Part shown: one piece after another, positions 1 to 64,000 of the stretch
Numbering within the stretch: position 1 is the first letter of the stretch
Layout: every line of letters begins with the position of its first letter
Virus record (IMG/VR): IMGVR_UViG_3300030037_000006
Location: 1 to 64,000 of that record
Reading direction: 5' to 3' (one strand)
Source of the DNA: a virus
DNA: 64,000 nt
The notes under the pieces: generated by a model
Seen by the model: only the letters and a program-made list of their open reading frames with translations
The model's database searches: none
Told to the model about the DNA's origin: nothing
Made by a program: the position numbers and the translations under genes

Positions 1-62
1 TGTATGTCATTTTAGTATTCCTTTGTGAATAAATAGTTATAATAGAGGAGAAACAATTAAAA

Positions 63-236
63 ATGAAAAAACCTGTAAAACATGGACCTGATTTAATTCT
101 TGGTCATATTTTTACTGGCTATTCAGATGATATTATTCCAGTTTCTGAAACTGCTCTGGATATTCTGACAAGTATGATCCACTGCGGGTATACTTTAACA
201 GAATATCCAGAAGAATTCCAGATTCTTAAAACTTAA
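63..236 (+). CDS. small hypothetical protein (57 aa), not in ORF track
   Basis: ATG 63 to TAA 236, open (MKKPVKHGPDLILGHIF...); GAGGAG RBS at 45-50; AATAAATA late-like box at 28-35. Confidence 0.55.
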   Translation: MKKPVKHGPDLILGHIFTGYSDDIIPVSETALDILTSMIHCGYTLTEYPEEFQILKT

Positions 237-737
237 TTAGATAAACTTTACATAACTATTTGTCTTGATAAGTCTTTCATCTTTGAAATCCGCATGAGTA
301 AATTTATATTTTTTATTATGATCAGTAATATCTACTGCAATTATTTTTGATTTTCTGTTACGGTTGTTCCATTCAATTACCTGGAAGGTTTGTTTATCAT
401 TAGTTGTCTTAAAGATCTTTCCAAAGAGATTGGCTTCTACTCCCCAATAATCACAGTGATGTTCAAAATTTGCTTTAGCATCAGAACTTAATTTGTAGCT
501 TGATGATACTTTACCTTCATAAAGACTGTTAACTAAAGATTGAACCGAATCTTCTTCATCTTCAACTACTGGAACATAAAGTTTGCATTCTTTAATTATT
601 AGTCCACCTTCAGTACTAAGTTGAATCTTTTTAAGATTGTCAAATTCTAAGTTGTGCTTTGCTGCTACTGCTTTAATTGCTTCTTCCAATTCGCGGATAA
701 TCTTAGTTGCAGTAGCTTGTTTCATGTGGTTGCTCAT
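237..737 (-). CDS. hypothetical protein
   Basis: 166-aa ORF with AGGAG RBS; own GTTTAC-N17-TATACT promoter at 775-803. Confidence 0.7.
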   Translation of the reverse strand: MSNHMKQATATKIIRELEEAIKAVAAKHNLEFDNLKKIQLSTEGGLIIKECKLYVPVVEDEEDSVQSLVNSLYEGKVSSSYKLSSDAKANFEHHCDYWGVEANLFGKIFKTTNDKQTFQVIEWNNRNRKSKIIAVDITDHNKKYKFTHADFKDERLIKTNSYVKFI

Positions 738-808
738 CTTGGTAACTCCTTATGTATTAGTATATGCTTAGTATAGTATACACCTCCGAGTCCAAATGTA
801 AACCGCTA

Positions 809-1702
809 TTAGGAATAAATTTTATTAATTACTGCATTTTTATAATTCTTATCCATCGTTTCTATCAATCTCTCCTTTAAATAAGGAAAAGTATTAAATA
901 AATCATATACAGTTGGCTTTATCTTTTCTTTCTTTTTAGGTATTGGGATAGTTTTTCCGTGAGCTCCTATGCTATTATCATTCCACATTCCAGCATTGAA
1001 TGTTACTTTAATTGGCTCTGTTATTGCGGGATGTCCATATGAACCACTAAGACTAATAGTCTCAGTATCGAAAACATAAGATCTTCCATTCTTATTACCA
1101 AGAGTAGCATCGCCGTCATAGTCACTACCGAAGATAACATTTGAAACAATGTACAAATTCTTAATATCAAATACTAATCTATTCAAAGTATTAGAAAGCT
1201 TCGGATGTATTACAATATCAAACTTAAATTTAATTTGTCTACTTAGAGATATATTATACTCAAATGTTAGATCTTCTATAAGATACGATTGCTTCATAAC
1301 ATCATAAGTTATGTAAGTATTTAAAGTATTTGATACTGATGTATTAAATAAGCTTATGAAATACTCAACTCCTCTAAATGCATCTAACAGATTTTCATTA
1401 ATGTCTTTAGTTTTATGTTTGAACTTAAATTCCATTCGTTGATACTTCTTGCCATAAGTTGCACAAGGTGATTGAACTTCGGAACTTTCATCGAAGCCAT
1501 GTTCTCTAAATAGATCTACCGCTTCTATGGTATTGCCATCAATGACTTCATTCATACTATTAGCTAGGGCTGAGCCGCTCATACCATTCAGTATATTGCC
1601 ATAAGACCTAGATTTTCCTATAGATCTACCTGCGTTTATTAAATGTTGCGTATGCTGAGCATATCCAGATGTATTAATTACTGGCCATGGAGAATGTATC
1701 AT
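809..1702 (-). CDS. hypothetical protein, C-terminal -IYS motif
   Basis: 297-aa ORF abutting the upstream gene; ends NKIYS. Confidence 0.65.
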   Translation of the reverse strand: MIHSPWPVINTSGYAQHTQHLINAGRSIGKSRSYGNILNGMSGSALANSMNEVIDGNTIEAVDLFREHGFDESSEVQSPCATYGKKYQRMEFKFKHKTKDINENLLDAFRGVEYFISLFNTSVSNTLNTYITYDVMKQSYLIEDLTFEYNISLSRQIKFKFDIVIHPKLSNTLNRLVFDIKNLYIVSNVIFGSDYDGDATLGNKNGRSYVFDTETISLSGSYGHPAITEPIKVTFNAGMWNDNSIGAHGKTIPIPKKKEKIKPTVYDLFNTFPYLKERLIETMDKNYKNAVINKIYS

Positions 1703-1704
1703 GA

Positions 1705-2697
1705 CTAGTTAGTATAACGTAGACGATCTTTAATACTTACTGACATTCCAATATTCATAACGAAATGACTCTTAGTAGAAGGATCACCTTCTTGGTCTTT
1801 AGGATGATTGATAGGCCAGTGATCTCTTGTAGGAGAAGCCACTGGAATTTTGATAGTATCACTACTGAACCTACTAAGATATCTTGTTGAATCAGAGAAT
1901 CCGATAGCAGCATATACATCCGGATCAATGTCATTAATGTCATCAATTCGAATTACTTTAAATTTGTTGTTAGTAAGTGACATGATCTTCTTATCAATTA
2001 CATCTGATTTACTTCCATGAGTGTTTGATGCTAAGTAGAGAATTTTCTTTCTGTCATCAAAGTCATACTCAGTTTTGAGTTCTTCTGCAGTTTCTTTTGA
2101 TACACCAGTGAGTTGTCTTACAGAATATAGATCATTTGCTTTGAGTGCTTCTCTAACTAAAGTGCCACTTACATGAGTAACTGAATCAGAGCCTGCATAC
2201 GGATCATATTCTCTTGAAATTGATTTGATTTCTATAGTAAGATTAAGTTCTTCTACCATGTGAGGTTTAAGAAGTTGTTGGTAACCTTCAACTCTATCTG
2301 ATCCACATAGAACTTGAACTACTTCATAGCCTTCATCACGAAGATCAGATGTAATGCCAGGAATGTATCCAGTAGCTACTTCAATAATATCTTCATTTTC
2401 AGGATAGATCTCCTCAAAGACTTTCTTCTGTGTTTCAAATGTGAATGGATTAGTTTCTTTATCTTCAGATGTTTTCTTACCACGTACGATTGCTACGATA
2501 ACTGGATGATCTGCTTGTTTAGCAATATGAACATGTCCTTTAGTAGGAGGTTGAAATCTTCCAAGAACTAAAGAAATTTTAGTTTCAGCTGGTGTAGTAT
2601 TGAATACATGAGTTTTCTTTTCTTTGATAATATCGAGTGATTCTTTTACTGACATATGTATTTCCTTTTTTAATATTCTTGCTATAGTATATACCAC
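1705..2697 (-). CDS. cytidylyltransferase-like (HIGH/HxGH) nucleotidyltransferase with C-terminal extension
   Basis: GRFQPPTKGH, NPF, CGSDR and SGTLVRE motifs typical of the T4-like phage cytidyltransferase-like family; true start probably MSVKES (~2656). Confidence 0.8.
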   Translation of the reverse strand: MVYTIARILKKEIHMSVKESLDIIKEKKTHVFNTTPAETKISLVLGRFQPPTKGHVHIAKQADHPVIVAIVRGKKTSEDKETNPFTFETQKKVFEEIYPENEDIIEVATGYIPGITSDLRDEGYEVVQVLCGSDRVEGYQQLLKPHMVEELNLTIEIKSISREYDPYAGSDSVTHVSGTLVREALKANDLYSVRQLTGVSKETAEELKTEYDFDDRKKILYLASNTHGSKSDVIDKKIMSLTNNKFKVIRIDDINDIDPDVYAAIGFSDSTRYLSRFSSDTIKIPVASPTRDHWPINHPKDQEGDPSTKSHFVMNIGMSVSIKDRLRYTN

Positions 2698-2751
2698 AAA
2701 TAAACAAATAACATTGTTTCTTATAACTAAAATACAACTTAATTTAAAAAT

Positions 2752-3861
2752 ATGTGGTTATACGAAAATAGAAATGATTTCATGATTCCTGAAGATTCAG
2801 TAGGATTCATATACGAAATCAGAAGAACTAACTTAATCGAATCAATAGTAGAACCTTACTTATACATTGGTAAGAAACAACTCTTTGGTAAAGGGAAAGG
2901 CAATAAAGGTCAAGAATCAAATTGGCGTGAATATTGGGGCTCGTCTAATTACTTATGGGATGACATTAAAAAGTATGGAGAACAAGATTTTGAAAGACAT
3001 ATATTAATGTTCTGTTATTCTTATTCTGAACTTAACTGGGAAGAGCTTAGAATGCAAATAGAACTTGGTACTCTTGCTTATAATGAAAGAGCTCCAATGG
3101 AAAAGAAGTACTACAACTTTAATGTCATTCAGAAACTTTACAAAGATAGATACTTTGAGAATACTGATACCGAAAGAGTAGAAGCTTATTTAGATGAAGA
3201 CTTCCAAAGAGACTATCCTTTATATCTTACTAATGGCAAAGAGAATATCGTAATTGAGTATGGATTATATGATATCAAAGAATGCTTAAGATATTACCCG
3301 AGTTATAGAATTGGTACCACTCCTAATATTAGATTAGATGGAATTAAATTTGCTCACCTTCCTTGTTATGAGTATAAGTATAAAGCTAGTGCAGATGGAT
3401 CTCTTTTAGAATCTTTCGAAGGATATGACATTGTTAGTAATGCAGTAGCTCAGTTTTTTGGTACAACTGAAGAATGTAATGATCAACTTCAAGCTGATGG
3501 ATGGAAGCGTGGTCCATTGCAATTAGAACTAGAAGATGTCGAGAAAGTGATTATGGCAACTAACTATAATACTTTACAGACTGAGAATGTAGTTGAATCT
3601 GTGTTTAAAGAAGGGCCTTATGTGAAGTTTGGTACCAAGCCTATAGAAGTAAAGGAAGGTAAAGAAGTTATATTTAGAGGCTATGCTAAAAAGTTTATTA
3701 TTGAAAGTGGATATGATATCAAAGAATCTTGGATTACTCGAGTTCTTAAGAAATCTAGAATTGGATCATGGCAAGATCTTACTCCTACTTACACAAAGAA
3801 AGCCAGAGAAATTAACCCTGACCTTCTAGTAAAACGAACTAATAAAATTAAGAGTACATAG
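2752..3861 (+). CDS. GIY-YIG-like nuclease domain protein
   Basis: GFIY...YIGKK...ESNWREYWGS...FERHIL...YYN N-terminal domain. Confidence 0.65.
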   Translation: MWLYENRNDFMIPEDSVGFIYEIRRTNLIESIVEPYLYIGKKQLFGKGKGNKGQESNWREYWGSSNYLWDDIKKYGEQDFERHILMFCYSYSELNWEELRMQIELGTLAYNERAPMEKKYYNFNVIQKLYKDRYFENTDTERVEAYLDEDFQRDYPLYLTNGKENIVIEYGLYDIKECLRYYPSYRIGTTPNIRLDGIKFAHLPCYEYKYKASADGSLLESFEGYDIVSNAVAQFFGTTEECNDQLQADGWKRGPLQLELEDVEKVIMATNYNTLQTENVVESVFKEGPYVKFGTKPIEVKEGKEVIFRGYAKKFIIESGYDIKESWITRVLKKSRIGSWQDLTPTYTKKAREINPDLLVKRTNKIKST

Positions 3862-4345
3862 CTTCGTAACGTTTTCTCTCTAGGATTTCTTCTAGAGAGA
3901 TTCCTTTATCAAAGATTCTGATGTTAGTACTATCATGATAGTGTGGCATTCTGGTTTTAGTTGTTTTATCTATCTCATATTTATCAAACAATAATGTTTG
4001 GACACCAAGTGTAGATGCAAAGTATTTGCTAGATACTTTAACACGCTCAGCCACAGCTTGTATCTGACTATCGGATAAGCTTCCAAATTCTCTCATTACT
4101 ATCTTGCATCGTATACGATTATCTAATAGCTTAAAGAACAATGACTTCTTTGATTGAAGTTGTTCTGTTCTGAAGCCTGTATAGTTGTTGAACTCTATCC
4201 ACTTACCTATGTATCCAAGAGATCTAAGCTTACAGAATTGATTGTTTGATATAAATTTACTTCCATACTTATTAGGAAACTTTTTAGACTCGATTTTAAC
4301 TCTGCCTAAGTTGTCTAGATTAACGAACTTAAACATTAGCGCCAC
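3848..4345 (-). CDS. hypothetical protein, C-terminal -MYS motif
   Basis: 165-aa ORF coupled to the upstream gene; ends EAMYS. Confidence 0.65.
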   Translation of the reverse strand: MALMFKFVNLDNLGRVKIESKKFPNKYGSKFISNNQFCKLRSLGYIGKWIEFNNYTGFRTEQLQSKKSLFFKLLDNRIRCKIVMREFGSLSDSQIQAVAERVKVSSKYFASTLGVQTLLFDKYEIDKTTKTRMPHYHDSTNIRIFDKGISLEEILERKRYEAMYS

Positions 4346-4560
4346 AGAATTACATATTCACCAAAGTAAGAATCAAATACTTCTACGGCGTTTTCATAAT
4401 CAGAAGACATCATAAGTGCACAAATACCTTTTGCATCCAAACCAAGTTGTCTAGCTAGTTGAGTAGCATGGCCCATCAATACAAATACATTTCCTTCAGG
4501 ACCAGTGAGATCAATTTCAATTTTACGATCTTCAATATCTGATTTATGTTTGATAGCCAT
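4336..4560 (-). CDS. small conserved-looking phage protein
   Basis: IDLTGPEGNVFVLMG...SSDYE motif, recognised from many phage and bacterial small proteins. Confidence 0.65.
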   Translation of the reverse strand: MAIKHKSDIEDRKIEIDLTGPEGNVFVLMGHATQLARQLGLDAKGICALMMSSDYENAVEVFDSYFGEYVILWR

Positions 4561-4895
4561 TATGAAATCTCCGCTAATTTTAAATAAAATGTTTCTTTTT
4601 CAACTTCATCAGATCCATAACATGGAACTTCAAGTCCTATGTGATGTAAGAATACTTCACTAATCAAACGTTCTCTTACACAAGTATCAGTCCAAGTATT
4701 GTTGATAATTTCTTCAGTAAGATCAAGATCTAACTCACATTCTATAATATCCATGAAGTGAAACTTAGTTCCGTAATGATCATTGATGTATTGTGCTACT
4801 TCTTTGACGTTTTCCATTGGACCGGACTTGCCAACTCTTAAAATTATATCGGGCATAATGAGTTCCTTTATATTAATGTTGATATACAATACCAC
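4560..4895 (-). CDS. hypothetical protein
   Basis: ORF; true start likely MPDIIL (4856) after AAGGA RBS. Confidence 0.6.
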   Translation of the reverse strand: MVLYININIKELIMPDIILRVGKSGPMENVKEVAQYINDHYGTKFHFMDIIECELDLDLTEEIINNTWTDTCVRERLISEVFLHHIGLEVPCYGSDEVEKETFYLKLAEIS

Positions 4896-4914
4896 ACATT
4901 AACATAAAGTACAA
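4886..4914 (-). promoter_or_regulatory. sigma70-type early promoter (TTGTAC-N17-TATTGT), representative of a family
   Basis: Same -35/-10 with an exactly 17-nt spacer at 775-803, 5372-5400, 7918-7946, 11547-11575, 14565-14593, 17946-17974, 21952-21980 (all minus) and 24523-24551, 60888-60916, 61749-61777 (plus). Confidence 0.8.
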
Positions 4915-4924
4915 TCACTTTTGG

Positions 4925-5350
4925 TTAATCTTCTTGAAATTGAGTTTCCATTGCTGTTTCAATTACTTCAGACCATTCCATTACATCTAAATGAGTAGTA
5001 GATTTATTAACTTTACTGACAAGATCTTTCATAATATCAAAGCCAGGATTATCTTCAATGTCATCGCCAATATCATTAATGCTATTTGCTAAAGTACTAA
5101 ACACTGCTGGATCTTTAGTGTCGGCTCTTAGAGCAATCTTAATATCTCCTACTGATATACCATTATAAAGAGAATCGATCACCTCTTTATTCATATCATC
5201 AGATAGACCATAATGAGAGAATGTAGTTTCAAATCTTTCTTTAGATATCTGAGATTTTTCATCATGCATTAATTTCATGAATTTGTTATTTTCTTCAGGT
5301 GTATTGGCTTCATTAAAAGTCATACTGTTAATGTCATTAATTGTACTCAT
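4925..5350 (-). CDS. hypothetical acidic protein
   Basis: 141-aa ORF with AGGAG RBS and own promoter at 5372-5400. Confidence 0.7.
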   Translation of the reverse strand: MSTINDINSMTFNEANTPEENNKFMKLMHDEKSQISKERFETTFSHYGLSDDMNKEVIDSLYNGISVGDIKIALRADTKDPAVFSTLANSINDIGDDIEDNPGFDIMKDLVSKVNKSTTHLDVMEWSEVIETAMETQFQED

Positions 5351-5408
5351 TATAAACTCCTTGTTTTTATTAAGTTAACTTACATTTAAGTTCTGTACAA
5401 TCTATTTA

Positions 5409-7106
5409 TTAACTAACTGCTACTTTTTCTTGATTTGGAAGGTAAAGATCTTCTAACTCTCTATTTACTTTGATGTCTTGTTCAATTCTATCAACGTTTC
5501 GTTTAGTCTCACGACTTTGTTCGATTTCACTAATAGTTGTGATAAACTTCGTAAGCATTCCGCAGATATCTTCTACTTGAATTGTATTGACTTCTGATTC
5601 AATTAAAGTAATCCAGACTTTGAAATATCTTTCCATAGCTCTTGCTACTTCTCGAGTTTCAGTAACCTTTTCGATTTTTACTTTAGCATCTGATAGAGAT
5701 GTAGTTAGCATAGAATTCATATCACCGTAAATCGATTTTGCTACAGCTGAAGTAGAATTCATATGTGACATAGCTTCACCTGACTGGTTTATTTTAATAA
5801 GCTTTTCATGAGACTCTTTGAGAATATTCAACTTCGAATCTAACTGAGAACTAAGATCATATATAGTATCCTTAAGTCTTAATGCTGCATGCTCAAGTTT
5901 AGGTAGATCATTAGGAGTATTCATAAGATTATATAATTCTTTGATTGAATCTTCGATTTGACCAATTGTATACGTCTTAATCTTAGCCGCATTTGTTGCA
6001 TGATCATTAGTGGATTGCGATGCAGTTTTTAATACACATACATTAACATGTGGAGCAGATCCTTTAGATGCAATATCTTCGAGTGTCAATGTTTTTTGTA
6101 ATCGTCCTTTAAGAAATATAGATATTCCTATAGTCATAATGATTATCATGGCCATTACCATTGAACACATAAACAATCCACCACTTGATTCGAATTTAGA
6201 CATATCGCCTTTAGGAACAGATGCAATTTTATGTAATATTATAGCGATGCCAGCAATACCTCCTATTGCCGTTCCTACAAGAAGAGATCTATAAGTAACT
6301 TCATGACTTTGTTGTGCTGCAGCTAATTTAATATGTTGGTCTTCTTTGTCTGATTGCTTATCCATTTCTTCAAATATCCTTGCCGATTCCCGGCTTTCTG
6401 ATTCACGTTCTTTTAAGTATTCTTCATCGTCCTTTAGACGTATATCATCTCTTATTTTTTGTTTAACATCATCTATACAATGTCCTGCATCTAAATAAGA
6501 TTTTATATTAGATTGCCACTCAACTGGATATGAATCAAAATGTCCTTCCATAGCTAGTCGAGTGCGATCATTTTTAACATGTTCTTCTACCTTTTTCAAT
6601 ATGATTCTTTTACTCCAACCAGCCTTCATATATCTTCTGATTTTGCTTTTGTATTTAAATTTATATTTAGAATAATCAGGATCTTCTTTAATAATCAAGT
6701 TAAGTCTGTTAGTCTCAGATTCACGAAGTTCTTTTGCAGTAACATCAGAAGGACCATCATAGTCAGGAGATACTGCAGGATCATAAGCTGATAACGTTAC
6801 AAGTGTTGCATCGTTTTGAGTCACATCTCTAGATATAATGCGAATACCTTCAGGTCCTAAGCATCTTTTAAATGTCATCAAAATCATCCTCTTAGTATCA
6901 AGAAGCCCATGACCATTTTTTAGATGCTTAAGTATATATCCGCGAGTATCATCCCAATCTTTCACCCAAAACAAATGCTTAAAGTTGTTATCAACAAAAT
7001 CGTCATCAGTATGAGATAACTTATCTCCATGAATATCAGCTAAACTTTCATATTGATCACTTGTCATTCTGCTGCTCCATGGTGATCTGTTTATCGGTCT
7101 CGCCAT
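5409..7106 (-). CDS. membrane-anchored coiled-coil protein
   Basis: Two hydrophobic segments (LLVGTAIGGIAGIAIIL; GGLFMCSMVMAMIIIMTIGISIFL) flanked by heptad-rich helical regions. Confidence 0.6.
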   Translation of the reverse strand: MARPINRSPWSSRMTSDQYESLADIHGDKLSHTDDDFVDNNFKHLFWVKDWDDTRGYILKHLKNGHGLLDTKRMILMTFKRCLGPEGIRIISRDVTQNDATLVTLSAYDPAVSPDYDGPSDVTAKELRESETNRLNLIIKEDPDYSKYKFKYKSKIRRYMKAGWSKRIILKKVEEHVKNDRTRLAMEGHFDSYPVEWQSNIKSYLDAGHCIDDVKQKIRDDIRLKDDEEYLKERESESRESARIFEEMDKQSDKEDQHIKLAAAQQSHEVTYRSLLVGTAIGGIAGIAIILHKIASVPKGDMSKFESSGGLFMCSMVMAMIIIMTIGISIFLKGRLQKTLTLEDIASKGSAPHVNVCVLKTASQSTNDHATNAAKIKTYTIGQIEDSIKELYNLMNTPNDLPKLEHAALRLKDTIYDLSSQLDSKLNILKESHEKLIKINQSGEAMSHMNSTSAVAKSIYGDMNSMLTTSLSDAKVKIEKVTETREVARAMERYFKVWITLIESEVNTIQVEDICGMLTKFITTISEIEQSRETKRNVDRIEQDIKVNRELEDLYLPNQEKVAVS

Positions 7107-7329
7107 TTGGATACTCCTTTTCGGTCCATGGTTTAAATCTGAGACATTTTAAAGTTTTTGGACCACGACCAAAATCTCTCGCTGCGTGGTGTCCATTGAG
7201 TCCATTAGGACCAGTGAACCATGAACGAATGTCATCATCATTCATGTATTTAGGAAAGTAGTAATCTTGTTCTAATACAATTCTTACTCTTTTGTTTTGA
7301 CTATAAAAGTCATCTACATCATCTTTCAT
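7057..7329 (-). CDS. hypothetical protein
   Basis: 90-aa ORF coupled to its neighbours. Confidence 0.5.
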   Translation of the reverse strand: MKDDVDDFYSQNKRVRIVLEQDYYFPKYMNDDDIRSWFTGPNGLNGHHAARDFGRGPKTLKCLRFKPWTEKEYPNGETDKQITMEQQNDK

Positions 7330-7889
7330 AGAGAATTCCGAGGTTGTATGTTTGAAATATAAAATGTTGGAGGTTGATCAGGTGATTTGTACCACGCTGC
7401 TGCATCACACGTAGGATCCAGTTGATACATAACACCAAGTTCATGTGTTTTATCTAAGCTTACTAAAGGGTAAGGTAGATATGATGCTAAAGTATGTTCT
7501 TTGTTAAGATCAGATAATTCCTTTTCTGTAAGAGGTATCCCTATTCTGTTGTACTTTCTATTAAACAGATTGCCTGGAGATGTACGACAAATTTGTTTAA
7601 CACCTGTCTTAAGACGCTCAGAGATATACATCAATTGATTTGTCTTTCTATTAAGAGGTCTATTAGGAAGTCTATTCTTTTGACGCTCATCAAACTTTCT
7701 AAGGAAAGTATACTTACACGTATTAGAATAGAATACGTGACCCGGTCTTATTTTTGAAGGACTAGTAATGCCAGCATCTTTAAGGAAATGTTTAGTAACC
7801 TTCTTGTCGAGTTGAAGTCGACTTAATCCATCTATCTCATCACCTCCGTACATTTTAAGTGTAGCTTCTATAGTATCTCTGTTTGACAT
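7326..7889 (-). CDS. hypothetical basic protein
   Basis: 187-aa ORF, AGGAG RBS, promoter at 7918-7946. Confidence 0.65.
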   Translation of the reverse strand: MSNRDTIEATLKMYGGDEIDGLSRLQLDKKVTKHFLKDAGITSPSKIRPGHVFYSNTCKYTFLRKFDERQKNRLPNRPLNRKTNQLMYISERLKTGVKQICRTSPGNLFNRKYNRIGIPLTEKELSDLNKEHTLASYLPYPLVSLDKTHELGVMYQLDPTCDAAAWYKSPDQPPTFYISNIQPRNSL

Positions 7890-7931
7890 CGTATGTCTCC
7901 TTATTATTGCTTATCTAATAATATACCTTGA

Positions 7932-7977
7932 ATATGATAAGTACAACACAAAAGGCCTAAATAATAGACCTTTTATT
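7932..7977 (-). repeat. terminator + early promoter cassette, copy 1
   Basis: atatgataagtacaacacaaaaggcctaaataatagaccttttatt recurs at 14579-14625 with a 1-nt indel. Confidence 0.85.
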
Positions 7978-7987
7978 TTGTTTATTT

Positions 7988-8626
7988 TTAAATTTCTTTG
8001 ATACTTGTATAATCGTTACTTAATTCTCTTAGGTTAAAAGTTGCAACCTTTTTGAATATTGTATGAGGACCTGGTTCGTTGAGTCCTGCGTTAAAATATC
8101 CCAAAGTATAGTTGTTAGTATAACCAATGCTGCTATTATAAGATAATGTTATGTTAAGAATCTTGAACTTTACTTTAGTTCCGCAATATAAGTTTCTAAC
8201 TTTAGGGGATGATTCTGCAATATAGCATTTGTCTACTATAAGATCTATTAATCTATTTGAATTAAGATCTCTCTGTTTATCTTCAACATCACTTTGCATT
8301 CTATCATTAATAGTAATAACCCAACTACTACTTTTAATTTCATCAGTTAGCCGCTTTATCATTTCTTTATTTTGTTTGTTAGTCCAAATCTCGCGCTGAT
8401 GATTAGTAGCATAAGTTTCTTGACGCTTAATCAATCCATTTACTTTAATGTAACCAAGTAGCTGACGTCTAGCAAATCGAGATTTATTAATATCTCCAGC
8501 ATCAGTGAATCGTTTAGCACGGAGTTGATTATACATGTACTTAAGTTCAGAGTTTGAATATGACATCTTAGATTTAAAATCTTCAAAATGTAATCTCAAA
8601 AATTCAAAGTTAATATTCATTCTCAT
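7988..8626 (-). CDS. hypothetical protein
   Basis: 212-aa ORF. Confidence 0.6.
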   Translation of the reverse strand: MRMNINFEFLRLHFEDFKSKMSYSNSELKYMYNQLRAKRFTDAGDINKSRFARRQLLGYIKVNGLIKRQETYATNHQREIWTNKQNKEMIKRLTDEIKSSSWVITINDRMQSDVEDKQRDLNSNRLIDLIVDKCYIAESSPKVRNLYCGTKVKFKILNITLSYNSSIGYTNNYTLGYFNAGLNEPGPHTIFKKVATFNLRELSNDYTSIKEI

Positions 8627-8627
8627 C

Positions 8628-9692
8628 TTAAACCTCCGTGTTTAAAACTTCTAATGCTGCTCTTACAATTGTACTTGAAGTACCATCATCTTTATAAATG
8701 CTGGTTGGAACAAATTCTACATACTGAGCAATTTCAGTTGGTACTTCAGGCTTAGTAGAACCTTGTCTTTCAAATACCATGAACTTACATTTGTTCTTTA
8801 CACACATTTCATAGAAAGTATTTAGCATAATGTTCTCGCTATCGTGATAATACTTAGTATCAAGAATTCGAGTAAAGGTATCCATGCCTACTAGGAAAGT
8901 AGAGAAAGGATTCTCTTTAGCTTTGTCAATAAAGAAAGCATTCTTGGAGTAAATTACACCAAAATCGCCAGTAGTATCAATTTTTTCAGAAATTACTTTG
9001 CCACGTTTAGCAAGAATAAGTCTAGTCACAGGTTCTTTATCAGCGTTCACTGCTGAAAATTCAAAATCTAAAGATGATCCAGGATTCTCATTAAGCATTA
9101 CTGTAGCAATTTCAATATGCTTCGAGTGTACTGGATTGAATGAGCCAGGAAATACAAAGTGTTTAACTTCATCAACTACTACTACATTTGACAATTTAGA
9201 TTTGATACCTGTGAAATAGTAAATAGCATCTAATACAGTGTCAGCTACTAATGATTCTTGAGATTCTCTGTTACCTTCGTAAATATTGAAATCAGTAAGA
9301 TCATTAATCTTTAAGTGTAAGTCTAACTGAGTTTTTTTACTTTGAATTGTAATGAATGCTTCGTTAGTTCTACCTTTACGATCATCAGGTCCGCGAGTTA
9401 ATGATGCAGTTACACCTACAGCAATATCAGTACGATCATCTTCCGTAAGTGTTCTATCTAATTTCTGTAATACAGAATCTGACAATCGCTGTGAGATCTC
9501 AGTATTACAAAAGCTTTCAACTGAGCCAATCTCGTTAACTAAAGATTCCATGCTGTATGGAACATTAAATGAATCAACTAATGACGAAGAGCCACCGTGT
9601 CCAAGTAATTTATGGCAAAGGATTGTTCCTCCACCTGTAATCATAATACCTAAACGTGAATTGCTGCATTGCAATTTGCGTAGCTCTGTCAT
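8628..9692 (-). CDS. CinA/PncC-like domain fused to an NMN/NaMN adenylyltransferase-like domain
   Basis: N-terminal ITGGG...GGSS...VPYS...AVGVTASL; C-terminal FPGSFNPVH, NADK, FIDKA, VGMDTFTRILDTKYY, SSTIVR. Confidence 0.75.
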   Translation of the reverse strand: MTELRKLQCSNSRLGIMITGGGTILCHKLLGHGGSSSLVDSFNVPYSMESLVNEIGSVESFCNTEISQRLSDSVLQKLDRTLTEDDRTDIAVGVTASLTRGPDDRKGRTNEAFITIQSKKTQLDLHLKINDLTDFNIYEGNRESQESLVADTVLDAIYYFTGIKSKLSNVVVVDEVKHFVFPGSFNPVHSKHIEIATVMLNENPGSSLDFEFSAVNADKEPVTRLILAKRGKVISEKIDTTGDFGVIYSKNAFFIDKAKENPFSTFLVGMDTFTRILDTKYYHDSENIMLNTFYEMCVKNKCKFMVFERQGSTKPEVPTEIAQYVEFVPTSIYKDDGTSSTIVRAALEVLNTEV

Positions 9693-9707
9693 TAGTTTCT
9701 CCTTAGT

Positions 9708-10052
9708 TTAACTGTACATTTGACTAGTTATTAATTGTAGTTTCTGATCTTCAGTAAGCAAGTGTGAAATGTTAATAGCTTTTGCTACAACGAATCTTCC
9801 TTGCATTTCTTGTTCGTGTGTTGATATAAACTTAACACCGTTTTCGGTAATTGACAACTCCTTTACTAACAAAGATGGAATTTTCTTTCTAGAGTTATCT
9901 GCGTTGCGAGTCTTTACCGTTGTTACAGCGTACGATGCTAAGTTGCTAGATGATTTATATCCGCCTTTGATCATGCATATTACATCGTTTTCTTTGATAA
10001 CATTACCGATGTAGTCAAAGCTTTCTAATTCTGGTTTTATTTTCTTAGTCAT
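9708..10052 (-). CDS. hypothetical protein, C-terminal -MYS motif
   Basis: 114-aa ORF, AGGA RBS; ends SQMYS. Confidence 0.65.
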   Translation of the reverse strand: MTKKIKPELESFDYIGNVIKENDVICMIKGGYKSSSNLASYAVTTVKTRNADNSRKKIPSLLVKELSITENGVKFISTHEQEMQGRFVVAKAINISHLLTEDQKLQLITSQMYS

Positions 10053-10091
10053 TGTTTCTTATCCTGTTTATTAAATAAGAAACATAAAATT

Positions 10092-10113
10092 TGCTAGTCT
10101 TTCCTAGCAGTCA
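10092..10113 (-). repeat. TGAC-hairpin(GAAAGA) motif, copy outside the tRNA cluster
   Basis: TGACTGCTAGGAAAGACTAGCA, identical to the copy at 16131-16152. Confidence 0.85.
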
Positions 10114-10176
10114 TCTTGCTATTGTATGTTCTCAAAATACTAACTTATAAGTAAGTTATATAGCAAGAAAGATCTT

Positions 10177-10455
10177 TTATTTGTAAACGTAATCTTTACA
10201 GAGGCTGCATTGGTTATACATTTTAGGTGTACCATCAGCATTGAAATGAAGAATTCTTTCATGATCTTCTGAATGATAAGCTTGCATAGTTCTAACTCTA
10301 TATCTTCCATCAAAAGTATGATCGTTTTCTCTACATATTTTATCACGTTTATTTGAATGTATAGTTAATAGAGACATACTGATTATCCAAATAACTATAA
10401 AAATTAGTATACCTCTATTAAATCCTTTGTTACTGTCTGGATCACTAATGCCCAT
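10177..10455 (-). CDS. small membrane protein with Cys/His motif
   Basis: N-terminal TM helix GILIFIVIWIISMSLL; C...H and CSLC; ends YVYK. Confidence 0.6.
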   Translation of the reverse strand: MGISDPDSNKGFNRGILIFIVIWIISMSLLTIHSNKRDKICRENDHTFDGRYRVRTMQAYHSEDHERILHFNADGTPKMYNQCSLCKDYVYK

Positions 10456-10948
10456 AATTAAATCCTAATTCAAAGTTTCTGTTATCGATAGTTTCTTTCC
10501 AATCATGTGATCCGCAACATGAATTTGCTTTTCTAAATCCTTCTTCTTCCTCTTCTACATTTAACTCTTTAACACGAAAGCTATCTTCGTATTCGGTGTC
10601 CATGGAGTCTATCTTATCATAAATAGCTTTCCATAATTTAATTCCAGTATCGTATCCATATCTGGCACAAGCATATTTCTTACTAAAGTTTCCATTACTA
10701 TTAGGAGAACAAACACCATCCAGATCTATTTCACATTTGATAATAAGATCTTCTATTGCTTCATGGAAAGTAATATCATGAGGATCACTTGGATCATATT
10801 GATAGTCTCTAAACATTTCTGCCAGTTCATCAAATTCAGGAGTACTTAATTCAATGTTATCATAATATTGAAACACTAACCATCGCTGTGAATTACCGTA
10901 AAGCATTGATATAACATACTTTAAAAATTCTTTAGCTTCATCTGACAT
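10445..10948 (-). CDS. hypothetical phage protein
   Basis: C-terminal DSFR...CCGS...GFNYGH motif, recognised from other phage proteins. Confidence 0.65.
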   Translation of the reverse strand: MSDEAKEFLKYVISMLYGNSQRWLVFQYYDNIELSTPEFDELAEMFRDYQYDPSDPHDITFHEAIEDLIIKCEIDLDGVCSPNSNGNFSKKYACARYGYDTGIKLWKAIYDKIDSMDTEYEDSFRVKELNVEEEEEGFRKANSCCGSHDWKETIDNRNFELGFNYGH

Positions 10949-11511
10949 TAGTAATCTCCTGAATCAAAGTTAATTAGTTGAGGTTTAAATTTAATATCAG
11001 ACTCTATGAGCTTAGTGCCTTCTTCATTAAATTCTAAACCAAATTGCATGTTACTTTTCATAATACTTGATGCTTCTTCAAGAGATCGGGCGAGTATAAT
11101 ACCAGTTGATCCAAGTGCTAGACCATCACCAGTATACTCATACTTGTTAAGAGATGTACTACTTTTGATTGTTAGTAAAAGATCATCTGCTAATGATTCT
11201 CTACCAGCAAGAGCGTCATAATATGATTCATCGTTATAACTTGCAAGTTGAGCTTCTTTGGCTTCATTATGATACTTTTTAATATTAGCTGCTAAATTTT
11301 TATACTTTTCTTCATAGTCTATTTCAATGTTTTCTTCTTCGATTGGCTTAGACATATGAATAGATTTTTTAGTTAGATTAGATTCAATTGTAATGAATCG
11401 ATTAACATACATTTCAAATTCAGTAATTGAATTACTCATCTTCTTTGCTTTAGATAAAATACGATCTTTAAGAGTGTTGTTAAAGTTTTCTGGAAATGTA
11501 AATGCTTTCAT
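10948..11511 (-). CDS. hypothetical protein
   Basis: 187-aa ORF, first gene after promoter 11547-11575. Confidence 0.65.
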   Translation of the reverse strand: MKAFTFPENFNNTLKDRILSKAKKMSNSITEFEMYVNRFITIESNLTKKSIHMSKPIEEENIEIDYEEKYKNLAANIKKYHNEAKEAQLASYNDESYYDALAGRESLADDLLLTIKSSTSLNKYEYTGDGLALGSTGIILARSLEEASSIMKSNMQFGLEFNEEGTKLIESDIKFKPQLINFDSGDY

Positions 11512-11638
11512 ATTAAATTGCTTCCGTTAATTAAATTGATAAGTCTAGTATATACCAACTAAAAGTAATGTACAATCCTTTTACAATAAAAATGCCCAAT
11601 CTTTCGAAAGGGCATTCATAAAACTATTTAGCTAGAAA

Positions 11639-12691
11639 CTAGTATTCGTCTTCACCATAAATTTCAGGTGTCCACTCAATATTATCTTCCAAGAAATCTC
11701 TAAGATCAGAAGCAAACTCGCTATCTAGATAAATCTCCATTTGATCTCCGCGTCCAATTGGAGTGTCAATTTCAACTTCAATTGCGTTAGGTTCATCTTC
11801 ATCAAACTCTTTAATGAATCCTACTGTAATTGTTAGCTGTTCACCTGATTCTAATTGGTCTGCTGGAATAGTGTAGATATTATCTACTTGATAACTTAGA
11901 TCATCACCAGGAGTATGGCTTGTCATGTTCTCAAATCTAAATCTAGTTTGAGTTTCACCACCTACATAGTCACTTATTGCATCGGACACTTCTGCAAACT
12001 TATCCCAGGTTTCTTTAAGACCTTCTTTAGTTTGAGCTGCATGTTTAACAGCTTCATCACTGATTTCTTCAACAGCATTAGGATCTTCTTTAATCTGAAG
12101 AGCATTACCGTAAATATCTTTCATTCCACCGACAACACTTTCATCACTAAGATTAAATTCTTGAACTTTAGGTCCACGACTTTGAGCGACTTCAATAGCT
12201 GAATTGTATTTAGTTAAGAATAACTCGATAGCATCTTCATCAGCAAGTTCAATGCGGTATTTGTATTCAGTTACATCTTCTTTTACAAAAACTGTCTTAA
12301 CTTTATCTAAATCTTTTTTAATAGATTCTACCTTTTTATCAAAGGCTTTATTTGTCTTAACTGATTTTAAACTTTCTACTTTAGTTGTTATAGCAGATAA
12401 ATTCAATGATAATTTCTCATCAGGTTTCCTTGATTCTTTAAGAAGATTATCACCTTTAAGAAGTTCAGTAAACTTAGCTAAGTTTTCTTCTGTTCTAAAG
12501 CAGAAGTTAAAAAGTATTTTTACTATGTAATCTTCTTCATCAAAGTTAGCTCGAGCAATTTCAAGAGCTTTATCTCCATTAGTACCAGACACTTGAACTG
12601 AATGTTTAAAGTCTTTCATCGGGTGCTTAGTGTATTCTTCTTTCATAATTTGAGTCTTAGTTGACTCATATAGTTTCATAAATTTTGACAT
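11639..12691 (-). CDS. putative internal head protein (MSKFxKLYES leader family)
   Basis: Starts MSKFMKLYESTKTQIMKE; several internal (L/F/I)xE sites (LKES, VKED, IKED, LKET). Confidence 0.7.
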   Translation of the reverse strand: MSKFMKLYESTKTQIMKEEYTKHPMKDFKHSVQVSGTNGDKALEIARANFDEEDYIVKILFNFCFRTEENLAKFTELLKGDNLLKESRKPDEKLSLNLSAITTKVESLKSVKTNKAFDKKVESIKKDLDKVKTVFVKEDVTEYKYRIELADEDAIELFLTKYNSAIEVAQSRGPKVQEFNLSDESVVGGMKDIYGNALQIKEDPNAVEEISDEAVKHAAQTKEGLKETWDKFAEVSDAISDYVGGETQTRFRFENMTSHTPGDDLSYQVDNIYTIPADQLESGEQLTITVGFIKEFDEDEPNAIEVEIDTPIGRGDQMEIYLDSEFASDLRDFLEDNIEWTPEIYGEDEY

Positions 12692-12692
12692 G

Positions 12693-13244
12693 TTATTTAG
12701 CTGCTACTGAAGATTTATCATCTACTGCATAAACGACTCTGCCTCCACCACTGTTAGACCATTGCAAATCCATATTACTAAGTAATACGTATCTCTTAGC
12801 AAATTCCTCATCGTCAGTATTATACAAATGCCAACCATGCTCAGCGTGCTTATTTTCATCTGTCATATTACCAGAGAAGCCGCCCATCTTATATATTGCG
12901 AATTGGCCATCTTTAGACAATTTTGATTTATCGATATCATATATGTTACCGTCAAACCAATCTGAATCTAAGAATTCGTTTGCGTCTGCTTCGCTGGTAA
13001 ATTCTAAAGGGCGTCCAAACTTGAAAGCTACTTCAGCAGGTTGAAACACGTGTGTCAATTTAGGACCATTATGCAGATGAGCAAAACGTCCAGGTTTTAC
13101 TGGCGCAATAAAGTAACCGCGCTCTCGCCAGGTCTTACCGTTTTCGTTATAATCAGGTGCTAGTGCTGAAACTTCATCAGAGTATGTTACGTTCTCGTTT
13201 AGAGCTTGTTTAGTTGACTCGTATAATTTCATAAATTTTGACAT
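12693..13244 (-). CDS. putative internal head protein (MSKFxKLYES leader family)
   Basis: Starts MSKFMKLYESTKQALNE; late box GATAAATA at 13276-13283. Confidence 0.7.
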   Translation of the reverse strand: MSKFMKLYESTKQALNENVTYSDEVSALAPDYNENGKTWRERGYFIAPVKPGRFAHLHNGPKLTHVFQPAEVAFKFGRPLEFTSEADANEFLDSDWFDGNIYDIDKSKLSKDGQFAIYKMGGFSGNMTDENKHAEHGWHLYNTDDEEFAKRYVLLSNMDLQWSNSGGGRVVYAVDDKSSVAAK

Positions 13245-13274
13245 TATTTCTCTTTTGTTTAAATCGTATTTTAT

Positions 13275-13715
13275 CTATTTATCTAGAATAGTGAGATTTA
13301 CTTGATCGAATAGCTTCTCTATATCTTCTAAAGTTTGTACGCTATCTGGTACATCGATTTCAACAATTTTGAAACCTTTATCTATTAAGTCACCTACGTT
13401 TAAACCAAGTTGGCCATGTTGAGCAAATTGATACTTACCGTTGACATAATTATAGCGCTCTCTAAGTTCAACTCTTTCTAAATCAGTGTAGTTGTTATAG
13501 CCGTAAGAACCAATCTTACCTATGAATTGAATATCATCATCTAGATGAGACTCATCATTTCCTAAAATCCATTGACCAGTTTGTGGTAAACGACTTTCTT
13601 CCGTAGGAGAATATTTATTAAGATAGTCATCCTTTTCTAGGTATTGTAAATGTTCAGAACTCTCGGATACTAGCCGAGCTTTAGTTGATTCGTATAGTTT
13701 TTTAAATTTTGACAT
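13275..13715 (-). CDS. putative internal head protein (MSKFxKLYES leader family)
   Basis: Starts MSKFKKLYESTKARLVSE; AAGGA RBS. Confidence 0.7.
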   Translation of the reverse strand: MSKFKKLYESTKARLVSESSEHLQYLEKDDYLNKYSPTEESRLPQTGQWILGNDESHLDDDIQFIGKIGSYGYNNYTDLERVELRERYNYVNGKYQFAQHGQLGLNVGDLIDKGFKIVEIDVPDSVQTLEDIEKLFDQVNLTILDK

Positions 13716-13726
13716 GTTATTCCTTA

Positions 13727-14185
13727 TTAGTGCATAGCCATGGGAACATGACCAGTAGGGTTGTAGTTATCATAATGAGCAAGAACAGCTTGAGTTGCAC
13801 CTTCTAAATCATTAGGCATTGCCATCTTATTCTCTTTACCTTTATTGAATGCTTTGCTATTAGATCTTAATTCTTTAGTAGCCCATAGTTCACGGGATCC
13901 CATTGACAAATTTCCTTTATTCTCAGAATAAGTATACACTAATCTTTTACCTTCATCAAATTTGAATTCAACTGAATCAGGATTTTCAACAAAGTCATAG
14001 AAGTTTCCAGCAGACTTTACTGTTAGATACATATCAAATAATCCATCAATGTTTTTTACAAACTCACCAAGCTTGGCGGGTTTATTAGATTTCATAGATT
14101 TATATACTTCATAATCGCGGGGTGCTTCTTCTTCTTTGAAGAATTGAGCTTTAGTTGATTCATACAACTTATTAAATTTTGACAT
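13727..14185 (-). CDS. putative internal head protein (MSKFxKLYES leader family)
   Basis: Starts MSKFNKLYESTKAQFFKE; late box at 14214-14221. Confidence 0.7.
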   Translation of the reverse strand: MSKFNKLYESTKAQFFKEEEAPRDYEVYKSMKSNKPAKLGEFVKNIDGLFDMYLTVKSAGNFYDFVENPDSVEFKFDEGKRLVYTYSENKGNLSMGSRELWATKELRSNSKAFNKGKENKMAMPNDLEGATQAVLAHYDNYNPTGHVPMAMH

Positions 14186-14212
14186 AATGTTATGTGTCTC
14201 TTTGTATTTTAT

Positions 14213-14530
14213 CTATTTATCTAAGGAGACGTTTCTCAATTGTAAAATTTCGTCCAATTGGTACTGATCAGGTTCTGCTGAAATAGGAAGAATTAAGTCG
14301 TCTCCTTCCATGTATGATCCAGCATCCCAATACATATCAGTAAATATCTGGTCTCGTTCTAGTATGTTAAATATTTTAGCATAGGCGCCTCTAAATTTAT
14401 TCTGAGTGCCACTTTTAGATACAGTATCAGGGTTCTTAATATTTTTAATGCGAAAAGTTATACCTGTATTAGCGTCAGATTCAGTGAATTGAGCTTTAGT
14501 TGATTCATACAACTTTATAAATTTTGACAT
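14213..14530 (-). CDS. putative internal head protein (MSKFxKLYES leader family)
   Basis: Starts MSKFIKLYESTKAQFTE; late box at 14554-14561. Confidence 0.7.
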   Translation of the reverse strand: MSKFIKLYESTKAQFTESDANTGITFRIKNIKNPDTVSKSGTQNKFRGAYAKIFNILERDQIFTDMYWDAGSYMEGDDLILPISAEPDQYQLDEILQLRNVSLDK

Positions 14531-14578
14531 GCAATTCTCTTTTATATTTTATCTATTTATCTAGAATATAAACATGTT

Positions 14579-14625
14579 ATATGATAAGTACAACACAAAA
14601 GGCCTAAATAAATAGACCTTTTATT
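14579..14625 (-). repeat. terminator + early promoter cassette, copy 2
   Basis: Near-identical to 7932-7977. Confidence 0.85.
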
Positions 14626-14633
14626 AAGTGAGC

Positions 14634-14879
14634 CTACATATCTTTAAATAAAGTATAGGACTTATCTTCATGTAGATCATATAGTCTATTGAATTTATCT
14701 ACATTTCTAGAAACAAGTGATTTAACACGGAGAGTATCTGTATCTCTTATAGCAACATGGAGTAACTTGTCACCTGCCTTATATTCTTCGCCAAATAAAT
14801 CCGTTGTATTTAGCAATCGTGATATCACTTCAGCAGTTAAACTCTTTGATGTTTCTAGTTGTTCTTCTATAGTATGCAT
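14634..14879 (-). CDS. hypothetical protein
   Basis: 81-aa ORF at the distal end of the tRNA cluster. Confidence 0.55.
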   Translation of the reverse strand: MHTIEEQLETSKSLTAEVISRLLNTTDLFGEEYKAGDKLLHVAIRDTDTLRVKSLVSRNVDKFNRLYDLHEDKSYTLFKDM

Positions 14880-14913
14880 AATTAAACTCGTTTCTTATGT
14901 TGAATGTAAAAAA

Positions 14914-14988
14914 TGGAGCCTGCTGAGAATTCCGAGATCTCAACCCCCGACTTACAAAATCGGCGCTCTGCCTTTGAGCTAAGCAGGC
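14914..14988 (-). tRNA. tRNA-Thr(TGT), atypical T-arm
   Basis: Acceptor GCCTGCT/AGCAGGC + TCCA; anticodon arm CCGAT-TTTGTAA-GTCGG; T-loop CTCGGAA. Confidence 0.85.
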
Positions 14989-15001
14989 TCTTATAATAAA
15001 T

Positions 15002-15079
15002 TGGTCGGAGTGGGAGGATTTTAACCTCCGGTTTCCGCATCCCAAATGCGGCGGATTAAACAGACTATCCTACACTCCG
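15002..15079 (-). tRNA. tRNA-Pro(TGG)
   Basis: CGGAGTG/CACTCCG + ACCA; CCGCA-TTTGGGA-TGCGG; T-loop TTAAAAT. Confidence 0.9.
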
Positions 15080-15086
15080 ATAAAAC

Positions 15087-15163
15087 TGGAGAGTGATGTC
15101 AGATTCGAACTGACGCATGGAGGATTTGCAATCGACCGCCTTAACCAACTTGGCTAATCACTC
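15087..15163 (-). tRNA. tRNA-Cys(GCA)
   Basis: GAGTGAT/ATCACTC + TCCA; loop TTGCAAA; anticodon stem has two mismatches. Confidence 0.85.
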
Positions 15164-15172
15164 TTTTAAAAC

Positions 15173-15250
15173 TGGTAGCGGGAGAAGGATTCGAACCTCC
15201 GACCTCTTGGTTATGAGCCAAGTGAGCTGACCTAACTGCTCCATCCCGCA
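15173..15250 (-). tRNA. tRNA-Met(CAT), initiator-like
   Basis: TGCGGGA/TCCCGCT with 1:72 mismatch + ACCA; CTTGG-CTCATAA-CCAAG. Confidence 0.9.
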
Positions 15251-15259
15251 ATAAAAACT

Positions 15260-15336
15260 TGGTTGTGATACGAGGACTTGAACCTCGGACAATTCGGATA
15301 TGAACCGAGCGCTCTAACCAACTGAGCTATATCACA
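15260..15336 (-). tRNA. tRNA-CAT (elongator Met or Ile2)
   Basis: TGTGATA/TATCACA + ACCA; loop TTCATAT. Confidence 0.85.
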
Positions 15337-15344
15337 AACTAAAA

Positions 15345-15416
15345 CTACTCCACCTGGGTACGATCCAAGAATGGGTGGATCAAAACCACCTGTGTTACCA
15401 ATTACACCATAGAGTA
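15345..15416 (-). tRNA. tRNA-Gln(TTG), no encoded CCA
   Basis: TACTCTA/TGGAGTA; GGTGG-TTTTGAT-CCACC; T-loop ATCGTAC. Confidence 0.85.
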
Positions 15417-15420
15417 AAAG

Positions 15421-15500
15421 TGTGCCGAGTAGGACTCGAACCTACACGTCTAAGACCAGGGATTTACAGTCCCCTAAGCGACCAATTGCTCAATCAGCAC
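15421..15500 (-). tRNA. tRNA-Tyr(GTA)
   Basis: GTGCTGA/TCGGCAC; GGGGA-CTGTAAA-TCCCT; variable arm GTC-TTA-GAC. Confidence 0.88.
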
Positions 15501-15539
15501 AGTGTTTGGTTAATTGTTGCCATGGGAAACCAATCCATG

Positions 15540-15606
15540 TTGTAACCACGACTTGAACGTGGACTCACTGTTCGAACAGCAGCTCTTGCCAGTTGAGCTA
15601 TTACAA
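15540..15606 (-). ncRNA. tRNA-like RNA with shortened anticodon arm
   Basis: TTGTAA/TTACAA acceptor, intact D-arm (GCTC/GAGC) and T-arm (CCACG-TTCAAGT-CGTGG), but the anticodon arm is only 14 nt (GCTGTTCGAACAGT). Confidence 0.7.
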
Positions 15607-15617
15607 AATCTTAAAAA

Positions 15618-15770
15618 TGGTGCTGGCCACAGGATTCGAACCTGCACATTAGCCCGGTTTTCAAAAAGTACCTTTCTGCAGTTAATACTAATCTACTCAG
15701 CAATGACCGTATATGTTACGTTCCCTCGTTAGCTATCCTACATGTAGGGACTACATCAGTAACAACCAGC
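15618..15770 (-). ncRNA. 153-nt RNA with tRNA-like acceptor stem, T-arm and CCA
   Basis: 5' GCTGGTT pairs with GGCCAGC + ACCA; T-arm GCAGG-TTCGAAT-CCTGT; ~120 nt non-tRNA interior. Confidence 0.75.
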
Positions 15771-15844
15771 TTATTAAATGTTAGTCTTTCCTATCAGTCA
15801 ACTAATTTCACATCATTTAGAAGTCAGATCTATTAGATTTAAAG

Positions 15845-15916
15845 TACGAATGCTCGGATTTGAACCGAGAAGTCCTGGGTGGAAGCCAGGCATTTTACCG
15901 TTGAAATTACATTCGC
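15845..15916 (-). tRNA. tRNA-Gly(TCC)
   Basis: GCGAATG/CATTCGT; CCTGG-CTTCCAC-CCAGG. Confidence 0.88.
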
Positions 15917-15955
15917 ATGTGTTTGCTAGTCTTTCCTAACAGTCATTATACTAAG

Positions 15956-16028
15956 CATCTCCAACGAGACTCGAACTCGTGTTGCCGGGATGAAAACCCG
16001 GTGTTCTAACCAACTGAACTATAGAGAC
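15956..16028 (-). tRNA. tRNA-Glu(TTC)
   Basis: GTCTCTA/TGGAGAT; CCGGG-TTTTCAT-CCCGG. Confidence 0.9.
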
Positions 16029-16031
16029 ATG

Positions 16032-16125
16032 TGGCAGAAGAGGTCGGGATCGAACCGACATGCCCATTTAAACTGACAAACGAGTTAGCAACCCGTGACG
16101 ATACCAAATTTCGCTTTACTCTTCT
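16032..16125 (-). tRNA. tRNA-Ser(GCT)
   Basis: AGAAGAG/CTCTTCT + GCCA; ACGGG-TTGCTAA-CTCGT; long variable arm. Confidence 0.88.
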
Positions 16126-16244
16126 ACATTTGCTAGTCTTTCCTAGCAGTCATTGAATACTATCTGCGTTGAAAGGCGCCGCCTTCCATTGATAAGCTCA
16201 GTAGATAGTAACCACTTCGCGAATCAATTTGGGATAATACTAAG

Positions 16245-16317
16245 CGAGCCATATCGGATTTGAACCGATGTTGCAGGATAGACAATCCCGAGTCCTAACC
16301 AACTAGACGAATGGCCC
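16245..16317 (-). tRNA. tRNA-Asp(GTC)
   Basis: GGGCCAT/ATGGCTC; CGGGA-TTGTCTA-TCCTG. Confidence 0.88.
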
Positions 16318-16446
16318 TTATCCTACTTTTTCTAACTGATGGTAGGAGCATCATTGTCACCATGGTCGACTTTAGGTTCTAATCAGGACCAACGGAGTCT
16401 AACAGTTTTTAAACTGGAGGGAATCGAAGGCGACCCTTTGTTAAAG

Positions 16447-16535
16447 TGGAGAGACAGGGATTCGAACCCTGGGATGCATTGCTACACCGCTAGTTTTCAA
16501 GACTAGATCTTTAAGCCGGACTCAGACACCTCTCC
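16447..16535 (-). tRNA. tRNA-Ser(TGA)
   Basis: GGAGAGG/TCTCTCC; CTAGT-CTTGAAA-ACTAG; long variable arm. Confidence 0.9.
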
Positions 16536-16932
16536 AAAAATATGCTAGTCTTTCCTAACAGTCATTCGATCAAATATTATGCACACTTTAAGAGCGTATA
16601 AACTTTAGCAGGCCTACTATGCATGTTCATCCTACCGCTTCTAAGCATTACCGAAGTAATTTCATCTCTAACCTTCTAAGTCACATTTGATCAAAACTAG
16701 TCTTTCCTAGCTGTCATTAAATTATCTACTACGTGATTGAAATAAATCTACTAGCCGTACGGAAATCTTCATGGATAACTACTTGCCGGGATAATTTAAA
16801 TTTTATTACTATCACAATATACAGAACATTTGGCGGGTATGCGTAACATACTGTAAACTACTTTCGATCAAGTTATAACCACAAAGCAGGTGGCTTAGTC
16901 TACGATAGCTGGGATAGTAATAAAAGTCAATA

Positions 16933-17042
16933 GTTATAATAGAGTACTCACAGAAGGATTCGAACCTCCGAGGTAATTACTTCCTACCCGCAAGCGGCGG
17001 GCTACTTTAAACCACTCAGCCATGCTAGCAGTCTATTATAAC
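16933..17042 (-). ncRNA. degenerate type-II tRNA-like RNA inside an 11-bp outer stem
   Basis: D-loop GAGTGGTTTAA, T-arm GGAGG-TTCGAAT-CCTTC, variable arm, non-canonical anticodon loop CCGCTTG; flanks GTTATAATAGA/TCTATTATAAC. Confidence 0.65.
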
Positions 17043-17046
17043 AAAG

Positions 17047-17119
17047 CTCCGCGGGCAGGGTACGATCCTACAACCTACTCATTAACAGTGAGTCGAACTA
17101 CCAATTGTTCTACCGCGGA
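17047..17119 (-). tRNA. tRNA-Asn(GTT)
   Basis: TCCGCGG/CCGCGGA; ACTCA-CTGTTAA-TGAGT; T-loop ATCGTAC. Confidence 0.9.
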
Positions 17120-17122
17120 ATT

Positions 17123-17791
17123 TTAAAATTTCATTTTTCTTCCTTTAATCCAACCTTTACTTAAATAATCTTCTAGATCAGTTTTATGTATAGATTTACT
17201 AACCTTTTCTTCAAGGCTATGAATCCAACATTTACCGAATTGAGAATTACCAGATCCTTTTTGAGCCTTCGATGTTACTAAGCCAATCTTTCTCTTAGTT
17301 TCATCTGTATGCTGTTTACCTAACCAGAAAGTATTTCCCTTAAGACCTTCAGATATATTTAAGCACCATTGCTCGTATTTACCTGATTCTTTAAGAACGT
17401 TTACTAATTCTGCTCCACATAAAAGATTCTGTTTTCCTCTGCCATCTTGACCATTTAATACATTACCATTATCGTCATAATATAAATTACCACCTGCTTC
17501 CATAGACTCATGCCAATTGGCACCTTGTCCACCTACACAGCGATTATAAGTATCAGATCGACATACAAAATCAAAGTCTACTAACTTAGCTTCTAATAAA
17601 TCCATTTCATCTGAATCGTTACATTCGAATAAAATTTCTCTCTCAAAGAACTTAGTTCCGAATAATTTAATATCTTCACGAAGTTTAGTACCAGAACCTA
17701 GATAACCATCATCTAGCTTTTCTGTTTTATGCTGACCTATATAGATCTTGTTGTTAATTGTATTGGTTGTTTTATAAATGATGTAGTGCAT
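17123..17791 (-). CDS. free-standing GIY-YIG (Seg-like) homing endonuclease
   Basis: YIIYKTTNTINNKIYIGQH...YLGSG...FEREIL; NUMOD3-like GKQHTDETKRKI; lies beside tRNAs, as T4 segB does. Confidence 0.88.
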   Translation of the reverse strand: MHYIIYKTTNTINNKIYIGQHKTEKLDDGYLGSGTKLREDIKLFGTKFFEREILFECNDSDEMDLLEAKLVDFDFVCRSDTYNRCVGGQGANWHESMEAGGNLYYDDNGNVLNGQDGRGKQNLLCGAELVNVLKESGKYEQWCLNISEGLKGNTFWLGKQHTDETKRKIGLVTSKAQKGSGNSQFGKCWIHSLEEKVSKSIHKTDLEDYLSKGWIKGRKMKF

Positions 17792-17977
17792 GATAAATTC
17801 CTATAGATTGTTCTATAGTTATTTATCTCTTAGTTCAAGAAGTTCGAACTAATCTTGAACTACATCAAGTTTTTCTTACATTTCTTACATTCTGTCAATG
17901 ATCTTTTTTAATAACTACGCTTTCGAGTTATTTGTTATATGATTTAATATACAACACTTTAGGTTTTTGTACAACAG

Positions 17978-18009
17978 AAAAGGGATAAAAACTAATGTTT
18001 TATCCCTTT
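17978..18009. terminator. bidirectional intrinsic terminator
   Basis: aaaagggataaaac-taat-gttttatcccttt. Confidence 0.75.
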
Positions 18010-18185
18010 ATTAATAAATTCTGTTACAAATATTATTCAGGGATTATGAACTCCACTATACGACGGATAGTCAGAGCCGCAAGGTTCTGATGTATTATTC
18101 ATTGTATTTTGTTGCTTAGTCATAATCATTTCGTTCTTTTAATTTGTATATGTATTTATCTGTTTTTCCGGTAGTAACTGACGGA

Positions 18186-19025
18186 CTATTGGTTCTTCAC
18201 TATATTCTTTAGTTTAGAAGTATGTACGCCTGCTAATTCTACACCATCTTTGAAATCGATAGTATAATGATCTTCTATAGATTCACCATCTCTATAAGTT
18301 CCACCACGGATTGTAGCTTCCTTTTCATCATAATGAGATAATGAGTTCGAACCAGATCTTAGGTCAGCATGATCAAAATTATACTTTCTATAATTATCTA
18401 AATCATTTTTGTCATATATGAAGATTGCGGTATCACCCTTAGATATATCAAATTCAGAATCAGTACTTTCATTTAATGATAGGTTTAGTTCAAAGAATTC
18501 ATCTACATCAGCAGCATTAATATAATCACCGTGACCTACGAATAGAACTCCATTAGAACTGAAATCTTTGATTCGTTTCTTTCTTCCTTCCTTGACCCAT
18601 AGTTTTTCATCACCGAAGAATGCTTTCTTGATAGTGATAGGATTGTATTGAAGCTTCTCTTTAGTAAGATCATGCTTAGCAACTAATGAATCTCCAATGG
18701 AATAAGATGCTTTAATCTTATCAATAAGTTCATCTGACTTTGCATGTTTAGCATCTGCTTCATCCTGCTTTTCTTGCTTCTGAGTTTCAACACTATCAAA
18801 TTTGTCAAGTAATGTTTTACTAATAGTGAAACTTCCATCACCTAAAACAGTTACAACATAATGATCATCATTTATTTCTGTAATTCTAAATTCAGAAGTT
18901 AAATAAGTCATATTAGGATGGTAACCTTTATAAGGACTAATCTCTCTTCGGTCTTTACTATATCCGTATCCTTGTGAACGGTGGATATCGAAATGATCTC
19001 CTACTTTATGTCCTTCAGTATACAC
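18186..19025 (-). CDS. hypothetical late protein
   Basis: GTG start overlaps the TAG of the upstream gene, GGAGA RBS; internal LNES site. Confidence 0.7.
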   Translation of the reverse strand: MYTEGHKVGDHFDIHRSQGYGYSKDRREISPYKGYHPNMTYLTSEFRITEINDDHYVVTVLGDGSFTISKTLLDKFDSVETQKQEKQDEADAKHAKSDELIDKIKASYSIGDSLVAKHDLTKEKLQYNPITIKKAFFGDEKLWVKEGRKKRIKDFSSNGVLFVGHGDYINAADVDEFFELNLSLNESTDSEFDISKGDTAIFIYDKNDLDNYRKYNFDHADLRSGSNSLSHYDEKEATIRGGTYRDGESIEDHYTIDFKDGVELAGVHTSKLKNIVKNQ

Positions 19026-19714
19026 TAGTATCTCCGTGTTTTATCTTGTGCAGCTTTTTCTTCAAAAGTTTCTTCGTCTTCTTCTAATACTTCAGACTCA
19101 CCAATTACAAGAGGCTCTATTCTAAAGTTAACTACTTCTTGACCTTCTACTTTTACACAAGTAACACTCATGTTTTCAAGCAAAGTTTCTAGGTAGTGTT
19201 TAATGTTATTGGCAATTGCTTCTACATCATCGTCTTCGGCAGTGAGAGTAAACGCAAGAATTCTTTTAGCATCTCTTCCAGTATCTCCTGGATGTTTATC
19301 TGTACCAACAGTTTCAGATTTAATATCACCAACTTCTACATCGCCATAAAACTCTACACCATCTTCAATGTATTTTTCTAGGTCTGCTTTAAGAGTGTCT
19401 TCAAATTGATAAGTTTCGTTTTCAATATCTTCAAATACTGTCTGTACTTCTGGAAGAATTTCTTTAATTGCATTTTTAAAATGTGTATAAAATTTGTCTC
19501 TGAATGAATGAGGTACATTGTTTTTATCAAGTTTTGCAGTATACTTAGGTAAGAGATCATTAATTTTATTCTCTAAATGCTCACCTAAGTTCAGAACATA
19601 CTTCAGATATTGCTCATCAGTTGCTTCAGTTAAAATAGCTTCCATTATTGGAGTTGGAGTTTTAGTATCTTTCTTGACACTTTCATAAATTGAGTTAAAT
19701 TTACTAGGCTTCAT
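19025..19714 (-). CDS. putative internal head protein (leader variant)
   Basis: Starts MKPSKFNSIYESVK...IMEAILTE; late box at 19746-19753. Confidence 0.65.
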   Translation of the reverse strand: MKPSKFNSIYESVKKDTKTPTPIMEAILTEATDEQYLKYVLNLGEHLENKINDLLPKYTAKLDKNNVPHSFRDKFYTHFKNAIKEILPEVQTVFEDIENETYQFEDTLKADLEKYIEDGVEFYGDVEVGDIKSETVGTDKHPGDTGRDAKRILAFTLTAEDDDVEAIANNIKHYLETLLENMSVTCVKVEGQEVVNFRIEPLVIGESEVLEEDEETFEEKAAQDKTRRY

Positions 19715-19755
19715 AGTGTTTCCATGATTAAATTAATATTTAGTATATTTATCAT

Positions 19756-20406
19756 TTATGAGTAAAGCTTGGATGCCATGATACTTAACAAAATTTTATC
19801 CGCATCTCCATCGCTTACTGAATCTTCTCCATATATGTTTTTTACATCTACACAGATATATCTAGGTGCATTGAATTCATCTAAGCCGTCATAGCGTTCC
19901 ATCTTAAAGTACTTTTTATTAGGTTGTCTTAAGTGTTCCAGTGACTCAGAATCCTTACCACTAATCAATATAGCATCTTTAATATCCATGGGTTCCACAG
20001 CTTTGTATAACAAGATCTTTTGTTTAGTTGCAGCAATGCTACCGAAATGGTTTACCCACCATTCTACATTTTCCTGAGTTCTAGCCGCAGCATTCTTTGC
20101 AAATATAGGAGTAGGATTATCCGCAGATCTCATTCTGATATGAATAGGATAGTCATTGAGAATATATGTATTACCTTTAAGAGCTCTCATCTTTACATAC
20201 ACTTTAAACTTAAGCTCATAAAGTGTTAGTCCTACAAACAATGTCATAGTATTGCCTGCTAAGAAGTGGAAGAATAAATCATAACGAGTCTCATTATAAA
20301 AGAAGTATGAGAATAATAAAGTAGATGTCAGTAATAATATTAATGTGCTAATATATTCTTTAGCGTTGAGCTCATCTTCTAATCTATTTCTGTGGTGTTT
20401 TGTCAT
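19756..20406 (-). CDS. membrane protein, C-terminal -LYS motif
   Basis: Two N-terminal TM segments; ends SKLYS. Confidence 0.65.
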   Translation of the reverse strand: MTKHHRNRLEDELNAKEYISTLILLLTSTLLFSYFFYNETRYDLFFHFLAGNTMTLFVGLTLYELKFKVYVKMRALKGNTYILNDYPIHIRMRSADNPTPIFAKNAAARTQENVEWWVNHFGSIAATKQKILLYKAVEPMDIKDAILISGKDSESLEHLRQPNKKYFKMERYDGLDEFNAPRYICVDVKNIYGEDSVSDGDADKILLSIMASKLYS

Positions 20407-20684
20407 GGACCAATCTCCATTGAATCATAATATAATGTTACTTCTTCGTTCTGAGCTATAGCATGTATATGTTCAAGTGTTAGATCTATAACAGTATCAT
20501 TCATTCTTACATAGTATTCATCATATTGTTTTCTTTGTGCATAGATAAACTGAGACGAGATCTCTTCAGGTAATGAATCTAGTACTGCTCTTAAATTTTC
20601 ACCTTCTACTATATTGTACCAATTTACTTTAAGCTTCATTGTCAATTTCCCATTCGTTAATAAAAGTTGATGATAGCATATCAC
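20403..20684 (-). CDS. hypothetical protein
   Basis: ORF; likely start MKLKVN (20639). Confidence 0.55.
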   Translation of the reverse strand: MICYHQLLLTNGKLTMKLKVNWYNIVEGENLRAVLDSLPEEISSQFIYAQRKQYDEYYVRMNDTVIDLTLEHIHAIAQNEEVTLYYDSMEIGP

Positions 20685-21000
20685 GAGCTGCCGCTACTGA
20701 ATCTTCTATAGGACCAAATGTCTTGTCCCATTTTTCTTCAAATAACTTATTGGCTTCTTTGCTAATAGATTTAGCATAAGATCTGTCATACAAAGCTTTA
20801 AGAAATTTTGAAGCATCTAAAGTTGTAATCTGAATGCCGTTAATTTTTATATCTACTGCCCAATCATTTGCTTCTTTCAAAGTTTCGTAATCGTCTGGGT
20901 CTATGTTACCAATTCTTTCCATAATAATATGACTCATCATGCTAGAGTTATTGTGAACTATCGTATTTTTTTCTTCATTCCATTTTTCGTTTTTATGCAT
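20629..21000 (-). CDS. hypothetical protein
   Basis: 123-aa ORF in a coupled operon. Confidence 0.6.
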   Translation of the reverse strand: MHKNEKWNEEKNTIVHNNSSMMSHIIMERIGNIDPDDYETLKEANDWAVDIKINGIQITTLDASKFLKALYDRSYAKSISKEANKLFEEKWDKTFGPIEDSVAAARDMLSSTFINEWEIDNEA

Positions 21001-21337
21001 ACAGCCTCTTTGTTTGAACTAATTGTTCTGCGTCTTTCATATTGTCGACATCTAATATTTCAATATCATATTTAGCATTATTAATAATACTCAACAGGAA
21101 GGAGTCAGTTGCAGGACTAGATACTATCTCTAGAATTGGAGAAGCATTTAGAAGGTTTACACTAACTTCGTCTCTAAAATAGTTAATTACTTCTGATCCT
21201 GGTTGTAATGATAGTTCGGTAATTACTCTTCTGAATCTATTAATACTTATACGACCAGGATAAGTTATAGTAAAGAACTTATCGACATAGTCCGGCAAAT
21301 TGTTAAATGAATCCATTTTGAGATAAGCGGGTGCCAT
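20993..21337 (-). CDS. hypothetical protein, C-terminal -LYA motif
   Basis: 114-aa ORF; ends KRLYA. Confidence 0.6.
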   Translation of the reverse strand: MAPAYLKMDSFNNLPDYVDKFFTITYPGRISINRFRRVITELSLQPGSEVINYFRDEVSVNLLNASPILEIVSSPATDSFLLSIINNAKYDIEILDVDNMKDAEQLVQTKRLYA

Positions 21338-21924
21338 TAGCTAACCTTACTCATTTTTACTGACAGTAGTCTCAGCTCAGCAGCTTTTTCTGCACCAATT
21401 TCATTCTCAATCAATAGGAGATATAGTTCCAATGCTTTATCCATTTGTTTAGGTAGATCACCTGACCTTGAGGTTACCATCTGTTCAGTGGTGAGACTAG
21501 GCTTTTCTACTACTATTTTGATTTTAAGTTTAACTTCGTGCTGTTTGATGAAATTGTCTCTGTCACCAAATTTAGTAGCGATGTAAGTCTGAAGAGCAAA
21601 CTTAGATTTTTCAGGAAATCCAAATGAAGTAGAAGTTGTTACGATTGATTCACCTCGTTTTAAGTGAGTATAAATTTTATCATGTTTGTCTTTCCAATTA
21701 TATGAAAGTTTCTTCTTTGTACAGTGCTGTTTGATATAAGATTTAAGTGAAGAGTCAGTAACTTCATTAACACGATCATCATCACAGTCAATCAAAATTT
21801 CTTCAATAGCTTTAACGATTGGAGCGATACAATTTTTTGTGCCATGTTCCATTTTAAGATTTACGATTAAAGCATTGAATTCATGATAAAGATCTGTTTG
21901 TGTATCGTTAATAACTTTTGACAT
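21337..21924 (-). CDS. hypothetical protein
   Basis: 195-aa ORF after promoter 21952-21980. Confidence 0.65.
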   Translation of the reverse strand: MSKVINDTQTDLYHEFNALIVNLKMEHGTKNCIAPIVKAIEEILIDCDDDRVNEVTDSSLKSYIKQHCTKKKLSYNWKDKHDKIYTHLKRGESIVTTSTSFGFPEKSKFALQTYIATKFGDRDNFIKQHEVKLKIKIVVEKPSLTTEQMVTSRSGDLPKQMDKALELYLLLIENEIGAEKAAELRLLSVKMSKVS

Positions 21925-21982
21925 ATTGCGATTCCCTTAGTTGTTTTACTTAAGATATACCAAGATTTATAGTTGTACAATC

Positions 21983-22402
21983 CTATTTCATTAAAAAGTA
22001 GTCATAAATTTCTACCCAATCATTATGTGGATCGAATCCAGCCTTATCATCAAGTATAACATTCATATAAAACTTTGAATCAAAGTCAGCAGTTTCAGTA
22101 GTAGGACATTCAGGATTGCTATTAAAATAGTCAAACTTAATTCCTTTATCTTCAAGCAGTGCTTTATGTGGTGACAGATAATCAGGATTAGATGAAGTCC
22201 ATAGAATTAATTTAATATCTACTCTATTAGATAATAGTATAAGAGCATCTTCACAAAAGGGATACATATCAAGTGTATCATTAGTCTTATAAGTAGCAGG
22301 TGATATCGTGTCATGTAGATCTATTGCTATATAAAGGGTATCCCAACCACGCTTATCTTTCTTTGCGTATTCTCTATCTAAAAGTTGTGTAAACGTTAGC
22401 AT
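21983..22402 (-). CDS. HAD-superfamily phosphatase-like protein
   Basis: IAIDLHDTI (motif I), LILWTS (II), K and LDDKAGF (III/IV). Confidence 0.8.
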   Translation of the reverse strand: MLTFTQLLDREYAKKDKRGWDTLYIAIDLHDTISPATYKTNDTLDMYPFCEDALILLSNRVDIKLILWTSSNPDYLSPHKALLEDKGIKFDYFNSNPECPTTETADFDSKFYMNVILDDKAGFDPHNDWVEIYDYFLMK

Positions 22403-22435
22403 GGTGCATCTCCAGTTTCATTGTATAGAAACAAC

Positions 22436-22467
22436 AAAAGAGCCAGTACATCATACTGGCTCCTTTT
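22436..22467 (-). terminator. intrinsic terminator
   Basis: gagccagta-catca-tactggctc with A/T tails. Confidence 0.75.
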
Positions 22468-22487
22468 AATTATACTATTTAACTAAT

Positions 22488-23843
22488 TTACATTTCGTTA
22501 GTATATACTTCGTTAACACACTCAGTTACAATACCGCTTAAAATAGTAATGATATCATCTGGATCAAATCCATCAGAAATTAAATCAGGTGTCATAGATT
22601 TAACTATTTCTTTGAAATCTTTTAACGAATTAATATTAACTAAACCTTCGAATCTATCTAATGGAGATAAGCTTGACTCAGTAACAGTATTTCTATTAGC
22701 TTCAATTGTATCATTAAGTCTTCCAACCAAGTCATTGATTTGAACCAATGCACTAATATCTGAGCTATATTCTAGATCCCATTTAGAAACATCATCTTTG
22801 CTAATCAGATCTTTGAGTTTAGATTGAGCTTGGCGAGCGTTATTAATATATCGACCCATGTTTTCGATTGCGGCACTATAGGTAGGTACGGCGTCTTCTT
22901 TAATTGCAGTATTAACTATTTCAAGTAAAGATGCAATATTAAGATCAATTTCTTTAATGTACTGAGCATACTGATCTTTATCATTGTTATTCTTCATTGA
23001 TGCAATAGTATCACGATATCTTGCACGGTTTGAATTAGCTACATTGTAATCTTCAAGATGATATGCAAGTGATCTGAAACCAGCACGTTCTTGTCTTAAG
23101 TCACGTTGTTCTGTACCAAGTTCATCACGTAATTCATTACCGATGCATAGAATATAATCAGCTTCTTGAAGCATTGCTTTAATAGAAATATTTTTTAATC
23201 CACCTCTGCTATTTTTATGAATATAACTTGATACTTCAGTTACTTTACCTGTATCAGGAGTGAATCTAGCAATACCTACCATTTCTTTATCATTATAAGA
23301 TGCGCCATAAGTAAGCTCTGCTCTGTTATGCTGTTTTTTCCATCCTTCTTTTTCATATTTATCAGCAGAAGCTTGTTCTCTTTCTTGTTCATCTGCATAT
23401 CTTTCAGTGTTATCTTTAACGAAAATCATAGTACTATAATTTTTCTTAAGCTCTCTGAATTCTTTAGGATTAGCTAATAGGCTATCAACTTCAACACGTT
23501 TAATTTGATCATCTGTAAGTTCAGATGGCATAGGCAAAGCACCAGTAGAATAGTTGCGGCCTTCATTATCAAAGTATGATTTGAAATCTTTAATAGATCT
23601 TTCAACTGTTCGTAATCTATCTCTGAATCTACTTAAGTCACCCGTATATTCTAAATCTTTAATAGATCTATCAGGATGTTTTACTTGCATTCTTTCGAGT
23701 TCAGCAGCTTGACCTTTCTTAAGAGCATCACGTTTAGTATACAGAGATTTAATTAATCCTGTGAGTTCAGATGATGCGAACTTTTCGTTTAATTCGAGCT
23801 TCTTGGTAGACTCATACAGAGCCATGAATTTTGTTCTTTTCAT
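22488..23843 (-). CDS. putative internal head protein (leader variant)
   Basis: Starts MKRTKFMALYESTKKLELNE. Confidence 0.7.
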   Translation of the reverse strand: MKRTKFMALYESTKKLELNEKFASSELTGLIKSLYTKRDALKKGQAAELERMQVKHPDRSIKDLEYTGDLSRFRDRLRTVERSIKDFKSYFDNEGRNYSTGALPMPSELTDDQIKRVEVDSLLANPKEFRELKKNYSTMIFVKDNTERYADEQEREQASADKYEKEGWKKQHNRAELTYGASYNDKEMVGIARFTPDTGKVTEVSSYIHKNSRGGLKNISIKAMLQEADYILCIGNELRDELGTEQRDLRQERAGFRSLAYHLEDYNVANSNRARYRDTIASMKNNNDKDQYAQYIKEIDLNIASLLEIVNTAIKEDAVPTYSAAIENMGRYINNARQAQSKLKDLISKDDVSKWDLEYSSDISALVQINDLVGRLNDTIEANRNTVTESSLSPLDRFEGLVNINSLKDFKEIVKSMTPDLISDGFDPDDIITILSGIVTECVNEVYTNEM

Positions 23844-23856
23844 TGTTTATATATTC

Positions 23857-24423
23857 CTATAAGTTTAATTTAAATTGTTTGTATGGAGTGTCTACTACTG
23901 AGCCTTTAAGTGATACTGCGAATTCATCAGATGATCCTTCAGTATTATCAAGTTCTGTCTCTTCTATATAATTCTTACCTGTGCCAGGTTTAAGATAAGC
24001 TAATGTTATGTGGCCATTGTATTCATCATAAATATTAGAGTTATCTAATTCAGAAAGTTTATCACATAATGCTTGCATATCATCTGATTCAATGCCTAGT
24101 TTTAAAACATCATAATCATCATTCTCAAACAAAGATAAACCTACAATAGTAAATTCAAATTCATTCTTTTCTAGTTCAGCCATCTTATCTTTGATAACAT
24201 CTAAGTCATCTGTGTGTATTCCATACAATGCCGTGATATGAGATTCAGTTTCTAATCCAGGAGCCCATCCATCTTTCGAAAGATCTTCTTCTTTGATTTT
24301 AGATTGAATATCTTCAATTGATTTAAGAGTATCTTCGTCATTAATAACAAGCATTATGCAACTTGAATCTCTCAATTCTACTTTATTTTTAATAGACTCA
24401 TATAGCTTCATAAACTTAGACAT
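23857..24423 (-). CDS. 2H phosphoesterase (Acb1/T4 57B-like) with MSKFxKLYES leader
   Basis: Two HxT motifs (SHITALYG; EYNGHITLAY); late box at 24509-24516. Confidence 0.8.
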   Translation of the reverse strand: MSKFMKLYESIKNKVELRDSSCIMLVINDEDTLKSIEDIQSKIKEEDLSKDGWAPGLETESHITALYGIHTDDLDVIKDKMAELEKNEFEFTIVGLSLFENDDYDVLKLGIESDDMQALCDKLSELDNSNIYDEYNGHITLAYLKPGTGKNYIEETELDNTEGSSDEFAVSLKGSVVDTPYKQFKLNL

Positions 24424-24539
24424 TTAAAGCCTCTACTTCTTTTACACATGTTACAGTTACAGCGGAATATATTATCACGCATTCTCATTTTCCATAAATT
24501 GTTTATTTTATTTATCTTTTAATTGTACATTAACCAAAC

Positions 24540-25016
24540 TTGATATATCTTAAAGAGTATAAACTAAATAGGAATGAAATTATTATGAATGCGAATCTAT
24601 ACATAAATAAAGTTTATGTTTTCTTTTGTTCGAACTATGGCGATGTAGAAGTAGAGATGTATATGCTTAAACTATGTGAGCTTGGAACTGAGATAGTAAT
24701 CCGAATGAGTAAGTTCACTCCGGGTATTGATGACTCATCGCACGGCTACAGTTTTACTAAAGGTAAACATACTGGATTTACTACTTTAGATGTGAAGCAA
24801 GGAACTAATAACGGTTCATACACCAACGCTCTTACTAAAATTATGAACAGCACAGTGAATAATAAAGTTATTGGAAAGCTAGCTTTAGATGTAAAGAACC
24901 ATGTTAGTCAAGCTTCTACAATATATGATAAAAATGATGATGATTTTTATGTAGTCAATACAAATAATTTCAATGATGCTTACGATTCAGTACTGAAATA
25001 CCGGATGTATAGCTAA
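24540..25016 (+). CDS. hypothetical protein, C-terminal -MYS motif
   Basis: True start likely MNANLY (24585) after AGGA; ends YRMYS. Confidence 0.6.
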   Translation: MIYLKEYKLNRNEIIMNANLYINKVYVFFCSNYGDVEVEMYMLKLCELGTEIVIRMSKFTPGIDDSSHGYSFTKGKHTGFTTLDVKQGTNNGSYTNALTKIMNSTVNNKVIGKLALDVKNHVSQASTIYDKNDDDFYVVNTNNFNDAYDSVLKYRMYS

Positions 25017-25471
25017 TGAGCTGGCATCTTAGAAACTTCGCTCAATCTATTGAACATAGATTTACTATCTTAGTAGTCAAAGCAGAATATGGAATGGGTG
25101 GCTATGATACTACTTCAACTGTTGCTATAAGATTTGCTAGAGAAAGAGGTGATCTTATATGTAAATTTTACAGTCTTAACTTTAGGGGTAAAGACAATAT
25201 AGGAGTCAGTGAGCCAGGATTCATGAGAATTAGTTTGCTTGATTTAGCTCCTAAACCAGGCTTGAGTACTGTTACCGGAATTCTCGAGAATCTCTTTGGA
25301 AGAGTATCTGAATGTACATTAGATGATAATGAGAAGTTTAAACTAATACATCAAACACAGAGACCCATCATGCATAGAGGTGCACAATATGATGACAAGT
25401 ACTACTTATCAAGTGCAGATACTATTTTAGAAGCTTATGATGATCTTAATATGTATAATATTTATGCATAA
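25016..25471 (+). CDS. hypothetical protein, C-terminal -IYA motif; weak paralog of the preceding gene
   Basis: C-termini align: DDFYVVNTNNFNDAYDSVLKYRMYS vs DKYYLSSADTILEAYDDLNMYNIYA. Confidence 0.6.
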   Translation: MSWHLRNFAQSIEHRFTILVVKAEYGMGGYDTTSTVAIRFARERGDLICKFYSLNFRGKDNIGVSEPGFMRISLLDLAPKPGLSTVTGILENLFGRVSECTLDDNEKFKLIHQTQRPIMHRGAQYDDKYYLSSADTILEAYDDLNMYNIYA

Positions 25472-25521
25472 AAAATGCTCACCAATTAAGATGAGCATTT
25501 TAAATACTTAGTTAGACTAAA

Positions 25522-28146
25522 TTATAGAGCAGTACCAGAAGGTTCTGCAATAAAGAAAAGCCTGATGAAGTCAATTGCTTTCGCTGGAACTACGAAGAAT
25601 TGAGCTACCAATTCGTTTGCGTCTCTAATTTCAGGACCATTGTTATCTTCATCTGCAACAATCTTAAATGCTTCAATACCACCAGCTGATTTAACTGATT
25701 CAAACAAAGGAGATACGAGGTTAATAAATCTACGACGTGTTGCTTCGTTATTAAGTTCGCCTACAAACCAAAGAGCAGTTTTATAAGTTTCACGTTCAAG
25801 ACGGAGGAACAATCTACGTACGTTAACTCTATCAAAAGCAGAAGGTTTAATCTGAGTTGTTTTCTGACCTTCAATAACATGTCCACCGAATGAATAGGTT
25901 TTAGCATAGTTAATTGAGCGAGTATAAAGAGCATCACCATCAGCTGTTTTAGGCTGGAAAGCAAGATCATTGATACCACGAATAACACCACGATTGAGTT
26001 GTGATGGAGCGCTCCAGAAATTAAACTGAATATCAGTACGAGTATAAATACCAGCTACTGAACAACTTGGTGGCATCCAGAATTCTAATCCTGAATATTG
26101 GTCATACTTCTTTTCCCAGTTAGCATACTGAGCCGCATAAGAACTGTTTAGATTTGAAATGAATCTTAGCTGAGGTGTAATTGAATTAGAGAATGTATTG
26201 CTTGGAGCTGTATCTCTAAGGACTTTCTCCATACCTCTAATAGCAAGGTTACGAGGACTATCAACAATTGCCATACAATCTTTACGGACTGTTGAACAGA
26301 AGTTAATATTCTTATCAGAAACTGCTTTCCATACTGATACTTTATCAGGAGAGTTAATAGCAATATTATCATCTACATCAAACGCAGGGTCAAACAATAG
26401 TGGAGTAGTTGGATCAACGTCAGGAGCATCATTAATAAACTGAGCAATTGTAGAAAGTCCAGCATCACAAACAATATCAACTTGTTTATCAAGGATAGAA
26501 TCAAGCTTACTTTGTATAATGTCCATATCAGTTAACATTTCAACTGATGAAATTAACTTAGCAGCTTCAGCTTCAGAGAATCCAACAAGTTGTGCACCTC
26601 TAGATTGTGAATCCGGATCTTCCATGTATTCAACGTTAGCAACTGTTTCTACGATATCTTCAGTAGAAGTGATAGTAAAAGCAACACCAGGAGTTGCAGA
26701 AGTAATTGTAATTACATCTGATACAATGCCAACAGTTACAGCAGGATCAATAATGAGAGCACCTAAACTTGCAGCAGTAGCATCATTATCAACACCAACA
26801 GAAGTATAAGAAAATTCTGTACCATTAATAGTAACAGTTACAACATCCGATGCGATCGCATCTACTGTAACAGTATTAACTTGAGCCACAGCATCAACTT
26901 CATTTGCTTGAGATCCAGCAGGAAGGTTGGTAGTTTCATCTGAACCAGTACCAGTAAACACACCGTCTTTAACAACGAATGATTCGTTTTCACCGATAGT
27001 ATCAATTTGGTAAGGAGCTAAATCACCAGCATTAGTAATTACGTGATACATTGCAATTGTATTTGAGTTAGAGTTAACAATCAAAGGAAGATATTCTAAT
27101 TGACCAGTAGCAGAGTTTCTTTCATCAGAACATAAAGAACCGAAGTAAGCTTCTTGAATACTGATGTTAATTTTACCGTTGTTATTAGGATCTACTGTAG
27201 CTTCACAAAGAATCAATGCTGTGTAGTTTTTATACTCAGTATTAATTGAATCACCTGTAGAGTTGAACTCGATAGTTTCGAATTGCTGAGCAATATCGCG
27301 TGATACAGAGTCATTACCAACTGTAGCAGAAAGAGCTTTAGTAAAGTTATGAGATGCATCGGCAATAGTTTGAATGTTGCCATCAACAGATACCCACTTT
27401 GCGGTAGGCGGAAGAACTAATCCATCAACAACGTTAAGGAATTCTCCATCAGTAGATGATACTGAACGCTGAGCTACGAGAGCATCTAGCATATCAACCA
27501 TTACGATGAATTTGCCGCCACGTTCTTTGGGACCAGTAAGTGAACCTTTAGATTTATCTACGAGAATGAAATTTGTTCCGGAAGGAATGTCTTCATCTTC
27601 AGTTGTAGAAGGGAGACCATTGAGATCAGAGAGAATTGCTTCTCCTCTAATAGCGAGGTTATCAACTTTAGCCAATGACATATTAGATACTTCACCGAAA
27701 GTTCCTACATAATAATCAGTAATTGGTTTTTCTGGTTGAGCAGCGATAGAGTTAAGTGTTTCTGATTTGCCACCGAATCCTTCAGGATCATTAGCAATCA
27801 ATTCAACATTAGTTTCAGTGTTTGCTGGTGACGTGAATGAAAGAGGGATGTAAGAAAAGTGTTGATCTTTAACATTCTGATATGGAAGTTTGGCTGCCCA
27901 TACTTTACCTTTGTTGTCAATTACTTCTTTACAAGCATAATGGAAATAACGTTCAGCTTCGTTTGAAGGAATGCCGTAATTATTTAAAAGATCTTGGTTA
28001 TCAGCTATTAGCAAAGGTTTGTATGGAACACCATTCGTGGTATATCCCTGAACAAGTGTGTTAGTACCAGTAATAGAAGGTGCGCGCTGAGTGTTATCGA
28101 TCTCAGTAAATTCTACTCCGGGACTCTGGATAGTGCGTATAGGCAT
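25522..28146 (-). CDS. tail sheath protein (T4 gp18-like)
   Basis: SPGVEFTEID start; RKDCMAIVD, WSAP..LNRG, GQKT, SAFDRVNVRRLFL; late box at 28184-28191. Confidence 0.95.
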   Translation of the reverse strand: MPIRTIQSPGVEFTEIDNTQRAPSITGTNTLVQGYTTNGVPYKPLLIADNQDLLNNYGIPSNEAERYFHYACKEVIDNKGKVWAAKLPYQNVKDQHFSYIPLSFTSPANTETNVELIANDPEGFGGKSETLNSIAAQPEKPITDYYVGTFGEVSNMSLAKVDNLAIRGEAILSDLNGLPSTTEDEDIPSGTNFILVDKSKGSLTGPKERGGKFIVMVDMLDALVAQRSVSSTDGEFLNVVDGLVLPPTAKWVSVDGNIQTIADASHNFTKALSATVGNDSVSRDIAQQFETIEFNSTGDSINTEYKNYTALILCEATVDPNNNGKINISIQEAYFGSLCSDERNSATGQLEYLPLIVNSNSNTIAMYHVITNAGDLAPYQIDTIGENESFVVKDGVFTGTGSDETTNLPAGSQANEVDAVAQVNTVTVDAIASDVVTVTINGTEFSYTSVGVDNDATAASLGALIIDPAVTVGIVSDVITITSATPGVAFTITSTEDIVETVANVEYMEDPDSQSRGAQLVGFSEAEAAKLISSVEMLTDMDIIQSKLDSILDKQVDIVCDAGLSTIAQFINDAPDVDPTTPLLFDPAFDVDDNIAINSPDKVSVWKAVSDKNINFCSTVRKDCMAIVDSPRNLAIRGMEKVLRDTAPSNTFSNSITPQLRFISNLNSSYAAQYANWEKKYDQYSGLEFWMPPSCSVAGIYTRTDIQFNFWSAPSQLNRGVIRGINDLAFQPKTADGDALYTRSINYAKTYSFGGHVIEGQKTTQIKPSAFDRVNVRRLFLRLERETYKTALWFVGELNNEATRRRFINLVSPLFESVKSAGGIEAFKIVADEDNNGPEIRDANELVAQFFVVPAKAIDFIRLFFIAEPSGTAL

Positions 28147-28255
28147 TATATATTTTCCTTGGTTTGATTAATTTTATTTTATATATTTATCAAAAAAACA
28201 GAAGAACTGCTCAAGTTTAATAAATAGTACATATAACAAACTACAGGAAAATAAA

Positions 28256-29029
28256 ATGCCTATTAGCACAATTAATGATTTAGTTATTAAAGACAGAGAG
28301 TCTCTTTGTAATTGGATTGAAAGACAGTTTGGTGCCCCTTTGATTCGTGTTGAGCTTACACAAGAAATGCTCGAAGATGCGATCGATGAAGCCACCCAAG
28401 AATATACGAAGTATGTAACACCAGAAGAAAACTTCATGGTACTTGACAGCACTATGAAAGTAGAAGATATTCCTAATAACTTTGACGGATATAAACTTCC
28501 TGATAATATTGTTGGTGTGAATGGGGTTACTTCACAGAGAGCACTCAGAAACTTCGCAATGCAATTAGATCCAGGAATGAGTAGATCCACAGCGTTCGGT
28601 TTAAGTGGTGGTATAAGTTCTACTGGCACTCCCGGTTTTTTAACTAGCTTTCATATGACAATGTCTCATATTGATTTACTTGAAAGAATGGCCGGTGGAG
28701 ATTTTCAATTCAGATACAACAATGCTAACCAAGAATTACAGATTTACCCTGAACTCAAACCTCATGAAAAAGTTATAGTTCTAGGACAGGAATATCGTGA
28801 AGAACAATTCGTTTACGGTGAAAAATGGGTTAAAGAATATTCTAAAGCTTGTGCCGGTATTATGTTAGGTATGGTACGTGGTAAGCATGAATCAGTAACA
28901 CTATTAGGTGGATCATCTATTTCGGCTACTGCATCTAATTTCATTGATAAATTTGAAGCACGTAAAAGAGAATTAGAAGAAGAAATTCTTAAAAGAGAAT
29001 ATCAAGTTCTTCAGTTCTACACTATGTAA
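28256..29029 (+). CDS. neck protein (T4 gp13-like)
   Basis: FGAPLIRVELTQE.LEDAIDEA; WVKEYSKA...RGK...LLGG. Confidence 0.88.
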   Translation: MPISTINDLVIKDRESLCNWIERQFGAPLIRVELTQEMLEDAIDEATQEYTKYVTPEENFMVLDSTMKVEDIPNNFDGYKLPDNIVGVNGVTSQRALRNFAMQLDPGMSRSTAFGLSGGISSTGTPGFLTSFHMTMSHIDLLERMAGGDFQFRYNNANQELQIYPELKPHEKVIVLGQEYREEQFVYGEKWVKEYSKACAGIMLGMVRGKHESVTLLGGSSISATASNFIDKFEARKRELEEEILKREYQVLQFYTM

Positions 29030-29076
29030 GATATAAACAACAGAATAGACTGGAAATTAATCCAGTCTATTTTTGT

Positions 29077-29685
29077 CTAAAGAGCTATTAACGCGCTTTT
29101 TACTAGGCCAGAACCGATAGTAACAACAAGGTCTTTTCCGTATTCAATTACTTTATCTCTGAGTTCTTCAGCAGCATTATCTATATGCTTTACTAATATG
29201 TTAATAATAGAAGCTATTGAATGTTTAATACTGAATTTAACTCGAGTAATAAAAGCTTCGAAGTCTCCAATAGTATCACCAATCTTAAGCATGTTTGTAG
29301 TATTAATAGAAAGTTTATCAACATCAATGATACCAGAAAAAACTGTGTATGCACTACTAGAAAGCATAGTAACGGACTTAGTAATTAAATACATAGAGTC
29401 TTTAATCATATCCATTTCGGATTTAGATAAAGGATTTCCTGCGCCCTCTGTGTACTTCATAATATCATCAAGTAACTGATCTCTTTTCTGAGTAGTGAAT
29501 GAAGTTATCATGTCTGCAGAATCAGTTAAAAATTTAGATCTAACATTACCGTCAGTCAAATCAATTATAACTTCACCTAGCTTAAGTTTCTTTTTGAAAG
29601 CTTTAATTGCATTATCTTTAAGTTCATCAATTTGAGATTCAACCTTTTCACTGATTAAATCATTTAGTGAGTCTAGGATACTCAT
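29077..29685 (-). CDS. hypothetical helical protein co-transcribed with a lipoprotein
   Basis: 202-aa ORF with hydrophobic C-terminus. Confidence 0.6.
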   Translation of the reverse strand: MSILDSLNDLISEKVESQIDELKDNAIKAFKKKLKLGEVIIDLTDGNVRSKFLTDSADMITSFTTQKRDQLLDDIMKYTEGAGNPLSKSEMDMIKDSMYLITKSVTMLSSSAYTVFSGIIDVDKLSINTTNMLKIGDTIGDFEAFITRVKFSIKHSIASIINILVKHIDNAAEELRDKVIEYGKDLVVTIGSGLVKSALIAL

Positions 29686-29933
29686 TATTCAAACGCTGCT
29701 TTAAAAGAATCCAAGTTATTCTGTCTAGCTTTAATTTCTAGCTTACGATAAATAGGATCGATTTTTCCATCAGGACCTTTGCCCATGTTTGGATCATTCT
29801 TTACATAGTTCATATACTCTTCACCTACAGTATCAGCAAAAGAAGTAGCTGCAATTTTGTGATGGGTACAACATCCAGATGCTAACGCAAGTATTGCAAT
29901 TAGTACTATCAATGTGGGTTTAATTTTCTTCAT
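29685..29933 (-). CDS. small lipoprotein
   Basis: MKKIK + hydrophobic stretch + lipobox LASG-C. Confidence 0.7.
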   Translation of the reverse strand: MKKIKPTLIVLIAILALASGCCTHHKIAATSFADTVGEEYMNYVKNDPNMGKGPDGKIDPIYRKLEIKARQNNLDSFKAAFE

Positions 29934-29973
29934 AATATGTTCCTTGTTTATCTTTTATAAAACAACTTTATTG

Positions 29974-30603
29974 CTATTTAATTGTTTTCTTTGTAACGGT
30001 TGCTTTCTTTACTTTGACTTTATTATGATCTTTTGGAGTTTTAACTTTATCAGCTTTCTTATATCCAGTTTTTCCTTGTTTATCAGCCATACGAAGTTTA
30101 TAAAACTCAGTGAAACTTTGCATCTTAACCTTAACACCTTCACCATGATCTTCGGCAACTTCTTGATCTATCTCTAAAGTACCAAGCTTTTTGGCTTGAG
30201 CATTAACTAATTTCATAATGGCTTTCATTTCCATTACTTCATCTTTAATAGCTGCTTTAACAATAGTAAGAGTTTCGCTTTCATAAAGATCTACAACGAT
30301 TCCAAGATCAGCAAGATCTCTAACCTTAACTAATATAGTAGGCTTATCAGTACGAGCATAAGTAAAGTCTTCGCCGATAGCTTCCCAGTTATGGATTGAG
30401 TTATGAGTGTATACTGAGCAAGTTGGATATTTTTGGTTAAGATAACCTGAAACCCAGTTAACAGAGTCAGTTGAATCAACTTCACATAAAAGTACGATTG
30501 GTAGAATGTGGTCATCTAAAGAATCTGTTCCAGCTTGTATTGCACTGTCGATTGAATCTACTGTAGGACGCTTAATTAGTTGTCCGTATTTAGAAATTGG
30601 CAT
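29974..30603 (-). CDS. hypothetical late protein with Lys-rich C-terminus
   Basis: Late box at 30637-30644; AAGGA RBS. Confidence 0.65.
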   Translation of the reverse strand: MPISKYGQLIKRPTVDSIDSAIQAGTDSLDDHILPIVLLCEVDSTDSVNWVSGYLNQKYPTCSVYTHNSIHNWEAIGEDFTYARTDKPTILVKVRDLADLGIVVDLYESETLTIVKAAIKDEVMEMKAIMKLVNAQAKKLGTLEIDQEVAEDHGEGVKVKMQSFTEFYKLRMADKQGKTGYKKADKVKTPKDHNKVKVKKATVTKKTIK

Positions 30604-30644
30604 ATATTTCCTTGTTATAATAATTGTATTTTGTATTATTTATC

Positions 30645-30960
30645 TAAAAAGAGTATAAGATAGTAATATTATCTAGAATATTATCTAGATAGTACTAGAA
30701 TAGTACTGTCGGTTCTCTCTATTCTATTACTGGGAGTGGGAGGGTGAGGGTAGTCATTAGATAAGAAACACATTATTTTTAAATATGCATAAGTTTTTTA
30801 CGTTGTTCATAAACCATTGGAATACAACAACATAAAAGTTAAACCTTTTTTCATCTTGGGTGTATGAATTCACAGTATTTTTTAAATGTCTCATACATAT
30901 ATACTTATCAGCTAAGCTAAATGCTTTTAATAGAAAGAAACAAACTAAACGTAATATGTG
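30645..30960. other. non-coding AT-rich region with tandem repeats and a G-tract; candidate replication origin
   Basis: aatattatctag x2 (30665-30688), atagtact x2, GGGAGTGGGAGGGTGAGGG (30732-30750). Confidence 0.4.
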
Positions 30961-31046
30961 AACTAAAAAATGGCACCATAAGATGCCATTATAAATGTTA
31001 GCTATATTGAATTATAGCTTGTTTGTAAGATGACGTCTAGCGCTAT

Positions 31047-31553
31047 CTACATAGATTCTGGTGAAACTACTATACAATCTGGACACCAGTTATCTTCATT
31101 CATTTCCATGCAGGTTTTACGGTTACCTCCTGTCACAGATGATGTTGCAAAGGCTATTAATTGATCCTTAACGTCTCCATCTGGAAATGCTGCAAAAATT
31201 ACGCTATGGAATGGAATGGCCCATTCTTCACGATCAGGATGTTTAATAGCATTTACTGTTAAGAAGTCATAAGAATTTAATAAATCTTCCACCTCAGTTG
31301 CACCTTCTCTATCATATCCAACTGACCAACTGGTTGGATATGCAATGTTAGGCTCTCCTTCCATTGGGAATTCGTTATATACTTCATATATCAAATCTAT
31401 AACATCCTGCTCTACTGTACCTTGTACTGATACAGGCTGACCACTAGCCATATGTACATTTACTTCAACTGCTCCTATATGATATACTTCTAATATAGGA
31501 TTACAATTTACGTAATAGACTTTATTTTCTGAATCTTGTATTTCTATTTTCAT
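31047..31553 (-). CDS. hypothetical late protein
   Basis: 168-aa ORF, AAGGA RBS, last gene of the LRR operon. Confidence 0.65.
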   Translation of the reverse strand: MKIEIQDSENKVYYVNCNPILEVYHIGAVEVNVHMASGQPVSVQGTVEQDVIDLIYEVYNEFPMEGEPNIAYPTSWSVGYDREGATEVEDLLNSYDFLTVNAIKHPDREEWAIPFHSVIFAAFPDGDVKDQLIAFATSSVTGGNRKTCMEMNEDNWCPDCIVVSPESM

Positions 31554-31578
31554 ATTTATTTCCTTTTAAATTTTAATT

Positions 31579-33540
31579 TTATACTGGTACTGTACCGGTT
31601 ATAGACCAACCTTTTGATATCAAATTATTATAAGCTGTTAAACTAGTTGCACTAGGACTTCCTGCGTTATTAGCATAATCTAACGTACCGTTAGATAAAC
31701 CGTTACTATCCAACTGTATTATAATATTATCAATTTCTGTTGGTGTTAGTAAATTAAGATTGACTTTTAATATCAATAGATTAGCATTCTGTGTAATATC
31801 TAGAGCTGTTAAGTCATTATTACTTGTATCCAAATATGCTAATGCTGTGTTTTGGGTCATATTCAGAGTTGAAATGCTATTATCATAGCATCTTAAATCT
31901 TCTAACAGTATGTTAGTAGTCATATCAAGAGCTGTGATAGCATTTTGGTTACAATATAATATTCTTAATGTAACATTATTAGTAGTTACTGCGGCAGTTA
32001 AATTATTATTTTGACACCAAACTTGGTCCATTATAACATTAGTGGACAAGTCAAGAGACGTAAGCAAATTATCTTGACATCTTAGATGCCTCAGTAGTAC
32101 GTTTGCACTAGTATCTATTGTGGTCAATAAGTTAGATGAAACAAAAATTGTTGATAGCTTTATATTGTTGGTAATATCAATAACTGTTAACATGTTATTG
32201 TAAATTAGAAAACTTACCATGTTAACATTATTGGAAACATCGATAGTTGTTAGGTTATTTTCATGGATGTTAAGGCCAAGTATTAAAGGATTCTGCGTTA
32301 AATCAATAGTTGTTAGATCATTGTCATTTAAAAAGAAATAATTTATAAGCGGACATTGTGTTGGATCAATTGTGGCAATTGCACAGTTGCTGGCATTGAC
32401 CAATGCCAGCAACGGGTTCTGTGTTATATCAAGACTTGTAAAAGCGTTTGCCACGCATGTTAATCCTTCTAACAATACATTCTGAGTAATATCTAGACTA
32501 GGGAGGTTTGTAGATGAACAGTTTAATATTTCTAGTACTACATTCTGAGTAAGATCTATAACTGAAATGCTGGTAGATGAAAAGTTTAACACTTCTAGTA
32601 CTACGTTCTGAGTAACATCAAGAACTGTTATATTATTATTGTTGCATCTAAGTTCTTGTAAAACAGTGTGTGGAGTTACATCAATCGCAGTAAGACCTGT
32701 ATTATTACTACAGTCAAACGCTTCTAGTAACAAGTTCTGACTAATATTAATAGCAGCAATGCTATTATTCTGACATCTAAATTCAGTTAACAATGTATTT
32801 AGAGTTACGTTAATAGCTGATAAACTGTTATCATGACATAGGAAGTGTTCCAGTAATGTAAGGTCAGTAACGTCAATAACTGATAATAAGTTATTCTGAC
32901 AGTTAAAAGTATCCAATAACACGTTATTGGTAACATCAAGAACTGAAATAAGATTATCATTACATCGAAAATCTGTTAATAGTGTATTGGTAGAAACATC
33001 AAGGGTTAATAATTCATTAGAGCCTACCCAGAATTCATCTAGCTGAGTATATGGAGTAACATCAATTGCTGCTAGATCATTAAAATCGATTTTTAGTATT
33101 AGCATAGCTAATGGATTGCTAGGTAAAACAATGGATGTTATATCATTACTTGAAACATATACTTCTTGAAGAACAAATTGATTAGATAAATCAAGTGCTG
33201 TTATAAGGTTAAAGTCTAAATGTAATTCGATAAGGTTAATCATCGCGGATACATCAATCTGAGTAATAAAATCATTTTCAATATTCATGATAGAAATTTT
33301 ACCAGGATTGATATCATATATATCTATGTCATGGAAGGACTCAGCATCAGTGTATGAATGTGTCGGATTATTAATTCCAACTGAGTCAGCTTCACCATCA
33401 TTCCAATTCCATGAAGCTAGAGAACTGTCTGAAAACGTAAGGGTTGGTGAAATAGATGTTTGACTAGATGTTCTGAAAATAGCTAGCAATAATTTATTTA
33501 CTGCGCTATTTAGTACACCTCGTCTTAATAAAAAGCTCAT
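31579..33540 (-). CDS. leucine-rich repeat protein (internalin-like ~21-aa repeats)
   Basis: About 25 tandem repeats of type LxxLDxTxNxxLxxLxCxxNx; likely start MSFLLRRG at 33540. Confidence 0.9.
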   Translation of the reverse strand: MSFLLRRGVLNSAVNKLLLAIFRTSSQTSISPTLTFSDSSLASWNWNDGEADSVGINNPTHSYTDAESFHDIDIYDINPGKISIMNIENDFITQIDVSAMINLIELHLDFNLITALDLSNQFVLQEVYVSSNDITSIVLPSNPLAMLILKIDFNDLAAIDVTPYTQLDEFWVGSNELLTLDVSTNTLLTDFRCNDNLISVLDVTNNVLLDTFNCQNNLLSVIDVTDLTLLEHFLCHDNSLSAINVTLNTLLTEFRCQNNSIAAINISQNLLLEAFDCSNNTGLTAIDVTPHTVLQELRCNNNNITVLDVTQNVVLEVLNFSSTSISVIDLTQNVVLEILNCSSTNLPSLDITQNVLLEGLTCVANAFTSLDITQNPLLALVNASNCAIATIDPTQCPLINYFFLNDNDLTTIDLTQNPLILGLNIHENNLTTIDVSNNVNMVSFLIYNNMLTVIDITNNIKLSTIFVSSNLLTTIDTSANVLLRHLRCQDNLLTSLDLSTNVIMDQVWCQNNNLTAAVTTNNVTLRILYCNQNAITALDMTTNILLEDLRCYDNSISTLNMTQNTALAYLDTSNNDLTALDITQNANLLILKVNLNLLTPTEIDNIIIQLDSNGLSNGTLDYANNAGSPSATSLTAYNNLISKGWSITGTVPV

Positions 33541-33565
33541 TAAGTATCTCTTTTTTAAATTGTTA

Positions 33566-34129
33566 TTATGTAATATCGCCAGAAGCAATCCAAGTATTAA
33601 TGGATCTTTGTGTAAGCGTACAACCCTGAAACTGAGAATTTATTACAACACTACCATCCAAAACTCCGTTTATTGTAACACCGGTTGCTGCTTGGATAAT
33701 TGTAACTCCTCCGCCTTCACGCATAATATTAATTTTTGCAGCGACTTCGAAATCTACACTGGAATTAAGAGGAATTGTTACTGTATTAATAGCTATGTTG
33801 TCCATCCATATTGTAGTATTTTCTTGATCAGTTAATACTAATTCGTATGCTGTACCTGTTTGATCATTGTCGAATCCTGCAACAATGACATCAAAGTGAT
33901 CAGTTATGTCAATAGCACCGCCACCACTCCCGGTTACATCTGTCCAATCCATATTACCGGCACCATTTTTCTGGTAGAGTTTTGGTACATCGTTACGTAT
34001 AGCAAGAGACCCTTCTGGAAGATCTAATCCTGAAACAATAGGATCTGACGAGATTACAGTTATACCGACTGTGCCGGCTAGCTTAAATCCAAAGCTATTG
34101 AAGAAATGCGCATAATCTGTATTAGCCAT
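33566..34129 (-). CDS. probable virion/tail-fibre-associated protein
   Basis: QTGTAYELVLTD...TVTIPLNSSVDF...GVTING...WIASGD module typical of phage fibre proteins; late box at 34164-34171. Confidence 0.7.
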   Translation of the reverse strand: MANTDYAHFFNSFGFKLAGTVGITVISSDPIVSGLDLPEGSLAIRNDVPKLYQKNGAGNMDWTDVTGSGGGAIDITDHFDVIVAGFDNDQTGTAYELVLTDQENTTIWMDNIAINTVTIPLNSSVDFEVAAKINIMREGGGVTIIQAATGVTINGVLDGSVVINSQFQGCTLTQRSINTWIASGDIT

Positions 34130-34242
34130 TTTTAATTATCCTTTCAATTTGAAATATTTATTATATTTATCATTATTTTAGATATAGAGGTTTAAATTTA
34201 GTAAAGCTGTGGTATATTAGTAAAAACTATTAAGGAGATTAC

Positions 34243-34668
34243 ATGAACATTGGAATTATCGGTACTCGTAAAAGAGACAGCCAAGAAGATTATGATCATA
34301 CATTATCAGCATTCAACTCTATTATTAAGCAATACATTCATGTAGGACAAATAAAAGGAGTAGAAGATATTAAAATTGTTTCAGGTGGATGTCCTAAAGG
34401 AGGAGATCGATTTGCTGAATTAATTCACACTGAACTTGATCTTAAACCTGAACAATTAATAATTCATCTCCCTGAAAAGCCCCCAATTGGATCACCTAAA
34501 TACATGTATGTTAGATCTATGCATGATCGTAATGATCTCATTGCTAGAGATTCTGATGTTTTGCTAGCAGTTACTGATCATGGATCGAAAAAAGGTGGAA
34601 CTCTTTATACTATTAAGAAGTTTAAAGATGTTACACCAATGGGTACACTTAAATGCTATCAGATTTAA
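34243..34668 (+). CDS. SLOG-superfamily (DprA/YspA-like) protein
   Basis: GIIGTR, VSGGCPKGGD, RNDLIA..SD.LLA, GGTLYT. Confidence 0.8.
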   Translation: MNIGIIGTRKRDSQEDYDHTLSAFNSIIKQYIHVGQIKGVEDIKIVSGGCPKGGDRFAELIHTELDLKPEQLIIHLPEKPPIGSPKYMYVRSMHDRNDLIARDSDVLLAVTDHGSKKGGTLYTIKKFKDVTPMGTLKCYQI

Positions 34669-35363
34669 TTAGCAGATATTTTAAATAGTGTTAAAGCATG
34701 AGTAGAGTTTGGATTTAGAGAAGCTATAAGTCTCTCTGTCTCATAAATACTAGCACCTGTACTTATCACATCATCAAGAATAAGAACGTTTTTATCTTCG
34801 ATTATTGCTAAGAGTTTATCTGAATCTTCTTCTGAAAATTCTAAGAATCCTCTGAATAACAAAGCGAATTGTTTAAAGACGTTCTTCATTTTGATCTCAT
34901 TAAAGCCTTTCTTACGTAATGACTTTATAGATTCGTCACCACCTTTTTGTACACTAGCTTTATGCTCATCTTTTATAACATCTAAGTTCATGTGTATGCT
35001 ATCTAAGTTAGATTTTTTAATATCATTGAAAATAATAACATCGTCTGGTACGATAGACATCAAATCTTTTAAAACTCTAGAATCACTTCCAGGTACTGCT
35101 AGTACATCGATATCATTTTCTTTAATGTAATCAAGCAAATACTCTTTACTTGTCTCTAACATATCTAAATATTCATCCTCAGTTATATTAGGGTCTGATT
35201 TCTTTATTTCTTTGATGTAAGCGATGCCTTCCTTTCCCATAGAGAAAACTGACTTAATTGCTAGACCTGAACCTGAATTCTTATCAGATTTCTTGTACAT
35301 TCCGTTCTTTTTCTTTTTAAATCTAGTACTTTCTGCTAAATATAAAGCTAAAAATTTACTCAT
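34665..35363 (-). CDS. type I phosphoribosyltransferase-domain protein with leader variant
   Basis: PRPP loop VLILDDVISTGAS; starts MSKFLALYLAES; late box at 35395-35402. Confidence 0.8.
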   Translation of the reverse strand: MSKFLALYLAESTRFKKKKNGMYKKSDKNSGSGLAIKSVFSMGKEGIAYIKEIKKSDPNITEDEYLDMLETSKEYLLDYIKENDIDVLAVPGSDSRVLKDLMSIVPDDVIIFNDIKKSNLDSIHMNLDVIKDEHKASVQKGGDESIKSLRKKGFNEIKMKNVFKQFALLFRGFLEFSEEDSDKLLAIIEDKNVLILDDVISTGASIYETERLIASLNPNSTHALTLFKISAN

Positions 35364-35394
35364 ATTGTTCTACTGTTGAAATTGCTGTATGATG

Positions 35395-35419
35395 TATTTA
35401 TCTTTACTATTGATAAATA
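35395..35419. promoter_or_regulatory. divergent pair of late promoter boxes (GATAAATA), representative of a family
   Basis: GATAAATA also precedes gp3 (37170), portal (42645), protease (44701), core/scaffold (45410), MCP (46821), 55654 and 59801 on plus, and 13276, 14214, 14554, 17820, 18153, 19746, 24509, 28184, 30637, 34164 and 42610 on minus; analogous to T4 TATAAATA. Confidence 0.85.
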
Positions 35420-35448
35420 TGATTATAACAAAAACAGAGAGATTAAAT

Positions 35449-37239
35449 ATGCCAGTAAAATCAACAGGTATAGTTAGAGCATCTGATAATATTGACTATT
35501 TCGAAGACACGAGCTATAATGGGAACGAAGATCACAAACGCGGAGTAGTAAAAGTTAATGTCAACGTTAACGATTTCACATACTTTGCTCAAGAGATTAT
35601 GCGATGTAGAAATGACATTCAATATTTTGCTGATAACTATTTTACAATTTTGGATGGTACCACTGGACACAAAGGTATCATTAATATGTACGACAAGCAG
35701 AAGGAAATGCTTGAATTAGTAGATACTCACGACAGAGTAATTTGCGCAGTAGGAAGACAGTCAGGTAAATCGACAGTATATACGATTGATATTGTACATA
35801 AGCTATGCTTCTTTGAAGATAAGATGCTTGGAATTATGGCGCAGAACGCAGCTGTAGCATGTGATATTTTAGATCGTGTTAAGATGGCTATTGCATATCT
35901 ACCTAAATGGATGAAGCCTGGTATCAAAAAGATGTCAGGAAATAAACTCGTAGTTTCAACTGGCGGTGAATGTATCGCTCGCCCTGCTACTTTAGCTGGT
36001 GTTCGTGGATTAAGATGCCAATACTTATATGTGGATGAATTAGCGTTTATTGCAAGAAAACATGAGAATGAAATTTGGAAAACTGTTTATCCGGTTGTCA
36101 CTTCATTTACTGAAAATAAAATCATAGGTGTAAGTACACCAAACGGAATTGGTAATCTTTTCCATAAGTTCTATTCAAGTGGAATGACAAATCAAGCAAG
36201 AGTCCCACATCGTTGGACTTCATATACTTATAACTGGACCGATGTACCAGGAAGAGATGAAGAATGGCGCCAAAATACTATTGCTACTATGTGTGAAGGC
36301 GATGAAGAAGCTTTCGAACAAGAATTTGAATGTTCATTCTTAGGTGGAGGAACATCTTTACTAGGACTTAAGTTCATTGATAGAAAGATTGCTGAGCTTG
36401 ATGCCCGTATAGCCAATGGCAAAATTGATTACGATAGATATATAGAAATTGCTGGAAATAGAATTCATCAATATTTCGATCCTCTACCTAATAGATGCTA
36501 TGTTTTGTCATCAGATATAGGTGAAGGATCCGGTAATGACAGTACAGTAATTGACGTGATTGATATTACAAATCCAATGATGCCTATGCAAGTGGCTCAT
36601 ATAGCAGATCCAAACTTTCCATTACATACATTGGCATTTACTATTGTGAAGCTAGCAGTTCTATATAACTGTGCAGTAATAATGCCAGAGAATAATGGAG
36701 TAGGTAAAGGAGTTTGTAATGATATCAAACAGATTTATGAGTATCCTTATATTGCTAAGATAGGATCTAAAATGCCGGGCATCTGTAGTTCTAATTCAAT
36801 CAAGAATGAAGCATGCTCTTTCTTTAGAATGATAATGGAAACTATTAAGATAGAACTGATATTGCACACCAAGACCTTCTATGATGAAATGTGTTCATTC
36901 CAGAGACAAGATTTAAACACAGGTCATACATACAAATGTACAGGATCTCATGATGATAATGTAATGTCAATTATATGGGCAATGTATATTCTGAAAGAAT
37001 CAAACTTAAATAGATTCTTTGATTATTCTGCTAAGTTCGTAAGCCTAATTGAATTCCCTACTCAATTAAAACAGTTTTATTCAGATGCTGAGATTAAACA
37101 AGAGCAAGATTACTATAACTCTATACTTGAACGGAACGCTACTTCTATTGGCTTTACTGCCACAGATGAGATAAATACACTAAATAATAAAGAACATGAT
37201 GACATTGACTATGTATTCGGATTTTTCAGCAGCAACTAG
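35449..37239 (+). CDS. terL: terminase large subunit (T4 gp17-like)
   Basis: Walker A GRQSGKST, Walker B YVDE, STPNG, EQEFEC, nuclease DIGEG...D, HDDNVM; start placed downstream of the late box. Confidence 0.95.
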   Translation: MPVKSTGIVRASDNIDYFEDTSYNGNEDHKRGVVKVNVNVNDFTYFAQEIMRCRNDIQYFADNYFTILDGTTGHKGIINMYDKQKEMLELVDTHDRVICAVGRQSGKSTVYTIDIVHKLCFFEDKMLGIMAQNAAVACDILDRVKMAIAYLPKWMKPGIKKMSGNKLVVSTGGECIARPATLAGVRGLRCQYLYVDELAFIARKHENEIWKTVYPVVTSFTENKIIGVSTPNGIGNLFHKFYSSGMTNQARVPHRWTSYTYNWTDVPGRDEEWRQNTIATMCEGDEEAFEQEFECSFLGGGTSLLGLKFIDRKIAELDARIANGKIDYDRYIEIAGNRIHQYFDPLPNRCYVLSSDIGEGSGNDSTVIDVIDITNPMMPMQVAHIADPNFPLHTLAFTIVKLAVLYNCAVIMPENNGVGKGVCNDIKQIYEYPYIAKIGSKMPGICSSNSIKNEACSFFRMIMETIKIELILHTKTFYDEMCSFQRQDLNTGHTYKCTGSHDDNVMSIIWAMYILKESNLNRFFDYSAKFVSLIEFPTQLKQFYSDAEIKQEQDYYNSILERNATSIGFTATDEINTLNNKEHDDIDYVFGFFSSN

Positions 37240-37245
37240 GAAAGT

Positions 37246-37782
37246 ATGAGTTTACCTTACAGTCCAGCCACATACAATCTAGCAAGTACTACCAAATGGA
37301 TGCTCATAATGCCATGGCAGAAGATTGTACCTGACGCCTCAGATGAATATGTTTCACTAAACTTAACTAATTTTGAGATGCCTCAGATTGGAACAGTAAG
37401 AGCCGACTTTAATGTACGCGGCACACCTATTCCAATTCAGTTAGATGTAAGTAATGATACATCTAAACAGTTGACATTCAACTACTTGTTGAGTTCTGAC
37501 TGGCACCAGTATCAGATTATCTATAAATGGTATCGTATGATTTCTCGTGAATGGGGTGGTGGTACTGATTATAATCAAGCTGAGCTATCTATGGATTTAA
37601 GTGTAGTGTTATTGAGCGAATATAAAAACACCATGTTTCAAATAGATTATAAAAATTGTAAATTAGAAACTATTGCAGGTATTTCAATGAATCTACAGGA
37701 TGATGAAAATGTTATCAATCATGCGTTTACAATTAATTATTCTCATTATGAAATTAAAGGTCTAGTAGAAGGTATATGTTAA
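37246..37782 (+). CDS. tail tube terminator / tail completion protein (T4 gp3-like)
   Basis: NFEMPQI...LTFNYLL..DW..Y..IYKW...F.IDYKNC...FTINYSHYEI tube-fold pattern. Confidence 0.75.
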   Translation: MSLPYSPATYNLASTTKWMLIMPWQKIVPDASDEYVSLNLTNFEMPQIGTVRADFNVRGTPIPIQLDVSNDTSKQLTFNYLLSSDWHQYQIIYKWYRMISREWGGGTDYNQAELSMDLSVVLLSEYKNTMFQIDYKNCKLETIAGISMNLQDDENVINHAFTINYSHYEIKGLVEGIC

Positions 37783-37791
37783 GGAACCCAT

Positions 37792-37998
37792 ATGAAAAAC
37801 AATAAGTTAGAAATTCGCGAAGAATCTTGCGATAATATCATTAAAGCACTCGAGAATATCAGTAGCGAGAGTAGTAAGAGAAAACGTTCTACGTCTAGTA
37901 ACAATATAGACAACTCAATCAAATCATTAAAATACATTTTCGAACTCTATAAAGAAGAGAACTATGAAAACGAAAATGACAATAAGGAAAATAAATAA
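37792..37998 (+). CDS. hypothetical protein
   Basis: 68-aa ORF with AAGGA RBS. Confidence 0.5.
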   Translation: MKNNKLEIREESCDNIIKALENISSESSKRKRSTSSNNIDNSIKSLKYIFELYKEENYENENDNKENK

Positions 37999-38557
37999 TA
38001 TGTATGACACATTATATGGCGATGCTGAATCTATTGAGCTAGGTAAGATTGCAACGCAAGTTATGGAAGGCTCATCTGAAGAAGTTTCAGATGAAGAAGT
38101 AGAAAGAATATTTGGCCATGATAAGAATAGTAAATTCGTATCTGATATTGTAGCAGCTTATTATTCAGATGAAGAATTAACTGAAGATACTCGTGAAGAC
38201 ATTATCAAGATGATTGGTTTTGATGACGAGTCTGAATTGGATTCTACTCAGTATGAAGATTTCCTTGAAGCGGTAAGAGAGTTCTATCTCGAGAATGCTA
38301 TCAAAAAAGAAGACTTTGAAGATGACCAAGAATTTATGCATGCATTTATTCAAGAACAAATGGCATTCAACTCAGTTATTGAATCTGTATTGGAACTTAT
38401 CAATTCTATTGATCAAGGTAATGTAGAAGAAGTAATGGAAAGTGCTCAGAAAGTTCTTGCTGATTTATTCAAAGAAGCTGATATTAAAATTGATGCTGAA
38501 TCAGTTAATACTATTGTAAGATTGTTTTATGATAAAGTATATGAAGAATTTGTGTAA
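37964..38557 (+). CDS. acidic hypothetical protein
   Basis: Likely start MYDTLY (38000) after AAGGA. Confidence 0.6.
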   Translation: MKTKMTIRKINNMYDTLYGDAESIELGKIATQVMEGSSEEVSDEEVERIFGHDKNSKFVSDIVAAYYSDEELTEDTREDIIKMIGFDDESELDSTQYEDFLEAVREFYLENAIKKEDFEDDQEFMHAFIQEQMAFNSVIESVLELINSIDQGNVEEVMESAQKVLADLFKEADIKIDAESVNTIVRLFYDKVYEEFV

Positions 38558-38751
38558 TGAGTGGTAATTGGGGAAAATGTGAAACATGCTCTTACTATGA
38601 GAAGAGTACTAAGTTCTGCAGGTATAATCCTCCGGTGCCAGTAGTTAAGCAGTCAATACAAAACGATTCAGGTAAGTTGATTTCAGTTGTAAAGTCTGCA
38701 TATCCTATGATTGAAATGCCAAGTAAAGATTGGTGTTCCAAATACGAATAA
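38557..38751 (+). CDS. small Cys-rich (Zn-binding) protein
   Basis: CETC...CRYNPP...WC. Confidence 0.65.
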   Translation: MSGNWGKCETCSYYEKSTKFCRYNPPVPVVKQSIQNDSGKLISVVKSAYPMIEMPSKDWCSKYE

Positions 38752-38842
38752 ATTTTATTCTATACAATTTTAAAAGAGCTCTGTTAATTCAGAGCTTTTT
38801 TTGTTTTATAGACTTTAATACGACACATAAAAGGATAAATTA

Positions 38843-39790
38843 ATGGCATTACTTAATATACAAAAAATGAAAAATGAGAGGGTACGACTTGTAGTTGATA
38901 CTTCTTATCTTATGCATTATAAAATATCATCGTCAATGACCAAATATGGATATGATTTTAGTGTTTCTCCTTGTGAGAAAAGTGAAATTGGAACTTACGA
39001 CTGGACTACTAATGAAGAGTACATAGAAATTCTAAGAGTTACTACTATTAATCATATCAAACGATACTGTAAAAATGTTGGAGTACTTCCTAAAGACATT
39101 ATATTTGCAATCGATTGTAACAAGAAAAATATTTGGCGTAGAGATATATTCCCTGATTATAAACAAAGTCGAATCGACGGTCAGAAGAAAAAGGAAGATG
39201 ACAAAGAATCATATAATATGGGTCCAGTTTTTGGATACTTCAAGCGTTTTATTCTGCCAGAGTTAGTTGAAACATTTAAAGGCAGTGCTATAATAGATCA
39301 TCCTGTATGTGAAGGTGATGATATTATTTCTGTTAGTGTTGCAACTCTTAAAGAAGAATACCCAGAAAACCCAATTGTAATATGTGCAAATGATTCAGAC
39401 TTAGTACAGTTATGCACAGGAAAGGTTTCTATACATGATCTTAAATTCAACTGTGTCGATGAAAAAGTTCTGAAGAAATTTCTTTTACCTGAAAATATCG
39501 TTAGATGTAAATCAATTATGGGCGACGGTAAGGATAATGTTGATCAACCTATTCCACGTTGCGGATTAGCTACAGCATTTAAACTTCTTGGAGATAAACA
39601 ATTACTCAAAGAAAAGATTCAATCTATTCCTAATCAAACTGTTGCTGGTACAATCAAACATATTCAATTGAATAAAGCTCTATTGGATTTATTTCGAATA
39701 CCTCTTAACATTCAAGATGAAGTGAAAGATCTTCTGTACGCTAGATACTTTAAACGTGAAAGAGTTAAGTCGGACTTAGACGGTCTATGA
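38843..39790 (+). CDS. rnh: 5'-3' exonuclease / T4-type RNase H
   Basis: VVD, AID, WRRDIFPDYK, EGDDII, DSDLVQL, GDGKDNV. Confidence 0.9.
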   Translation: MALLNIQKMKNERVRLVVDTSYLMHYKISSSMTKYGYDFSVSPCEKSEIGTYDWTTNEEYIEILRVTTINHIKRYCKNVGVLPKDIIFAIDCNKKNIWRRDIFPDYKQSRIDGQKKKEDDKESYNMGPVFGYFKRFILPELVETFKGSAIIDHPVCEGDDIISVSVATLKEEYPENPIVICANDSDLVQLCTGKVSIHDLKFNCVDEKVLKKFLLPENIVRCKSIMGDGKDNVDQPIPRCGLATAFKLLGDKQLLKEKIQSIPNQTVAGTIKHIQLNKALLDLFRIPLNIQDEVKDLLYARYFKRERVKSDLDGL

Positions 39791-40299
39791 TTGTTTATGA
39801 CGTCAATGATATTATTAATGTAGAAGTTAATAAGTCATTGGTGTTATTCAATACAAATTCTTTATCGAATGATTTGATAAAACATGCATGTTTCAACATT
39901 ATAAAGCATCTTAATAATCTTCCTAAGTCGGATGATAAGATCTTTATATTGTCGTGCATTCCTAGCCTCTCATGGAAGACGAAGTATCTTAAAGAATTTG
40001 AAACAATGCATTACACATATAGCTCATCCTTGAGCATATCAGACATTGCACTGAATCGCATCATTGACTCTATCTGTAAATACATTCATAAGAATAAGTT
40101 TAATGTCCTGAGTCACTCTAATGTATCGTCGGAAGAGTTAAAGTTTGTACTGAAAGACTATGACTATTTTATTGATTTTGTAAAGTATGATATTCCAAGA
40201 AGAATTATTACTGACAATAATGACAACATCCATTACGTACAGAAGATGCCATTGTATCTTATACAAGAAATAATAAAGGACTATACACAATATGAATAA
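39787..40299 (+). CDS. degenerate paralog of the 5' nuclease
   Basis: Colinear similarity to the upstream RNase H without its acidic catalytic residues. Confidence 0.5.
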   Translation: MIVYDVNDIINVEVNKSLVLFNTNSLSNDLIKHACFNIIKHLNNLPKSDDKIFILSCIPSLSWKTKYLKEFETMHYTYSSSLSISDIALNRIIDSICKYIHKNKFNVLSHSNVSSEELKFVLKDYDYFIDFVKYDIPRRIITDNNDNIHYVQKMPLYLIQEIIKDYTQYE

Positions 40300-40600
40300 G
40301 AAAAAGAATCCTAAGTTAGAAGAAACTAACTTGACAATGTATGATATTCTCGGTGATATCATTAAGTTCAAACGTGGCGACTTAGATCAACACCCTGAAT
40401 TTGAAAAGTCTTATTCAAAGTTTATGATATCACGATACTTAAGTATGGATGAGAACTCAGCTGAGATTAATGCTATGACACTACAAGCGTGTAGCTCTTT
40501 ACCTGATGCATTACATTATAAGACTTTGGTAAAAATGATACCTCATTCAAATAATGCTTACATCAAGTATATTAAAAGTAAGAAAAAGAAAAAATCTTAA
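40292..40600 (+). CDS. clamp loader small subunit (T4 gp62-like)
   Basis: YSKFMISRYLSM...HYKTL...YIKY. Confidence 0.75.
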   Translation: MNKKKNPKLEETNLTMYDILGDIIKFKRGDLDQHPEFEKSYSKFMISRYLSMDENSAEINAMTLQACSSLPDALHYKTLVKMIPHSNNAYIKYIKSKKKKKS

Positions 40601-41652
40601 TCGTATTCCACTACATCAGCATTACTGAGTAAGTTATCTTCCCAATATGCTTTTATTATTGCTACACTTTCATAACTTCTGAGGGTGATAGCATTTCCTT
40701 CTGGATCAGTTAAGAATGCTCCTGCATCTTCGATGTGGTCTACCATATATTGAAGATCTATTTTATCATCTGGATTATATTGATCTCCTCCTATATTAGC
40801 ATGGAATTTATCAAAGTATCCTTGAAATTCATTGGCAGTAGATAACTTAAATGAATCATGGTATTTAGGATCTACTAATCCTTCAGCTACATTTTCTACG
40901 AACTCGTCACATTCAACTTCTGAAGGTACAGCATAAAATCCAGCAGATGGGGTATACTTACCTTCGATAACAGAATTATTTTGATCATCTGCATTGACGA
41001 ACATATTGATATGATAAATTGATGGTTGATCAAATGGATCTAATTCATCCTCTTCAGTATCACAATTATATTTAGACCACATACCAGGAAACATCCAAGT
41101 TCTTAGAGTGAATGAAAGAGATGTTACAATTCTTGGAGTTTTAGTTTCATCATCTTTAAGATAAGTTGTATCTGCATTACCATCCCATATTAAAGCACAT
41201 TTTACTTTGCCATTTCCTGATGGTAGTTTCCATGATATGTAAATAGCAGGGTTGAAGAATGGCATGAAGTTTGAGAGTATTTGATCCATGTCTTCTTGAT
41301 ATTTAGTAACGATCTGCATATTGTAGCCAATATTTAATGGCATACCTACAATCGATTTAATATTGAACAAACCCTCAGCATTCTTTGATATTGATTCGTT
41401 AATAGAATGTACTCGAGAACTATCCTTAGATATTCCACCACGTACAATAGAAATAAGCGGAAGCTTGATTACACCTTGACGAGATTCCAGTTGTTTAAGT
41501 GTATTGCTTCTGTCACCGAAAACACAAGCAACTAGAAATTCCTTTTCAACACAACCATTACCATCTCGTCGATCGATAACAATATTATTGAAGACATCAC
41601 TAACCATCGCCTGCGAGATTTGTAATTCGCGATTATAGCTTCTTGATTTCAT
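40597..41652 (-). CDS. tail terminator / sheath stabiliser (T4 gp15-like)
   Basis: VFNNIVIDR, LPLIS, PLNIGYNM, DMDQILSNFMPFFNP, LSFTLRTWMF. Confidence 0.88.
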   Translation of the reverse strand: MKSRSYNRELQISQAMVSDVFNNIVIDRRDGNGCVEKEFLVACVFGDRSNTLKQLESRQGVIKLPLISIVRGGISKDSSRVHSINESISKNAEGLFNIKSIVGMPLNIGYNMQIVTKYQEDMDQILSNFMPFFNPAIYISWKLPSGNGKVKCALIWDGNADTTYLKDDETKTPRIVTSLSFTLRTWMFPGMWSKYNCDTEEDELDPFDQPSIYHINMFVNADDQNNSVIEGKYTPSAGFYAVPSEVECDEFVENVAEGLVDPKYHDSFKLSTANEFQGYFDKFHANIGGDQYNPDDKIDLQYMVDHIEDAGAFLTDPEGNAITLRSYESVAIIKAYWEDNLLSNADVVEYD

Positions 41653-42578
41653 TATTTAATTTCCTCTTTGAATAGCTGCCATCCTAATGATTCGCCATAA
41701 TGGCACGGCTTATTTAATTTTATTGATTTTTTCATCCAAGCAACCTTATCGGAAATTCCTAGATCTAAACATTTATTTTGTACATGTTGAAACGTTCCTA
41801 TAATCTCGAATAATATTCCTTCTGGACTTTCAAGTAAGAAAAGCTTAGTGAATCTCTTTGTATTAGCATTTGATATATTTTCAAGTCTAACCTTCTTCTT
41901 TTCGGGATCAGACCATGCATTATTAGAAACCTTTCTGAGTTTATCTCGAGTTTCTTCTGAAACAGGATTCTCTCTATTTAATGCAGATTCAGATTGTTTA
42001 GCTCGAGTTTCTTCGGATACAGGTCCACGTGTGTCATTGTAATGTGCTAATGCTTTCAAAGTATTTTCATGCATTGGGTGACCCATTAAAGCTTTGCTGA
42101 TATTTTGTTTAGCTTCGTCTGTAGCAACTCTACCAACATTATAAGTATTACCTAAAGCTCCTTCACTAATTCTTCTCTTTGCATCATCCGTATGACGGTA
42201 ACCACTGCTACCATCACCACCATCAGTTTTATTAGTAAGTGTCCCTAGTTTCGTGTCTTGTCTTCCAATCTCTGATATGAATCCTATCTCGTATATAAAG
42301 CATTCATCTTCATCTAAAGTTTTCATTACAATTAAAGTATGTTCTTTCATTGTATTTTTATCATAGCCTTCAGATATAATCTTATTGATCTTGTTATTTT
42401 TGAATGACATCTTATTTAAAGAGCAATCAGAAAAGTGTGAAGTAACTCTGTCTCCATTTCCCTTTCCTATGTAGTATGGCTCGTGGTCAAACTCTACATC
42501 TACACCGCCAAATGAATAAGTATAGTTACCTGGCTTTCTAGGATCTAGCAAAGCATATACGAAGAATTCTTTAATCAT
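41652..42578 (-). CDS. GIY-YIG-type homing endonuclease with NUMOD3-like repeats
   Basis: FVYALLDPR...PYYIGKG...R...H; LTNKTDGGDG; repeated S/T-E/D-E-T/A-R-x-K-x-S motifs. Confidence 0.82.
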   Translation of the reverse strand: MIKEFFVYALLDPRKPGNYTYSFGGVDVEFDHEPYYIGKGNGDRVTSHFSDCSLNKMSFKNNKINKIISEGYDKNTMKEHTLIVMKTLDEDECFIYEIGFISEIGRQDTKLGTLTNKTDGGDGSSGYRHTDDAKRRISEGALGNTYNVGRVATDEAKQNISKALMGHPMHENTLKALAHYNDTRGPVSEETRAKQSESALNRENPVSEETRDKLRKVSNNAWSDPEKKKVRLENISNANTKRFTKLFLLESPEGILFEIIGTFQHVQNKCLDLGISDKVAWMKKSIKLNKPCHYGESLGWQLFKEEIK

Positions 42579-42698
42579 TATTAGTAAATTGTTTTAGATT
42601 TATTAGATCTATTTATCCATTATTTGGTTACTACTTCAGAAAGAGATAAATAAAACAAATATATAACTTAATAAGAGAACAAAGGTAGATAACATCTT

Positions 42699-44702
42699 AT
42701 GGCAACTACATCAGATAAAAGGATTATCAACTCTCGCATTATTGTAGACAATTCAACTAATAACGAGTTAGAGTCTTCGTCCGACATATCAAGTGCAAAC
42801 AAAAACATTACAGTTTTTGATGACGTTAATAAATTTGTAGCCCATAACATTACGGCTTCAACAAACGAACATAGTGTAATTTTCTCATCTAACGATACTA
42901 AAAACGAAAGATGGAATGGACAAGGTGGAAATAGTGGAATGCACGGAGCTATTGAAAGTTCTTATTTCCATGATGTTTATAGTTCAGTATCAAATAATAA
43001 ACTTCAAAAGCTTTCATATTATAGACAGATGGTTTCACAGGCGGAATTGGCTGATGCTGTTGATGAGATTGCTGAGTCATGTATCAATGAAAATGATAAA
43101 GGACAAGTAGTAGAAATTGAATTCAATCGTGATAGTTTCACTAATCTTTCTCCTAATGCCGAAACTGAAATAAACAAACATTTTAATTCGTTCATAAACC
43201 TTTATAACTTTAAACAGAATGGATTCTATACTTTCAGAGAATTTATTACTGATGGTGAAGCTACATGGGAAAACATTGTTGATAAAGACAAACTACATCT
43301 TGGTATTATTGATATTAAGAAAATTAAACCAGAAAGTTATGAATATCTTATTGATAATTATTTCAATCACTTAGGTATATTAATTAATGCTCAGCTTACT
43401 AAATTCCAAAAGCCAGAAGACATGGATAAAAGCGGTACTAAGTATGCAGCTATAGACGGTAACAATACATTTGGTATCCAGAAAGGACAAGTAAATGCTA
43501 TCACTACAGCAATGAAAACGTCTGGTAGCATGTACAAAGCAACTAACGATGAAGCATCGATTATACCAATGCCTATGGAACAAGTTACCCATGCTGTATC
43601 AGGAACGTACTCAGATGATCGCTTGACAATCATTCCTATTCTTGATAGAGCAAGACGAGCTTATAATCAACTTGTAATTCTAGAAGATGCTTCTATTATA
43701 TATCGTTTAGTACGTGCTCCTGAGAGATTAGTATTTAATATCGATGTTGGTGATGCAGCTCCTGCTCGTGCCAATCAACAAGTTAAACAGTTAGCTCAAC
43801 AATATCAAAGCAAGAAAGTATATGATACTTCAACAGGTGGAATAGCTAATCAATATGATGCTCACCAAATGCTCGAATCTATGTTCTTTCCTAAAACATC
43901 TAATGGTACCGGTGGTACTACTGTTGATTCAATTGGTGGATCTTCTACTAACTTTGGTTCAATGGATGATATTAAATACTTCCAACAGAAGTTATTTGCA
44001 TCTTTGAAAATTCCTTACAATAGATTCTCAGCAGAGAATGATTCTGAAGCTCGTACAAATGTAGATTCAATTACTTATGCAGAATATCGTTTTGCTAAAT
44101 CTGTAATAAGACTTCAGCAATCAATGGCATCTGCTATTAAGAAAACTTTTGTAACTCATCTTAAATTCGTAGGTCTTTGGGATAGTGCATTACTTAGAGA
44201 AGATGCATTTGATATATCATTTGTAGTTCCATCTATGTATGAATACTATACAACACAGAAGATGTTAACTGAGAAGTTTAAGATTTACAATGATCTTTCT
44301 TCCAATGCTGATATTTCTAAAAGCTATATTATGAAGAACGTTCTTAAATGGAGTGAAGCTGATATCGATCAGAATTATGCTGACCTCGAGAAAGAAAAGA
44401 TTCGTGAGAAAACAATGGAACTGAAAATAAATTCTATCAGTAAAGTAGTTAAAGAGTATGATAAAGCTAGATCACCTTCTGATGAAGAATCTGATGAAGA
44501 AGGATCAGAGAATACTAACTCAGATAACTTTGAATTTGATGATTCGTTTGATGATGATCCTAGTGAGTTCGATGATAATGATTTCGATGATCTTGATGAT
44601 AACTCTGGCGCTGATACTGCAGATACAGGTGATCTTGATACTGCAGGTGACATAGATGATATAGAATTTGACATACCTGATAGTACACCAGACGAATTAT
44701 GA
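42699..44702 (+). CDS. portal protein (T4 gp20-like) with acidic C-terminal tail
   Basis: YRQM...AVDEI; NQLVILEDASIIYRLVRAPERLVFNIDVG; DDIKYFQQKLFASLKIP. Confidence 0.95.
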   Translation: MATTSDKRIINSRIIVDNSTNNELESSSDISSANKNITVFDDVNKFVAHNITASTNEHSVIFSSNDTKNERWNGQGGNSGMHGAIESSYFHDVYSSVSNNKLQKLSYYRQMVSQAELADAVDEIAESCINENDKGQVVEIEFNRDSFTNLSPNAETEINKHFNSFINLYNFKQNGFYTFREFITDGEATWENIVDKDKLHLGIIDIKKIKPESYEYLIDNYFNHLGILINAQLTKFQKPEDMDKSGTKYAAIDGNNTFGIQKGQVNAITTAMKTSGSMYKATNDEASIIPMPMEQVTHAVSGTYSDDRLTIIPILDRARRAYNQLVILEDASIIYRLVRAPERLVFNIDVGDAAPARANQQVKQLAQQYQSKKVYDTSTGGIANQYDAHQMLESMFFPKTSNGTGGTTVDSIGGSSTNFGSMDDIKYFQQKLFASLKIPYNRFSAENDSEARTNVDSITYAEYRFAKSVIRLQQSMASAIKKTFVTHLKFVGLWDSALLREDAFDISFVVPSMYEYYTTQKMLTEKFKIYNDLSSNADISKSYIMKNVLKWSEADIDQNYADLEKEKIREKTMELKINSISKVVKEYDKARSPSDEESDEEGSENTNSDNFEFDDSFDDDPSEFDDNDFDDLDDNSGADTADTGDLDTAGDIDDIEFDIPDSTPDEL

Positions 44703-44743
44703 TAAATATAAATATAATCAAACAAACCAGGAATTAAATTTCT

Positions 44744-45409
44744 ATGAAATTAATTTGTGAATACAAAGTTAATTCAGATGATATTACAGTCATAGAAGAG
44801 CAACAGAATGCCTCTTCTGAAAAGGTCCTCAAAATAAGAGGACCCTACGTAGTAACTGAAGAAGAGAACGAGAATGGCAGAGTATATGACAGACAAGATA
44901 TGGTCTCTGCTATCAACGAATATACTGAACAATTTATCAATACATCCAGATCAGTTGGAGAACTTGAACACCCTGACAGTATTGAAATTTCTTATGACCG
45001 TGCATGTCACCTGATTACTAGCCTTAAGCAAGAAGATAACATTTGGATTGGCGAAAGTAAAGTATTAGTTGGAACACCATGTGGAGACATTCTTAAAGGT
45101 CTCTTGATGAACGGTGTTAATGTTGGTATCTCTACACGTGGAGTAGGTGATTTGGATAATGCTGGTAACGTAACAAACTTCAAGTTTATTACTGCTGACA
45201 TTGTTTCTAATCCTTCTGCAGGTAATCATGGTGCTTGGTGCCAAGGAATATTTGAATCAAAGAACTTTATGTTAGACTCTCATGGATCTATTATCGAATC
45301 TGTTTATAACAAATTGGAATCAGATTTAGCTACATTGCCTAAAAATAGTGCTGCTAAGAACGCTCATATAGCAGATTCATTGGCAACATTCATTCGAAGC
45401 CTAAAGTAA
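44744..45409 (+). CDS. prohead protease (T4 gp21-like)
   Basis: NENGRVY, GELEHP, GISTRGVG, DIVSNPS. Confidence 0.95.
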   Translation: MKLICEYKVNSDDITVIEEQQNASSEKVLKIRGPYVVTEEENENGRVYDRQDMVSAINEYTEQFINTSRSVGELEHPDSIEISYDRACHLITSLKQEDNIWIGESKVLVGTPCGDILKGLLMNGVNVGISTRGVGDLDNAGNVTNFKFITADIVSNPSAGNHGAWCQGIFESKNFMLDSHGSIIESVYNKLESDLATLPKNSAAKNAHIADSLATFIRSLK

Positions 45410-45448
45410 GATAAATAAATAAAATAAATATTAAAAGGTACTAACTAA

Positions 45449-45607
45449 ATGACGCCAGAGCATAAATCTAATATTCAAATGTTCATTAAAGAATGTGCGA
45501 ATAAGAACACACCTCGTGCTAAAGAGCTTTTAGATGTTATACTCGAGTCTAAGGTTAAAGACCGAGTAGATAAAACTATCAAATTGAATCCTTCGGAGAA
45601 ACATTAA
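45449..45607 (+). CDS. small prohead core protein (52 aa), not in ORF track
   Basis: MTPEHKSNIQMFIKEC...ILESKVKDRV; between late box 45410 and the scaffold, stop overlaps the scaffold ATG. Confidence 0.6.
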   Translation: MTPEHKSNIQMFIKECANKNTPRAKELLDVILESKVKDRVDKTIKLNPSEKH

Positions 45608-46803
45608 TGAACATTAAACAACAATTGATTGCGTTACTAGAAAGCATTGACAAAGATGCCTCTATTTTCTCACTCGATAAACGTGAAGAGATTGGCACAT
45701 TGTTTGAATCTACTTTCAACGAAAAAGTTGAAGCTGCTGTTGCAGAAGTAGATGAACAAAACACTAAAGAACTTAGTGACCTAATCGAATTATTTAAAAC
45801 AAAAGAAACTGAGGCATTAGCTGCTCAAGATTCTGACTATGCAGATAAAACTGAAGAACTACTTGATCTTCAAGATGCTGACTATGCAGACAAAGCAGAA
45901 GAGCTCTTAGACCTACAAGATGCAGACTACGCTGATAAAACTGAAGAACTTCTTACTCTTCAAGACGCGGACTATGCTACAAAAACTGAAGAAATTATAT
46001 CTATCGTCAAAGGTTTAAAACCTGAAGAAGCAGATGTATCTGAATTGGAAGCTACCATCGAAGCATTAGAAGCTAAAGTTACTGAACTTGAAACTCCTGC
46101 TGAAGAAGATGAAGATGAAGAAGAAGATGAAGAAACTCCTGACGTTGAAGAAGATGAAGAAGATGAAGAAGTTGTAGAAGAATCAAAAGAATCAAAAGAA
46201 TCAAAAATCATGTCTGAAGAAGATATGGAAGATTTAGTTGAATCAATTGATGAACAATTAGAAAACTTCCTTGATACAGAGCAAGGTGGCGTTTTAGTTC
46301 AACAAGAAAAGTATGACAAAGCAATGAAAGCCATTGATACTATCAAGGATATGCTAGTTCTTACTGATGAAGATACTGAAGAAGCAATCAACGCAAAAGA
46401 AGAAGAGTTACAAGAAGCTCTTAAAGAAAATACTCGCCTAAAGACTGACAAGGAATCTATGATTTCTGAATCAGTAAATAAACGCAAACTGTTTGAAGCT
46501 AAAAAACTACTTGAAAGTAAAGTAAAAGGTTACGATCGTACTAAACAATTGTATTTGAAACAAATGTTCAAAGGTCGCCAATCAGCATACATTACCGAAA
46601 AAATGGATGAAGTAGCAGAAGCTTATGATAAAGAACTTCACGAATCTCGCTATACAGCGAAATTAGCCAAAAGAGAAGAAACACCTCTATATGTAGATAC
46701 TGTTTTATCTGAAAGTACTCTATCCGATGAAAATGAAACTGTTGATGGACCTGATATGAGTCAATATATCAATGCTGTTTCTGCAATGGACCAATATATT
46801 TAA
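45607..46803 (+). CDS. prohead scaffolding protein (T4 gp22-like)
   Basis: Acidic coiled coil between protease and MCP; LFESTFNEKV; many (L/I/V)xE-S sites; MSQYINA end. Confidence 0.85.
   Translation: MNIKQQLIALLESIDKDASIFSLDKREEIGTLFESTFNEKVEAAVAEVDEQNTKELSDLIELFKTKETEALAAQDSDYADKTEELLDLQDADYADKAEELLDLQDADYADKTEELLTLQDADYATKTEEIISIVKGLKPEEADVSELEATIEALEAKVTELETPAEEDEDEEEDEETPDVEEDEEDEEVVEESKESKESKIMSEEDMEDLVESIDEQLENFLDTEQGGVLVQQEKYDKAMKAIDTIKDMLVLTDEDTEEAINAKEEELQEALKENTRLKTDKESMISESVNKRKLFEAKKLLESKVKGYDRTKQLYLKQMFKGRQSAYITEKMDEVAEAYDKELHESRYTAKLAKREETPLYVDTVLSESTLSDENETVDGPDMSQYINAVSAMDQYI
45826..45993 (+). repeat. 45-nt in-frame tandem repeat (QDADYADKTEELLDL, ~3.7 copies)
   Basis: Units start at 45826, 45871, 45916, 45961. 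Confidence 0.9.
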
Positions 46804-46895
46804 ACAATAGTTCAAGCAGAGATAAATAAGTAAAATTAAACATTTACATCAAAGCTTAAACAAACAAACTTAATCTAATTATAAGGAAATAAAAT

Positions 46896-48437
46896 ATGCA
46901 AACTGCACATTTAACTGAACAATACCAAGGTGATGTTCTTAAGAAATGGGCTCCCGTTATTAACGGCGGAGCCTCAAAAATCAAAGACCGTAGAACATTG
47001 CTTAACACTGCGCTCGTAATGGAATCAACTGAAGCAGCTTCTGCTTCACAAACGCGCCAACAGCGTCTTAACGAAGCATGGACAACTGGTTCTATGTCAG
47101 CTGGACCTGGTGCAGTATCTGGTTCTACTCCAATTGGTGGTGGTGCTCTTGGTGCTACTGACGATCTCGGTATCGGTGACTCACGTATCCCTTCTGTAAT
47201 CGTTCCAATGCTCCGCAGAGTTTTCCCAGCGCTTATCGCTCACGAAACTATGTCAGTACAACCTATGGCAACGTCTATTAGTCGTGCATACGCTCTCCGT
47301 CTCCTTTATGGTGACAATGCTGGTGGAGTAACTGCACCTGGTACTGGTATCGAAGCTGGTTACAATACTCTTGTTCCTGGTCACTCTGGTAATGCCGGTG
47401 CAGAAGATCGTTCTGGTAATTACAACATTGAAGACCTCGATGCTGATGGTGATAAAATCTCTGGTATTGATACTACTGGTGATGGTGCTGAAGATCTTTT
47501 AACAACTGATGAAGTTGCATTCGGTCGTCCTTTGGATGCTACTGCTGCTGCCGGTCTTAACGATCAGACTTTCCTCTCTTCTTATCAAGGTACTAATGAC
47601 TTCACTGGTCAAGGTGCTGCTCTCGGTGCTTCAGAGTACTGGACAGTTGGTACTGATATGCCAATGCTTGCAATGAAAATTGTTAGTGGTGTAGTTGAAG
47701 CTAAGACACGTAAACTTGCTGCTACTTGGTCTAACGAAGTTGCTGAAGACATGCTCAACATGCAAGGTATTGATATTAACGCTGAAATGGTTAATGGCCT
47801 TTCAAATCAAGTTGGTCAAGACATTGACAGACAGTGTCTCACTGAAATGAACTCTGCTGCAATTGCTGGTAAACTCGGTCGTACTAAGTCAGTATGGAAT
47901 GCTGCTCTTTCAGACGGACGTAACCAGAACGAACGTATCGGAACTCTCTTTACACAAGTTCTTCTCGCTGCTCGTAAGATTGCAATTAACACACGAGTTG
48001 GTGCTGGTAACTTCGCTATCGCTGATAACACAGTAACATCATTGCTTGAAAGAGTTGGTGAGTTTGGACTTGATGGTTCTGCTGCTGGTATCGATGGTAA
48101 AGCTGGTATCTCACGTGCAGGAACACTCCGTCAAGGTAAGATTAAACTCTTTACTGATACATTCGGTGGTGATTTCATTAACGGCCGTGGATATGTTATG
48201 CTCGGTTATAAAGGTACTGATAAGTATGATTCAGGTATTGCTTACTGTCCATACGTACCGATTGAACTTACTTCAATCGCTGCTGCTCATGATGACTTCA
48301 ATCCAAGAGTTGGTGTCCGTACACGTTACGGAATGCTTGACTCATTACAAGGTGCTTCGAATTACTATCATTACGTAATGGTTGAAGGTCTTAACGATTC
48401 TACAGCTGGTGATGACGGAAGAACATTCTTGTTCTAG
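46896..48437 (+). CDS. major capsid protein (T4 gp23-like)
   Basis: KWAPVI, RRVFPALIA, VQPM, AKTRKLAATWS, YCPYVP, FNPRVGVRTRYG; predicted maturation site RLNE/A. Confidence 0.97.
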   Translation: MQTAHLTEQYQGDVLKKWAPVINGGASKIKDRRTLLNTALVMESTEAASASQTRQQRLNEAWTTGSMSAGPGAVSGSTPIGGGALGATDDLGIGDSRIPSVIVPMLRRVFPALIAHETMSVQPMATSISRAYALRLLYGDNAGGVTAPGTGIEAGYNTLVPGHSGNAGAEDRSGNYNIEDLDADGDKISGIDTTGDGAEDLLTTDEVAFGRPLDATAAAGLNDQTFLSSYQGTNDFTGQGAALGASEYWTVGTDMPMLAMKIVSGVVEAKTRKLAATWSNEVAEDMLNMQGIDINAEMVNGLSNQVGQDIDRQCLTEMNSAAIAGKLGRTKSVWNAALSDGRNQNERIGTLFTQVLLAARKIAINTRVGAGNFAIADNTVTSLLERVGEFGLDGSAAGIDGKAGISRAGTLRQGKIKLFTDTFGGDFINGRGYVMLGYKGTDKYDSGIAYCPYVPIELTSIAAAHDDFNPRVGVRTRYGMLDSLQGASNYYHYVMVEGLNDSTAGDDGRTFLF

Positions 48438-48473
48438 GATTTTAATTAATCTTTAGAATTTAGAATTCTGATT

Positions 48474-48506
48474 GGGATCCGATTAATTAATCGGATCCCT
48501 TTTTTT
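48474..48506 (+). terminator. intrinsic terminator after MCP
   Basis: gggatccgattaattaatcggatccc + T7. Confidence 0.9.
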
Positions 48507-48562
48507 ATGTTTAAAGCTTATAGTTGTTTCTTACTAGAAAAACAACTAAACAGAAGTTTAAC

Positions 48563-49114
48563 ATGAGCGAAGAAAAAAAGTCTGAAAAGAAAGCAGACGA
48601 TACTATATTTTATACAACATATCTAACAGCAGATCAGACAGCTAAAGATAATAAAGAAACCTCTGATAATAAATTCCTTCCTAATGGAGAGCTTAGACAG
48701 AGACGCAAAAGAACATCAAAGAATTCTAGAATTTACGTTGATCCGCATGAGCTAATGGATGAACTACTTGAATTTAAACGTACAGACATTATATCTGAAA
48801 ACCTTGGTAGCATGTTTATCAAGATGGCTATTAGATTCACTTCATCATCTAAGTTTAATGGTTACTCATGGCGAGATGAATTCATTTCTTGTGCACTTAT
48901 AAGAATTGTGAAGTACATTGATAAATTTGATCCTGAAAGAGAAAATTGTAATCCGTTTGCATACATATCTAAGATCATTGAGCACGAAGTAATTAAAATT
49001 ATCAATAAAGAAAAGAAAATAATTGATACAAACAATAGATTGCGCACAGCTGTATGGACAGAAATTGAAACAGAAAATGGTTTAGAACATGTAGATCTAA
49101 ATGAAGAAGGATAA
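48563..49114 (+). CDS. late transcription sigma factor (T4 gp55-like)
   Basis: YVD..EL, LGSMFIKMA..F...KFNGYSWRDEFIS, FDPE...NPFAYISKI. Confidence 0.88.
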   Translation: MSEEKKSEKKADDTIFYTTYLTADQTAKDNKETSDNKFLPNGELRQRRKRTSKNSRIYVDPHELMDELLEFKRTDIISENLGSMFIKMAIRFTSSSKFNGYSWRDEFISCALIRIVKYIDKFDPERENCNPFAYISKIIEHEVIKIINKEKKIIDTNNRLRTAVWTEIETENGLEHVDLNEEG

Positions 49115-49148
49115 ATTGTTGTTTTATAAATCTTAACTTTAAACTTTA

Positions 49149-50330
49149 TTGGAATCTTACATGACAGAATATAACCCAACTATATATGAAGTAGACGCAG
49201 AGAGATTTATTTCATTTAGTGATTTTCATTGGGGTAAGAATAAAGATGCAGAAGTGAAACTTAAACATAATGATAGTTACATTGACTGGTTAATCGGTGA
49301 ATGTAACTCTCAATCAATTGATACCTTAGTATTTCTAGGTGATTGGTTTGAGTCTCGCAATAATGTATCTGTCAAAACTTACAACCATTCATACAAAGCT
49401 CTCAAAAGAATATCAGCAGCAGGTATAAAGATATACATGTTCGTAGGTAATCATGATGCCTATTTCAAAAATACTATTGAAGTGAATTCACTTTCCCCAT
49501 TGAATCACATACCTGGCGTCCATATTATTGATCGCTATAGCATATTAAAATTTACTAATGGAAGCTCTATTGGACTTTTCCCATGGGAAGAATTTAACGA
49601 AGAACACTTGGATCAATATAAGAAAGAATCTTTTGGCTGTATTATGGGTCATTTTGAATTTGTAGGAGCATCATTCTCTAACTTTACTGGTCACGTTTGT
49701 AAGTCAGGTCAAAAATCAGGAGATCTTATTGAAGCTTCTCCGCTAGTATTCTCTGGTCACTTCCATATCAGAAAAGAATATGTATACAAAAATGGTAAAA
49801 TTGTATGTATCGGATGTCCACTAGAATTAGATTGGGGAGACTATCAAGATGTTAAAGGATACTACATTGTTAACTCAGCCGATATGTCATATGAATTCTA
49901 TGAAAACACTCACTCACCAAAGCATTTAAAACTATATTGGAGCAGAATAAAAAGGAAAGTTGAAGAGAATATCAAAAACATCGAAGGTAATTACATTAAG
50001 TTAGTAGTTGATGAAGAATATGATTTCAACCAGATCAGCAATCTAATCCAGAAAATTAATGCAAAGAACCCTCTTAGACCATGTCAGCCTAACTTCATTG
50101 TTAATACCGATGTGCATCTTATTACCAACAGCGACTTTGATAAATCAGGTCTACTCAATGTTAATAGCAAATTTGATTATATTCAACAGTATATAAATTC
50201 TTTAGAAGAAGCTCAGTTTGATACAAATAAAGTAGAAAAAGATGTTTTATTGGATAAACTAAAGTATGTATATACTTACACTATAGAAAAGCTAAAACAT
50301 GACCAAGAATTAAAAGAGGATTCTGAATGA
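49149..50330 (+). CDS. recombination nuclease (T4 gp47 / Mre11 / SbcD-like)
   Basis: SDFHWG, LGDWF, GNHD, GHFE, SGHFH. Confidence 0.92.
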   Translation: MESYMTEYNPTIYEVDAERFISFSDFHWGKNKDAEVKLKHNDSYIDWLIGECNSQSIDTLVFLGDWFESRNNVSVKTYNHSYKALKRISAAGIKIYMFVGNHDAYFKNTIEVNSLSPLNHIPGVHIIDRYSILKFTNGSSIGLFPWEEFNEEHLDQYKKESFGCIMGHFEFVGASFSNFTGHVCKSGQKSGDLIEASPLVFSGHFHIRKEYVYKNGKIVCIGCPLELDWGDYQDVKGYYIVNSADMSYEFYENTHSPKHLKLYWSRIKRKVEENIKNIEGNYIKLVVDEEYDFNQISNLIQKINAKNPLRPCQPNFIVNTDVHLITNSDFDKSGLLNVNSKFDYIQQYINSLEEAQFDTNKVEKDVLLDKLKYVYTYTIEKLKHDQELKEDSE

Positions 50331-52141
50331 AATGTGAAAATCATATCCAATTCAACTGGATAAGCATAAGTAATTTTATGTCAATTAAGGACGAGGTAGA
50401 ATTTAGCTTCTCTGACTTTTATGGATTGAACTTTATTGTAGGTAACAATAGAGATATTGAAAATTCAAAGAATGGATGTGGCAAATCAACTATATTTTGT
50501 GCTGCTACATTATTCGGACTTTACGGTAAAACTCCAGTAAATGTAAAGAAAGGATTCCTAGTTAATAGGAGTGCTGGTAAAGCTGCAGTAATTAAAATAG
50601 AGTTGGAACGAGGAGCAGATACTTATACAATTGAATCAGGCCTCCATCCAACTTATGTACATATTACAAAAAATAATAACGAGGATGTTACTAAACATTC
50701 AATAGGTGAAACACGTAAGTTCATCGAAGAAGAAATTATTGGCGCTTCATTTGATATGTTTAAACACTCAGTGGTACTCTCAGTATCATCACAAAAGTCA
50801 ATATTCGAATTATCAATGGGACAGAAACGAGAGTTTATTGAAGATATCTTTGATCTGAACTTCTTAGGTGGAATGTTCCATAAGAATAGATATGATTTAA
50901 ACTTACTCAAGAAATCAATAAGCCATCTTAAAATTGAATTTGATACTATTAGCGATAGCATGAAATCATTTGATACTAAGCATAAATCTTTCCATGATGA
51001 TAAGACAGAAGAACTTAATAAAATAGGTAAAACTGTTAATGCCATTAAAGAAAGAATTACTACTTACAACGATATCATTCAAGGTATCAATCATGAGAAA
51101 TTATCCAATGCAGTAAACGATATCAACAAGAAAACTCCTGAACTGGAAATTAAAGTTGATAACATTGAATCTGATAAGAGAAAGCTTGTTAATGAAAACA
51201 AATTACATGTTAAAGATATCAAGCATTTAAACGTGTTGTTTAAGAAGTATAAAGGAATACTTGAAAAAGTAGGGGATTGCTGCAAACATATAGTAGATAA
51301 AGAATTTGATATAAGTGCAAATGCTCACGATATACAAGAGTTAAAAACTGTTATTGACGGTAATTCAGAATTGATATTAGAATATGACACAAATTTGACT
51401 AAGCTTAACACCGCAATTGAAAAACTTACTAATGCTCAGGCTAGCTTCGAGAAGAAATTAAATTCGTATGAAACTGCCAGGACTCAAGTAGAATATAATG
51501 AAGAAAAACTAGCATCAATTCAAAATGATTATGAAAATCTTGAAGCTAAAGAATCCCCGTTTAAAGAATTACTTAATGAGTCCACTGCTAAGACAAATGA
51601 CATTGAAACTCAAATAGGTAGCTTAGCAAAAGAAGCTGCTTATTCTAAATACATTGATTACATTCTTAGTCCTGCTGGTATTAAATCATGGATCATTTCT
51701 AAAATGATTGACAATATGAATTCAATTGTTTCAAGTTATCTCAATGAACTTGGCGCAGATTATTCAGTATTATTTAATTCCAACCTTGAATCTACATTCC
51801 TTACAACATCAGGTGAATGTGATTACAATAACTTTTCATCAGGTGAAAAGATGAGAATTAATCTAGCAATGACATTCGCTATACGAGATATTCTCCACTC
51901 TCAAGGAATATTATCTACTTCAATTATAGTTTGTGATGAAATGATTGATGCTAGCTTAGACGATGTTGCAATAGAAAATGTAATGAAAATACTAAAAAGA
52001 ATCTCTGTTACTCAATCAGTGTTTCTTATATCACATAAAGAAGTTATCGAATCTTCTGAAACTATCGATAACGTAATTGAAATTGTAAAAGAAAATGGCC
52101 AAACTTTCATTAACGAAAGCTCAATGCCAAACGGATCATAG
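50327..52141 (+). CDS. recombination ATPase (T4 gp46 / Rad50 / SbcC-like)
   Basis: NGCGKST, coiled coil, FSSGE signature, VCDE..D, ISH. Confidence 0.92.
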   Translation: MKCENHIQFNWISISNFMSIKDEVEFSFSDFYGLNFIVGNNRDIENSKNGCGKSTIFCAATLFGLYGKTPVNVKKGFLVNRSAGKAAVIKIELERGADTYTIESGLHPTYVHITKNNNEDVTKHSIGETRKFIEEEIIGASFDMFKHSVVLSVSSQKSIFELSMGQKREFIEDIFDLNFLGGMFHKNRYDLNLLKKSISHLKIEFDTISDSMKSFDTKHKSFHDDKTEELNKIGKTVNAIKERITTYNDIIQGINHEKLSNAVNDINKKTPELEIKVDNIESDKRKLVNENKLHVKDIKHLNVLFKKYKGILEKVGDCCKHIVDKEFDISANAHDIQELKTVIDGNSELILEYDTNLTKLNTAIEKLTNAQASFEKKLNSYETARTQVEYNEEKLASIQNDYENLEAKESPFKELLNESTAKTNDIETQIGSLAKEAAYSKYIDYILSPAGIKSWIISKMIDNMNSIVSSYLNELGADYSVLFNSNLESTFLTTSGECDYNNFSSGEKMRINLAMTFAIRDILHSQGILSTSIIVCDEMIDASLDDVAIENVMKILKRISVTQSVFLISHKEVIESSETIDNVIEIVKENGQTFINESSMPNGS

Positions 52142-52150
52142 GAACTAAAC

Positions 52151-52810
52151 ATGTCAGAACAAATGTCAAAGGAAGATTTTAACAAAGCATACGAGGCTCA
52201 AGAAAAAGCATTAGAAGCTCAGTACAAAACATATGTTATTAAATATTGTCGCAAAGATCAAGACCATAAGGAAGATCCCGGATGTATAATAACTGTAAAA
52301 GAGGAAGGTTTAAACGCAAGAGAAGTTACAGAATTTTATGCTTCTCTGTATACTATTATTAGTGTTAACGTAGATAAACCTGCGCAAGCAGAACCACAAC
52401 AACGAAGAGTTCAACCTGGTCAAAGTCAAACTAATCCATTGGGAATTCATCCTCAAGTTCCTTTAATTGCTAGTGCACCTAAATATGAGTACATGGAAAC
52501 ACCAGATGGGTCTAAATTTAGAATAGATTCTGTAACCAAAAACGTAGAATTTGAAGTTATAGAAGTTATTGATTTTGATACGCGTTCTTCTGCTACAATT
52601 TCAAAAGCTATATCTAAGGCAATAGAGAGTGCAAATTCTCTAAGTGATATTAAGATTAAATATCGTGATACACCTACAACTTCTAAGAATGTTAAGCTAT
52701 CATCTTTCTTAGTATTATTTAATCATAATATCGAGTTTTCTGAGAAATTCAATATCGAGATAGTATCGATATCAATTGGCGGTGTCTGGAAATCAGCCAA
52801 GCCGGCATAA
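52151..52810 (+). CDS. hypothetical protein
   Basis: 219-aa ORF with AGGA RBS. Confidence 0.65.
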   Translation: MSEQMSKEDFNKAYEAQEKALEAQYKTYVIKYCRKDQDHKEDPGCIITVKEEGLNAREVTEFYASLYTIISVNVDKPAQAEPQQRRVQPGQSQTNPLGIHPQVPLIASAPKYEYMETPDGSKFRIDSVTKNVEFEVIEVIDFDTRSSATISKAISKAIESANSLSDIKIKYRDTPTTSKNVKLSSFLVLFNHNIEFSEKFNIEIVSISIGGVWKSAKPA

Positions 52811-52934
52811 ATTCAATCTAGCGCTCTTATAAGTATTTTACAATATAACAAATGTCAAAAAAACTAAAGAGCGCTAGAATGCACTTGGACCTAAGTCCAA
52901 CTAAAACAAAATCCGTAAATGGAGAACTATTAAA

Positions 52935-53585
52935 ATGGATGTAACTTATTGGGATAAGCAATATTCACAAAAAGGACGAATATATAGAGATGAATTTCCT
53001 ACTAACTTTGCTCAGTACTGTCTGACAAATTGGGTAAATTATTTTATCTCTGATAGAGAAAACGAAAATTCTAATGTAATCCTGTTAGATATTGGTGCTG
53101 GTAATGGAAGAGACAGTAAACTGTTTTATGATTCCGGTGTAAAAGTATTAGCAATTGATCAATCAGGTAATGCTGTAAATTGTATTAGGGATATTAAAGG
53201 TATTGAATCTGTATGTGCAGATATTACTGAATATGTTCCAACTAAAAGATATGACATAATTTATAGTCGCCAATCGTTAGATTACATTACAGATAATCAA
53301 GTATATGATATGCTATCTAAATTTAGTAATAACTTTCTTAGTGATGATGGTATAGTTTGTTTAGAATTAAAGAGTGATAAAGACATGAATAACTTAGGTA
53401 GAAATGTATCTAAGATATCTGATCATGAATTTATTAAATCAAAACATTACATACGATTCAGTAATTATGAAAAGATAGTTAAAGACGTTAGAGATCTTGG
53501 CTTTGAAATTCTACATAAACATGAATCAGCTGTTGGTGAGTTCTATGAGAACCAAGCAGTTATCAGATTAATAATTGGACGATAA
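52935..53585 (+). CDS. class I SAM-dependent methyltransferase
   Basis: LLDIGAGNGRDS, AIDQS, YDIIYSR. Confidence 0.85.
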   Translation: MDVTYWDKQYSQKGRIYRDEFPTNFAQYCLTNWVNYFISDRENENSNVILLDIGAGNGRDSKLFYDSGVKVLAIDQSGNAVNCIRDIKGIESVCADITEYVPTKRYDIIYSRQSLDYITDNQVYDMLSKFSNNFLSDDGIVCLELKSDKDMNNLGRNVSKISDHEFIKSKHYIRFSNYEKIVKDVRDLGFEILHKHESAVGEFYENQAVIRLIIGR

Positions 53586-53588
53586 TTT

Positions 53589-53924
53589 ATGAACAGCGCC
53601 ACAGCAAGTCATTATTATAAAAGATATCCGCTAAAAAGTGAAAAACTTCTAGATCTTCATGGATCTTATGTAATGATTAAGATACTGGAACAAACTCAAG
53701 AAATTGAAAGAAAGAAGAAAAATATAATTTTAAATCTTGACTCTAGATTTATTAATCAAGGATTAGTACGAGGAGAGATTATTAAGCTAGGAAATTTAGT
53801 AGTAAATGATCTAAGTATAGGAGATGTTGTTTTCTATGATAGATATGCGGCATACGGTATGCCACCAACAGAAGAACATTTGAATGTGATTCTCGCGGAA
53901 GAAAATATTATTTTTAAAGAATAA
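53589..53924 (+). CDS. groES: GroES-like co-chaperonin
   Basis: GEIIKLG...LSIGDVVFYDRYA...ILAEENI; directly upstream of groEL. Confidence 0.75.
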   Translation: MNSATASHYYKRYPLKSEKLLDLHGSYVMIKILEQTQEIERKKKNIILNLDSRFINQGLVRGEIIKLGNLVVNDLSIGDVVFYDRYAAYGMPPTEEHLNVILAEENIIFKE

Positions 53925-55592
<1,668 letters not shown>

Positions 55593-55611
55593 TTACTAAT
55601 TAGTTAATAAA

Positions 55612-55641
55612 GGGAGAGTACTTTAAGTACTCTCCTTTTTT
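55612..55641 (+). terminator. intrinsic terminator
   Basis: ggagagtact-taa-gtactctcc type hairpin + T-run. Confidence 0.85.
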
Positions 55642-55689
55642 CGCAGGCAAAATGATAAATAGATTATAAAATAATATTACTTTGGAACT

Positions 55690-56724
55690 TTGTGCATGAG
55701 CATTCTAGCATTGGATGATTCACTAGAATCATTAACAAACTTATACACTACACTCGATTACATGTCAGAAGGCAATCCTATTTCGGATACTGCTAGAAGA
55801 CTAATAGGTGAAGTTGAACCTATCATCATTGCTTATGATGATGACTTTAAATCTTGGAAATCTTATACAGGAACTGAATTTAAAACTTTAGATAACGTAA
55901 AAGATAAAGACGTACTTGCAATAGACATCATGTATGTTGAAATGGTGGATGACAAAGCAGCTCTCGTACATCACAATAAAGCTAACAGTAGTACATCACT
56001 TAGTGTAATGGCACCTGTACTTCGATATAGTTCTAAAGATAATACAATTACTAACTTAATTAATGGATCAAGTGTCCCATCTAGTAATCCTCATGATATG
56101 TTATCAGGTTTCGATATCTCTCTCAACAACTCAAAGTTTATTGTCATGGATCCTGTATCACTTGAAGATGATGAAGATATTGACGTAGAAGATCTTGAAG
56201 ATCCTGAAAATACTGATATACCTGAAATGGAAGAAATCACAGAGTCAGTGACGCATGACAATTACGTTAACATTATAACTATACCTCTCACTAAAGCTAT
56301 CGATCATATCCGTCACTTCTATGCATTGTATGGCACTAATGGAACCACAGCTAAAAGGGCAATCGAATCTTCTGAATATATGCTTGATAGATTCGATAAG
56401 ATTTATAACATTCGTGCTTTAGATTCTGAAGTAACTGATAATCCAATTAGCTCAGATACTTTGTATAGTAAGTATGATCACATTATCGTAACTAGCAGAT
56501 GGAAGTTCAACCCTGAAATAGGATACTCGATGTCTGCTGATTCATCTTCACTTGGAGAAGATGATGTTATATTCGATGTGCCGATGGTTATTCTATCATA
56601 TTCAGATGACATCAATGGTCAAGTTGGAGTTATTGCTACTGACTTATATGATCATACATTTGATGCAGAAGAGACTGATGATTACTTGGACACTACAGAT
56701 ATAAAACTTCTCCTATTAAAATAA
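55690..56724 (+). CDS. acidic hypothetical late protein
   Basis: Late box at 55654-55661; likely start MSILAL (55696). Confidence 0.65.
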   Translation: MCMSILALDDSLESLTNLYTTLDYMSEGNPISDTARRLIGEVEPIIIAYDDDFKSWKSYTGTEFKTLDNVKDKDVLAIDIMYVEMVDDKAALVHHNKANSSTSLSVMAPVLRYSSKDNTITNLINGSSVPSSNPHDMLSGFDISLNNSKFIVMDPVSLEDDEDIDVEDLEDPENTDIPEMEEITESVTHDNYVNIITIPLTKAIDHIRHFYALYGTNGTTAKRAIESSEYMLDRFDKIYNIRALDSEVTDNPISSDTLYSKYDHIIVTSRWKFNPEIGYSMSADSSSLGEDDVIFDVPMVILSYSDDINGQVGVIATDLYDHTFDAEETDDYLDTTDIKLLLLK

Positions 56725-57702
56725 ATGGCCGACAAAATTCCGGTACTGTTCGTAGGAAAGACAGTAACTGACGAAATGTTTGCTATAATATCTAGCGATC
56801 TTGCACCAGAATGCGAGGTTCATTACACATATCCAGATGAATATAATTATATGATGCTTGTTAAAAGCTTCGATAATATCATAACATGGGGATGTGGTAG
56901 TAGATTACAGAATACCGGAAAGAATATCCTGTACTTAGAAAATGGATCACCTTCACAAGTATATAGTATGTATATTGATAGTAAAGGGTGGGGCAACCAT
57001 AGTAGCATATATAAAGAGAATACCGACAACGCTTATGATAAATCTCCTAGCAAATTCAAGTATCTTAGAAAAGTTATCGGGTATGTATGCAGAAACTACT
57101 TAGGTATTAACGATTTAAATTTCCAGAAATATGATAAAAATGGTCCTATACTATTCGCATTCCAGAATACAGATGACTTTCCTTTTATAGATGCATTTGA
57201 CATTAAACTTACAGACAGCAATGACAAAATGGTTCAACTTTTAATTAACTTAACTAGATCTATTCCTTCTGATCAAGAATTAATATTAAGACCTCATCCA
57301 ATGTACAAAGATAACTTTTATGAGAAGCTTAAGAAGTTTCTAAAAATTATGGACTTTCCAGATAACTGGACTTTGGATGATTGCAATTCTAAACTTAATG
57401 TTAGGCTATCAAAATGTTCCAAACTTATAAGTGTAAACTCAACTTCAATACTGGAAGCAATGACTACTGGAATTCCTATCATTACTTTAGGAAAAGGATT
57501 GTATTCAGGTAAGAATTTAACTCATGAACAGAAGCCAGATAACATAAAAGTTAGGCGTATAGGCATGAAAGACAATACAAAACGATTGAATTTTTTATGT
57601 AAGTTGTTAGAACATAACAACATAGCTTATATTTCTCAGAAATCAGTACTAACTAACATACATTATTTAAATTTTAAGTCTTTATTGTTTACTAGCAAGT
57701 AA
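56725..57702 (+). CDS. KpsS/KpsC-like (GT-B) glycosyltransferase
   Basis: YLENG, FQNTDD, ILRPHP, SVNSTSILEA...IPIITLG. Confidence 0.7.
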   Translation: MADKIPVLFVGKTVTDEMFAIISSDLAPECEVHYTYPDEYNYMMLVKSFDNIITWGCGSRLQNTGKNILYLENGSPSQVYSMYIDSKGWGNHSSIYKENTDNAYDKSPSKFKYLRKVIGYVCRNYLGINDLNFQKYDKNGPILFAFQNTDDFPFIDAFDIKLTDSNDKMVQLLINLTRSIPSDQELILRPHPMYKDNFYEKLKKFLKIMDFPDNWTLDDCNSKLNVRLSKCSKLISVNSTSILEAMTTGIPIITLGKGLYSGKNLTHEQKPDNIKVRRIGMKDNTKRLNFLCKLLEHNNIAYISQKSVLTNIHYLNFKSLLFTSK

Positions 57703-57722
57703 CAAGCAAAGGACATAAATAT

Positions 57723-59774
57723 ATGTACAGAAATATTACGTATTCGTTAGACAAATTCAGAGAAGGTAAAATTAGACTCGATACATGGGATGAAGAAGGA
57801 AATCCTATTACTGAAATCCATGACCATGATTCAGAACTATATTACGAATCTAACACAGGTGAACATACGAGCATGTATGGCACTAAACTTAGACAACTTA
57901 CATTCAATTCAATAATAGAGAAATCTGTTTGGCGTAAATCCAACAGAGAAAGTAAACGAATCTTTAATGATCTTACACCTGTACGAGAATTCTTAGTAAA
58001 TAAATATGAAGGTCAGCAAGAGACAACTGATTTTACTAAGTTCCAATTCCGCAAATGGTTTCTGGATATTGAGATTGCTACAACCGGTGAAGGCTTTCCA
58101 GAATCTGATGTAGCAGAACAACCGGTTAATATCATATCGATATTTGATACATACCTTCAAGAGTATCATGTCTTCTATACTTTAGATCCTAAGCATCATA
58201 AAGATCAAGTAGATTTAGTACCAAAAGGTGAGAAATATCATGAAACATTTACTAAATTTAAAGAGAATAGAAAAACTGGTGAATGGGAAATTTCAGGTGG
58301 TGTAAAGTATAAGACAGTATATCATGACTGTAGAGATGAAAAGACTCTCTTTAAGGAGTATATACAGTTTACTGAAAACAATTACCCTGACATTATATCT
58401 GGATGGAATGTAGATGGCTTCGATGTACCATACATTTGCAACAGAGTCATTAATCTCTTTGATCAAAGAACTTTAGAAAGATTATCTCCAATTGGCAAGA
58501 TAAATGGCCGTGAAGTATTTGATATTATTAATCAAAAGACAGTTACTGAATTTACATTTGAAGGTATCACTGTGATGGATTATTGCTTCCTCTACAAGAA
58601 GAAGTTTAATATCATGGAAAAACGTACCAACTATAAGCTTGACACAATTGCATTCACTCACTTAGGTGCTGGTAAATTAGAATATGATTGTACTATTCAT
58701 GAATTCTGGCGTAGAGACATGGCAAACTATATCGAATACAATAGAATCGATGTGGAGAGAGTATATCAATTAGACTTAGTTCTGAACTATATCAACCTTG
58801 CTCGAACTCTTTGTAATATTGGTTTAGTAGAATACTCATGTATTTATAAATCAGCTCCATATATTTACGGTGCTCTTACTGTTCAAGCTCGATCTGAAGG
58901 ACGATTACTCTTATCATCTACACCAGAATCTCTTAATAGTAATGCAGATGATTATGCTGGTGGCTATGTTAAAAATGCTCAGGCTGGATTGTATCTAGAT
59001 GGCATTGCTTCGTACGACTTGAACTCACTATACCCATCCATTATTCGAACTCTTAACATATCACCTGAAACTAAGGTTGGTAGAGTTATTGATGACGATG
59101 ATCCTAATGAAATAGTATTCAGATACGAAACTGGTAACATGGAATACTTTACTGCTAAAGAATTTGAAGCATTTGAACGTAGATATATTAAAGCTGCTAA
59201 CGGAGTTTATTATGTCCAACATGAAGAGCTTCATGGAATTCTTCCTAAATGGTGTGCAAGATTATATGCTTTGCGTACATCTACACGTGCCACACAGAAA
59301 GAACATAAAGATTCTGTGATGAGATTACAGAATGAACTTGATGAAGATGGTACTACTAATCAACGTAAGAAAGAGATTAAATCTGAAATGACTACTCTAT
59401 CAGCATTGATTGATATCCTAGAATCTACTCAGCATGCAATTAAGATTGTTATTAATACTGCATACGGTGTTATTGGTAGTGCATTCTTCCAGTTATACGA
59501 TATTGAAAATGCAGAAGCTATTACAACATCAGGTCAATACATTATTCAGTGCGCGGATGGATTCATTAATAAGTATATCAGACATAAGTATAAAAATGCT
59601 CCGAGTGTAGTAGCAGATCCGTTAGAACAGACGGATCGAATAGTGTACGGAGATACGGATTCCGTGTCACAAGATACTCGTATCCAAACACTTAGACATA
59701 CGATCGATTCTAGTAGTGCAGTAAAGGAAACTATGCGTATCGATGATCTATTCGAAGCATATCTAATAGACTGA
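57723..59774 (+). CDS. polB: family B DNA polymerase, N-terminal part, fused to a split-intein N-fragment
   Basis: Exo FLDIE, GWNVDGFD, YNRID; pol SYDLNSLYPS, KIVINTAYG, YGDTD; then a 37-aa intein-like tail and a stop, thumb domain absent. Confidence 0.92.
   Translation: MYRNITYSLDKFREGKIRLDTWDEEGNPITEIHDHDSELYYESNTGEHTSMYGTKLRQLTFNSIIEKSVWRKSNRESKRIFNDLTPVREFLVNKYEGQQETTDFTKFQFRKWFLDIEIATTGEGFPESDVAEQPVNIISIFDTYLQEYHVFYTLDPKHHKDQVDLVPKGEKYHETFTKFKENRKTGEWEISGGVKYKTVYHDCRDEKTLFKEYIQFTENNYPDIISGWNVDGFDVPYICNRVINLFDQRTLERLSPIGKINGREVFDIINQKTVTEFTFEGITVMDYCFLYKKKFNIMEKRTNYKLDTIAFTHLGAGKLEYDCTIHEFWRRDMANYIEYNRIDVERVYQLDLVLNYINLARTLCNIGLVEYSCIYKSAPYIYGALTVQARSEGRLLLSSTPESLNSNADDYAGGYVKNAQAGLYLDGIASYDLNSLYPSIIRTLNISPETKVGRVIDDDDPNEIVFRYETGNMEYFTAKEFEAFERRYIKAANGVYYVQHEELHGILPKWCARLYALRTSTRATQKEHKDSVMRLQNELDEDGTTNQRKKEIKSEMTTLSALIDILESTQHAIKIVINTAYGVIGSAFFQLYDIENAEAITTSGQYIIQCADGFINKYIRHKYKNAPSVVADPLEQTDRIVYGDTDSVSQDTRIQTLRHTIDSSSAVKETMRIDDLFEAYLID
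59661..59771 (+). mobile_element. split intein N-fragment (37 aa, Ser1)
   Basis: SVSQDTRI...MRIDDLF right after YGDTD matches intein block A at the classical PolB YGDTD/S insertion site. Confidence 0.8.
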
Positions 59775-59781
59775 ATATAGC

Positions 59782-59835
59782 GATACTACCTCTGTATATG
59801 GATAAATACTAATACTAAATAACAGAGGTAGTATC
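59782..59835 (+). promoter_or_regulatory. RBS-sequestering hairpin with a late promoter in its loop
   Basis: 14-bp perfect IR gatactacctctgt / acagaggtagtatc covers GAGG; GATAAATA at 59801-59808. Confidence 0.85.
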
Positions 59836-59840
59836 CATAA

Positions 59841-60887
59841 ATGAATAATTTATTTAACAGCTTTATCCCGAACGAAGAATTTCAGATATATATTAATGCA
59901 TGCAATATTAATATATCCAGATATAAATGTAGATCATGTGAAAATAGTATATTAGACTTAGATTCCACACATAAAATTAGATGTAATCGAAGTAAGATAG
60001 TTCCTGGTGGTACGAGGAAAAATCCCAAACGGGACATTATACCTAATGAAATTGTATTTAACGGCTGGACCCACTGGGAAAAGAAATGGAACAACGGAGT
60101 CTTAGAACCAAAGAAATTCACGGAAGGATTAGAACTATATAGGCATACTTGTTGGAATTGTTTCTTTAAAAAATCTAAATGTAAATACGCCAAGAAGAAG
60201 CAAGTACCTCCACCTAATATACTAGTAGACAATCTACATTTGGTTTATGATATATCCGAGTCAGATTATAATGACATTCGGAATGCTAAATTTGACACAG
60301 CGTCTTTATCATCATTCATAAAACGCCATGGCAAAACTAAAGGAACACGGAAGTACAAAGAATACCAGAAACTCCAAGCATACGCTGGTAATTCACTCGA
60401 GTATTTCCAAGCAAAGTACGGTGATACAAAGGGCATTGAAAAATATTCAGAACTAAATGAAAACAAAACAAAAAACTGGATTGAATCTACTAGTAAGCAT
60501 AGTAAATATGGTAGTAGCTATAGTAAAGTATCGATGGGTTTATTTGAAAAAATTAAATCAGATGAATCTATGTATAAAGATAACGAATTCAAAATAGTTA
60601 ATTCAACTACTGGTAGAAACTATTTTGTTGATTTTTACAACCCATCTACAAAGAAAGTAATCGAATTCAACGGAGACTTTTGGCATGCAAACCCTTCCGT
60701 TGCTAGATATACACCAGATTCTATAGGTGCTCATGGTATGACGTCATCTGAAATTTGGGTTAAGGATAAAATAAGATTAGATGAAATTAAATCGCAAGGA
60801 TATGAAGTTTTAGTAGTATGGGAAAACGAGTATGCAAATGATCCTGTTGGAATTATTAATAAATGTATTAAATATTTAGAAGAATAG
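59841..60887 (+). CDS. free-standing Vsr-like (DUF559-type) homing endonuclease
   Basis: FVDFY...VIEFNGDFWHANP...W.KD..R.....GYEVLVVWE; N-terminal CxxC...CxxC and KxG...G..KY repeats. Confidence 0.85.
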   Translation: MNNLFNSFIPNEEFQIYINACNINISRYKCRSCENSILDLDSTHKIRCNRSKIVPGGTRKNPKRDIIPNEIVFNGWTHWEKKWNNGVLEPKKFTEGLELYRHTCWNCFFKKSKCKYAKKKQVPPPNILVDNLHLVYDISESDYNDIRNAKFDTASLSSFIKRHGKTKGTRKYKEYQKLQAYAGNSLEYFQAKYGDTKGIEKYSELNENKTKNWIESTSKHSKYGSSYSKVSMGLFEKIKSDESMYKDNEFKIVNSTTGRNYFVDFYNPSTKKVIEFNGDFWHANPSVARYTPDSIGAHGMTSSEIWVKDKIRLDEIKSQGYEVLVVWENEYANDPVGIINKCIKYLEE

Positions 60888-60957
60888 GTGTACAAAAATT
60901 GAATATGGATTAGAATCTACTAATCTATATTTTAATATTTTAACTTAGGAGTATTTA

Positions 60958-61320
60958 ATGTCTACATCATCAGGTCAAATGACAGACCCTCAGTTCGGTC
61001 TATTTTTGTTTGAACGTTATATTGCTCGAATGAAAATGAAATATTGGAATAGTAGCAGTTGCAGTTCTCTTATACCCAGTACCTCGCCTCCTAGTATGAA
61101 AGAACTCGATAGTCTATATGAAGCAGCTGGCATTACTTTAAAAGATTGGTTCGTATCATCAGATGATACTACTACTAAGTATTTTGAATTATTAAACAAG
61201 CATTATAACAGTTGCATTGATACGTGGTATGAATCATATGAAATTCATCAACGTAATGTAAATGAATATGTTAAATCTAAATATGAATTTGGAGTAGAAG
61301 CTATGTACGGAGATCTTTAA
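60958..61320 (+). CDS. hypothetical protein, paralog of the next gene
   Basis: TLKDWF...ELLNK...IDTWYESY.IH...EAMYGD vs TFEDWW...ELNK...IDIWYPDY.IH...HSLYGD. Confidence 0.7.
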   Translation: MSTSSGQMTDPQFGLFLFERYIARMKMKYWNSSSCSSLIPSTSPPSMKELDSLYEAAGITLKDWFVSSDDTTTKYFELLNKHYNSCIDTWYESYEIHQRNVNEYVKSKYEFGVEAMYGDL

Positions 61321-61736
61321 TGAGTGTAGAATGGTCATATACATATAACAAAAACTCTGCTAAAGCTTATGCATGTGATTTGATAATGTCTACACCAGGT
61401 CAGACTATTATTAACAATCATCAAGACGTACAAAAATATAAAGATTCTATGACATTTGAAGATTGGTGGAATCCTGGTCATTTCGAGTGGAGTCACCTAT
61501 GGGAGTTAAACAAACAAGAAGCAGCTCATATAGATATTTGGTATCCTGACTATCTAATTCATTGCAGAGAAGATTCAATAACTCCACTTAATAAAATGGT
61601 ATTTGAAGTTCATTCTCTTTATGGAGATTCATCTAGGGATGAGTTAAACTTAACGTATTACGCAGGTAAGACTCCTTATGACAAATCGATAGTTTACTGT
61701 CCATACATTCCAATAACATTATCAGATAAAAAATAA
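61320..61736 (+). CDS. hypothetical protein with a major-capsid-like C-terminal peptide
   Basis: Ends YYAGKTPYDKSIVYCPYIPITLSDKK. Confidence 0.7.
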   Translation: MSVEWSYTYNKNSAKAYACDLIMSTPGQTIINNHQDVQKYKDSMTFEDWWNPGHFEWSHLWELNKQEAAHIDIWYPDYLIHCREDSITPLNKMVFEVHSLYGDSSRDELNLTYYAGKTPYDKSIVYCPYIPITLSDKK

Positions 61737-61806
61737 TTCCATTTAGAGGTGTACGATTGTTTTTAGTGTAGTATCTTATACTATCAATTAAAAAAAGGAC
61801 TGTATC

Positions 61807-62013
61807 ATGGAAGACTATATCAAACAAATAATATTGAAATATACTGATCGTTACAAAGCATCGAATGGTAAGATTGATAATGCGTTTGCTAACGGTAAAA
61901 GAGTTGCTTGGTCACAAGCTATTAACATTCTTATTAACACTGCACCTGATAATCTCAGAGAATCTCTTAATAAATTTGCAGATGAACATTTCGACAAAGA
62001 AGACAATGTCTAA
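61807..62013 (+). CDS. hypothetical protein
   Basis: AAGGA RBS, promoter 61749-61777. Confidence 0.6.
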   Translation: MEDYIKQIILKYTDRYKASNGKIDNAFANGKRVAWSQAINILINTAPDNLRESLNKFADEHFDKEDNV

Positions 62014-62260
62014 GTTATTAATTGGACAAATCAGAGAAACTCCTGAAACTTCAGATCCACCTCCGTTAAATAAAGGGTTTACTTACAAAATAACTAAGCT
62101 CTTACCTAAGTCAGCAGCTGGACATAAAATAAGAGTAGAAATTCTCATAGGCAATCATAACTGGCCCACTGGAAAAACATGGGACTTTGAAAGAATAATT
62201 ATGTACGAAGACAAAGTCATCTCAGAAACTGAATACTTAACCAAAGCTTTATATAAATAA
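62006..62260 (+). CDS. hypothetical protein (84 aa), C-terminal -LYK
   Basis: Likely start MSKLLIG at 62006, overlapping the upstream stop. Confidence 0.55.
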   Translation: MSKLLIGQIRETPETSDPPPLNKGFTYKITKLLPKSAAGHKIRVEILIGNHNWPTGKTWDFERIIMYEDKVISETEYLTKALYK

Positions 62261-62270
62261 AGGGAATATC

Positions 62271-62492
62271 ATGGACACATACGTAACATTTGGATTTGAT
62301 CATAAACATGAAGTTAACGGAGTCGAGCTGGATAATGACACAGTAGCAGTAATTACGTCCAACTCAGCTCAAGAAGGTAGATCCATTGCTTTCAAACTCT
62401 TCGGTACTAAGTTTTGCATGGAATATCCTGAACAACATTGGGATGAATCTAAGATGCACTTCTTTCCTAAAGGTAAAGTGAGGGTCAACTAA
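62271..62492 (+). CDS. small conserved-looking phage protein
   Basis: YVTFG..H.H...R..AF..FG.KFC..Y pattern. Confidence 0.6.
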   Translation: MDTYVTFGFDHKHEVNGVELDNDTVAVITSNSAQEGRSIAFKLFGTKFCMEYPEQHWDESKMHFFPKGKVRVN

Positions 62493-63094
62493 TGGATACA
62501 TACTCATATAAAGGATTTTCTTTTCATAAGATTGATATTCCTGAAGATTTCAAAGTTACTGAGAATTGGGTGTTAGATCATTTCGATATAGAATACAATC
62601 GTACTGTTAGATCCGGTGAATCTAATACTATATGCGCTGATATCAAACATACTATTTGCAATAATATGACATCTACTTTGAATGTTGAAGAGCGTAGAGT
62701 AACACGGAAATATGTCGACGAAGAACTAGGTGACCGTGAACTTCCATTTGATGTATTTAAAGAAAGACTAATAGCTGCAGCTGACGATATCAAAAGTCAA
62801 TGCGAAACACTAGTAAAATCTGATATGGAAACTAGATATCCAGAGTCTTATGGAAGTAAGTTAGTAGTTACATGTAGCGAGTATAATAATGGCGAATACG
62901 AACCTGAAATAGAGTTCACTGCTTACTATAGATTTAAAACCAAAGATAGTAGAGAAAAAACTATTAAGAGAATGGTAAGTTCTTTGAGTAATAAATACGA
63001 TAAGTTTGTTTTATCTAAAGATAAGAAAGCTAACGCTGATAAAGAAGAAATGGAACTCTACTTAAAACTACATAAGAAACATGGACCTAAATGA
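62492..63094 (+). CDS. hypothetical protein
   Basis: 200-aa ORF; ends LYLKLHKKHG. Confidence 0.6.
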   Translation: MDTYSYKGFSFHKIDIPEDFKVTENWVLDHFDIEYNRTVRSGESNTICADIKHTICNNMTSTLNVEERRVTRKYVDEELGDRELPFDVFKERLIAAADDIKSQCETLVKSDMETRYPESYGSKLVVTCSEYNNGEYEPEIEFTAYYRFKTKDSREKTIKRMVSSLSNKYDKFVLSKDKKANADKEEMELYLKLHKKHGPK

Positions 63095-64000
63095 AATCAA
63101 TAGAAGACCTGTCACTTTTTATAGATGATCTGATACGTGACTCAATTTACATGGATGTACCTGGACGTAAGAAAAACGTGGGTACTAGAATCAATTGTAA
63201 ATGTTTCATCTGTGGCGATTCTGCTAAAGATCTTAATAAAACTCGAGGCTGGTTTTATCTAAACAATAATCCCATTAGCTATAGTTGTTTCAACGAAGGT
63301 TGCACAGCAAAAGGTATAAGCCTATTAGCTAAAATGAAAAACATCGAAGTAAAAGAAGCTTATAAGCTAGTAATGTTATATGCTAATAGTGATAGCGATG
63401 TCAATCATATAGTAGAACGAGAAGAGAAACCAAAGCTCGAAGAAATTAAGATCGATAAAATTGACTTCCCTCCGACTTGGAATGACTACACTAAAAATAT
63501 TAATGCAGTTAACTGTCTAAGCTCTAGATTTATACTTGATGCGCCCTTCGGTATTGACAACCAAAAGTATTACTACTGCACAAAAGAAAGACGACTCATA
63601 ATACCTTGGATGTATGCTAGTGAAGTTAAGACTTATCAATCAAGATCTATACTATTAGGAGACAAAGGTCCTAAATACAAATTCAAAAGTAATGCTGAGA
63701 AAATTGTATACGGAATAGAAAAGGAATTCGATCCTGATATTCCTTATGTATTTATTCATGAAGGTGTATTTGATTCTATATTTGTTCCTAACTCTATTGC
63801 TGTTGGAAGTATCATTCCTAATAATGCTCAATGGGATACTATCAGAAATACTTTCTTTAATTATAAGAGTGTACTATTCTTTGACAATCCTTGGAAAGAT
63901 GAGGCTTCAACTAAGTTAGTATTTAAACTTTTACGTAAAGATCCTAAGCAACTTATGTTTCTTTGGCCTAAGAAGCTTGAAAATTTTAAGGATGTGAATG
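63091..64000 (+). CDS. DNA primase (T4 gp61-like), runs off the window end
   Basis: Zn finger NCKCFICGDSAKDLNKTRGW...CFNEGC; RLIIPW, YQSR, TOPRIM HEGVFDS and FFDN. Confidence 0.9.
   Translation, partial: MKSIEDLSLFIDDLIRDSIYMDVPGRKKNVGTRINCKCFICGDSAKDLNKTRGWFYLNNNPISYSCFNEGCTAKGISLLAKMKNIEVKEAYKLVMLYANSDSDVNHIVEREEKPKLEEIKIDKIDFPPTWNDYTKNINAVNCLSSRFILDAPFGIDNQKYYYCTKERRLIIPWMYASEVKTYQSRSILLGDKGPKYKFKSNAEKIVYGIEKEFDPDIPYVFIHEGVFDSIFVPNSIAVGSIIPNNAQWDTIRNTFFNYKSVLFFDNPWKDEASTKLVFKLLRKDPKQLMFLWPKKLENFKDVN

Follow-up and report, generated by a model that had tools for sequence, protein, structure and literature searches.

What makes unrelated proteins of a single phage finish on the same kind of tripeptide? 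The source is an uncultured T4-like jumbo phage of 33% G+C, represented by a record of 90,761 bp that is ~33% complete (roughly a third of a genome of ~255 kb); the window is the 64,000-nucleotide stretch analysed (positions 1 to 64,000 of IMGVR_UViG_3300030037_000006). A sequence-only reading of the window had described nine C-termini of the form [LIMV]-Y-[SAK] and a near match, EAMYGDL, and all of them translate as it had claimed and where it had placed them (Table 1).

Table 1 Genes with the tyrosine ending and promoter-like sites
Feature	Coordinates	Strand	Length	C-terminus	Remarks
Tagged ORFan	809-1702	-	297 aa	...VINKIYS	pI 8.3; no Pfam/PHROG family
Tagged ORFan	3848-4345	-	165 aa	...RYEAMYS	pI 9.8; last gene of operon under TTGTAC promoter 4886-4914
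Tagged ORFan	9708-10052	-	114 aa	...ITSQMYS	pI 9.2
Doubtful member	10177-10455	-	92 aa	...CSLCKDYVYK	One predicted membrane segment
Tagged ORFan	19756-20406	-	216 aa	...IMASKLYS	
Tagged ORFan	20993-21337	-	114 aa	...QTKRLYA	Acidic (pI 4.7)
Tagged ORFan	24540-25016	+		...LKYRMYS	More likely start ATG 24585
Tagged ORFan	25016-25471	+	151 aa	...NMYNIYA	
Tagged ORFan	61865-62260	+	131 aa from 61865, or 84 aa from 62006	...LTKALYK	pI 9.7
Near match, uncounted	60958-61320	+		...VEAMYGDL	Paralog of 61320-61736
Tenth match	65977-66420			...LVYS	Outside window; conserved core gene
Promoter-like site	21952-21980	-			TTGTAC-N-TATAT; heads operon with 20993-21337 and 19756-20406
Promoter-like site	4886-4914	-			Resembles 21952-21980
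Promoter-like site	11547-11575	-			Resembles 21952-21980
Promoter-like site	24523-24551	+			Resembles 21952-21980
Promoter-like site	61749-61777	+			Resembles 21952-21980; GTGTAC

The tyrosine ending is in excess and is kept in protein

Endings were counted in a greedy gene set from the whole record (112 ORFs of ≥50 aa; tRNA region excluded), with [LIMV]-Y-[SAK] required at the C-terminus in register with the stop. The ending occurs in 10/112 genes (nominal P = 2e-14, for a motif chosen after the data had been seen, in one of very many windows scanned), against 0.25 expected by composition and 0.21 from internal tripeptide frequency; the earlier estimate of ~1 chance ending was thus too high. 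Tyrosine is also in excess at the penultimate position in general (16 seen versus 5.0 expected, P = 4e-5). A prior-free motif search restricted to the final five residues returned exactly [MLIV]-Y-[SKA] (p = 2.3e-13), a score that 0/5,535 null sets drawn from random internal positions reached (best null 1.5e-12). The ten endings have tyrosine at -2 without exception, followed by S (6), A (2) or K (2). The tenth match, 65977-66420, is probably a chance match rather than part of the tail set, because its orthologs end ...LTYNY and ...LTYSF and do not keep the tyrosine ending.

The pattern could instead be a DNA-level signal at gene ends, such as a late promoter, a terminator or a ribosome-binding site, or post-hoc chance among the very many windows scanned. 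Two tagged genes do end on promoter-like words: the last codons of 61865-62260, TAT AAA TAA (ALYK-stop), contain the T4 late-promoter word TATAAATA (62252-62259), and VYK-stop of 10177-10455 spells TACAAATA, one mismatch from the late-promoter word. TAA is the stop codon in 10/10 tagged genes versus 68% genome-wide (P ~0.02), and in a related phage (G002) a different tail overlaps a Shine-Dalgarno word in 50/91 genes. However, codons vary at all three positions, as the sequence-only reading had noted, with TAT (5) and TAC (5) for tyrosine, both TCN (4) and AGY (2) for serine, and six codons at -3. The next gene lies at -8 to >1,000 nt, only 1/10 tails contains a Shine-Dalgarno-like word, and no repeat was detected in the DNA upstream of tagged gene ends (P = 0.10). 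Spurious (non-selected) ORFs carry the motif at the chance rate (2/922), the nulls stay below the observed score, and features outside the selection (tail similarity, Gly+Pro content, pI and gene blocks) also separate the set. An origin in DNA signals or chance is largely refuted and, in our judgement, highly improbable. Fixed register, unrelated carriers and retention in protein rather than DNA are the generic marks of a C-terminal short linear motif, and all are seen here.

Similarity extends about 16 residues from the end

In a C-anchored, ungapped register, the nine tails resemble one another at -4 to -16 more than random sets do (z = 3.3-4.5, P = 0.0003-0.0015). This similarity persists against early-block genes only and when one member of a paralog pair is dropped; residues -17 to -30 of the tagged proteins show no mutual similarity. 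The last 18 residues are poor in Gly+Pro (P = 0.008), with hydrophobic residues returning at -15, -11, -8/-7 and -3. The amphipathic helix earlier proposed to precede the ending is supported in part by this depletion and periodicity but not by the hydrophobic moment, which does not differ significantly upwards from other C-termini (P = 0.20); judged from composition and periodicity only, the tail is probably helical over ~16 residues. A single-sequence AlphaFold2 model of 20993-21337 was unusable (pLDDT 33). The consensus, from a small set and loosely conserved upstream of the last three residues, has acidic residues at -14/-13, A/I at -12, Y/L at -11, aliphatic residues at -8/-7, K/R at -5/-4, M/L/I at -3, Tyr at -2 and Ser/Ala (once Lys) at -1 with the free carboxylate. 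The tail of 10177-10455 is not helix-like, and the other tails resemble each other more once it is left out; its ending is probably an outlier and not part of the tail set. The near match 60958-61320 has the same EAMY as 3848-4345, shifted two residues away from the end.

Carriers are unrelated ORFans in sigma70-type blocks

No orthologs of the nine in-window tagged proteins were found in any database searched, and all nine are ORFans. For the 809-1702 protein, a search of 5.8 billion proteins returned only itself and an exhaustive HMMER search gave no full-length relative; the 3848-4345 protein has no tblastn match in GenBank phages. Pfam and PHROG searches assigned no family to any tagged protein, in keeping with the earlier statement that none is structural.

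A common ending could also be inherited, if the tagged proteins were cryptic paralogs, or could be a self-contained C-terminal helix (for example for self-association) that needs no external reader. Phage early ORFans diverge fast, the hydrophobic spacing fits helix-helix packing, and one adjacent pair, 24540-25016 and 25016-25471, consists of probable tandem paralogs by sequence comparison (blastp E = 0.017; Smith-Waterman z = 3.9), with the tail kept in register at ~21% overall identity. In a second relative (G004), tailed genes of similar length stand in tandem arrays, as expected of paralogs. Against this, that pair is the only paralogy detected among the tagged proteins by all-vs-all blastp, and their bodies have no excess Smith-Waterman similarity (mean z 0.05 among tagged versus 0.02 for tagged versus untagged, P = 0.37). 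Similarity ends at about -17, lengths vary between 92 and 297 aa, the genes belong to five or more operons, and an internal packing helix needs no exact register with the free end. We consider common descent or a self-contained helix improbable as the explanation.

The tagged proteins do share other properties. They are mostly basic (median pI 8.1 versus 5.2, P = 0.004), and 10/10 tags fall within the 40 genes of sigma70-type blocks and 0 in the other 72 (Fisher P = 1.5e-5, for blocks delimited by the analyst after the data had been seen). From the likeness of the TTGTAC promoter-like sites to sigma70 and T4 early promoters, we infer their function and early timing. For 24540-25016, the ATG at 24585 is more likely the true start, because the TTG at 24540 falls within the promoter.

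Comparison with known C-terminal signals

The [LIMV]-Y-[SAK] ending formally matches the HbYX motif, as the sequence-only reading had remarked, and might dock on the alpha ring of a 20S proteasome. HbYX is carried by PAN, Rpt2/3/5 and PA200, with GQYL in Mpa and Bpa, and in the literature 'penultimate tyrosine' is used almost exclusively of p97 and proteasome activators. HbYX activators and 10/10 endings here, the latter by construction of the motif, have in common a hydrophobic residue, Tyr and any third residue placed exactly at the free carboxylate. The match ends there: HbYX activators are ring-shaped, whereas the carriers are unrelated small proteins in which Pfam and PHROG show no AAA+ or activator domain, and they are not ring activators. 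The record, itself ~33% of the genome, holds no proteasome-family gene (PF00227). Its promoters are sigma70-like and its ribosome-binding sites of the AGGAG type, which points to a bacterial host. Among bacteria, 20S proteasomes are reported from Actinobacteria only (PMC4254994); this phage has 33% G+C, and its host is probably a low-G+C bacterium with no 20S in evidence. The formal resemblance stands, but docking on a 20S proteasome is scarcely credible.

A host AAA+ protease could read hydrophobic-Tyr-X as a C-degron and clear early proteins later in infection, with Lon as the closest known case. Two residues of sul20, Y19 and H20, are contacted by the N-domain of Lon, and the double mutant Y19A/H20A is a poor substrate for degradation (PMC8087443). 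In Yersinia, Lon degrons have the ending x-[LI]-[LIV]-H; the last residues of Smg and SulA are ...GLYH and ...YLYH, and each of the final three contributes. His is the preferred terminal residue, charged ones are disfavoured and Ser was not in the tested set (PMC11986505). LarA has a transferable C-degron of five residues located just after a helix (PMC10665427). The signals sul20, SulA, Smg and LarA are precedents for C-terminal reading in which the last three residues matter, the operons of the tagged genes are probably early, and their endings have hydrophobic and aromatic residues at -3 and -2, with [LIMV]-Y as in SulA and Smg (...LYH). However, the defining terminal His, the most important residue of these Lon 'H-degrons', is missing in 10/10 endings (S, A or K). 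Most degrons, moreover, are short peptides lacking structure; similarity here spans ~16 helix-like residues. Host proteases are conserved, yet the tails of related phages are entirely different. A degron of this kind is unlikely. ClpX C-motif-1 (ssrA-like ...LAA) has small non-polar residues at the last two positions; Tyr stands at -2 in 10/10 endings, and this reading was rejected. Neither PDZ nor ClpP was found in the record (about one third of the genome).

T4 itself offers two address systems for comparison. The tails SLDFLFG, SLDFLYEAND and TLDFLL, which have [ST]LDFL[FYL] in common, belong to gp43, gp55 and gp33 and dock on the gp45 sliding clamp. Like the tyrosine tail, they are short hydrophobic/aromatic peptides at or near the C-terminus of unrelated proteins, and in T4 one hub reads them; by analogy, this precedent would support an address tail. 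The T4 set differs in having three carriers with known replication and transcription roles, whereas the carriers here are ORFans with another sequence. A T4-type clamp-docking tail was considered and set aside, as the tagged tails do not resemble LDFL. The record holds no clamp gene, and its homologs of clamp clients, gp55-like 48524-49114 and RNase H-like 38843-39790, end differently, without the tyrosine tail. The capsid-targeting sequence of T4 internal proteins is N-terminal, belongs to late genes and is cleaved on maturation. It too is a phage-wide address peptide on unrelated proteins, but the tyrosine tail is C-terminal and lies in sigma70-type blocks. This phage also has a family of N-terminal leaders resembling the capsid-targeting kind (all-vs-all blastp; 11639-14530, 79458-80150); leader and tail sets do not overlap, as had been claimed.

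Related phages carry other tails

Neither T4 nor any of five relatives has the tyrosine tail. Two relatives do have tails of this kind, with other sequences. In G002, 91/447 ORFs, in 82 BLAST clusters, end in [LMI]-E-x-[LIV], with conservation at -11, -10, -8 and -5; in G004, 13 small proteins with divergent bodies end ...FGGLLDV[IL]. As in the present phage, one lineage-specific tail is common to many unrelated small, probably early ORFans. The tails differ between these related lineages, and here the tail is hydrophobic-Tyr-Ser/Ala, less conserved, and on a much smaller set (8-9 proteins, from roughly one third of the genome). No description of such tails turned up in the papers that could be searched.

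Discussion

On balance, the tyrosine tail is probably a lineage-specific C-terminal address or docking peptide on eight proteins (nine with 10177-10455), as judged from sequence comparison. The docking signal proposed by the sequence-only reading is supported in part: a protein-level C-terminal signal on unrelated proteins, probably read by one partner, fits the data best and is strengthened by the tail similarity out to -16, the lack of paralogy and of a DNA repeat, the sigma70 blocks and the tails of relatives, whereas no partner was identified. Because every tail is in exact register with the end, one reader gripping the terminus is suggested. Such a reader protein would hold the terminal hydrophobic-Tyr-small-COO- and the hydrophobic face of the helix, and would treat the tagged proteins as one class, for recruitment, localisation or timed removal. 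As tails differ completely between related phages, we lean towards a phage-encoded reader, which may be one of the ORFans or be encoded in the two thirds of the genome that the record lacks.

The different tails in relatives, on as many as 91/447 ORFs in one, suggest a recurrent, fast-diversifying arrangement of tag and reader rather than a curiosity of a single genome. It is possible, though doubtful, that in T4-like jumbo phages of this clade a lineage-specific tail, read by a co-evolving reader, marks a large fraction of the early accessory proteins, which evolve fast. If true, it would add a so far undescribed level to the organisation of phage proteomes, for example through a common adaptor, a gate or a timed-clearance machine. 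The early genes of large phages are mostly ORFans, and a common tail would give a handle on them, both as a mark of functional class and as a bait peptide for the reader. If the tail is shared in this way, the reader would be a control point over many accessory proteins simultaneously.

Enrichment of a C-terminal tyrosine tail

Proteins ending in [LIMV]-Y-[SAK] (the tyrosine tail) are over-represented in this phage. Genes were called with a greedy longest-ORF rule (at least 50 aa) that leaves C-termini unaffected, and 10/112 ORFs of the 90,761-bp record carry the ending, compared with 0.25 expected from composition and 0.21 from internal tripeptide frequency; penultimate tyrosine occurs in 16 ORFs compared with 5.0 expected. 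Translation agrees with the nine endings and the near match EAMYGDL (60958-61320, uncounted) of the sequence-only reading, and the genome-wide tripeptide count that it called for extends the enrichment to the whole record. Because the motif had been defined post hoc, a no-prior search was run in which all residues were tried as the anchor across the five C-terminal positions, together with greedily built residue sets at two further positions, against a null of pseudo-termini taken from inside the same proteins (5,535 sets). The search yields exactly [MLIV]-Y-[SKA] (p = 2.3e-13 vs 1.5e-12 for the best null), a value reached by 0/5,535 null sets. The family-wise p, from an extrapolated null tail, is ~1e-5 to 1e-4 per genome, which alone is not overwhelming across very many scanned windows, and evidence independent of the tripeptide was therefore sought.

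In ungapped, C-anchored comparison, the nine tails in the window resemble one another more closely at positions -4 to -16 than do random sets of nine untagged tails (z about 4, P below 0.001), and this similarity is gone at -17 to -30 (P = 0.84). It persists against untagged genes of the same promoter blocks and with one of a possible paralog pair removed, and removal of the atypical 10177-10455 strengthens it. The core-eight profile comprises acidic residues at -14/-13, A/I at -12, Y/L at -11, aliphatic residues at -8/-7, K/R at -5/-4, M/L/I at -3, Y at -2 and S/A (once K) at -1. An amphipathic helix had been predicted before the ending; the helix is supported by depletion of Gly+Pro in tagged tails (P = 0.008), but its amphipathic character is not, as tagged tails show no significant rise in hydrophobic moment. 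A membrane-targeting helix was rejected on this moment and on the acidic start of the tail.

All ten endings map to the 40 genes in blocks behind TTGTAC-type promoters and none to the other 72 (Fisher P = 1.5e-5, with blocks drawn after the data were seen), in line with the operon placement first described. Tagged proteins are basic (median pI 8.1 vs 5.2, P = 0.004). As had also been stated, none carries the N-terminal leader and none is a recognised structural gene; all lie outside the structural gene blocks, no member of the leader family has a tyrosine tail, and capsid targeting was rejected on these grounds.

Paralogy and DNA-level explanations

All-versus-all blastp of the tagged set gave a single weak pair, 24540-25016 and 25016-25471 (E = 0.017), and Smith-Waterman z was 0.05 between tagged bodies vs 0.02 between tagged and untagged bodies (P = 0.37). 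This one likely pair apart, the tagged proteins do not appear to be paralogs. The pair keeps the tail in register at ~21% overall identity, which is the only conservation-type evidence to hand.

The codons vary, as noted from the sequence: tyrosine is TAT in five genes and TAC in five, serine is TCN four times and AGY twice, and six codons occur at -3. Likeness over the 39 nt upstream is not above that of other genes (P = 0.10), the motif is found in spurious ORFs at the chance rate (2/922), a Shine-Dalgarno-like word lies in only one tail, and the gap to the next gene ranges from -8 to >1,000 nt. Codon variety, the rate in spurious ORFs and the variable gene spacing led us to reject a repeated DNA element or a promoter at the ends of genes as the cause. 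We note that tagged genes all stop at TAA (10/10 vs 68% genome-wide, P about 0.02), and that the T4 late-promoter word TATAAATA coincides with the Tyr-Lys-stop codons of 61865-62260 (ALYK-stop), 11 nt ahead of the next start codon, leaving no room for a ribosome-binding site on a transcript from there.

Orthologs and function of the carriers

Searches of a 5.8-billion-protein collection with 809-1702 and 25016-25471 returned only the queries themselves, exhaustive HMMER with 809-1702 gave repeat-type partial matches only, and neither tblastn of 19756-20406 and 3848-4345 against GenBank phages nor blastp of the tagged proteins against 88 sheath-centred loci (1.06 Mb) and five whole relatives produced a match. 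The nine in-window carriers thus seem to be without detectable relatives in the collections searched. The tenth, 65977-66420, belongs to the conserved core genes and its tail is non-helical; its orthologs end in ...LSGLTYNY (G003) and ...AALTYSF (G002, both whole relatives), so that the ending is not kept, and its tyrosine is part of the fold. Since 0.2-0.25 chance matches are expected and orthologs do not keep the ending, it is counted as a probable chance match. Pfam and PHROG searches with tagged proteins and operon neighbours gave only a cytidylyltransferase-like, a SegE-like GIY-YIG and a methyltransferase match, none of them in a tagged protein. An ESM Atlas search with 19756-20406 found nothing beyond chance, and an AlphaFold2 model of 20993-21337 made without an alignment was unusable (pLDDT 33).

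The phage and its host

The record, with the window as its first 64 kb and a G+C content of 33%, encodes within the window a T4-type portal, major capsid protein gp23, large terminase, tail sheath, family-B DNA polymerase, gp46/47-like nuclease, gp55-like late sigma and Cpn60-type chaperonin; the capsid protein shares ~30% identity at most with GenBank phages. CheckV completeness is 33% and a protein database assigns the record's proteins to a 255,591-bp contig, so the record covers roughly a third of the genome of an uncultured T4-like jumbo phage. TTGTAC-N15-17-TATAnT promoter-like sites, one GTTTACA-N17-TATACT site and AGGAG-type ribosome-binding sites indicate a probably bacterial host. 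A generic sigma70 scan gave no excess of sites over shuffles.

The tRNA genes include two tRNA-Met, one tRNA-Tyr and three tRNA-Ser, matching the commonest tail residues (M-Y-S), possibly by coincidence. The adjoining SegB-like gene is arranged as in T4, and the two NrdA ORFs align with the N-terminal and C-terminal portions of T4 NrdA (40% and 39% identity). The leader family has its first 18-30 residues in common among several unrelated proteins (blastp 55-78% identity, N-terminus only). The C-terminal end of 61320-61736, a paralog of 60958-61320 (34% over 61 aa), matches the major capsid protein over 22 residues (55% identity, E = 3e-4).

Coordinates of features in the record (G000) and in related phage G004
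Feature	Position	Strand	Remark
tRNA cluster	14600-17120	-	14 genes
SegB-like GIY-YIG homing endonuclease	17123-17791	-	40% identity to T4 SegB, full length
Leader family, in window	11639-14530	-	
Leader family, beyond window	79458-80150	+	
Major capsid protein	46896-48437	+	
Capsid-like C-terminal end	61320-61736	+	
T4 late-promoter word	62252-62259	+	
NrdA, first ORF	70044-71528	+	beyond window
NrdA, second ORF	71528-72544	+	beyond window; adjacent to first
G004 tailed arrays	7368-9572, 195589-199008		contig positions; two tandem arrays, twelve of 13 tailed proteins, 113-146 aa

Tails in related phages

Scans of IMG/VR and JGI metagenomes with single proteins yielded no close relatives of the phage; relatives were reached by sheath alignment (43-55% identity) and counted with the same gene caller as the record. 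This count, also proposed in the sequence-only reading, finds no enrichment in the five whole relatives or the sheath-centred loci, and a tail HMM had no further C-terminal match in any of the relatives or in T4. From these counts, the tyrosine tail is specific to the present lineage and the true C-terminal background is no higher than the composition estimate. Penultimate tyrosine is depleted in the relatives, both in the five whole genomes (14 vs about 46) and in the sheath-centred loci. The four T4 endings belong to MotB, DenV, gp31 and Frd (P = 0.003), penultimate tyrosine as such is not enriched there, and these endings are probably chance or fold-related.

C-terminal endings in T4 and relatives (seen vs expected)
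Source	ORFs	Tyrosine tails	Penultimate Tyr
T4	267	4 vs 0.6	15 vs 11.6
88 sheath-centred loci	1,207	2 vs 2.7	28 vs 54
G001, G003, G004 and G005	660	1 vs 1.45	10 vs about 30
G002	447	0 vs 0.84	4 vs 16

An unbiased motif finder returned nothing significant on G003, G001 and T4. Two other relatives have tails of their own. In G004 (IMGVR_UViG_3300032285_004054, 218 kb, loci L109-L119), 13 small proteins share the strongly conserved tail ...[ST]FGG[LF][LI]DV[IL] (...FGGLLDV[IL] in its simpler form) on bodies that for the most part show no detectable likeness (mean z = 1.4). In G002 (IMGVR_UViG_3300005259_000074, 262 kb, loci L120-L133), 91/447 ORFs end in [LMI]-E-x-[LIV] (nominal P = 2e-141), with D/E at -11, Ala at -10, L/I at -8 and Lys at -5 conserved upstream; these ORFs are mostly 60-150 aa and fall into 82 BLAST clusters (for example, L121:11000-11883 (-)), and many have C-x-C directly before the tail. 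A Shine-Dalgarno word overlaps the G002 tail in 50/91 genes, with GAA for Glu at -3 in 37 of them; a ribosome-binding site cannot account for the conserved upstream positions. When genes common to G002 and G004 but missing from G003 and T4 were sought as possible readers, two candidates emerged, and the record has neither.

A candidate docking peptide

Exact register on unrelated carriers is a hallmark of carboxylate-containing epitopes such as the ssrA tag, HbYX, PDZ ligands, sul20 and clamp tails. Given this register with the free end and the similarity over ~16 residues, the best-supported reading, which we favour with modest confidence, is a docking or address tail read by one partner protein: a helix of ~16 residues would lie in a groove, anchored by its hydrophobic-Tyr-small-COO- end. 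The common docking signal proposed earlier is partly supported: unrelated carriers, C-anchored likeness and protein-level constraint agree with it, but the formal HbYX/20S match that it mentions gains no support. No proteasome-family, ClpP, PDZ or gp45 match was found in the record (~one third of the genome). The formal match to HbYX, which docks on the 20S proteasome, is unlikely to be functional, as the carriers are not ring activators and the host is probably a low-G+C bacterium; 20S proteasomes of bacteria are reported for Actinobacteria alone (PMC4254994). The clamp is an unlikely reader: T4 clamp tails differ in sequence from the tyrosine tail, which is also missing from this phage's gp55-like and RNase H-like proteins.

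The nearest bacterial analogue is the Lon-type degron of SulA and Smg, which ends in L-Y-H with each of the last three residues contributing (PMC11986505). The tyrosine tail has L-Y in common with it but lacks the class-defining terminal His, and the tail is wholly changed between related phages, which is more readily explained by a phage reader that co-evolves than by a conserved protease of the host; we consider a Lon degron improbable. A literature search found no published description of phage-wide C-terminal tails of this kind. Given the G004 and G002 tails, C-terminal tails that are lineage-specific and borne by many unrelated small proteins recur in this clade, and that of the window is a smaller, looser example.

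Follow-up and report, generated by a model that had tools for sequence, protein, structure and literature searches.

Why should nine proteins with unrelated bodies begin with almost the same ten residues? In the window, by which we mean the whole 64,000-nucleotide stretch analysed here (positions 1 to 64,000 of IMG/VR record IMGVR_UViG_3300030037_000006), MSKFxKLYES or a close variant is the N-terminus of nine minus-strand ORFs. The sequence-only reading had named these nine and taken the leader for a portable tag that loads varied cargo into the phage head. All nine were found at the coordinates and with the N-termini that it gave, while the family itself now stands at ten known members, with a tenth leader gene beyond the window at genome 79458-80150 (+). 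These ten were counted in the record alone, and because the record covers 90.7 kb of a 255,591-bp contig, the true number may be higher. Here we argue that the shared N-terminus is probably the capsid targeting sequence (CTS) of this lineage and corresponds to the one that the T4 internal proteins IPI-III carry.

The phage is a deep-branching, very divergent, uncultured T4-like myovirus. It encodes a gp55-like sigma factor, a portal, a gp21-like protease and a gp23-like major capsid protein (MCP); the MCP and portal show only about 30% identity to any cultured phage, the closest cultured-phage portal being at most 29% identical. No match was returned by megablast of the region against GenBank phages, and no relative by MCP peptide patterns searched in IMG/VR. 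The protease matches phrog_207 (E = 2e-45), and when it is aligned with T4 gp21, its conserved His and Ser are invariant. The N-terminus of the scaffold is similar to that of T4 gp22, and a profile search with the scaffold gave no match. The same type of cleavage site that had been claimed for the MCP and the scaffold is present in both, as RLNE/A at about residue 59 of the MCP and as LLE/S at the start of the scaffold.

The leader is confined to gene starts. A six-frame translation of the window contains its core, KF..[LI]YE, eight times, always at ORF residues 3-5, and has no leader motif away from an ORF N-terminus; the ninth window member (34665-35363) has a variant that ends in LAE and falls outside the core. 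F4 and L/I7 are found in 10/10 members, and by sequence pattern the leader closes with L-Y-E/S or I-Y-E/S in nine and with L-A-E/S in one. A second site of the hydrophobic-x-E type had been claimed for most members, and one whose Glu falls within residues 13-21 was indeed found in 7/10, compared with 17% of the remaining 99 predicted proteins (binomial p = 3e-4); members 23857 and 34665 are without it. Conservation also extends past the first presumed cut to S10, T11 and K12, which a simple cleavage model leaves unaccounted for. Tested for an amphipathic helix, the leader had a hydrophobic moment not clearly higher than that of shuffled sequences.

All ten genes also share a putative regulatory setting. 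The box GATAAATA occurs 32 times where about 14 occurrences are expected, 28 of the 32 have a same-strand ORF start within 85 nt downstream, and the genes behind them include portal, protease, MCP, tail tube and sheath. It lies directly upstream of 7/10 leader genes, and the other three (11639, 13275 and 22488) are each the next gene in a unit headed by it, so the earlier statement that every member sits in a late-box-headed unit holds for all ten. The boxes common to the leader units and the head and tail genes, and the gp55-like sigma factor encoded alongside, are consistent with a late promoter role for GATAAATA.

Table 1. Leader genes, putative late boxes and head-assembly genes in the window (a slash marks the presumed cut).
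Position	Strand	Feature
11639..12691	-	Leader protein, 350 aa, without known homologue; second gene of the unit under the box at 13276-13283
12693..13244	-	Leader protein, 183 aa, without known homologue
13275..13715	-	Leader protein, 146 aa, without known homologue
13727..14185	-	Leader protein, 152 aa, without known homologue
14213..14530	-	Leader protein, 105 aa; first in the five-gene cluster adjoining the tRNA array
19025..19714	-	Leader protein, 229 aa; two extra residues ahead of the leader
22488..23843	-	Leader protein, 451 aa; sole match is itself among 5.8 billion proteins
23857..24423	-	Leader and predicted Acb1-like 2H phosphodiesterase, two HxT motifs
34665..35363	-	Variant leader (LAE/S) and predicted ComF-like type I phosphoribosyltransferase fold
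14554..14561	-	GATAAATA putative late box ahead of 14213-14530
14214-14221, 13276-13283, 19746-19753, 24509-24516, 35395-35402		Further identical GATAAATA boxes
44744..45409	+	gp21-type prohead protease, presumed leader-removing enzyme
45449..45607	+	52-aa ORF, own putative late box, VILE/S site; possible small core protein
45607..46803	+	Acidic gp22-like scaffold, presumed docking partner
46896..48437	+	gp23-like major capsid protein, RLNE/A propeptide site
48524..49114	+	gp55-like late sigma factor, presumed reader of GATAAATA boxes

In the T4 CTS, mutagenesis has identified residues 4 and 7 as the determinants of targeting, and residues 8 and 10 are those of processing (PMC9026906). The ipII, ipIII and ipI leaders in the T4 record have an aromatic residue at 4, a hydrophobic residue at 7 and an I-x-E end, and the leader described here resembles them in each respect: it is a short N-terminal peptide on otherwise unrelated, presumably late proteins, with an aromatic position 4, a hydrophobic position 7 and a terminal hydrophobic-x-Glu site, and the genome that carries it also codes for a protease of the gp21 type and a scaffold of the gp22 type. 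The setting recalls the T4 ipI locus as well, since the gene cluster adjoins a tRNA array, with genes for a homing endonuclease and a 57B-like 2H protein close by. T4 57B was itself considered as a tagged protein and rejected, because its first core strand seems, by eye, to be preceded by only about 8 residues, among which there is no cut site. The two systems differ in sequence, the MSKFxKLYES form being absent from T4 and HTVC008M, and in the position of the Glu, at 9 here and at 10 in T4; with the second site the propeptide would reach 17-18 aa in most members and come nearer the 19 aa of T4 IPI. They differ also in number, with ten members in 91 kb here and three in T4, and in cargo, which is acidic here (pI 4.2-6.0), up to 451 aa long and includes enzyme folds, whereas T4 IPII and IPIII are basic.

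From this likeness we infer that the leader family belongs to the known T4 CTS and internal-protein system, with packaging, cleavage and injection as in T4. The ten leader genes would be transcribed late from GATAAATA promoters, along with the head genes. The first 9-10 leader residues would form a short helix whose invariant Phe4 and Leu/Ile7 may attach the protein to the scaffolding core during prohead assembly. The gp21-type protease would then cut after Glu9 (L-Y-E/S), and in most members again after the second hydrophobic-x-Glu at about residue 17-18, releasing the mature protein within the head, where the cargo would remain with the DNA and go with it into the host. With so short and self-contained a tag, cargo genes might be exchanged by way of promoter-plus-leader cassettes. 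Wherever sequence can speak to it, the capsid-loading reading finds support: in the protease and scaffold, in the CTS positions, and in the peptide selection, the other phages and the enzyme folds described below.

In T4, gp21 also cleaves gp67 and gp68, which are core proteins (PMC9026906). The tag could serve another destination (tail or baseplate, a non-capsid compartment, zymogen activation), or mark prohead core blocks destined for degradation, not for injection. We judge this unlikely, given a tag of only about 10-18 aa that ends in a head-protease motif, matches the T4 CTS position by position and has no hydrophobic signal-peptide core, and given identifiable cargo that consists of cytoplasmic-type enzymes, neither adhesins nor structural repeats. 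Some members could nevertheless be structural core proteins instead of injected cargo. N-terminal propeptides processed by a head protease, and thought to target the prohead, are known from the ejection proteins of phiKZ and SPN3US (PMC5694885), which resemble the proteins described here insofar as our reading of the cut sites is right; their propeptides are 80-160 aa long with an A/S-x-E motif, whereas the tag here is T4-sized.

The tag also occurs beyond this phage. In IMG/VR, at least four further records of uncultured T4-like phages (G001-G004) carry the same leader on unrelated proteins; two of the four encode gp21 homologues (35-39% identity), and T4-type replication genes are present in one. 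In a set of 21 leaders drawn from 7 records, K3, F4, L/I7, Y8 and E9 are nearly invariant and position 5 is free, with F4 and L/I7 scored in 19/21 and the two exceptions register-shifted. A strict leader DNA pattern had no match in IMG/VR, and a relaxed one gave four matches there that we set aside as chance, all on high-GC contigs. In metagenomes the relaxed pattern gave 20 matches, among which only contig L012 looked real; it has a T4-type leader and an MSKFxKLYES-type leader on adjacent genes.

Behind the leader, the proteins go their own ways. They range from 105 to 451 aa, and no pair of bodies after residue 16 has E < 0.4 by BLASTP, in agreement with the claimed absence of similarity beyond about residue 18. 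Searches of the window members against Pfam and PHROGs returned nothing for 7/9. For the two largest (11639 and 22488), PDB sequence searches yielded nothing usable and the ESM Atlas no usable match, their own models having a pLDDT of about 0.5, and tblastn against cultured phages found nothing for three members or one homologue.

Two members are exceptions, and they bear out the claim that recognisable enzymes are among the presumed cargo. The protein at 23857-24423 is, on modelling, a predicted Acb1-like 2H phosphodiesterase fold: it scores 28.0 against Pfam PF13563 (cut-off 27) and 25.8, below the cut-off of 27, against PF23474 (Acb1), has two HxT/S motifs (H62-I-T and H138-I-T) on the 2H fold, and has as its best Foldseek matches a phage phosphodiesterase (9q2y) and Acb1 (7t26). 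The protein at 34665-35363 is likewise a predicted ComF-like type I phosphoribosyltransferase (PRTase) fold, with a score of 27.2 against PF00156 (cut-off 26.3), an acidic pair and an S-T-G loop (the PRPP-binding loop) on the PRTase fold, and H. pylori ComF (7p0h) as best Foldseek match, followed by HGPRTs. An N-terminal zinc finger is typical of ComF proteins. In both AF2 models (pLDDT 92.9 and 87.8, respectively) the leader is a low-confidence helix outside the enzyme core. Homologues of both enzymes elsewhere have other CTS-like leaders, with the hydrophobic-x-E end just before the core, and the leader of the 2H enzyme was found again on a neighbouring unrelated ORF in 5/26 evaluable loci (Fisher p = 2e-4; p = 1.5e-3 with duplicates collapsed).

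These folds also weigh against a reading in which the members are fast-diverging paralogues of one ancestor gene, the N-terminus having been retained by descent for some non-capsid function. Local duplication would fit the tandem arrangement of five members and the near-identical promoter stretch common to three, but two members are unrelated enzyme folds, each with its own homologues elsewhere, no residual similarity links proteins of such different lengths, and across phages the leader is conserved far better than the capsid proteins. We regard such descent as very unlikely.

It is the peptide, rather than the DNA, that is under selection in the leader, because differences between leader codons are mostly synonymous (141 against 46 non-synonymous), whereas those in the 12 codons after it are almost only non-synonymous (229 against 9 synonymous). 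That the 5′ coding stretch acts as an RNA or DNA element (translation enhancer, repressor site or recombination cassette) and not as a functional peptide is therefore highly improbable despite the AT-rich gene-start region and the promoter-plus-leader DNA common to three genes, as RNAalifold found no pairs shared by the leader genes and other phages keep the peptide with different codons. Shared cassettes could help gene shuffling, as one study of T4-type phages reportedly describes, and a role of this kind is compatible with capsid targeting and not opposed to it.

That diverse T-even internal proteins have the CTS as their sole shared part is established (PMC3012670, PMC12373910), and the idea of varied tagged internal proteins is already known from T4; what is likely to be added here is a cargo that includes ready-made enzymes. 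As recounted in PMC3012670 and PMC12373910, the T-even ip genes are a variable set recognised only by a shared signal sequence (Repoila et al. 1994), and Ip1-3 are injected anti-defence proteins that inhibit GmrSD enzymes. The leader genes resemble this polymorphic set in having the signal sequence as their only common mark, but the T-even proteins are small and come from close T4 relatives, whereas this lineage is only about 30% identical to any cultured phage in MCP and portal. Enzyme cargo has a precedent, because T4 Alt is a packaged, gp21-processed ADP-ribosyltransferase that is delivered from the head after removal of its propeptide (PMC9026906). That propeptide, of 7 residues, is Alt's own and not the IP leader; here enzymes and small proteins share one leader.

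More tentatively, we propose that a deep uncultured T4-like branch may pre-load a large, exchangeable enzyme kit by means of a strongly conserved two-cut leader, and that ComF-like phosphoribosyltransferases and Acb1-like cyclic-nucleotide phosphodiesterases may be mostly capsid-delivered. If so, each enzyme would carry the local version of the tag across many uncultured phages, so that anti-CBASS activity would come in with the DNA and not be made after infection. Should the tag act as in T4, sequence alone would predict the injected proteins of uncultured T4-like phages and would point to anti-defence functions that precede any phage gene expression; Acb1-like nucleases and ComF-like proteins would often be delivered pre-made, which alters the view of when CBASS is evaded. 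The leader is near-invariant while the capsid proteins are about 30-37% identical, which points to a tightly constrained contact between tag and scaffold, one that is open to study or to reuse in protein packaging.

Nine late proteins of the window had been proposed, from sequence alone, to share an N-terminal leader, MSKFxKLYES or a close variant (ending LAE in 34665-35363), and all nine ORFs are present on the minus strand with the coordinates and starts then reported. The window is the initial 64 kb of a 90,761-bp record, and scanning the whole of it, as the sequence-only reading had suggested, revealed a tenth member on the plus strand, while a comparison of all predicted genes found no comparable start on any other gene in the record. 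Translated in all six frames, the window contains the core KF..[LI]YE eight times, in each case at ORF residues 3-5. Past the leader the bodies are indeed unrelated: after residue 16 the best pairwise BLASTP match among the ten proteins has E = 0.42, their lengths range from 105 to 451 aa, and their predicted mature parts are acidic (pI 4.2-6.0). The second hydrophobic-x-Glu site ascribed to most members is found in seven of the ten, with the Glu at residue 17, 18 or 20, against a background of 17% (p = 3e-4), and points to a two-cut propeptide. The protein database assigns three of the window's leader proteins to a 255,591-bp contig, so the record is part of a genome of ~256 kb, whose unseen 165 kb may hold additional leader genes.

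Leader genes, head genes and other features of the record
Feature	Coordinates	Strand	Basis or remark
Leader gene	11639-12691	minus	
Leader gene	12693-13244	minus	
Leader gene	13275-13715	minus	
Leader gene	13727-14185	minus	
Leader gene	14213-14530	minus	
tRNA array, 14 genes	15002-17119	minus	
GIY-YIG homing endonuclease gene	17123-17791	minus	immediately beyond tRNA array
Leader gene	19025-19714	minus	
Leader gene	22488-23843	minus	
Leader gene, 57B-like	23857-24423	minus	
Leader gene, ComF-like	34665-35363	minus	
T4-type portal	42699-44702		PHROG profile
Prohead protease	44744-45409		phrog_207, E = 2e-45
52-aa ORF	45449-45607	plus	own GATAAATA box; between protease and scaffold; contains V-I-L-E/S
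Major capsid protein (MCP), T4-type	46896-48437		PHROG profile
Late sigma factor, gp55 type	48524-49114		PHROG profile
Leader gene, tenth	79458-80150	plus	

The capsid targeting sequence (CTS) is already established as a principle for T4 and the T-even phages, in which unrelated internal proteins have only the CTS in common and the ip loci are polymorphic (PMC3012670, PMC9026906, PMC12373910). Amber-suppressor analysis of the IPIII CTS assigned targeting mainly to residues 4 and 7 and processing to residues 8 and 10, and T4 Alt is a precedent for an enzyme as head cargo (PMC9026906). In the T4 record, ipII and ipIII start with a ten-residue CTS ending I-A-E, the propeptide of ipI, which opens with a related peptide, runs to 19 residues and ends I-T-E, gp22 starts M-L-K-E-Q-L-I-A-E, and gp24 and gp23 carry L-R-E/S at residue 10 and L-T-E/A at residue 65 (the slash marks the cut, presumed in the phage here). 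Phe4 and Leu/Ile7 do not vary in the leader here, whose hydrophobic-x-Glu is L7-Y8-E9, then Ser; a set of 21 leaders drawn from seven records has K3, F4, L/I7, Y8 and E9 almost invariant, with position 5 free and position 15 mostly hydrophobic. The leader thus keeps the T4 targeting positions 4 and 7 plus hydrophobic-x-Glu, and its two-site propeptide is of IPI-like length. In T4 and Pelagibacter phage HTVC008M this form of the leader is not above control level.

Judged by these sequence features, the leader is probably a T4-type CTS. Synthesized late, the proteins would dock onto the scaffolding core via a Phe4/Leu7 face, the prohead protease would remove the leader at one or two Glu sites, and the mature protein would be kept in the head and delivered with the DNA. 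When aligned with T4 gp21, the protease retains the catalytic residues, His within G-E-L-x-H-P and Ser within S-x-R-G. Beyond it lies a scaffold candidate of 398 aa, acidic and repeat-rich, and the same site type claimed for scaffold and MCP is there in both, as L-L-E/S ending a gp22-like start and as R-L-N-E/A at about residue 59 of the MCP, in a region that aligns just ahead of the T4 cut. The 52-aa ORF could, like T4 gp67 or gp68, be a small protein of the prohead core. Three features are awkward for the CTS reading: the Glu is at position 9, whereas in T4 it is at position 10; S-T-K is conserved beyond the first presumed cut; and the cargo is acidic. The hydrophobic moment of the leader helix is not clearly above that of shuffles. 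There is a small but appreciable chance that the tag addresses the proteins elsewhere, or that some members are simply structural components of the core.

It is less likely that the conserved 5' stretch is an RNA or DNA element. A near-identical promoter stretch is common to three leader genes, which fits the dissemination of promoter-plus-leader cassettes, but the codon pattern contradicts a nucleic acid element: excluding the free position 5, the leader codons show 141 synonymous versus 46 non-synonymous pairwise differences, and the twelve codons that follow show 9 versus 229. RNAalifold predicted no shared RNA pairs over -30 to +40 of the leader genes, and together with the mainly synonymous differences this shows that the conserved thing is the peptide. 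That the ten genes are simple paralogues is likewise less likely, being excluded by fold for at least two members.

These two, 23857-24423 and 34665-35363, are enzymes by predicted fold, in keeping with the claim that the putative cargo includes recognisable enzymes. The first has two HxT motifs, passes the Pfam 2H-ligase threshold, scores 25.8 against the Acb1 model (just under the threshold of 27) and aligns weakly with T4 57B (E = 3e-4); its model (pLDDT 92.9, 34 homologues) places the leader as a helix at residues 4-12 before the core (pLDDT about 74), with a phage phosphodiesterase and Acb1 among the best Foldseek matches. The second carries a PRPP loop and scores above the PRTase threshold, and its model (pLDDT 87.8, 49 remote homologues; below 50 at residues 1-17) is closest to H. 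pylori ComF, then to purine phosphoribosyltransferases. It belongs to a ComF-like phosphoribosyltransferase family of roughly 250 aa (34665-35363, P0047-P0120) found in metagenomes only and unmatched in cultured phages, in which many members start with T4-CTS-like peptides that end Glu-Gly. The tenth protein and the remaining seven of the window matched no family in whichever of Pfam, PHROGs, PDB sequences, cultured phages and the ESM Atlas each was searched against.

In other metagenomic phages, almost every homologue of either enzyme is extended at the N-terminus, the extension ending in hydrophobic-x-Glu a few residues ahead of the first core strand. Many of them resemble a CTS, some being almost of T4 form and one near the form here. 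Nearly all Acb1-like 2H homologues (P0004-P0046; loci L073-L152) have an extension of 19-23 aa with an aromatic at 3-4 and hydrophobic-x-Glu ~7 residues before the core, whereas T4 57B has only about 8 residues ahead of the first strand, without such a site. IMG/VR holds at least 503 loci of the 2H enzyme, of which 26 with a definable extension were evaluated over +/-8 kb by simple rules. An unrelated neighbour ORF starts with the same leader (6-8 of 9 identities) at 5 of the 26, compared with 8 of 502 between-locus controls (Fisher p = 2e-4, or 1.5e-3 with one duplicate collapsed). This excess suggests that the tag version tends to go with the phage rather than the cargo family, as expected of a portable address, and is supportive rather than decisive.

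Relatives sought in IMG/VR with a degenerate DNA pattern of the leader gave five records in which the match opens a genuine ORF and is preceded by a motif resembling the late box, and four of them (G001-G004) were examined whole. G004 is complete at 225 kb; its MCP, portal, sheath and terminase are 28-37% identical to those here, and the gp21 homologues are 39% (G004) and 35% (G003) identical. G001 has T4-type topoisomerase II, UvsX and helicase genes and four leader genes, three consecutive, with the same two-site layout, and G002, G003 and G004 have one to three each. In all four the bodies that carry the leader are unrelated to the ten here and mostly to one another, so with head proteins only weakly similar the tag is much better kept than they are, while its cargo is replaced. 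On L012, a metagenome contig of 3.8 kb, three or four adjacent small genes (2187-3754, minus) begin with three CTS-like leaders, one of T4 type, one of the present type and one further variant; the contig links the first two forms, and one phage may thus accept several. New here are a version of the leader that is distinct and strongly conserved, in a deep-branching uncultured lineage, the presence of at least ten members in one genome, and enzyme cargo of two families, apparently tagged in many other phages.

The late box GATAAATA occurs 32 times versus about 14 expected, and 28 of the copies have a same-strand ORF start within 85 nt downstream, those ORFs including portal, protease, the 52-aa pre-scaffold ORF, MCP, tube and sheath. 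The T4 late promoter is TATAAATA, and by analogy GATAAATA would be a late promoter recognised by a gp55-like factor. All leader genes lie in units headed by this box, as had been maintained, with the box 13-85 nt upstream in seven of the ten and the other three being the next gene in the unit.

Further PHROG matches are gp46/47-like nuclease subunits, tail sheath, tail tube, large terminase and a gp3-like sheath stabiliser. The closest matches of the MCP (about 30% identity, cyanophages) and portal (28.5-29%, HTVC008M) are weak, and by sequence the phage is distant from every cultured phage. Its gene order recalls that of T4: there 57B (Acb1) is followed by ipI, three small ORFs and a tRNA array with segB, and here one strand carries the 57B-like leader gene, more leader genes, the endonuclease gene, the tRNA array and a five-gene leader cluster, the endonuclease mirroring segB within the T4 tRNA cluster. 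One tRNA reported by ARAGORN, at 15537-15608, is odd in having a two-base anticodon. The longest terminase ORF begins at 35389 (plus) with a GATAAATA box inside it at 35412, so that the real start is probably the next ATG, at 35449, opposite the divergent late box of leader gene 34665-35363.

Follow-up and report, generated by a model that had tools for sequence, protein, structure and literature searches.

A 22-base phage RNA hairpin, often placed just ahead of tRNAs and other folded RNAs, as a possible unit-start signal

RESULTS

The tRNA/small-RNA array and its repeated hairpin

We analyzed a window of 64,000 nucleotides (positions 1 to 64,000 of the 90.7-kb IMG/VR record IMGVR_UViG_3300030037_000006) from a marine, T4-like phage; with a 279-amino-acid neighbor gene as the query, no relatives of this source phage were found in IMG/VR. 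The minus strand carries a tRNA/small-RNA array directly downstream of a gene for a SegB-like GIY-YIG homing endonuclease (Table 1), and this segB-like ORF, together with the neighboring tRNA, is similar to the segB/tRNA-Arg region found in T4-type phages. All components of a T4-type cluster, namely a tRNA array, a segB-type endonuclease gene, and putative stable non-tRNA RNAs, are found in the window. The 153-nt tRNA-like RNA of the array has an interior of ~120 nt that is not that of a tRNA. A terminator scan returned one terminator-like hairpin on each side of the block, and these are likely the upstream and downstream limits of the array transcription unit.

Table 1. Features of the array and copies of the hairpin in the window, listed in the direction of the minus strand
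Feature	Position	Strand	Description
Terminator-like hairpin	17979..18009	-	Upstream of the segB-like gene; terminator scan
SegB-like GIY-YIG homing endonuclease gene	17123..17791	-	Directly upstream of the array
tRNA array	14917..17119	-	13 ARAGORN tRNAs, one anticodon-less call, and one Rfam-only tRNA; holds five of the six motif copies
Domain D1	16801..16925	-	125 nt; 13-bp closing stem; fold z -3.2 vs shuffles
Domain D2	16717..16799	-	83 nt; 10-bp closing stem, 9 pairs in minimum-energy fold; z -1.3, not significant
Motif copy 1	16695..16716	-	TGAC-AGCTAG-GAAAGA-CTAGTT; 35.4 bits; directly after D2, 2 nt before D3
Domain D3	16568..16692	-	125 nt; 8-bp closing stem, 10 bp in minimum-energy fold; between two motif copies
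Motif copy 2	16543..16564	-	TGAC-TGTTAG-GAAAGA-CTAGCA; 40 bits; 7 nt before tRNA-Ser(tga)
Domain D5	16158..16210	-	53 nt; bounded by 8-bp complement
Motif copy 3	16131..16152	-	TGAC-TGCTAG-GAAAGA-CTAGCA; 42.6 bits; 5 nt before tRNA-Ser(gct)
Motif copy 4	15924..15945	-	39.3 bits; tRNA-Glu 9 nt upstream, tRNA-Gly 7 nt downstream
Motif copy 5	15779..15800	-	TGAC-TGATAG-GAAAGA-CTAACA, one A-A mismatch; 40.7 bits; 8 nt before the 153-nt tRNA-like RNA
tRNA-like RNA (153 nt)	15618..15770	-	7-bp acceptor stem, T arm GCAGGTTCGAATCCTGT, 3' ACCA
Anticodon-less ARAGORN call	15537-15608	-	Within the array
Rfam-only tRNA	14917-14988	-	Within the array
Terminator-like hairpin	14595..14624	-	Downstream of the array; terminator scan
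Motif copy 6 (outside the array)	10092..10113	-	45 bits; 8 nt before 9-bp hairpin 10054-10083

Exactly six copies of a hairpin of 22 bases, consisting of UGAC, a 6-bp stem, and a GAAAGA loop, are present on the minus strand of the window. The initial annotation of this DNA had located all six correctly (10092, 15779, 15924, 16131, 16543, and 16695), and the repetition is real: 0.14 matches to the hairpin pattern are expected by chance, and none of 100 shuffles of the window reached six. With a covariance model trained on 127 instances, the six copies score 35 to 45 bits, and no other site in the window exceeds 14.5 bits; no seventh copy was found in the remainder of the record. TGAC, as had been claimed, and likewise TAGGAAAGACTA are invariant within the window. 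Most stem changes had been described as preserving pairing, which holds for two U-G wobbles (15924 and 16543) and an A-U/G-U double change (16695) but glosses over the A-A mismatch at 15779.

The copies occur in four contexts: three precede tRNAs, one precedes a tRNA-like RNA, one stands between stem-closed domains, and one precedes an ORF. Four had been noted shortly before the 5' ends of tRNAs or tRNA-like RNAs, and the distances that we measured, 5 to 8 nt from the end of the copy (tRNA-Ser 16535, tRNA-Ser 16125, tRNA-Gly 15916, and tRNA-like RNA 15770), agree. Copy 4 is the sole content of the 38-nt spacer between tRNA-Glu and tRNA-Gly, and the 9-bp hairpin that follows copy 6 ends 1 nt before the ATG of ORF 9708-10052. 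The four annotated long-range closing stems (8 to 13 bp) are present both in the sequence and in minimum-energy folds, and a bare TGAC (16926-16929) stands directly before the stem of D1. Of the domains themselves, only 16801-16925 and 16158-16243 fold significantly better than shuffles; in the latter (z -2.3) the 3' arm of D5 pairs with an upstream partner instead. Significance is lacking for 16717-16799 and for 16568-16692, whose interior gives z -0.3 versus shuffles.

Conservation and selection of the hairpin at the RNA level

The initial annotation had proposed a covariance analysis across phage genomes, and the stems do covary. Across 125 distinct instances, 93% of the stem cells are paired and 74 cells carry a double change, compared to 23 in shuffles, with none of 500 shuffles as high. 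G-U pairs (24) outnumber A-C mismatches (6). Every copy has the hexaloop GAAAGA on a 6-bp stem, and UGAC, the closing G-C pair, and all six loop bases are fixed across phyla; none of the alternative loops behind a UGAC prefix was enriched. Since no position is conserved in the flanks of 127 instances, including the 30 nt upstream, we regard the 22-mer as the unit. U residues are enriched directly after the stem, and the positions following the motif are T-rich.

Most instances (88/96) are intergenic, and the flanking ORFs are co-oriented with the hairpin on its upstream (70/79) and downstream (59/79) sides. Taken together, the tolerance of G-U pairs, the stem covariation, and the co-orientation with transcription indicate selection at the RNA level; they support the earlier claim of a strand-specific, structured, transcript-level signal on the 5' side of tRNAs. 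In addition, the invariance of UGAC, the closing G-C pair, and the loop suggests sequence-specific recognition by a putative partner.

Distribution in phages, bacteria, and plasmids

The hairpin is present in more than 120 unrelated IMG/VR contigs, and its cultured carriers include Acinetobacter, Cellulophaga, Vibrio, Streptococcus, and Bacillus phages. The carriers span T4-like, N4-like, and phi29-like phages, and the element is near letter-perfect in phages of Proteobacteria, Bacteroidota, Firmicutes, and Verrucomicrobia. Outside the source phage there is one copy per phage, rarely two. T4-type coliphages are absent among the 154 and the 173 phage records carrying the hairpin, and the tRNA region of the T4-type coliphage RB32 gave no match at E values up to 1. 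Bacillus phage Juan has sigma-A promoters close to variants of the motif, a pattern that is not general.

The hairpin is phage-specific and nearly absent from plasmids and bacterial chromosomes. A survey of genomes from 185,579 species returned 14 strict matches, all adjoining tRNAs or ROOL RNA in phage-like islands and none of them seen next to an rRNA operon, and 7.3 Gb of plasmids contained no real match. Five host genomes have 1 or 2 copies each; with so few, a host signal co-opted by phages was rejected as the origin.

What lies on either side of the hairpin

The 5' end of a same-strand tRNA lies 0 to 12 nt downstream in 19 of 150 instances, compared to 3 for tRNA 3' ends upstream and 0 for tRNAs on the opposite strand. 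A tRNA or tRNA-like RNA follows by 3 to 9 nt, and mostly by 3 to 8 nt, in about a quarter of cases, or, counted strictly, in 28 of 134 instances, and an ORF starts within 60 nt downstream in 30% of instances. The downstream tRNA-like RNAs keep only their acceptor and T arms, with free-running interiors, which fits a role as processing handles. In streptococcal prophage-like contigs, the hairpin stands directly upstream of an intrinsic terminator.

Stem-closed units were enriched downstream of 127 instances relative to displaced anchors (P = 2e-4) and were not enriched upstream (P = 0.07). The distance to downstream features is constrained and that to upstream features is not. Two generalizations from the source phage were given up. 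That the hairpin follows a stem-closed variable domain is a pattern local to the window, and the element is not tied to the tRNA transcript of one phage; it is usually single-copy and also precedes ORFs and terminators.

Searches for a known family, a protein partner, or a promoter

The hairpin is in no RNA catalog; the initial annotation, too, could assign it to no named family. Searches against Rfam 15 of the window at the gathering threshold and of the region 14500-17500 at E values up to 10 gave only tRNAs and noise. In 34 other carrier loci, the same database matched tRNAs, one ROOL RNA, one permuted tmRNA, and one DUF805b, all away from the hairpin. Literature searches by sequence strings and by topic returned nothing relevant to it.

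The neighboring genes at 127 loci share no family; even the largest clusters, those of terminase, methylase, homing endonuclease, primase-helicase, and DNA polymerase genes, each occur at 9 loci or fewer. Comparison of 16 carrier genomes yielded a single widely shared family, a DnaB-like helicase (10/16). Neither the neighbors nor the 16 carriers offered a candidate family for an N-type arginine-rich protein, where the comparison consisted of BLAST-level clustering of ORFs of at least 50 amino acids, which small divergent peptides could escape.

A sigma-70-type promoter with TGAC as the -35 element was considered and rejected: the positions after the motif are T-rich rather than TAnnnT, hexamers resembling TAnnnT or TATAAT show no positional excess upstream, and stem covariation would be unexpected for a promoter. 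A pseudoknot between the GAAAGA loop and the downstream U-tract is precluded by geometry, with a 1-nt linker. Loop-loop pairing with the anticodons of tRNA-Glu or tRNA-Lys, a CsrA-type GGA site, a SECIS-like UGA plus hairpin, and a CRISPR-repeat mimic were also considered, and none appears to fit the distribution or anatomy of the hairpin.

DISCUSSION

A possible unit-start signal and its alternatives

We tentatively favor, while putting its chances somewhat below even, the view that the hairpin is a cis-acting "unit-start" leader in polycistronic pre-tRNA/sRNA transcripts, read by a putative partner. The signal would consist of the single-stranded UGAC, the 6-bp helix closed by G-C, and the GAAAGA hexaloop, and it would mark where a folded RNA unit begins within long phage transcripts that are mostly untranslated. 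In the source phage, the segB-tRNA-sRNA block is probably one transcript, within which each hairpin precedes by 2 to 8 nt the 5' arm of the helix that closes the next unit, be it a tRNA acceptor stem, a tRNA-like RNA, or a stem-closed domain. For tRNA and tRNA-like units, a cut by RNase P would be expected 3 to 9 nt after the hairpin, which may then remain as the structure at the 3' terminus of the leader or spacer RNA so released, insulating neighboring units from each other.

The initial suggestion of a processing or protein-binding signal survives in this view as the best guess, now for an element that is structured, strand-specific, and located at tRNA 5' ends but is not specific to one tRNA transcript. 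The terminator-like hairpins bracketing the block also speak for a unit-start role. Against it, roughly half of the instances precede no recognizable tRNA-like RNA and no ORF start, and most tRNAs of the array have no copy. Hosts do not use the hairpin themselves, which would be strange if it were read by ordinary host processing enzymes, and the failure to find a shared phage protein also counts against a unit-start leader. Moreover, only 3 nt from where RNase P cuts, a hairpin should leave little room in the leader-binding cleft of the enzyme's protein subunit.

The other readings have lower odds. Two of them, which we rate as equally unlikely, place the partner in the host. The hairpin might act on RNA polymerase as a boxB/put-like antitermination element or a co-transcriptional folding signal, the nascent structure binding the elongating polymerase or a Nus-type factor and thereby causing read-through or helping the next unit to fold. 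Its position just upstream of stable helices (the streptococcal intrinsic terminator, tRNAs, and closing stems) and the conservation of RNA polymerase and Nus factors over the host phyla seen are consistent with this, as is the purine-rich G-A-A-A-G-A loop, which recalls the lambda boxB loops GAAAA and GAAGA. An exact match to a lambda-type boxA octamer, CGCTCTTA, is found 24 nt upstream of copy 16543-16564; it occurs once in the window, which is chance level, and 9-mers resembling the boxA CGCUCUUA are likewise at chance level there (35 found versus 26 expected). The boxB-like antitermination offered by the initial annotation has become a minor alternative: across 127 instances there is no boxA or other conserved flank, no shared N-like protein candidate was found, the carriers are T4-, N4-, and phi29-like, the hosts' own untranslated operons are without the hairpin, and processive antitermination would need neither a spacing of 3 to 9 nt nor a new copy for each unit. 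Alternatively, a released spacer or leader hairpin RNA might act in trans by sequestering a conserved host factor or mimicking its target, with the tRNA and tRNA-like neighbors serving as processing handles only. The absence from host housekeeping loci and plasmids is what a benefit to phages only would predict, no phage partner was found, the tRNA-Glu/tRNA-Gly spacer is the hairpin alone, and the downstream tRNA-like RNAs are reduced to acceptor and T arms. The octamer GGAAAGAC equals what we take to be segment 2056-2063 of 23S rRNA and is presumably close to CR-I of RNase P RNA, AGGAAAGUCC; such resemblances are short and could be due to chance, and no target was identified. A single copy per genome, as in most phages, would be a weak sponge dose, and for the many copies in mRNA leaders a precise release is not evident.

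The remaining readings look to the 3' end, to DNA, and to catalysis. Slightly less credible than the two host-directed readings is a 3'-end element of the upstream unit (terminator, exonuclease block, or insulator of translation or folding) whose sequence is conserved by common descent and horizontal spread only. It draws on the U enrichment after the stem, on T-runs after 36/134 instances (18/40 of those preceding an ORF), on copy 10092, which is terminator-like and the sole window copy to pass a loose terminator scan, and on stops that can be read from the sequence in all three frames (UGA, UAG, and often a second UAG). Where related contigs differ on one side, 7 of 8 pairs keep the hairpin together with its upstream flank. 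However, an AU-rich 6-bp stem with 3 G-C pairs is weak for an intrinsic terminator, 73% of instances are without a T-run, the constraint on distance is downstream rather than upstream, and generic blocking would not fix UGAC, the closing pair, and six loop bases across phyla. Those same contig comparisons also bear on the possibility, which we consider improbable, that the 22-mer is a DNA-level recombination linker for swapping RNA-gene modules, like the PeSL cassettes of T4-type phages. Mosaic breaks fall exactly at the 3' edge of the hairpin: an 82-nt unit is inserted right after it in one of a pair of loci (L132 versus L134), two others (L008 and L056) diverge 0 nt after it, and homing endonuclease genes lie beside several arrays, that of the source phage included. 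The informative pairs are few, though, and a linker requires identity rather than compensatory change, whereas the covariation with G-U tolerance and the strict co-orientation indicate selection on RNA. Least probable by far is a part of a small self-cleaving ribozyme that releases neighboring tRNA ends. Theta (HDV-like) ribozymes of gut phages also adjoin tRNA ends, and UGAC and GAAA-like strings occur in the cores of hairpin and hammerhead ribozymes, but here the conserved part amounts to 22 nt and lacks conserved flanks, a pseudoknot partner, and a third helix; one 38-nt spacer contains a copy and nothing else, and no ribozyme family (hammerhead, HDV-like/theta, twister, pistol, or hatchet) matched at E values up to 10.

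Broader significance

Phage non-coding RNA islands, including tRNA arrays, tRNA-like RNAs, and ROOL/GOLLD-type RNAs, abound and have found almost no explanation. That so small an element is nearly unchanged among unrelated phages of several bacterial phyla, yet kept out by cells and plasmids, suggests that phages share a step in making or using these RNAs, probably one that involves a very conserved host component. We speculate, with more doubt than we attach to the unit-start leader, that the hairpin is a universal phage RNA "address tag" that engages invariant bacterial core machinery (RNA polymerase/Nus, RNase P, or the ribosome) for use by phages only, either directing the making of tRNA-scaffolded small RNAs or acting as a released decoy. 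If so, it would represent a new class of pan-phage RNA signal without a cellular counterpart. With six copies in four contexts, the window is a good handle for study, and identification of the partner could yield a general marker of phage RNA genes, a rule by which to annotate the ends of such genes, and possibly a portable processing or stabilizing tag for synthetic RNA arrays.

Comparison with known systems

The boxB of lambda nut is also a short nascent-RNA hairpin with a G-A-rich purine loop and a variable paired stem upstream of structured or terminating RNA. It is, however, a GNRA-like pentaloop on a 5-bp stem with boxA 8 to 9 nt upstream, whereas our element is a hexaloop on a 6-bp stem with an invariant 5' UGAC and no N-like protein found, and occurs in T4-, N4-, and phi29-like and many uncultured phages, 3 to 9 nt before tRNAs. 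The tRNA cluster of T4 with its stable RNAs species 1 and 2 (rnaC and rnaD) resembles the array in its position beside a segB-type homing endonuclease gene and in its interspersed, putatively stable non-tRNA or tRNA-like RNAs, presumably freed by tRNA-processing enzymes. The difference is that the RB32 cluster is without the hairpin, and neither the punctuating motif nor stem-closed domains are known to have been described for T4.

REP elements and the ends of IS200/IS605, which are read as single-stranded DNA by HUH enzymes, likewise begin with an invariant 5' tetranucleotide followed by an imperfect hairpin. Those are multi-copy chromosomal DNA elements with cognate transposases, while the hairpin described here is mostly single-copy, phage-only, and G-U tolerant, with an invariant loop and no associated Y1 transposase. 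Theta ribozymes, which are reportedly minimal HDV-like ribozymes at phage tRNA ends in diverse uncultured phages, are comparable as small conserved RNA elements flanking tRNAs. They are nested double pseudoknots of about 45 to 60 nt at tRNA 3' ends, as opposed to a 22-nt hairpin only, without Rfam HDV or hammerhead match, at tRNA 5' ends. Finally, the RNase III sites of T7 are recurrent intercistronic hairpins in a polycistronic phage transcript, where cleavage leaves a protective hairpin on the upstream product. These sites are specific to T7-like phages and have ~20 bp or more of double strand; in comparison, the 6-bp stem of our hairpin is too short for RNase III, and its single-stranded parts are sequence-specific.

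A repeated hairpin in the tRNA array of a marine myovirus

The initial annotation had reported a repeated hairpin in the tRNA array, and this observation as a whole was confirmed; its coordinates, invariant blocks, and closing stems were all correct when the sequence was rechecked. The pattern TGAC-NNNTAG-GAAAGA-CTA, which describes a 22-nt RNA element (UGAC, a 6-bp stem, and a GAAAGA loop), has six matches in the window, all on the minus strand, versus 0.14 expected by chance, and no further copy was found elsewhere in the 90.7-kb IMG/VR record. R1, our covariance model of the motif, scored the six copies at 35-45 bits versus at most 14.5 bits for all other sites in the window. The source phage is a marine myovirus; the record has a completeness of about one third (CheckV), and its encoded proteins include tail sheath, large terminase, portal, major head protein, GroEL, and DNA polymerase.

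Motif copies, stem-closed domains (D1 to D5), and neighboring features in the window
Feature	Coordinates	Strand	Remarks
Motif copy	16695-16716	minus	125-nt stem-closed domain 2 nt downstream
Motif copy	16543-16564	minus	tRNA-Ser(tga) 7 nt downstream
Motif copy	16131-16152	minus	tRNA-Ser(gct) 5 nt downstream
Motif copy	15924-15945	minus	tRNA-Gly 7 nt downstream
Motif copy	15779-15800	minus	153-nt tRNA-like RNA 8 nt downstream; A-A mismatch in stem
Motif copy	10092-10113	minus	9-bp hairpin 8 nt downstream, adjoining start codon of ORF 9708-10052
Domain D1	16801-16925	minus	
Domain D2	16717-16799	minus	
Domain D3	16568-16692	minus	
Domain D5	16158-16210	minus	
tRNA array	14917-17119	minus	13 ARAGORN tRNAs and 2 further calls
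Anticodon-less tRNA call	15537-15608	minus	ARAGORN only; two-base "anticodon"; no Rfam match; weak
Additional tRNA	14917-14988		Rfam
SegB-like GIY-YIG homing endonuclease gene	17123-17791	minus	array directly downstream
Terminator-like hairpin	17979-18009		
Terminator-like hairpin	14595-14624		

In the 153-nt tRNA-like RNA, the acceptor stem is accompanied by a canonical T arm, and the 3' end reads ACCA. Elsewhere in the array, a weak tRNA-Ser(gct) call (16944-17029, minus strand, 35 bits) starts at its 5' end with TGCTAGCA, a palindrome of the motif stem, with AGAC just before it. Between tRNA-Ser(tga) and tRNA-Asp, a 128-nt spacer (16318-16445, minus strand) lacks the motif and does not fold significantly (z 0.06), but it contains GGTGAC, after which comes a short hairpin whose loop differs. 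A bare TGAC (16926-16929, minus strand) abuts the 13-bp closing stem of D1, as if this 125-nt stem-closed domain were substituting for the small hairpin, a single case that could be due to chance (1 in 256). In addition, an exact lambda-type boxA octamer, CGCTCTTA, occurs within D3 (16589-16596, minus strand), 24 nt upstream of the motif copy at 16543-16564; it lies beside this copy only, and chance alone predicts about two such octamers in the window.

Conservation and folding of the motif across phages

Scanning IMG/VR for the 16 fixed bases of the motif yielded at least 120 matching stretches, and a stricter 22-mer matched 65. The stems of the matches pair and covary at the three free positions per side (e.g., TGATAG/CTATCA, TACTAG/CTAGTA, and TTCTAG/CTAGAA). 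In A1, our alignment of 127 motif instances with unrelated flanks, 93% of the stem cells are paired, and both sides have changed in 74 cells versus 23 in shuffles, with the observed value reached by 0 of 500 shuffles; pairing was lost when the partner strand was slid. The stems contain 24 G-U pairs and only 6 A-C mismatches, an excess that fits RNA folding of the motif's strand. Dropping the TAG/CTA requirement uncovered more copies with AAG/CUU, AUG/CAU, UCG/CGA, or CCG/CGG as inner pairs, in which UGAC, the closing G-C pair, and the GAAAGA loop stayed constant, and no other loop was enriched behind the UGAC prefix. Since the flanks (30 nt on each side) are not conserved apart from a U-rich stretch immediately 3', the conserved unit is the 22-mer itself. 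It had no Rfam match, even at E values up to 10, and the literature yielded no paper matching its sequence or topic. Overall, it is a genuine RNA motif, hitherto uncatalogued and common to many kinds of phage. A promoter was rejected as its identity, since a -10 signal is absent on both sides and promoters lack stem-type covariation.

Distribution among phages and cellular genomes

Single strict copies were found in forty other IMG/VR records (CheckV completeness of at least 90% for twenty), and a model search detected a weaker second copy nearby in three of the forty. Given these single copies, six in one record are unusual, and the window shows the richest motif arrangement among the records examined. 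No recurrent neighboring gene was found; among 15 near-complete carrier genomes and this record, the sole widely shared family is a DnaB-like helicase (10 of 16), and several of the 15 lack canonical tRNAs altogether.

In GenBank phages (2.3 Gb), 154-173 records match. The motif lies within an unannotated 1-kb gap in cultured Acinetobacter Obolenskvirus phages and inside the tRNA cluster of cultured AM24-like phages; other carriers are Cellulophaga phi19:3 and phi13:2, the N4-like Vibrio phages VBP32 and VBP47, Streptococcus suis prophages, and the phi29-like Bacillus phages Juan and QCM11. A gene-free early region of Juan (930 nt; L251:640-1320) contains sigma-A-type promoters, one canonical copy, and the tandem variants TTGAC-ATTAGG-GAAAGA-CCTAAA and TTGAC-A-CAGAGG-AAAG-CCTCTG, in that order, and is a second example of a motif array, in a cultured phage amenable to experiments. 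The tRNA cluster of the T4-type coliphage RB32 contains no motif. The phage RNA islands that host the motif also hold a permuted tmRNA match (L047:1518-1779, 51 bits) and a ROOL RNA (L186:1-455, 116 bits). In two streptococcal prophage-like contigs (L008 and L056), the motif's UGA is in frame with the stop of an upstream small ORF, six codons past it; UGAC can be sequestered in a GGTCA/TGACT mini-hairpin, and 4 nt past the motif there is a canonical intrinsic terminator.

Among bacteria and archaea (185,579 species), only 14 contigs carry the looser form TGACTGNTAGGAAAGACTANCA; they come from Pedobacter, Akkermansia, Clostridia, Pseudoalteromonas, Kurthia, Lutibacter, Chryseobacterium, Sphingobacterium, and others, and five of the host genomes have only one or two copies each. 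These cellular matches, mostly beside tRNAs and in one case in a ROOL RNA island, are in a phage-like context. PLSDB plasmids (7.3 Gb) gave no real match.

The motif stands before folded units

Where sufficient flank was available, 88 of 96 instances were intergenic, usually within gaps several hundred bases long, and the flanking ORFs were mostly co-directional with the motif (upstream, 70/79; downstream, 59/79). Among 150 instances, a canonical tRNA 5' end occurred 0-12 nt downstream in 19 and a tRNA 3' end equally near upstream in 3; no opposite-strand tRNA was found within 0-12 nt. Units combining an acceptor stem with a T arm (tRNA or tRNA-like) were found to begin mostly 3-8 nt downstream, the clean matches being 59-190 nt long. 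Many of these units keep the acceptor stem, the start of the D arm, and the T arm, and their interiors are long and fast-changing. Under strict criteria, 134 instances were followed by a tRNA or tRNA-like RNA (21%), an ORF start within 60 nt (30%), or other sequence (49%).

A closing stem of at least 8 bp starts within 10 nt downstream in 65% of cases versus 44% at displaced anchors (p=2e-4), whereas upstream closing stems are not enriched (p=0.07); the general rule is therefore a position before a folded unit. The interpretation in the initial annotation, which had also placed the hairpin after stem-closed domains, is partly supported, with the latter half local to this array.

Possible functions

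We tentatively propose that the motif is a unit-start leader or processing tag, i.e., a cis-acting RNA boundary element heading folded units, a reading that fits the data. It is quite unlikely that it instead belongs to the 3' end of the upstream unit as a terminator or insulator. In favor of such a 3'-end role, the motif remains with the upstream flank in seven of eight one-sided pairs; a classical terminator is excluded for most cases, a T-run following the motif in 27% of the 134 instances. A cassette junction at the DNA level would fit the breaks found exactly at the motif's 3' edge, as well as an 82-nt unit inserted exactly there (L132:4747-4830) relative to the otherwise collinear L134, but it is opposed by the covariation and seems improbable. 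We give hardly any credence to part of a ribozyme, for which there is no core and conservation stops at 22 nt.

A polymerase- or Nus-directed element, acting through antitermination or folding, is an unlikely reading; a nut site was rejected, as no conserved boxA was found and clustering revealed no shared protein able to act as an N-like factor. A released decoy RNA we likewise consider doubtful. The sequence GGAAAGAC, which we take to be identical to positions 2056-2063 of 23S rRNA and presumably resembles CR-I of RNase P RNA, offers a lead only in both cases.

Judging from tRNA and tRNA-like anatomy, RNase P would cut 5-8 nt past four copies of the array. After such cleavage, the spacer RNAs D2+hairpin, D3+hairpin, and D5+hairpin would each end in the hairpin as their 3'-terminal structure, as would a hairpin-only spacer of ~38 nt between tRNA-Glu and tRNA-Gly. 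Since UGAC, the closing pair, and the loop are all fixed, a sequence-specific reader is called for. Because the motif is avoided in hosts and plasmids alike, and no common protein emerged among its phages, this reader may be a conserved host component exploited by phages alone or a fast-diverging phage protein overlooked by clustering.

The hairpin and the acceptor or closing stem and T arm of the unit downstream of it are kept in the closely related phages L022, L161, and L172 (and L144 and L159), as they are in G033, G034, and L189 (Acinetobacter phage Abp95), and the 40-130 nt interiors of these units are wholly different. An interior block, GGATAGCTAAC-N4-GAACGT, together with more matches, is common to the tRNA-like RNAs at 15618-15770 (minus strand) and L161:2810-2985, both of which have the hairpin in front; the L161 contig is unrelated to the window, and the block was not found elsewhere in IMG/VR. 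Since two unrelated contigs have it in common, these non-tRNA bodies form families and are not random filler. With their conserved ends and swapped interiors, the units look like a natural "tRNA scaffold" with exchangeable RNA cargo.

Follow-up and report, generated by a model that had tools for sequence, protein, structure and literature searches.

Two phage enzymes of the 2H phosphoesterase fold, Acb1 (T4 57B; the Erwinia phage FBB1 protein of PDB 7T26/7T27) and 2H PDE-9 (Burkholderia phage BCSR5, 9Q2G/9Q2Y), break down the cyclic oligonucleotides that serve as immune signals (PMC9117128; 10.1101/2025.08.21.671373). Characteristic residues of Acb1 are the base-stacking aromatics Y12, W74, F107 and W147, and also E141 (PMC9117128), and PDE-9 (9q2g) cleaves 3'3'-cGAMP (10.1101/2025.08.21.671373). 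Some viral 2H groups, as reported by Doherty et al., cleave none of the 18 messengers tried. Our literature search found no paper under the name BCSR5. The same fold at a similar size is found in the ThpR/LigT RNA 2',3'-cyclic phosphodiesterases (E. coli 5LDM, T. thermophilus 1IUH, D. radiodurans 5H7E), which are leaderless cellular enzymes. A different kind of phage protein is represented by IPI, IPII, IPIII and Alt of T4, unrelated proteins that carry a short N-terminal tag, the capsid-targeting sequence, end that tag in I/L-x-E and are processed by gp21; I/L-x-E is the motif of gp21-type prohead proteases (PMC12991175, PMC5694885), and IPI* and Alt enter the host by injection and act in counter-defence or takeover (PMC3012670, PMC5694885). 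Finally, 2H domains occur in the "polyvalent proteins" of Iyer, Burroughs, Anand, de Souza and Aravind (2017), who proposed, for 2H domains that arrive with the virion, either the degradation of host defence nucleotides or an RNase activity (PMC5512222, section 20). No paper joining Acb1 with a capsid-targeting sequence or with internal proteins was found in our search.

Here, we describe a 2H gene that has likenesses to each of these systems. It lies in a window of 64,000 nucleotides taken from a 90.8-kb uncultured viral record, and its product may be made late, loaded into the capsid and injected as a phosphodiesterase whose most likely task is the destruction of immune nucleotide signals, a proposal that we regard as evenly balanced between right and wrong and that draws on sequence comparison and modelling. 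The idea of a virion-delivered 2H counter to nucleotide signalling was partly anticipated by Iyer et al. (2017; PMC5512222). The gene and its motifs are as follows.

23857..24423, minus strand: ORF of the 2H phosphoesterase, precursor form, 188 aa (ORF, profile matches, fold model)
24232..24240, minus strand: catalytic motif 1, H62-I-T64 in SHITALYG (direct reading; aligns to T4 Acb1 H44-S-T46)
24004..24012, minus strand: catalytic motif 2, H138-I-T140 in EYNGHITLAY, of the form Y-x-E-Y-x-G-H-I-T-L-A-Y (direct reading)
24430..24433, minus strand: Shine-Dalgarno sequence GAGG, 6 nt 5' of the ATG (direct reading)

The 188-aa ORF, whose N-terminus reads MSKFMKLYESIK, coincides exactly with 23857-24423, and the two HxT motifs that the first-pass annotation had pointed out are present in it. 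Both are invariant in the alignments (A1 and A2), so that the two motifs of the 2H superfamily are accounted for, and the second aligns to F107...Y110..H113-I-T115..Y118 of T4 Acb1. The protein scores 28 bits against Pfam PF13563 (cut-off 27), 25.8 bits against the Acb1 family PF23474, below its cut-off of 27, and 3.5e-12 against phrog_755 of PHROGs. Its AlphaFold model (pLDDT 94) matches many 2H structures at Z 12-14 over 134-163 aligned residues. Because of these profile scores and model matches, the 2H identity is not a chance resemblance, and the gene codes for an intact, active-looking 2H phosphodiesterase. A structural match in BFVD was a protein of Tenacibaculum phage PTm1.

Structure prediction and fold comparison, which had been suggested as the means of choosing between Acb1 and LigT, upheld the 2H fold and failed to discriminate, because every 2H family ties at Z 12-14. 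The ThpR/LigT-type structures in fact match as well as or better than Acb1 (1iuh Z 14.0, 5h7e 13.6 and E. coli LigT 13.4, against 12.5), and they align over residues 16-188, including C-terminal strands absent from Acb1. Against PF02834 (LigT) the protein as a whole just clears the cut-off (23.9 versus 23.3) and no single stretch passes it, and the relatives G003 and G004 encode RNA ligases. These observations speak for a role in which the packaged and injected enzyme acts on RNA, either opening 2',3'-cyclic phosphate ends for repair in the manner of LigT/ThpR or serving as a Usb1-like RNase on host RNA; RNase function is among the options listed for such 2H domains (PMC5512222). In the repair version, the ends would come from host anticodon nucleases or toxin RNases. 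We judge a role on RNA to be somewhat unlikely, given what the sequences say. Profile-profile comparison by hhalign gave 94.3% probability to the Acb1 alignment (E 1e-7, 81 columns) and 3.4% over 15 columns to the alignment of E. coli ThpR/LigT, so that profile-level similarity to ThpR is nil in this comparison. After the second histidine, ThpR reads H-x-T-L-L-R, whereas the phage family reads H-x-T-x-A-Y, as in Acb1. A search of the PDB with the family profile returned only Acb1-type chains, namely 9q2g (5e-6), 9q2y and 7t26. Moreover, the RNA ligase genes of the two relatives are separated from the 2H gene by about 190 kb, no RNA ligase was found in the 90.8 kb of this phage, and Iyer et al. 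never saw a 2H domain of this type linked to RNA ligases (PMC5512222).

The first-pass annotation had called the protein Acb1-like, and this holds in so far as its sequence lies nearer to Acb1-type enzymes than to LigT/ThpR. PF23474 is matched at E<0.01 by 43 of 44 relatives (best 5.4e-9); the single-sequence comparison with T4 Acb1 is weak (61.8% over 35 columns). The block [FY]-x-[DE]-Y-x-[PG]-H-x-T-x-[AS]-Y is common to Acb1, PDE-9 and the phage protein, and in the sequence alignment two base-stacking positions are occupied by aromatic residues, F99 corresponding to W74 and Y132 to F107 of Acb1. Strict membership is another matter. The phage protein is only about 19-23% identical to Acb1 and PDE-9, carries an insertion of about 25 residues before the first HxT, and has Ser at the position of Acb1 Tyr12, where most family members have Tyr. 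No equivalents of W147/E141 were seen in the sequence alignment, and the Acb1-type C-terminal lid (T4 residues 145-152) is absent, Acb1 chains aligning only up to residues 174-178; in its place are a KPGxGKxY loop and extra strands at 161-185. By sequence and model the protein is thus not a clean member of Acb1, since it falls below the Pfam cut-off, lacks the lid and has a motif of its own.

On sequence grounds we place the protein in a very large clade of phage proteins; the clade has kinship with Acb1 and corresponds to the 2H domain of the polyvalent virion proteins. The family profile matches, at E 1e-43 to 1e-49, fusions to Phage_portal, ADP-ribosyltransferase, SNF2-LigD-ligase and PolyA polymerase domains; individual fusions of the same 2H domain include Phage_portal+2H (P0113), 2H+ADPrib_exo_Tox (P0110), ART-PolyVal+2H (P0097) and one with SNF2, LigD and ligase (P0068). 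It was from architectures of this sort that Iyer et al. (2017; PMC5512222) derived their prediction of a 2H counter to nucleotide signalling that travels in the virion. The phage protein itself is unfused. Unlike a polyvalent protein, it would reach the virion by a removable leader of the T4 type and not by fusion to a structural or MuF-type protein. A search of 50,697 phage records by megablast gave no match to the locus, and the homologues detected by tblastn were all distant and came from uncultured phages of huge size, from Maribacter phages and from actinophages, with no cultured T4-type phage among them. The homologue of Maribacter phage Colly is leaderless and stands amid small non-structural genes.

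A further difference from Acb1 and PDE-9 is that the phage protein begins with a cleavable-looking leader common to other genes of the same phage. Its copies and close variants in the window include the following.

24397..24423, minus strand: leader codons 1-9 of the 2H gene, MSKFMKLYE, a predicted capsid-targeting propeptide common to about ten ORFs
22488..23843, minus strand: next gene downstream, 451 aa, leader variant MKRTKFMALYES, no known family
11639..14530, minus strand: array of five leader-bearing ORFs (11639-12691, 12693-13244, 13275-13715, 13727-14185 and 14213-14530), no family matches
19025..19714, minus strand: leader-bearing ORF MKPSKFNSIYES, no family match
34665..35363, minus strand: ORF with leader variant MSKFLALYLAE/S, GATAAATA 32 nt upstream

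Nine ORFs of the 90.8-kb record start M(S)KFxKLYES(T/I)K or a close variant, and a tenth starts MSKFLALYLAE. The mature parts of these proteins have no detectable similarity to one another, Pfam and PHROGs returned no family match for the leader-bearing proteins other than the 2H enzyme, and codon changes among the seven closest leaders are 73 synonymous versus 21 non-synonymous. The leader of the 2H protein ends in L7-Y8-E9 and is followed by Ser, as in all copies, with a predicted cut at E9/S10. Residues 1-9 lie outside the 2H fold, and the model has a helix at 3-12. A second cleavage site within the protein was considered and rejected, as E16, the next Glu, follows K-V where L/I-x would be needed.

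The enzyme that would remove such a leader is encoded on the other strand, together with the head genes.

42699..44702, plus strand: T4-type portal protein of the gp20 family (2e-86)
44744..45409, plus strand: gp21-type prohead protease (Peptidase_S77 2.7e-15; phrog_207 2.3e-45), the predicted leader-removing enzyme
45607..46803, plus strand: acidic scaffold-like protein, N-terminus MNIKQQLIALLE/S, with a similar L-x-E-S site
46896..48437, plus strand: gp23-type major capsid protein (1.9e-67), with an L-N-E/A site at residues 58-60

By its genes, the source is an uncultured large T4-type phage with a gp21-family protease and T4-type head genes. The "capsid leader" of the first-pass annotation is thus borne out as a repeated element, found on about ten ORFs, ending in L-x-E and accompanied in the genome by a gp21-type protease gene. 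As in the T4 set, a short tag with an I/L-x-E end precedes unrelated proteins, and a gp21-family protease, late-type promoter motifs and gene arrays are common to both phages. The leader sequences differ (MSKFMKLYE here, MKTFKEF at the start of T4 ipI), the 2H family is not known among the T4 internal proteins, and tagged genes are more numerous than in T4, about ten having been counted in a third of this genome and 16 in a relative whose genome is complete. The 2H enzyme is probably capsid-loaded and injected, because its tag also heads about ten unrelated late proteins.

The leaders of related viruses point in the same direction. We scanned 55 related IMG/VR loci, within +/-10 kb of the 2H gene, for leader sharing. 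In 18 of them the 2H leader is also that of neighboring unrelated ORFs (69 ORFs), against 9/275 with mismatched leaders and 4/275 with shuffled leaders (1.5-3%); the remaining 37 had no leader sharing within that distance. The complete relative, of 256 kb, has 12 of its 16 leader-sharing ORFs in one cluster that holds the 2H gene, and Peptidase_S77 is encoded in three relatives, two of them at least 97% complete and one 84%. Among stand-alone family members, [LIVMF]xE occurs in the N-terminal extension of 92 of 98, compared with 55 +/- 5 after shuffling. An extension of 8-35 aa is kept by nearly all stand-alone members, which would also be expected of a catalytic lid in a cytoplasmic enzyme whose likeness to a capsid-tagged protein is coincidental. 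In PDE-9, the closest solved relative by sequence, residues 1-15 form such a lid, closing over the ligand and speeding the cleavage of a poor substrate (10.1101/2025.08.21.671373), and an N-terminal extension therefore has another known role. We consider a lid alone to be very unlikely: it would be specific to the enzyme, yet about ten unrelated proteins begin with these nine residues, and in other genomes the 2H leader resembles the leaders of local neighbor genes and not those of 2H orthologues. Since a cut at E9 would leave about 11 residues before strand 1, a short lid and a propeptide are compatible.

A motif resembling a late promoter stands 5' of the gene.

24509..24516, minus strand: GATAAATA, late-promoter-like motif, 86 nt upstream of the ATG

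The window holds 23 copies of GATAAATA where 8.7 are expected, a count reached in 0 of 100 shuffles, and the motif stands 5' of the sheath, portal, protease and capsid genes and of most leader-bearing genes. Its distance from the ATG of the 2H gene is greater than for most genes of the phage. From its likeness to TATAAATA of T4, we infer that the motif may act as a late promoter; of the late promoter described at first, then, the enriched motif is observed upstream of the gene and the function comes by analogy.

Late expression together with a packaging tag was originally read as suggesting delivery with the DNA, before any phage transcription, and the case for a need of such early delivery is weaker than claimed. 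According to a 2026 preprint, CBASS triggered by T4 fires late, from 14 min onward, and its trigger is the activity of the gp21 prohead protease (PMC12991175); an anti-CBASS enzyme could therefore be effective if it were simply expressed late in the cytoplasm. The enzyme might accordingly do its main work in the producing cell, timed to the protease trigger, with capsid loading minor or incidental, or the leader might serve translation initiation or turnover. The late promoter motif fits such a role, and packaging of T4 Acb1 was not reported in PMC9117128. We hold it to be quite unlikely nonetheless, for it leaves unexplained a tag that ends in a protease motif, the fusions of the domain to portal proteins and Alt-like ADP-ribosyltransferases, and the position of the 2H gene inside leader-gene arrays.

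We favor instead the capsid-loaded, injected enzyme, for which late transcription, packaging, cleavage, injection and substrate are all steps that we infer. The T4-like late promoter motif would drive transcription, the product would be a precursor, and its first nine residues would be the phage's own capsid-targeting propeptide, by which the 2H protein would gain entry to the scaffolding core of the prohead. There the gp21-type protease would cut after L7-Y8-E9, and the mature enzyme of 179 residues would remain in the head and enter the next host cell along with the DNA. Both the injected enzyme and the unpackaged late pool in the producing cell would, most likely, hydrolyse host immune nucleotide signals, for instance CBASS or type III CRISPR cyclic oligonucleotides, by a two-histidine mechanism. 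The packaging tag of the first-pass annotation has gained support from the shared leader, its L-x-E site, the presence of a protease gene and the way in which leaders co-vary among relatives; packaging itself is what these features suggest.

To our knowledge, anti-CBASS, anti-Pycsar and ring-nuclease enzymes have so far been thought to be made after the onset of infection. If our reading is true, an enzyme arriving with the DNA would be in place before the host raises its nucleotide alarm, and signal-degrading hydrolases would join inhibitors and ADP-ribosyltransferases among the cargo of T4-type internal proteins. The T4 genes themselves offer a parallel, as acb1 (57B) adjoins ipI and Acb1 starts MMEFKDF, resembling MKTFKEF of ipI. 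Tentatively, and with more doubt than belief, we propose that the capsid pre-loading of a clade of nucleotide-signal-degrading 2H enzymes with thousands of representatives, each bearing its own phage's propeptide, could be a widespread and unrecognised counter-defence of large T4-type phages, and that the unpackaged Acb1 of T4 is possibly descended from such an enzyme by loss of its cleavage site. For uncultured large phages, the co-variation of leaders would provide a purely genomic route to a list of the cargo that they inject, most of it without known function.

The gene under study encodes a protein of 188 residues, and a ribosome-binding site (GAGG) lies 6 nt 5' of its ATG.

23857-24423, (-), 2H phosphoesterase ORF, 188 aa, N-terminus MSKFMKLYESIK

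Two H-x-T motifs are present as H62-I-T64 and H138-I-T140, exactly as the first-pass annotation had read them, and family matches place the protein in the 2H superfamily. Within Pfam, PF13563 is matched at 28 bits (cut-off 27), the Acb1 family PF23474 at 25.8 bits (cut-off 27), and LigT_PEase at 23.9 bits (cut-off 23.3) but with its individual stretches all below cut-off; among the PHROGs, phrog_755 is matched at 3.5e-12. An AlphaFold2 model (mean pLDDT 94; 44 homologues in the input) has a helix at residues 3-12 and then a beta-alpha fold from residue 21. Fold comparison, suggested earlier as a means of choosing between Acb1 and LigT, confirmed the 2H fold and did not tell the branches apart: ThpR/LigT-like structures match the model at Z 13-14, Usb1 at Z 13, Acb1 of phage FBB1 at Z 12.5 (134/137 residues, 22% identity), and PDE-9, a 2H phosphodiesterase of Burkholderia phage BCSR5, at Z 12.4. 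With one poor exception (rmsd 9.5), all structural alignments begin at model residue 15-19, and the leader helix is predicted to be separate, outside the 2H fold.

The N-terminal leader (residues 1-9) is not confined to the 2H protein. Nine ORFs of the record start M(S)KFxKLYES(T/I)K or a close variant, and a tenth begins similarly.

11639-12691, leader-bearing ORF, tandem array
12693-13244, leader-bearing ORF, tandem array
13275-13715, leader-bearing ORF, tandem array
13727-14185, leader-bearing ORF, tandem array
14213-14530, leader-bearing ORF, tandem array
19025-19714, leader-bearing ORF
22488-23843, leader-bearing ORF
23857-24423, leader-bearing ORF (2H gene)
34665-35363, tenth leader-bearing ORF, N-terminus MSKFLALYLAE-S
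79458-80150 of the record, leader-bearing ORF, beyond the window

Past residue 15, similarity of these ORFs to one another was undetectable, and no Pfam or PHROG family was matched by the other leader-bearing ORFs of the window. Codon changes among the seven closest leaders number 73 synonymous versus 21 non-synonymous, the latter confined to positions 5 and 11; this synonymous excess argues for a peptide under selection rather than recently copied DNA. The leader ends in L-Y-E and is followed by Ser. In T4, an N-terminal capsid-targeting sequence draws internal proteins into the scaffolding core, and gp21, which cleaves after the Glu of I/L-x-E, strips propeptides off internal proteins, Alt, gp23 and others (PMC3012670, PMC5694885, PMC12991175). 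The roughly ten leader-bearing ORFs are likely capsid cargo. They span 105-451 aa and are mostly acidic; the array comprises five of them (11639-14530). A homing endonuclease gene (17123-17791, (-), phrog_314 6.7e-36) lies between the array and the other cargo genes, and just downstream of two tagged genes a 139-aa protein without a leader (21983-22402, (-)) matches phrog_1238 ("phosphoheptose isomerase") at 1.2e-7.

The phage encodes a T4-type head module (Pfam, PHROGs).

25522-28146, tail sheath
35389-37239, large terminase
42699-44702, gp20-type portal
44744-45409, gp21-type prohead protease (Peptidase_S77 2.7e-15; phrog_207 2.3e-45)
45607-46803, acidic scaffold-like protein, N-terminus MNIKQQLIALLE-S
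46896-48437, gp23-type capsid protein, L-N-E-A at residues 58-60

The window holds 23 copies of the motif GATAAATA, which differs by one base from TATAAATA, the late promoter of T4; the expected number is 8.7 (2.6-fold enrichment; 0/100 shuffles reached 23). Copies in gene orientation precede the sheath, portal, protease, capsid and most leader-bearing genes by 24-75 nt (for example at 28184, 42645, 44701 and 46821), and the copy at 24509 precedes the 2H gene by 86 nt. We infer that the motif is probably the late promoter of the phage. Several leader-bearing ORFs have their own copy, and another lies 29 nt upstream of the homing endonuclease gene. The record is 90.8 kb long, the window being its first 64 kb, with an estimated completeness of 33% (CheckV) and a GC content of 33.5%; because a 255.6-kb contig carries an identical 2H protein, the full genome is probably at least 250 kb. 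Identity between the capsid protein and its counterparts in cultured phages is only ~30%, which points to an uncultured phage distantly placed in the T4 assemblage, and homologue searches found no close cultured relatives.

The decisive point for a tag is the co-variation of the leader across relatives. The profile search recovered 5,940 cluster representatives of the 2H family at E<=1e-3 (1,465 at <=1e-30). Among stand-alone members, 98/104 carry an extension of 8-35 residues ahead of strand 1, and [LIVMF]-x-E occurs in 92/98 extensions (shuffled 55 +/- 5, maximum 71), in a sample biased to kin of the query alignment, which contained leaders; many extensions resemble the T4 tag, e.g. MIFKTFEQFIAE. 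We then scanned 55 homologue-bearing IMG/VR loci, scoring a match when at least 6/8 positions were identical between the first 16 residues of the 2H protein and the N-termini of same-locus ORFs. The 2H leader matched in 18/55 loci (69 ORFs in total), a lower bound because the scan was limited to +/-10 kb per homologue, compared with 9/275 using leaders from other loci and 4/275 using shuffled leaders. Leaders vary by lineage (e.g. MKHIKLFEEFVTE, MKQRIITLNEFVE, MKRIKLFEEFMNE) and agree with neighbouring genes inside each genome. In a relative whose 256-kb genome is complete and has terminal repeats, 16 ORFs start MKxIKLFExFxxE, 12 of them clustered at 188.9-200.3 kb with the 2H gene inside the cluster. 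Peptidase_S77 is encoded by this 256-kb relative and by two other large ones. The Peptidase_S77 domains at G003:C1:52970-53311, G004:C1:282172-282525 and G005:C1:190649-190993, in three large relatives, lie within open frames of 606-689 aa, which are far longer than T4 gp21 and the 221-aa protease of the window and may represent fusions of protease and scaffold.

The homologue of Maribacter phage Colly, a cultured phage, is leaderless, and its neighbours are small non-structural genes. Its leaderless form and the agreement of leaders with local genes together suggest that the extension is an add-on that follows the phage rather than the enzyme. This tracking argues against the leader being a lid only, a reading prompted by PDE-9, the closest solved relative, whose N-terminal 15 residues form a catalytic lid (10.1101/2025.08.21.671373), and which we consider very unlikely. 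The two roles are not fully exclusive, since a cut at E9 leaves ~11 residues ahead of strand 1. In Colly (record Colly_1), the 2H gene and one with the annotation "HAD domain in Swiss Army Knife RNA repair proteins" stand ~3.6 kb apart (1-379 and 4019-4504), so that the untagged form may have a context of RNA repair.

Independent support for virion delivery of the 2H domain comes from fusions in long proteins among the best 150 profile matches.

P0113, phage portal protein + 2H
P0110, 2H + ADP-ribosyltransferase exoenzyme domain
P0097, ART of polyvalent proteins + 2H
P0068, SNF2 helicase + LigD + DNA ligase + 2H
P0074, 2H + DUF5661 + polyA-polymerase-type nucleotidyltransferase

It comes also from BFVD structure matches, which include a "structural protein" from a Gordonia phage and a "capsid morphogenesis protein" from a Microbacterium phage. 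Profile matches reach up to ~5,000 aa. The query domain and the 2H domain in "polyvalent proteins" (Iyer et al. 2017) are one and the same. In that study it was noted as fused to MuF and portal domains without RNA-ligase linkage (PMC5512222) and was proposed to be an RNase or a degrader of host-defence nucleotides (PMC5512222, section 20). A virion-delivered 2H enzyme, as a general idea, is therefore not new; the additions here are the proposed delivery by a T4-type propeptide that can be cleaved off, and the co-variation of this propeptide from genome to genome. We found no literature linking Acb1 with a capsid-targeting sequence or internal proteins. In T4 (NC_000866, 7592-8411), acb1 (57B) lies immediately upstream of ipI, and their N-termini are MMEFKDF and MKTFKEF, respectively. 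The former has no I/L-x-E before strand 1, other Tevenvirinae Acb1 proteins have similar N-termini, and, as a lead only, the classical Acb1 may retain the remnant of a capsid tag.

Sequence, unlike fold, appears to separate Acb1-type from ThpR-type affinity. Searched against 177,635 PDB sequences, the family profile matched Acb1-type chains only (9q2g 5e-6, 9q2y 5e-4, 7t26 8.5e-3). Profile-profile comparison gave 94.3% probability (E 1e-7) over 81 columns, both catalytic motifs included, for Acb1 (13 members) and 3.4% over 15 columns for E. coli-type ThpR (13 members), both reference alignments being shallow and that of ThpR the shallower. In a joint alignment, the second-histidine block [FY]-x-[DE]-Y-x-[PG]-H-x-T-x-[AS]-Y is common to the 2H protein and T4 Acb1, whereas ThpR has H-x-T-L-L-R; F99 and Y132 align to Acb1 W74 and F107, two of its nucleobase-stacking residues (PMC9117128). 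Unlike Acb1, the protein has a family-specific KPGxGKxY loop, Ser at the Tyr12 position, a ~25-residue insertion ahead of the first motif and additional C-terminal strands, and it lacks an equivalent of the C-terminal lid (W147, E141); these differences suggest an enzyme that is Acb1-related, not Acb1 proper. Substrates vary sharply between viral 2H groups, and some of these groups cleave 0/18 messengers (Doherty et al., 10.1101/2025.08.21.671373), so that a cyclic-oligonucleotide substrate is what we infer. An enzyme packaged and injected alike, but acting on RNA 2',3'-cyclic phosphate or as an RNase, draws on structural ties to ThpR; its sequence affinity and the lack of any RNA-ligase linkage found make this role possible but doubtful.

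The most likely reading, with about an even chance of being right, is a late-made, leader-packaged, cleaved and injected enzyme that hydrolyses cyclic-oligonucleotide immune signals. The 2H gene would be transcribed late and the precursor synthesised; the leader would carry it into the prohead core, where the gp21-type protease would remove residues 1-9; and the mature enzyme would be kept in the head, injected alongside the DNA, and hydrolyse its substrates by a two-histidine mechanism. The observation behind the first-pass proposal of a pre-packaged anti-CBASS enzyme is confirmed, and its interpretation is supported in part only. CBASS set off by T4 fires late, its trigger being the prohead protease itself (PMC12991175), which makes a mainly cytoplasmic late role plausible, if on balance quite unlikely. 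This late firing also weakens the first-pass argument that delivery must precede transcription, although such early delivery would remain of use against type III CRISPR signalling.
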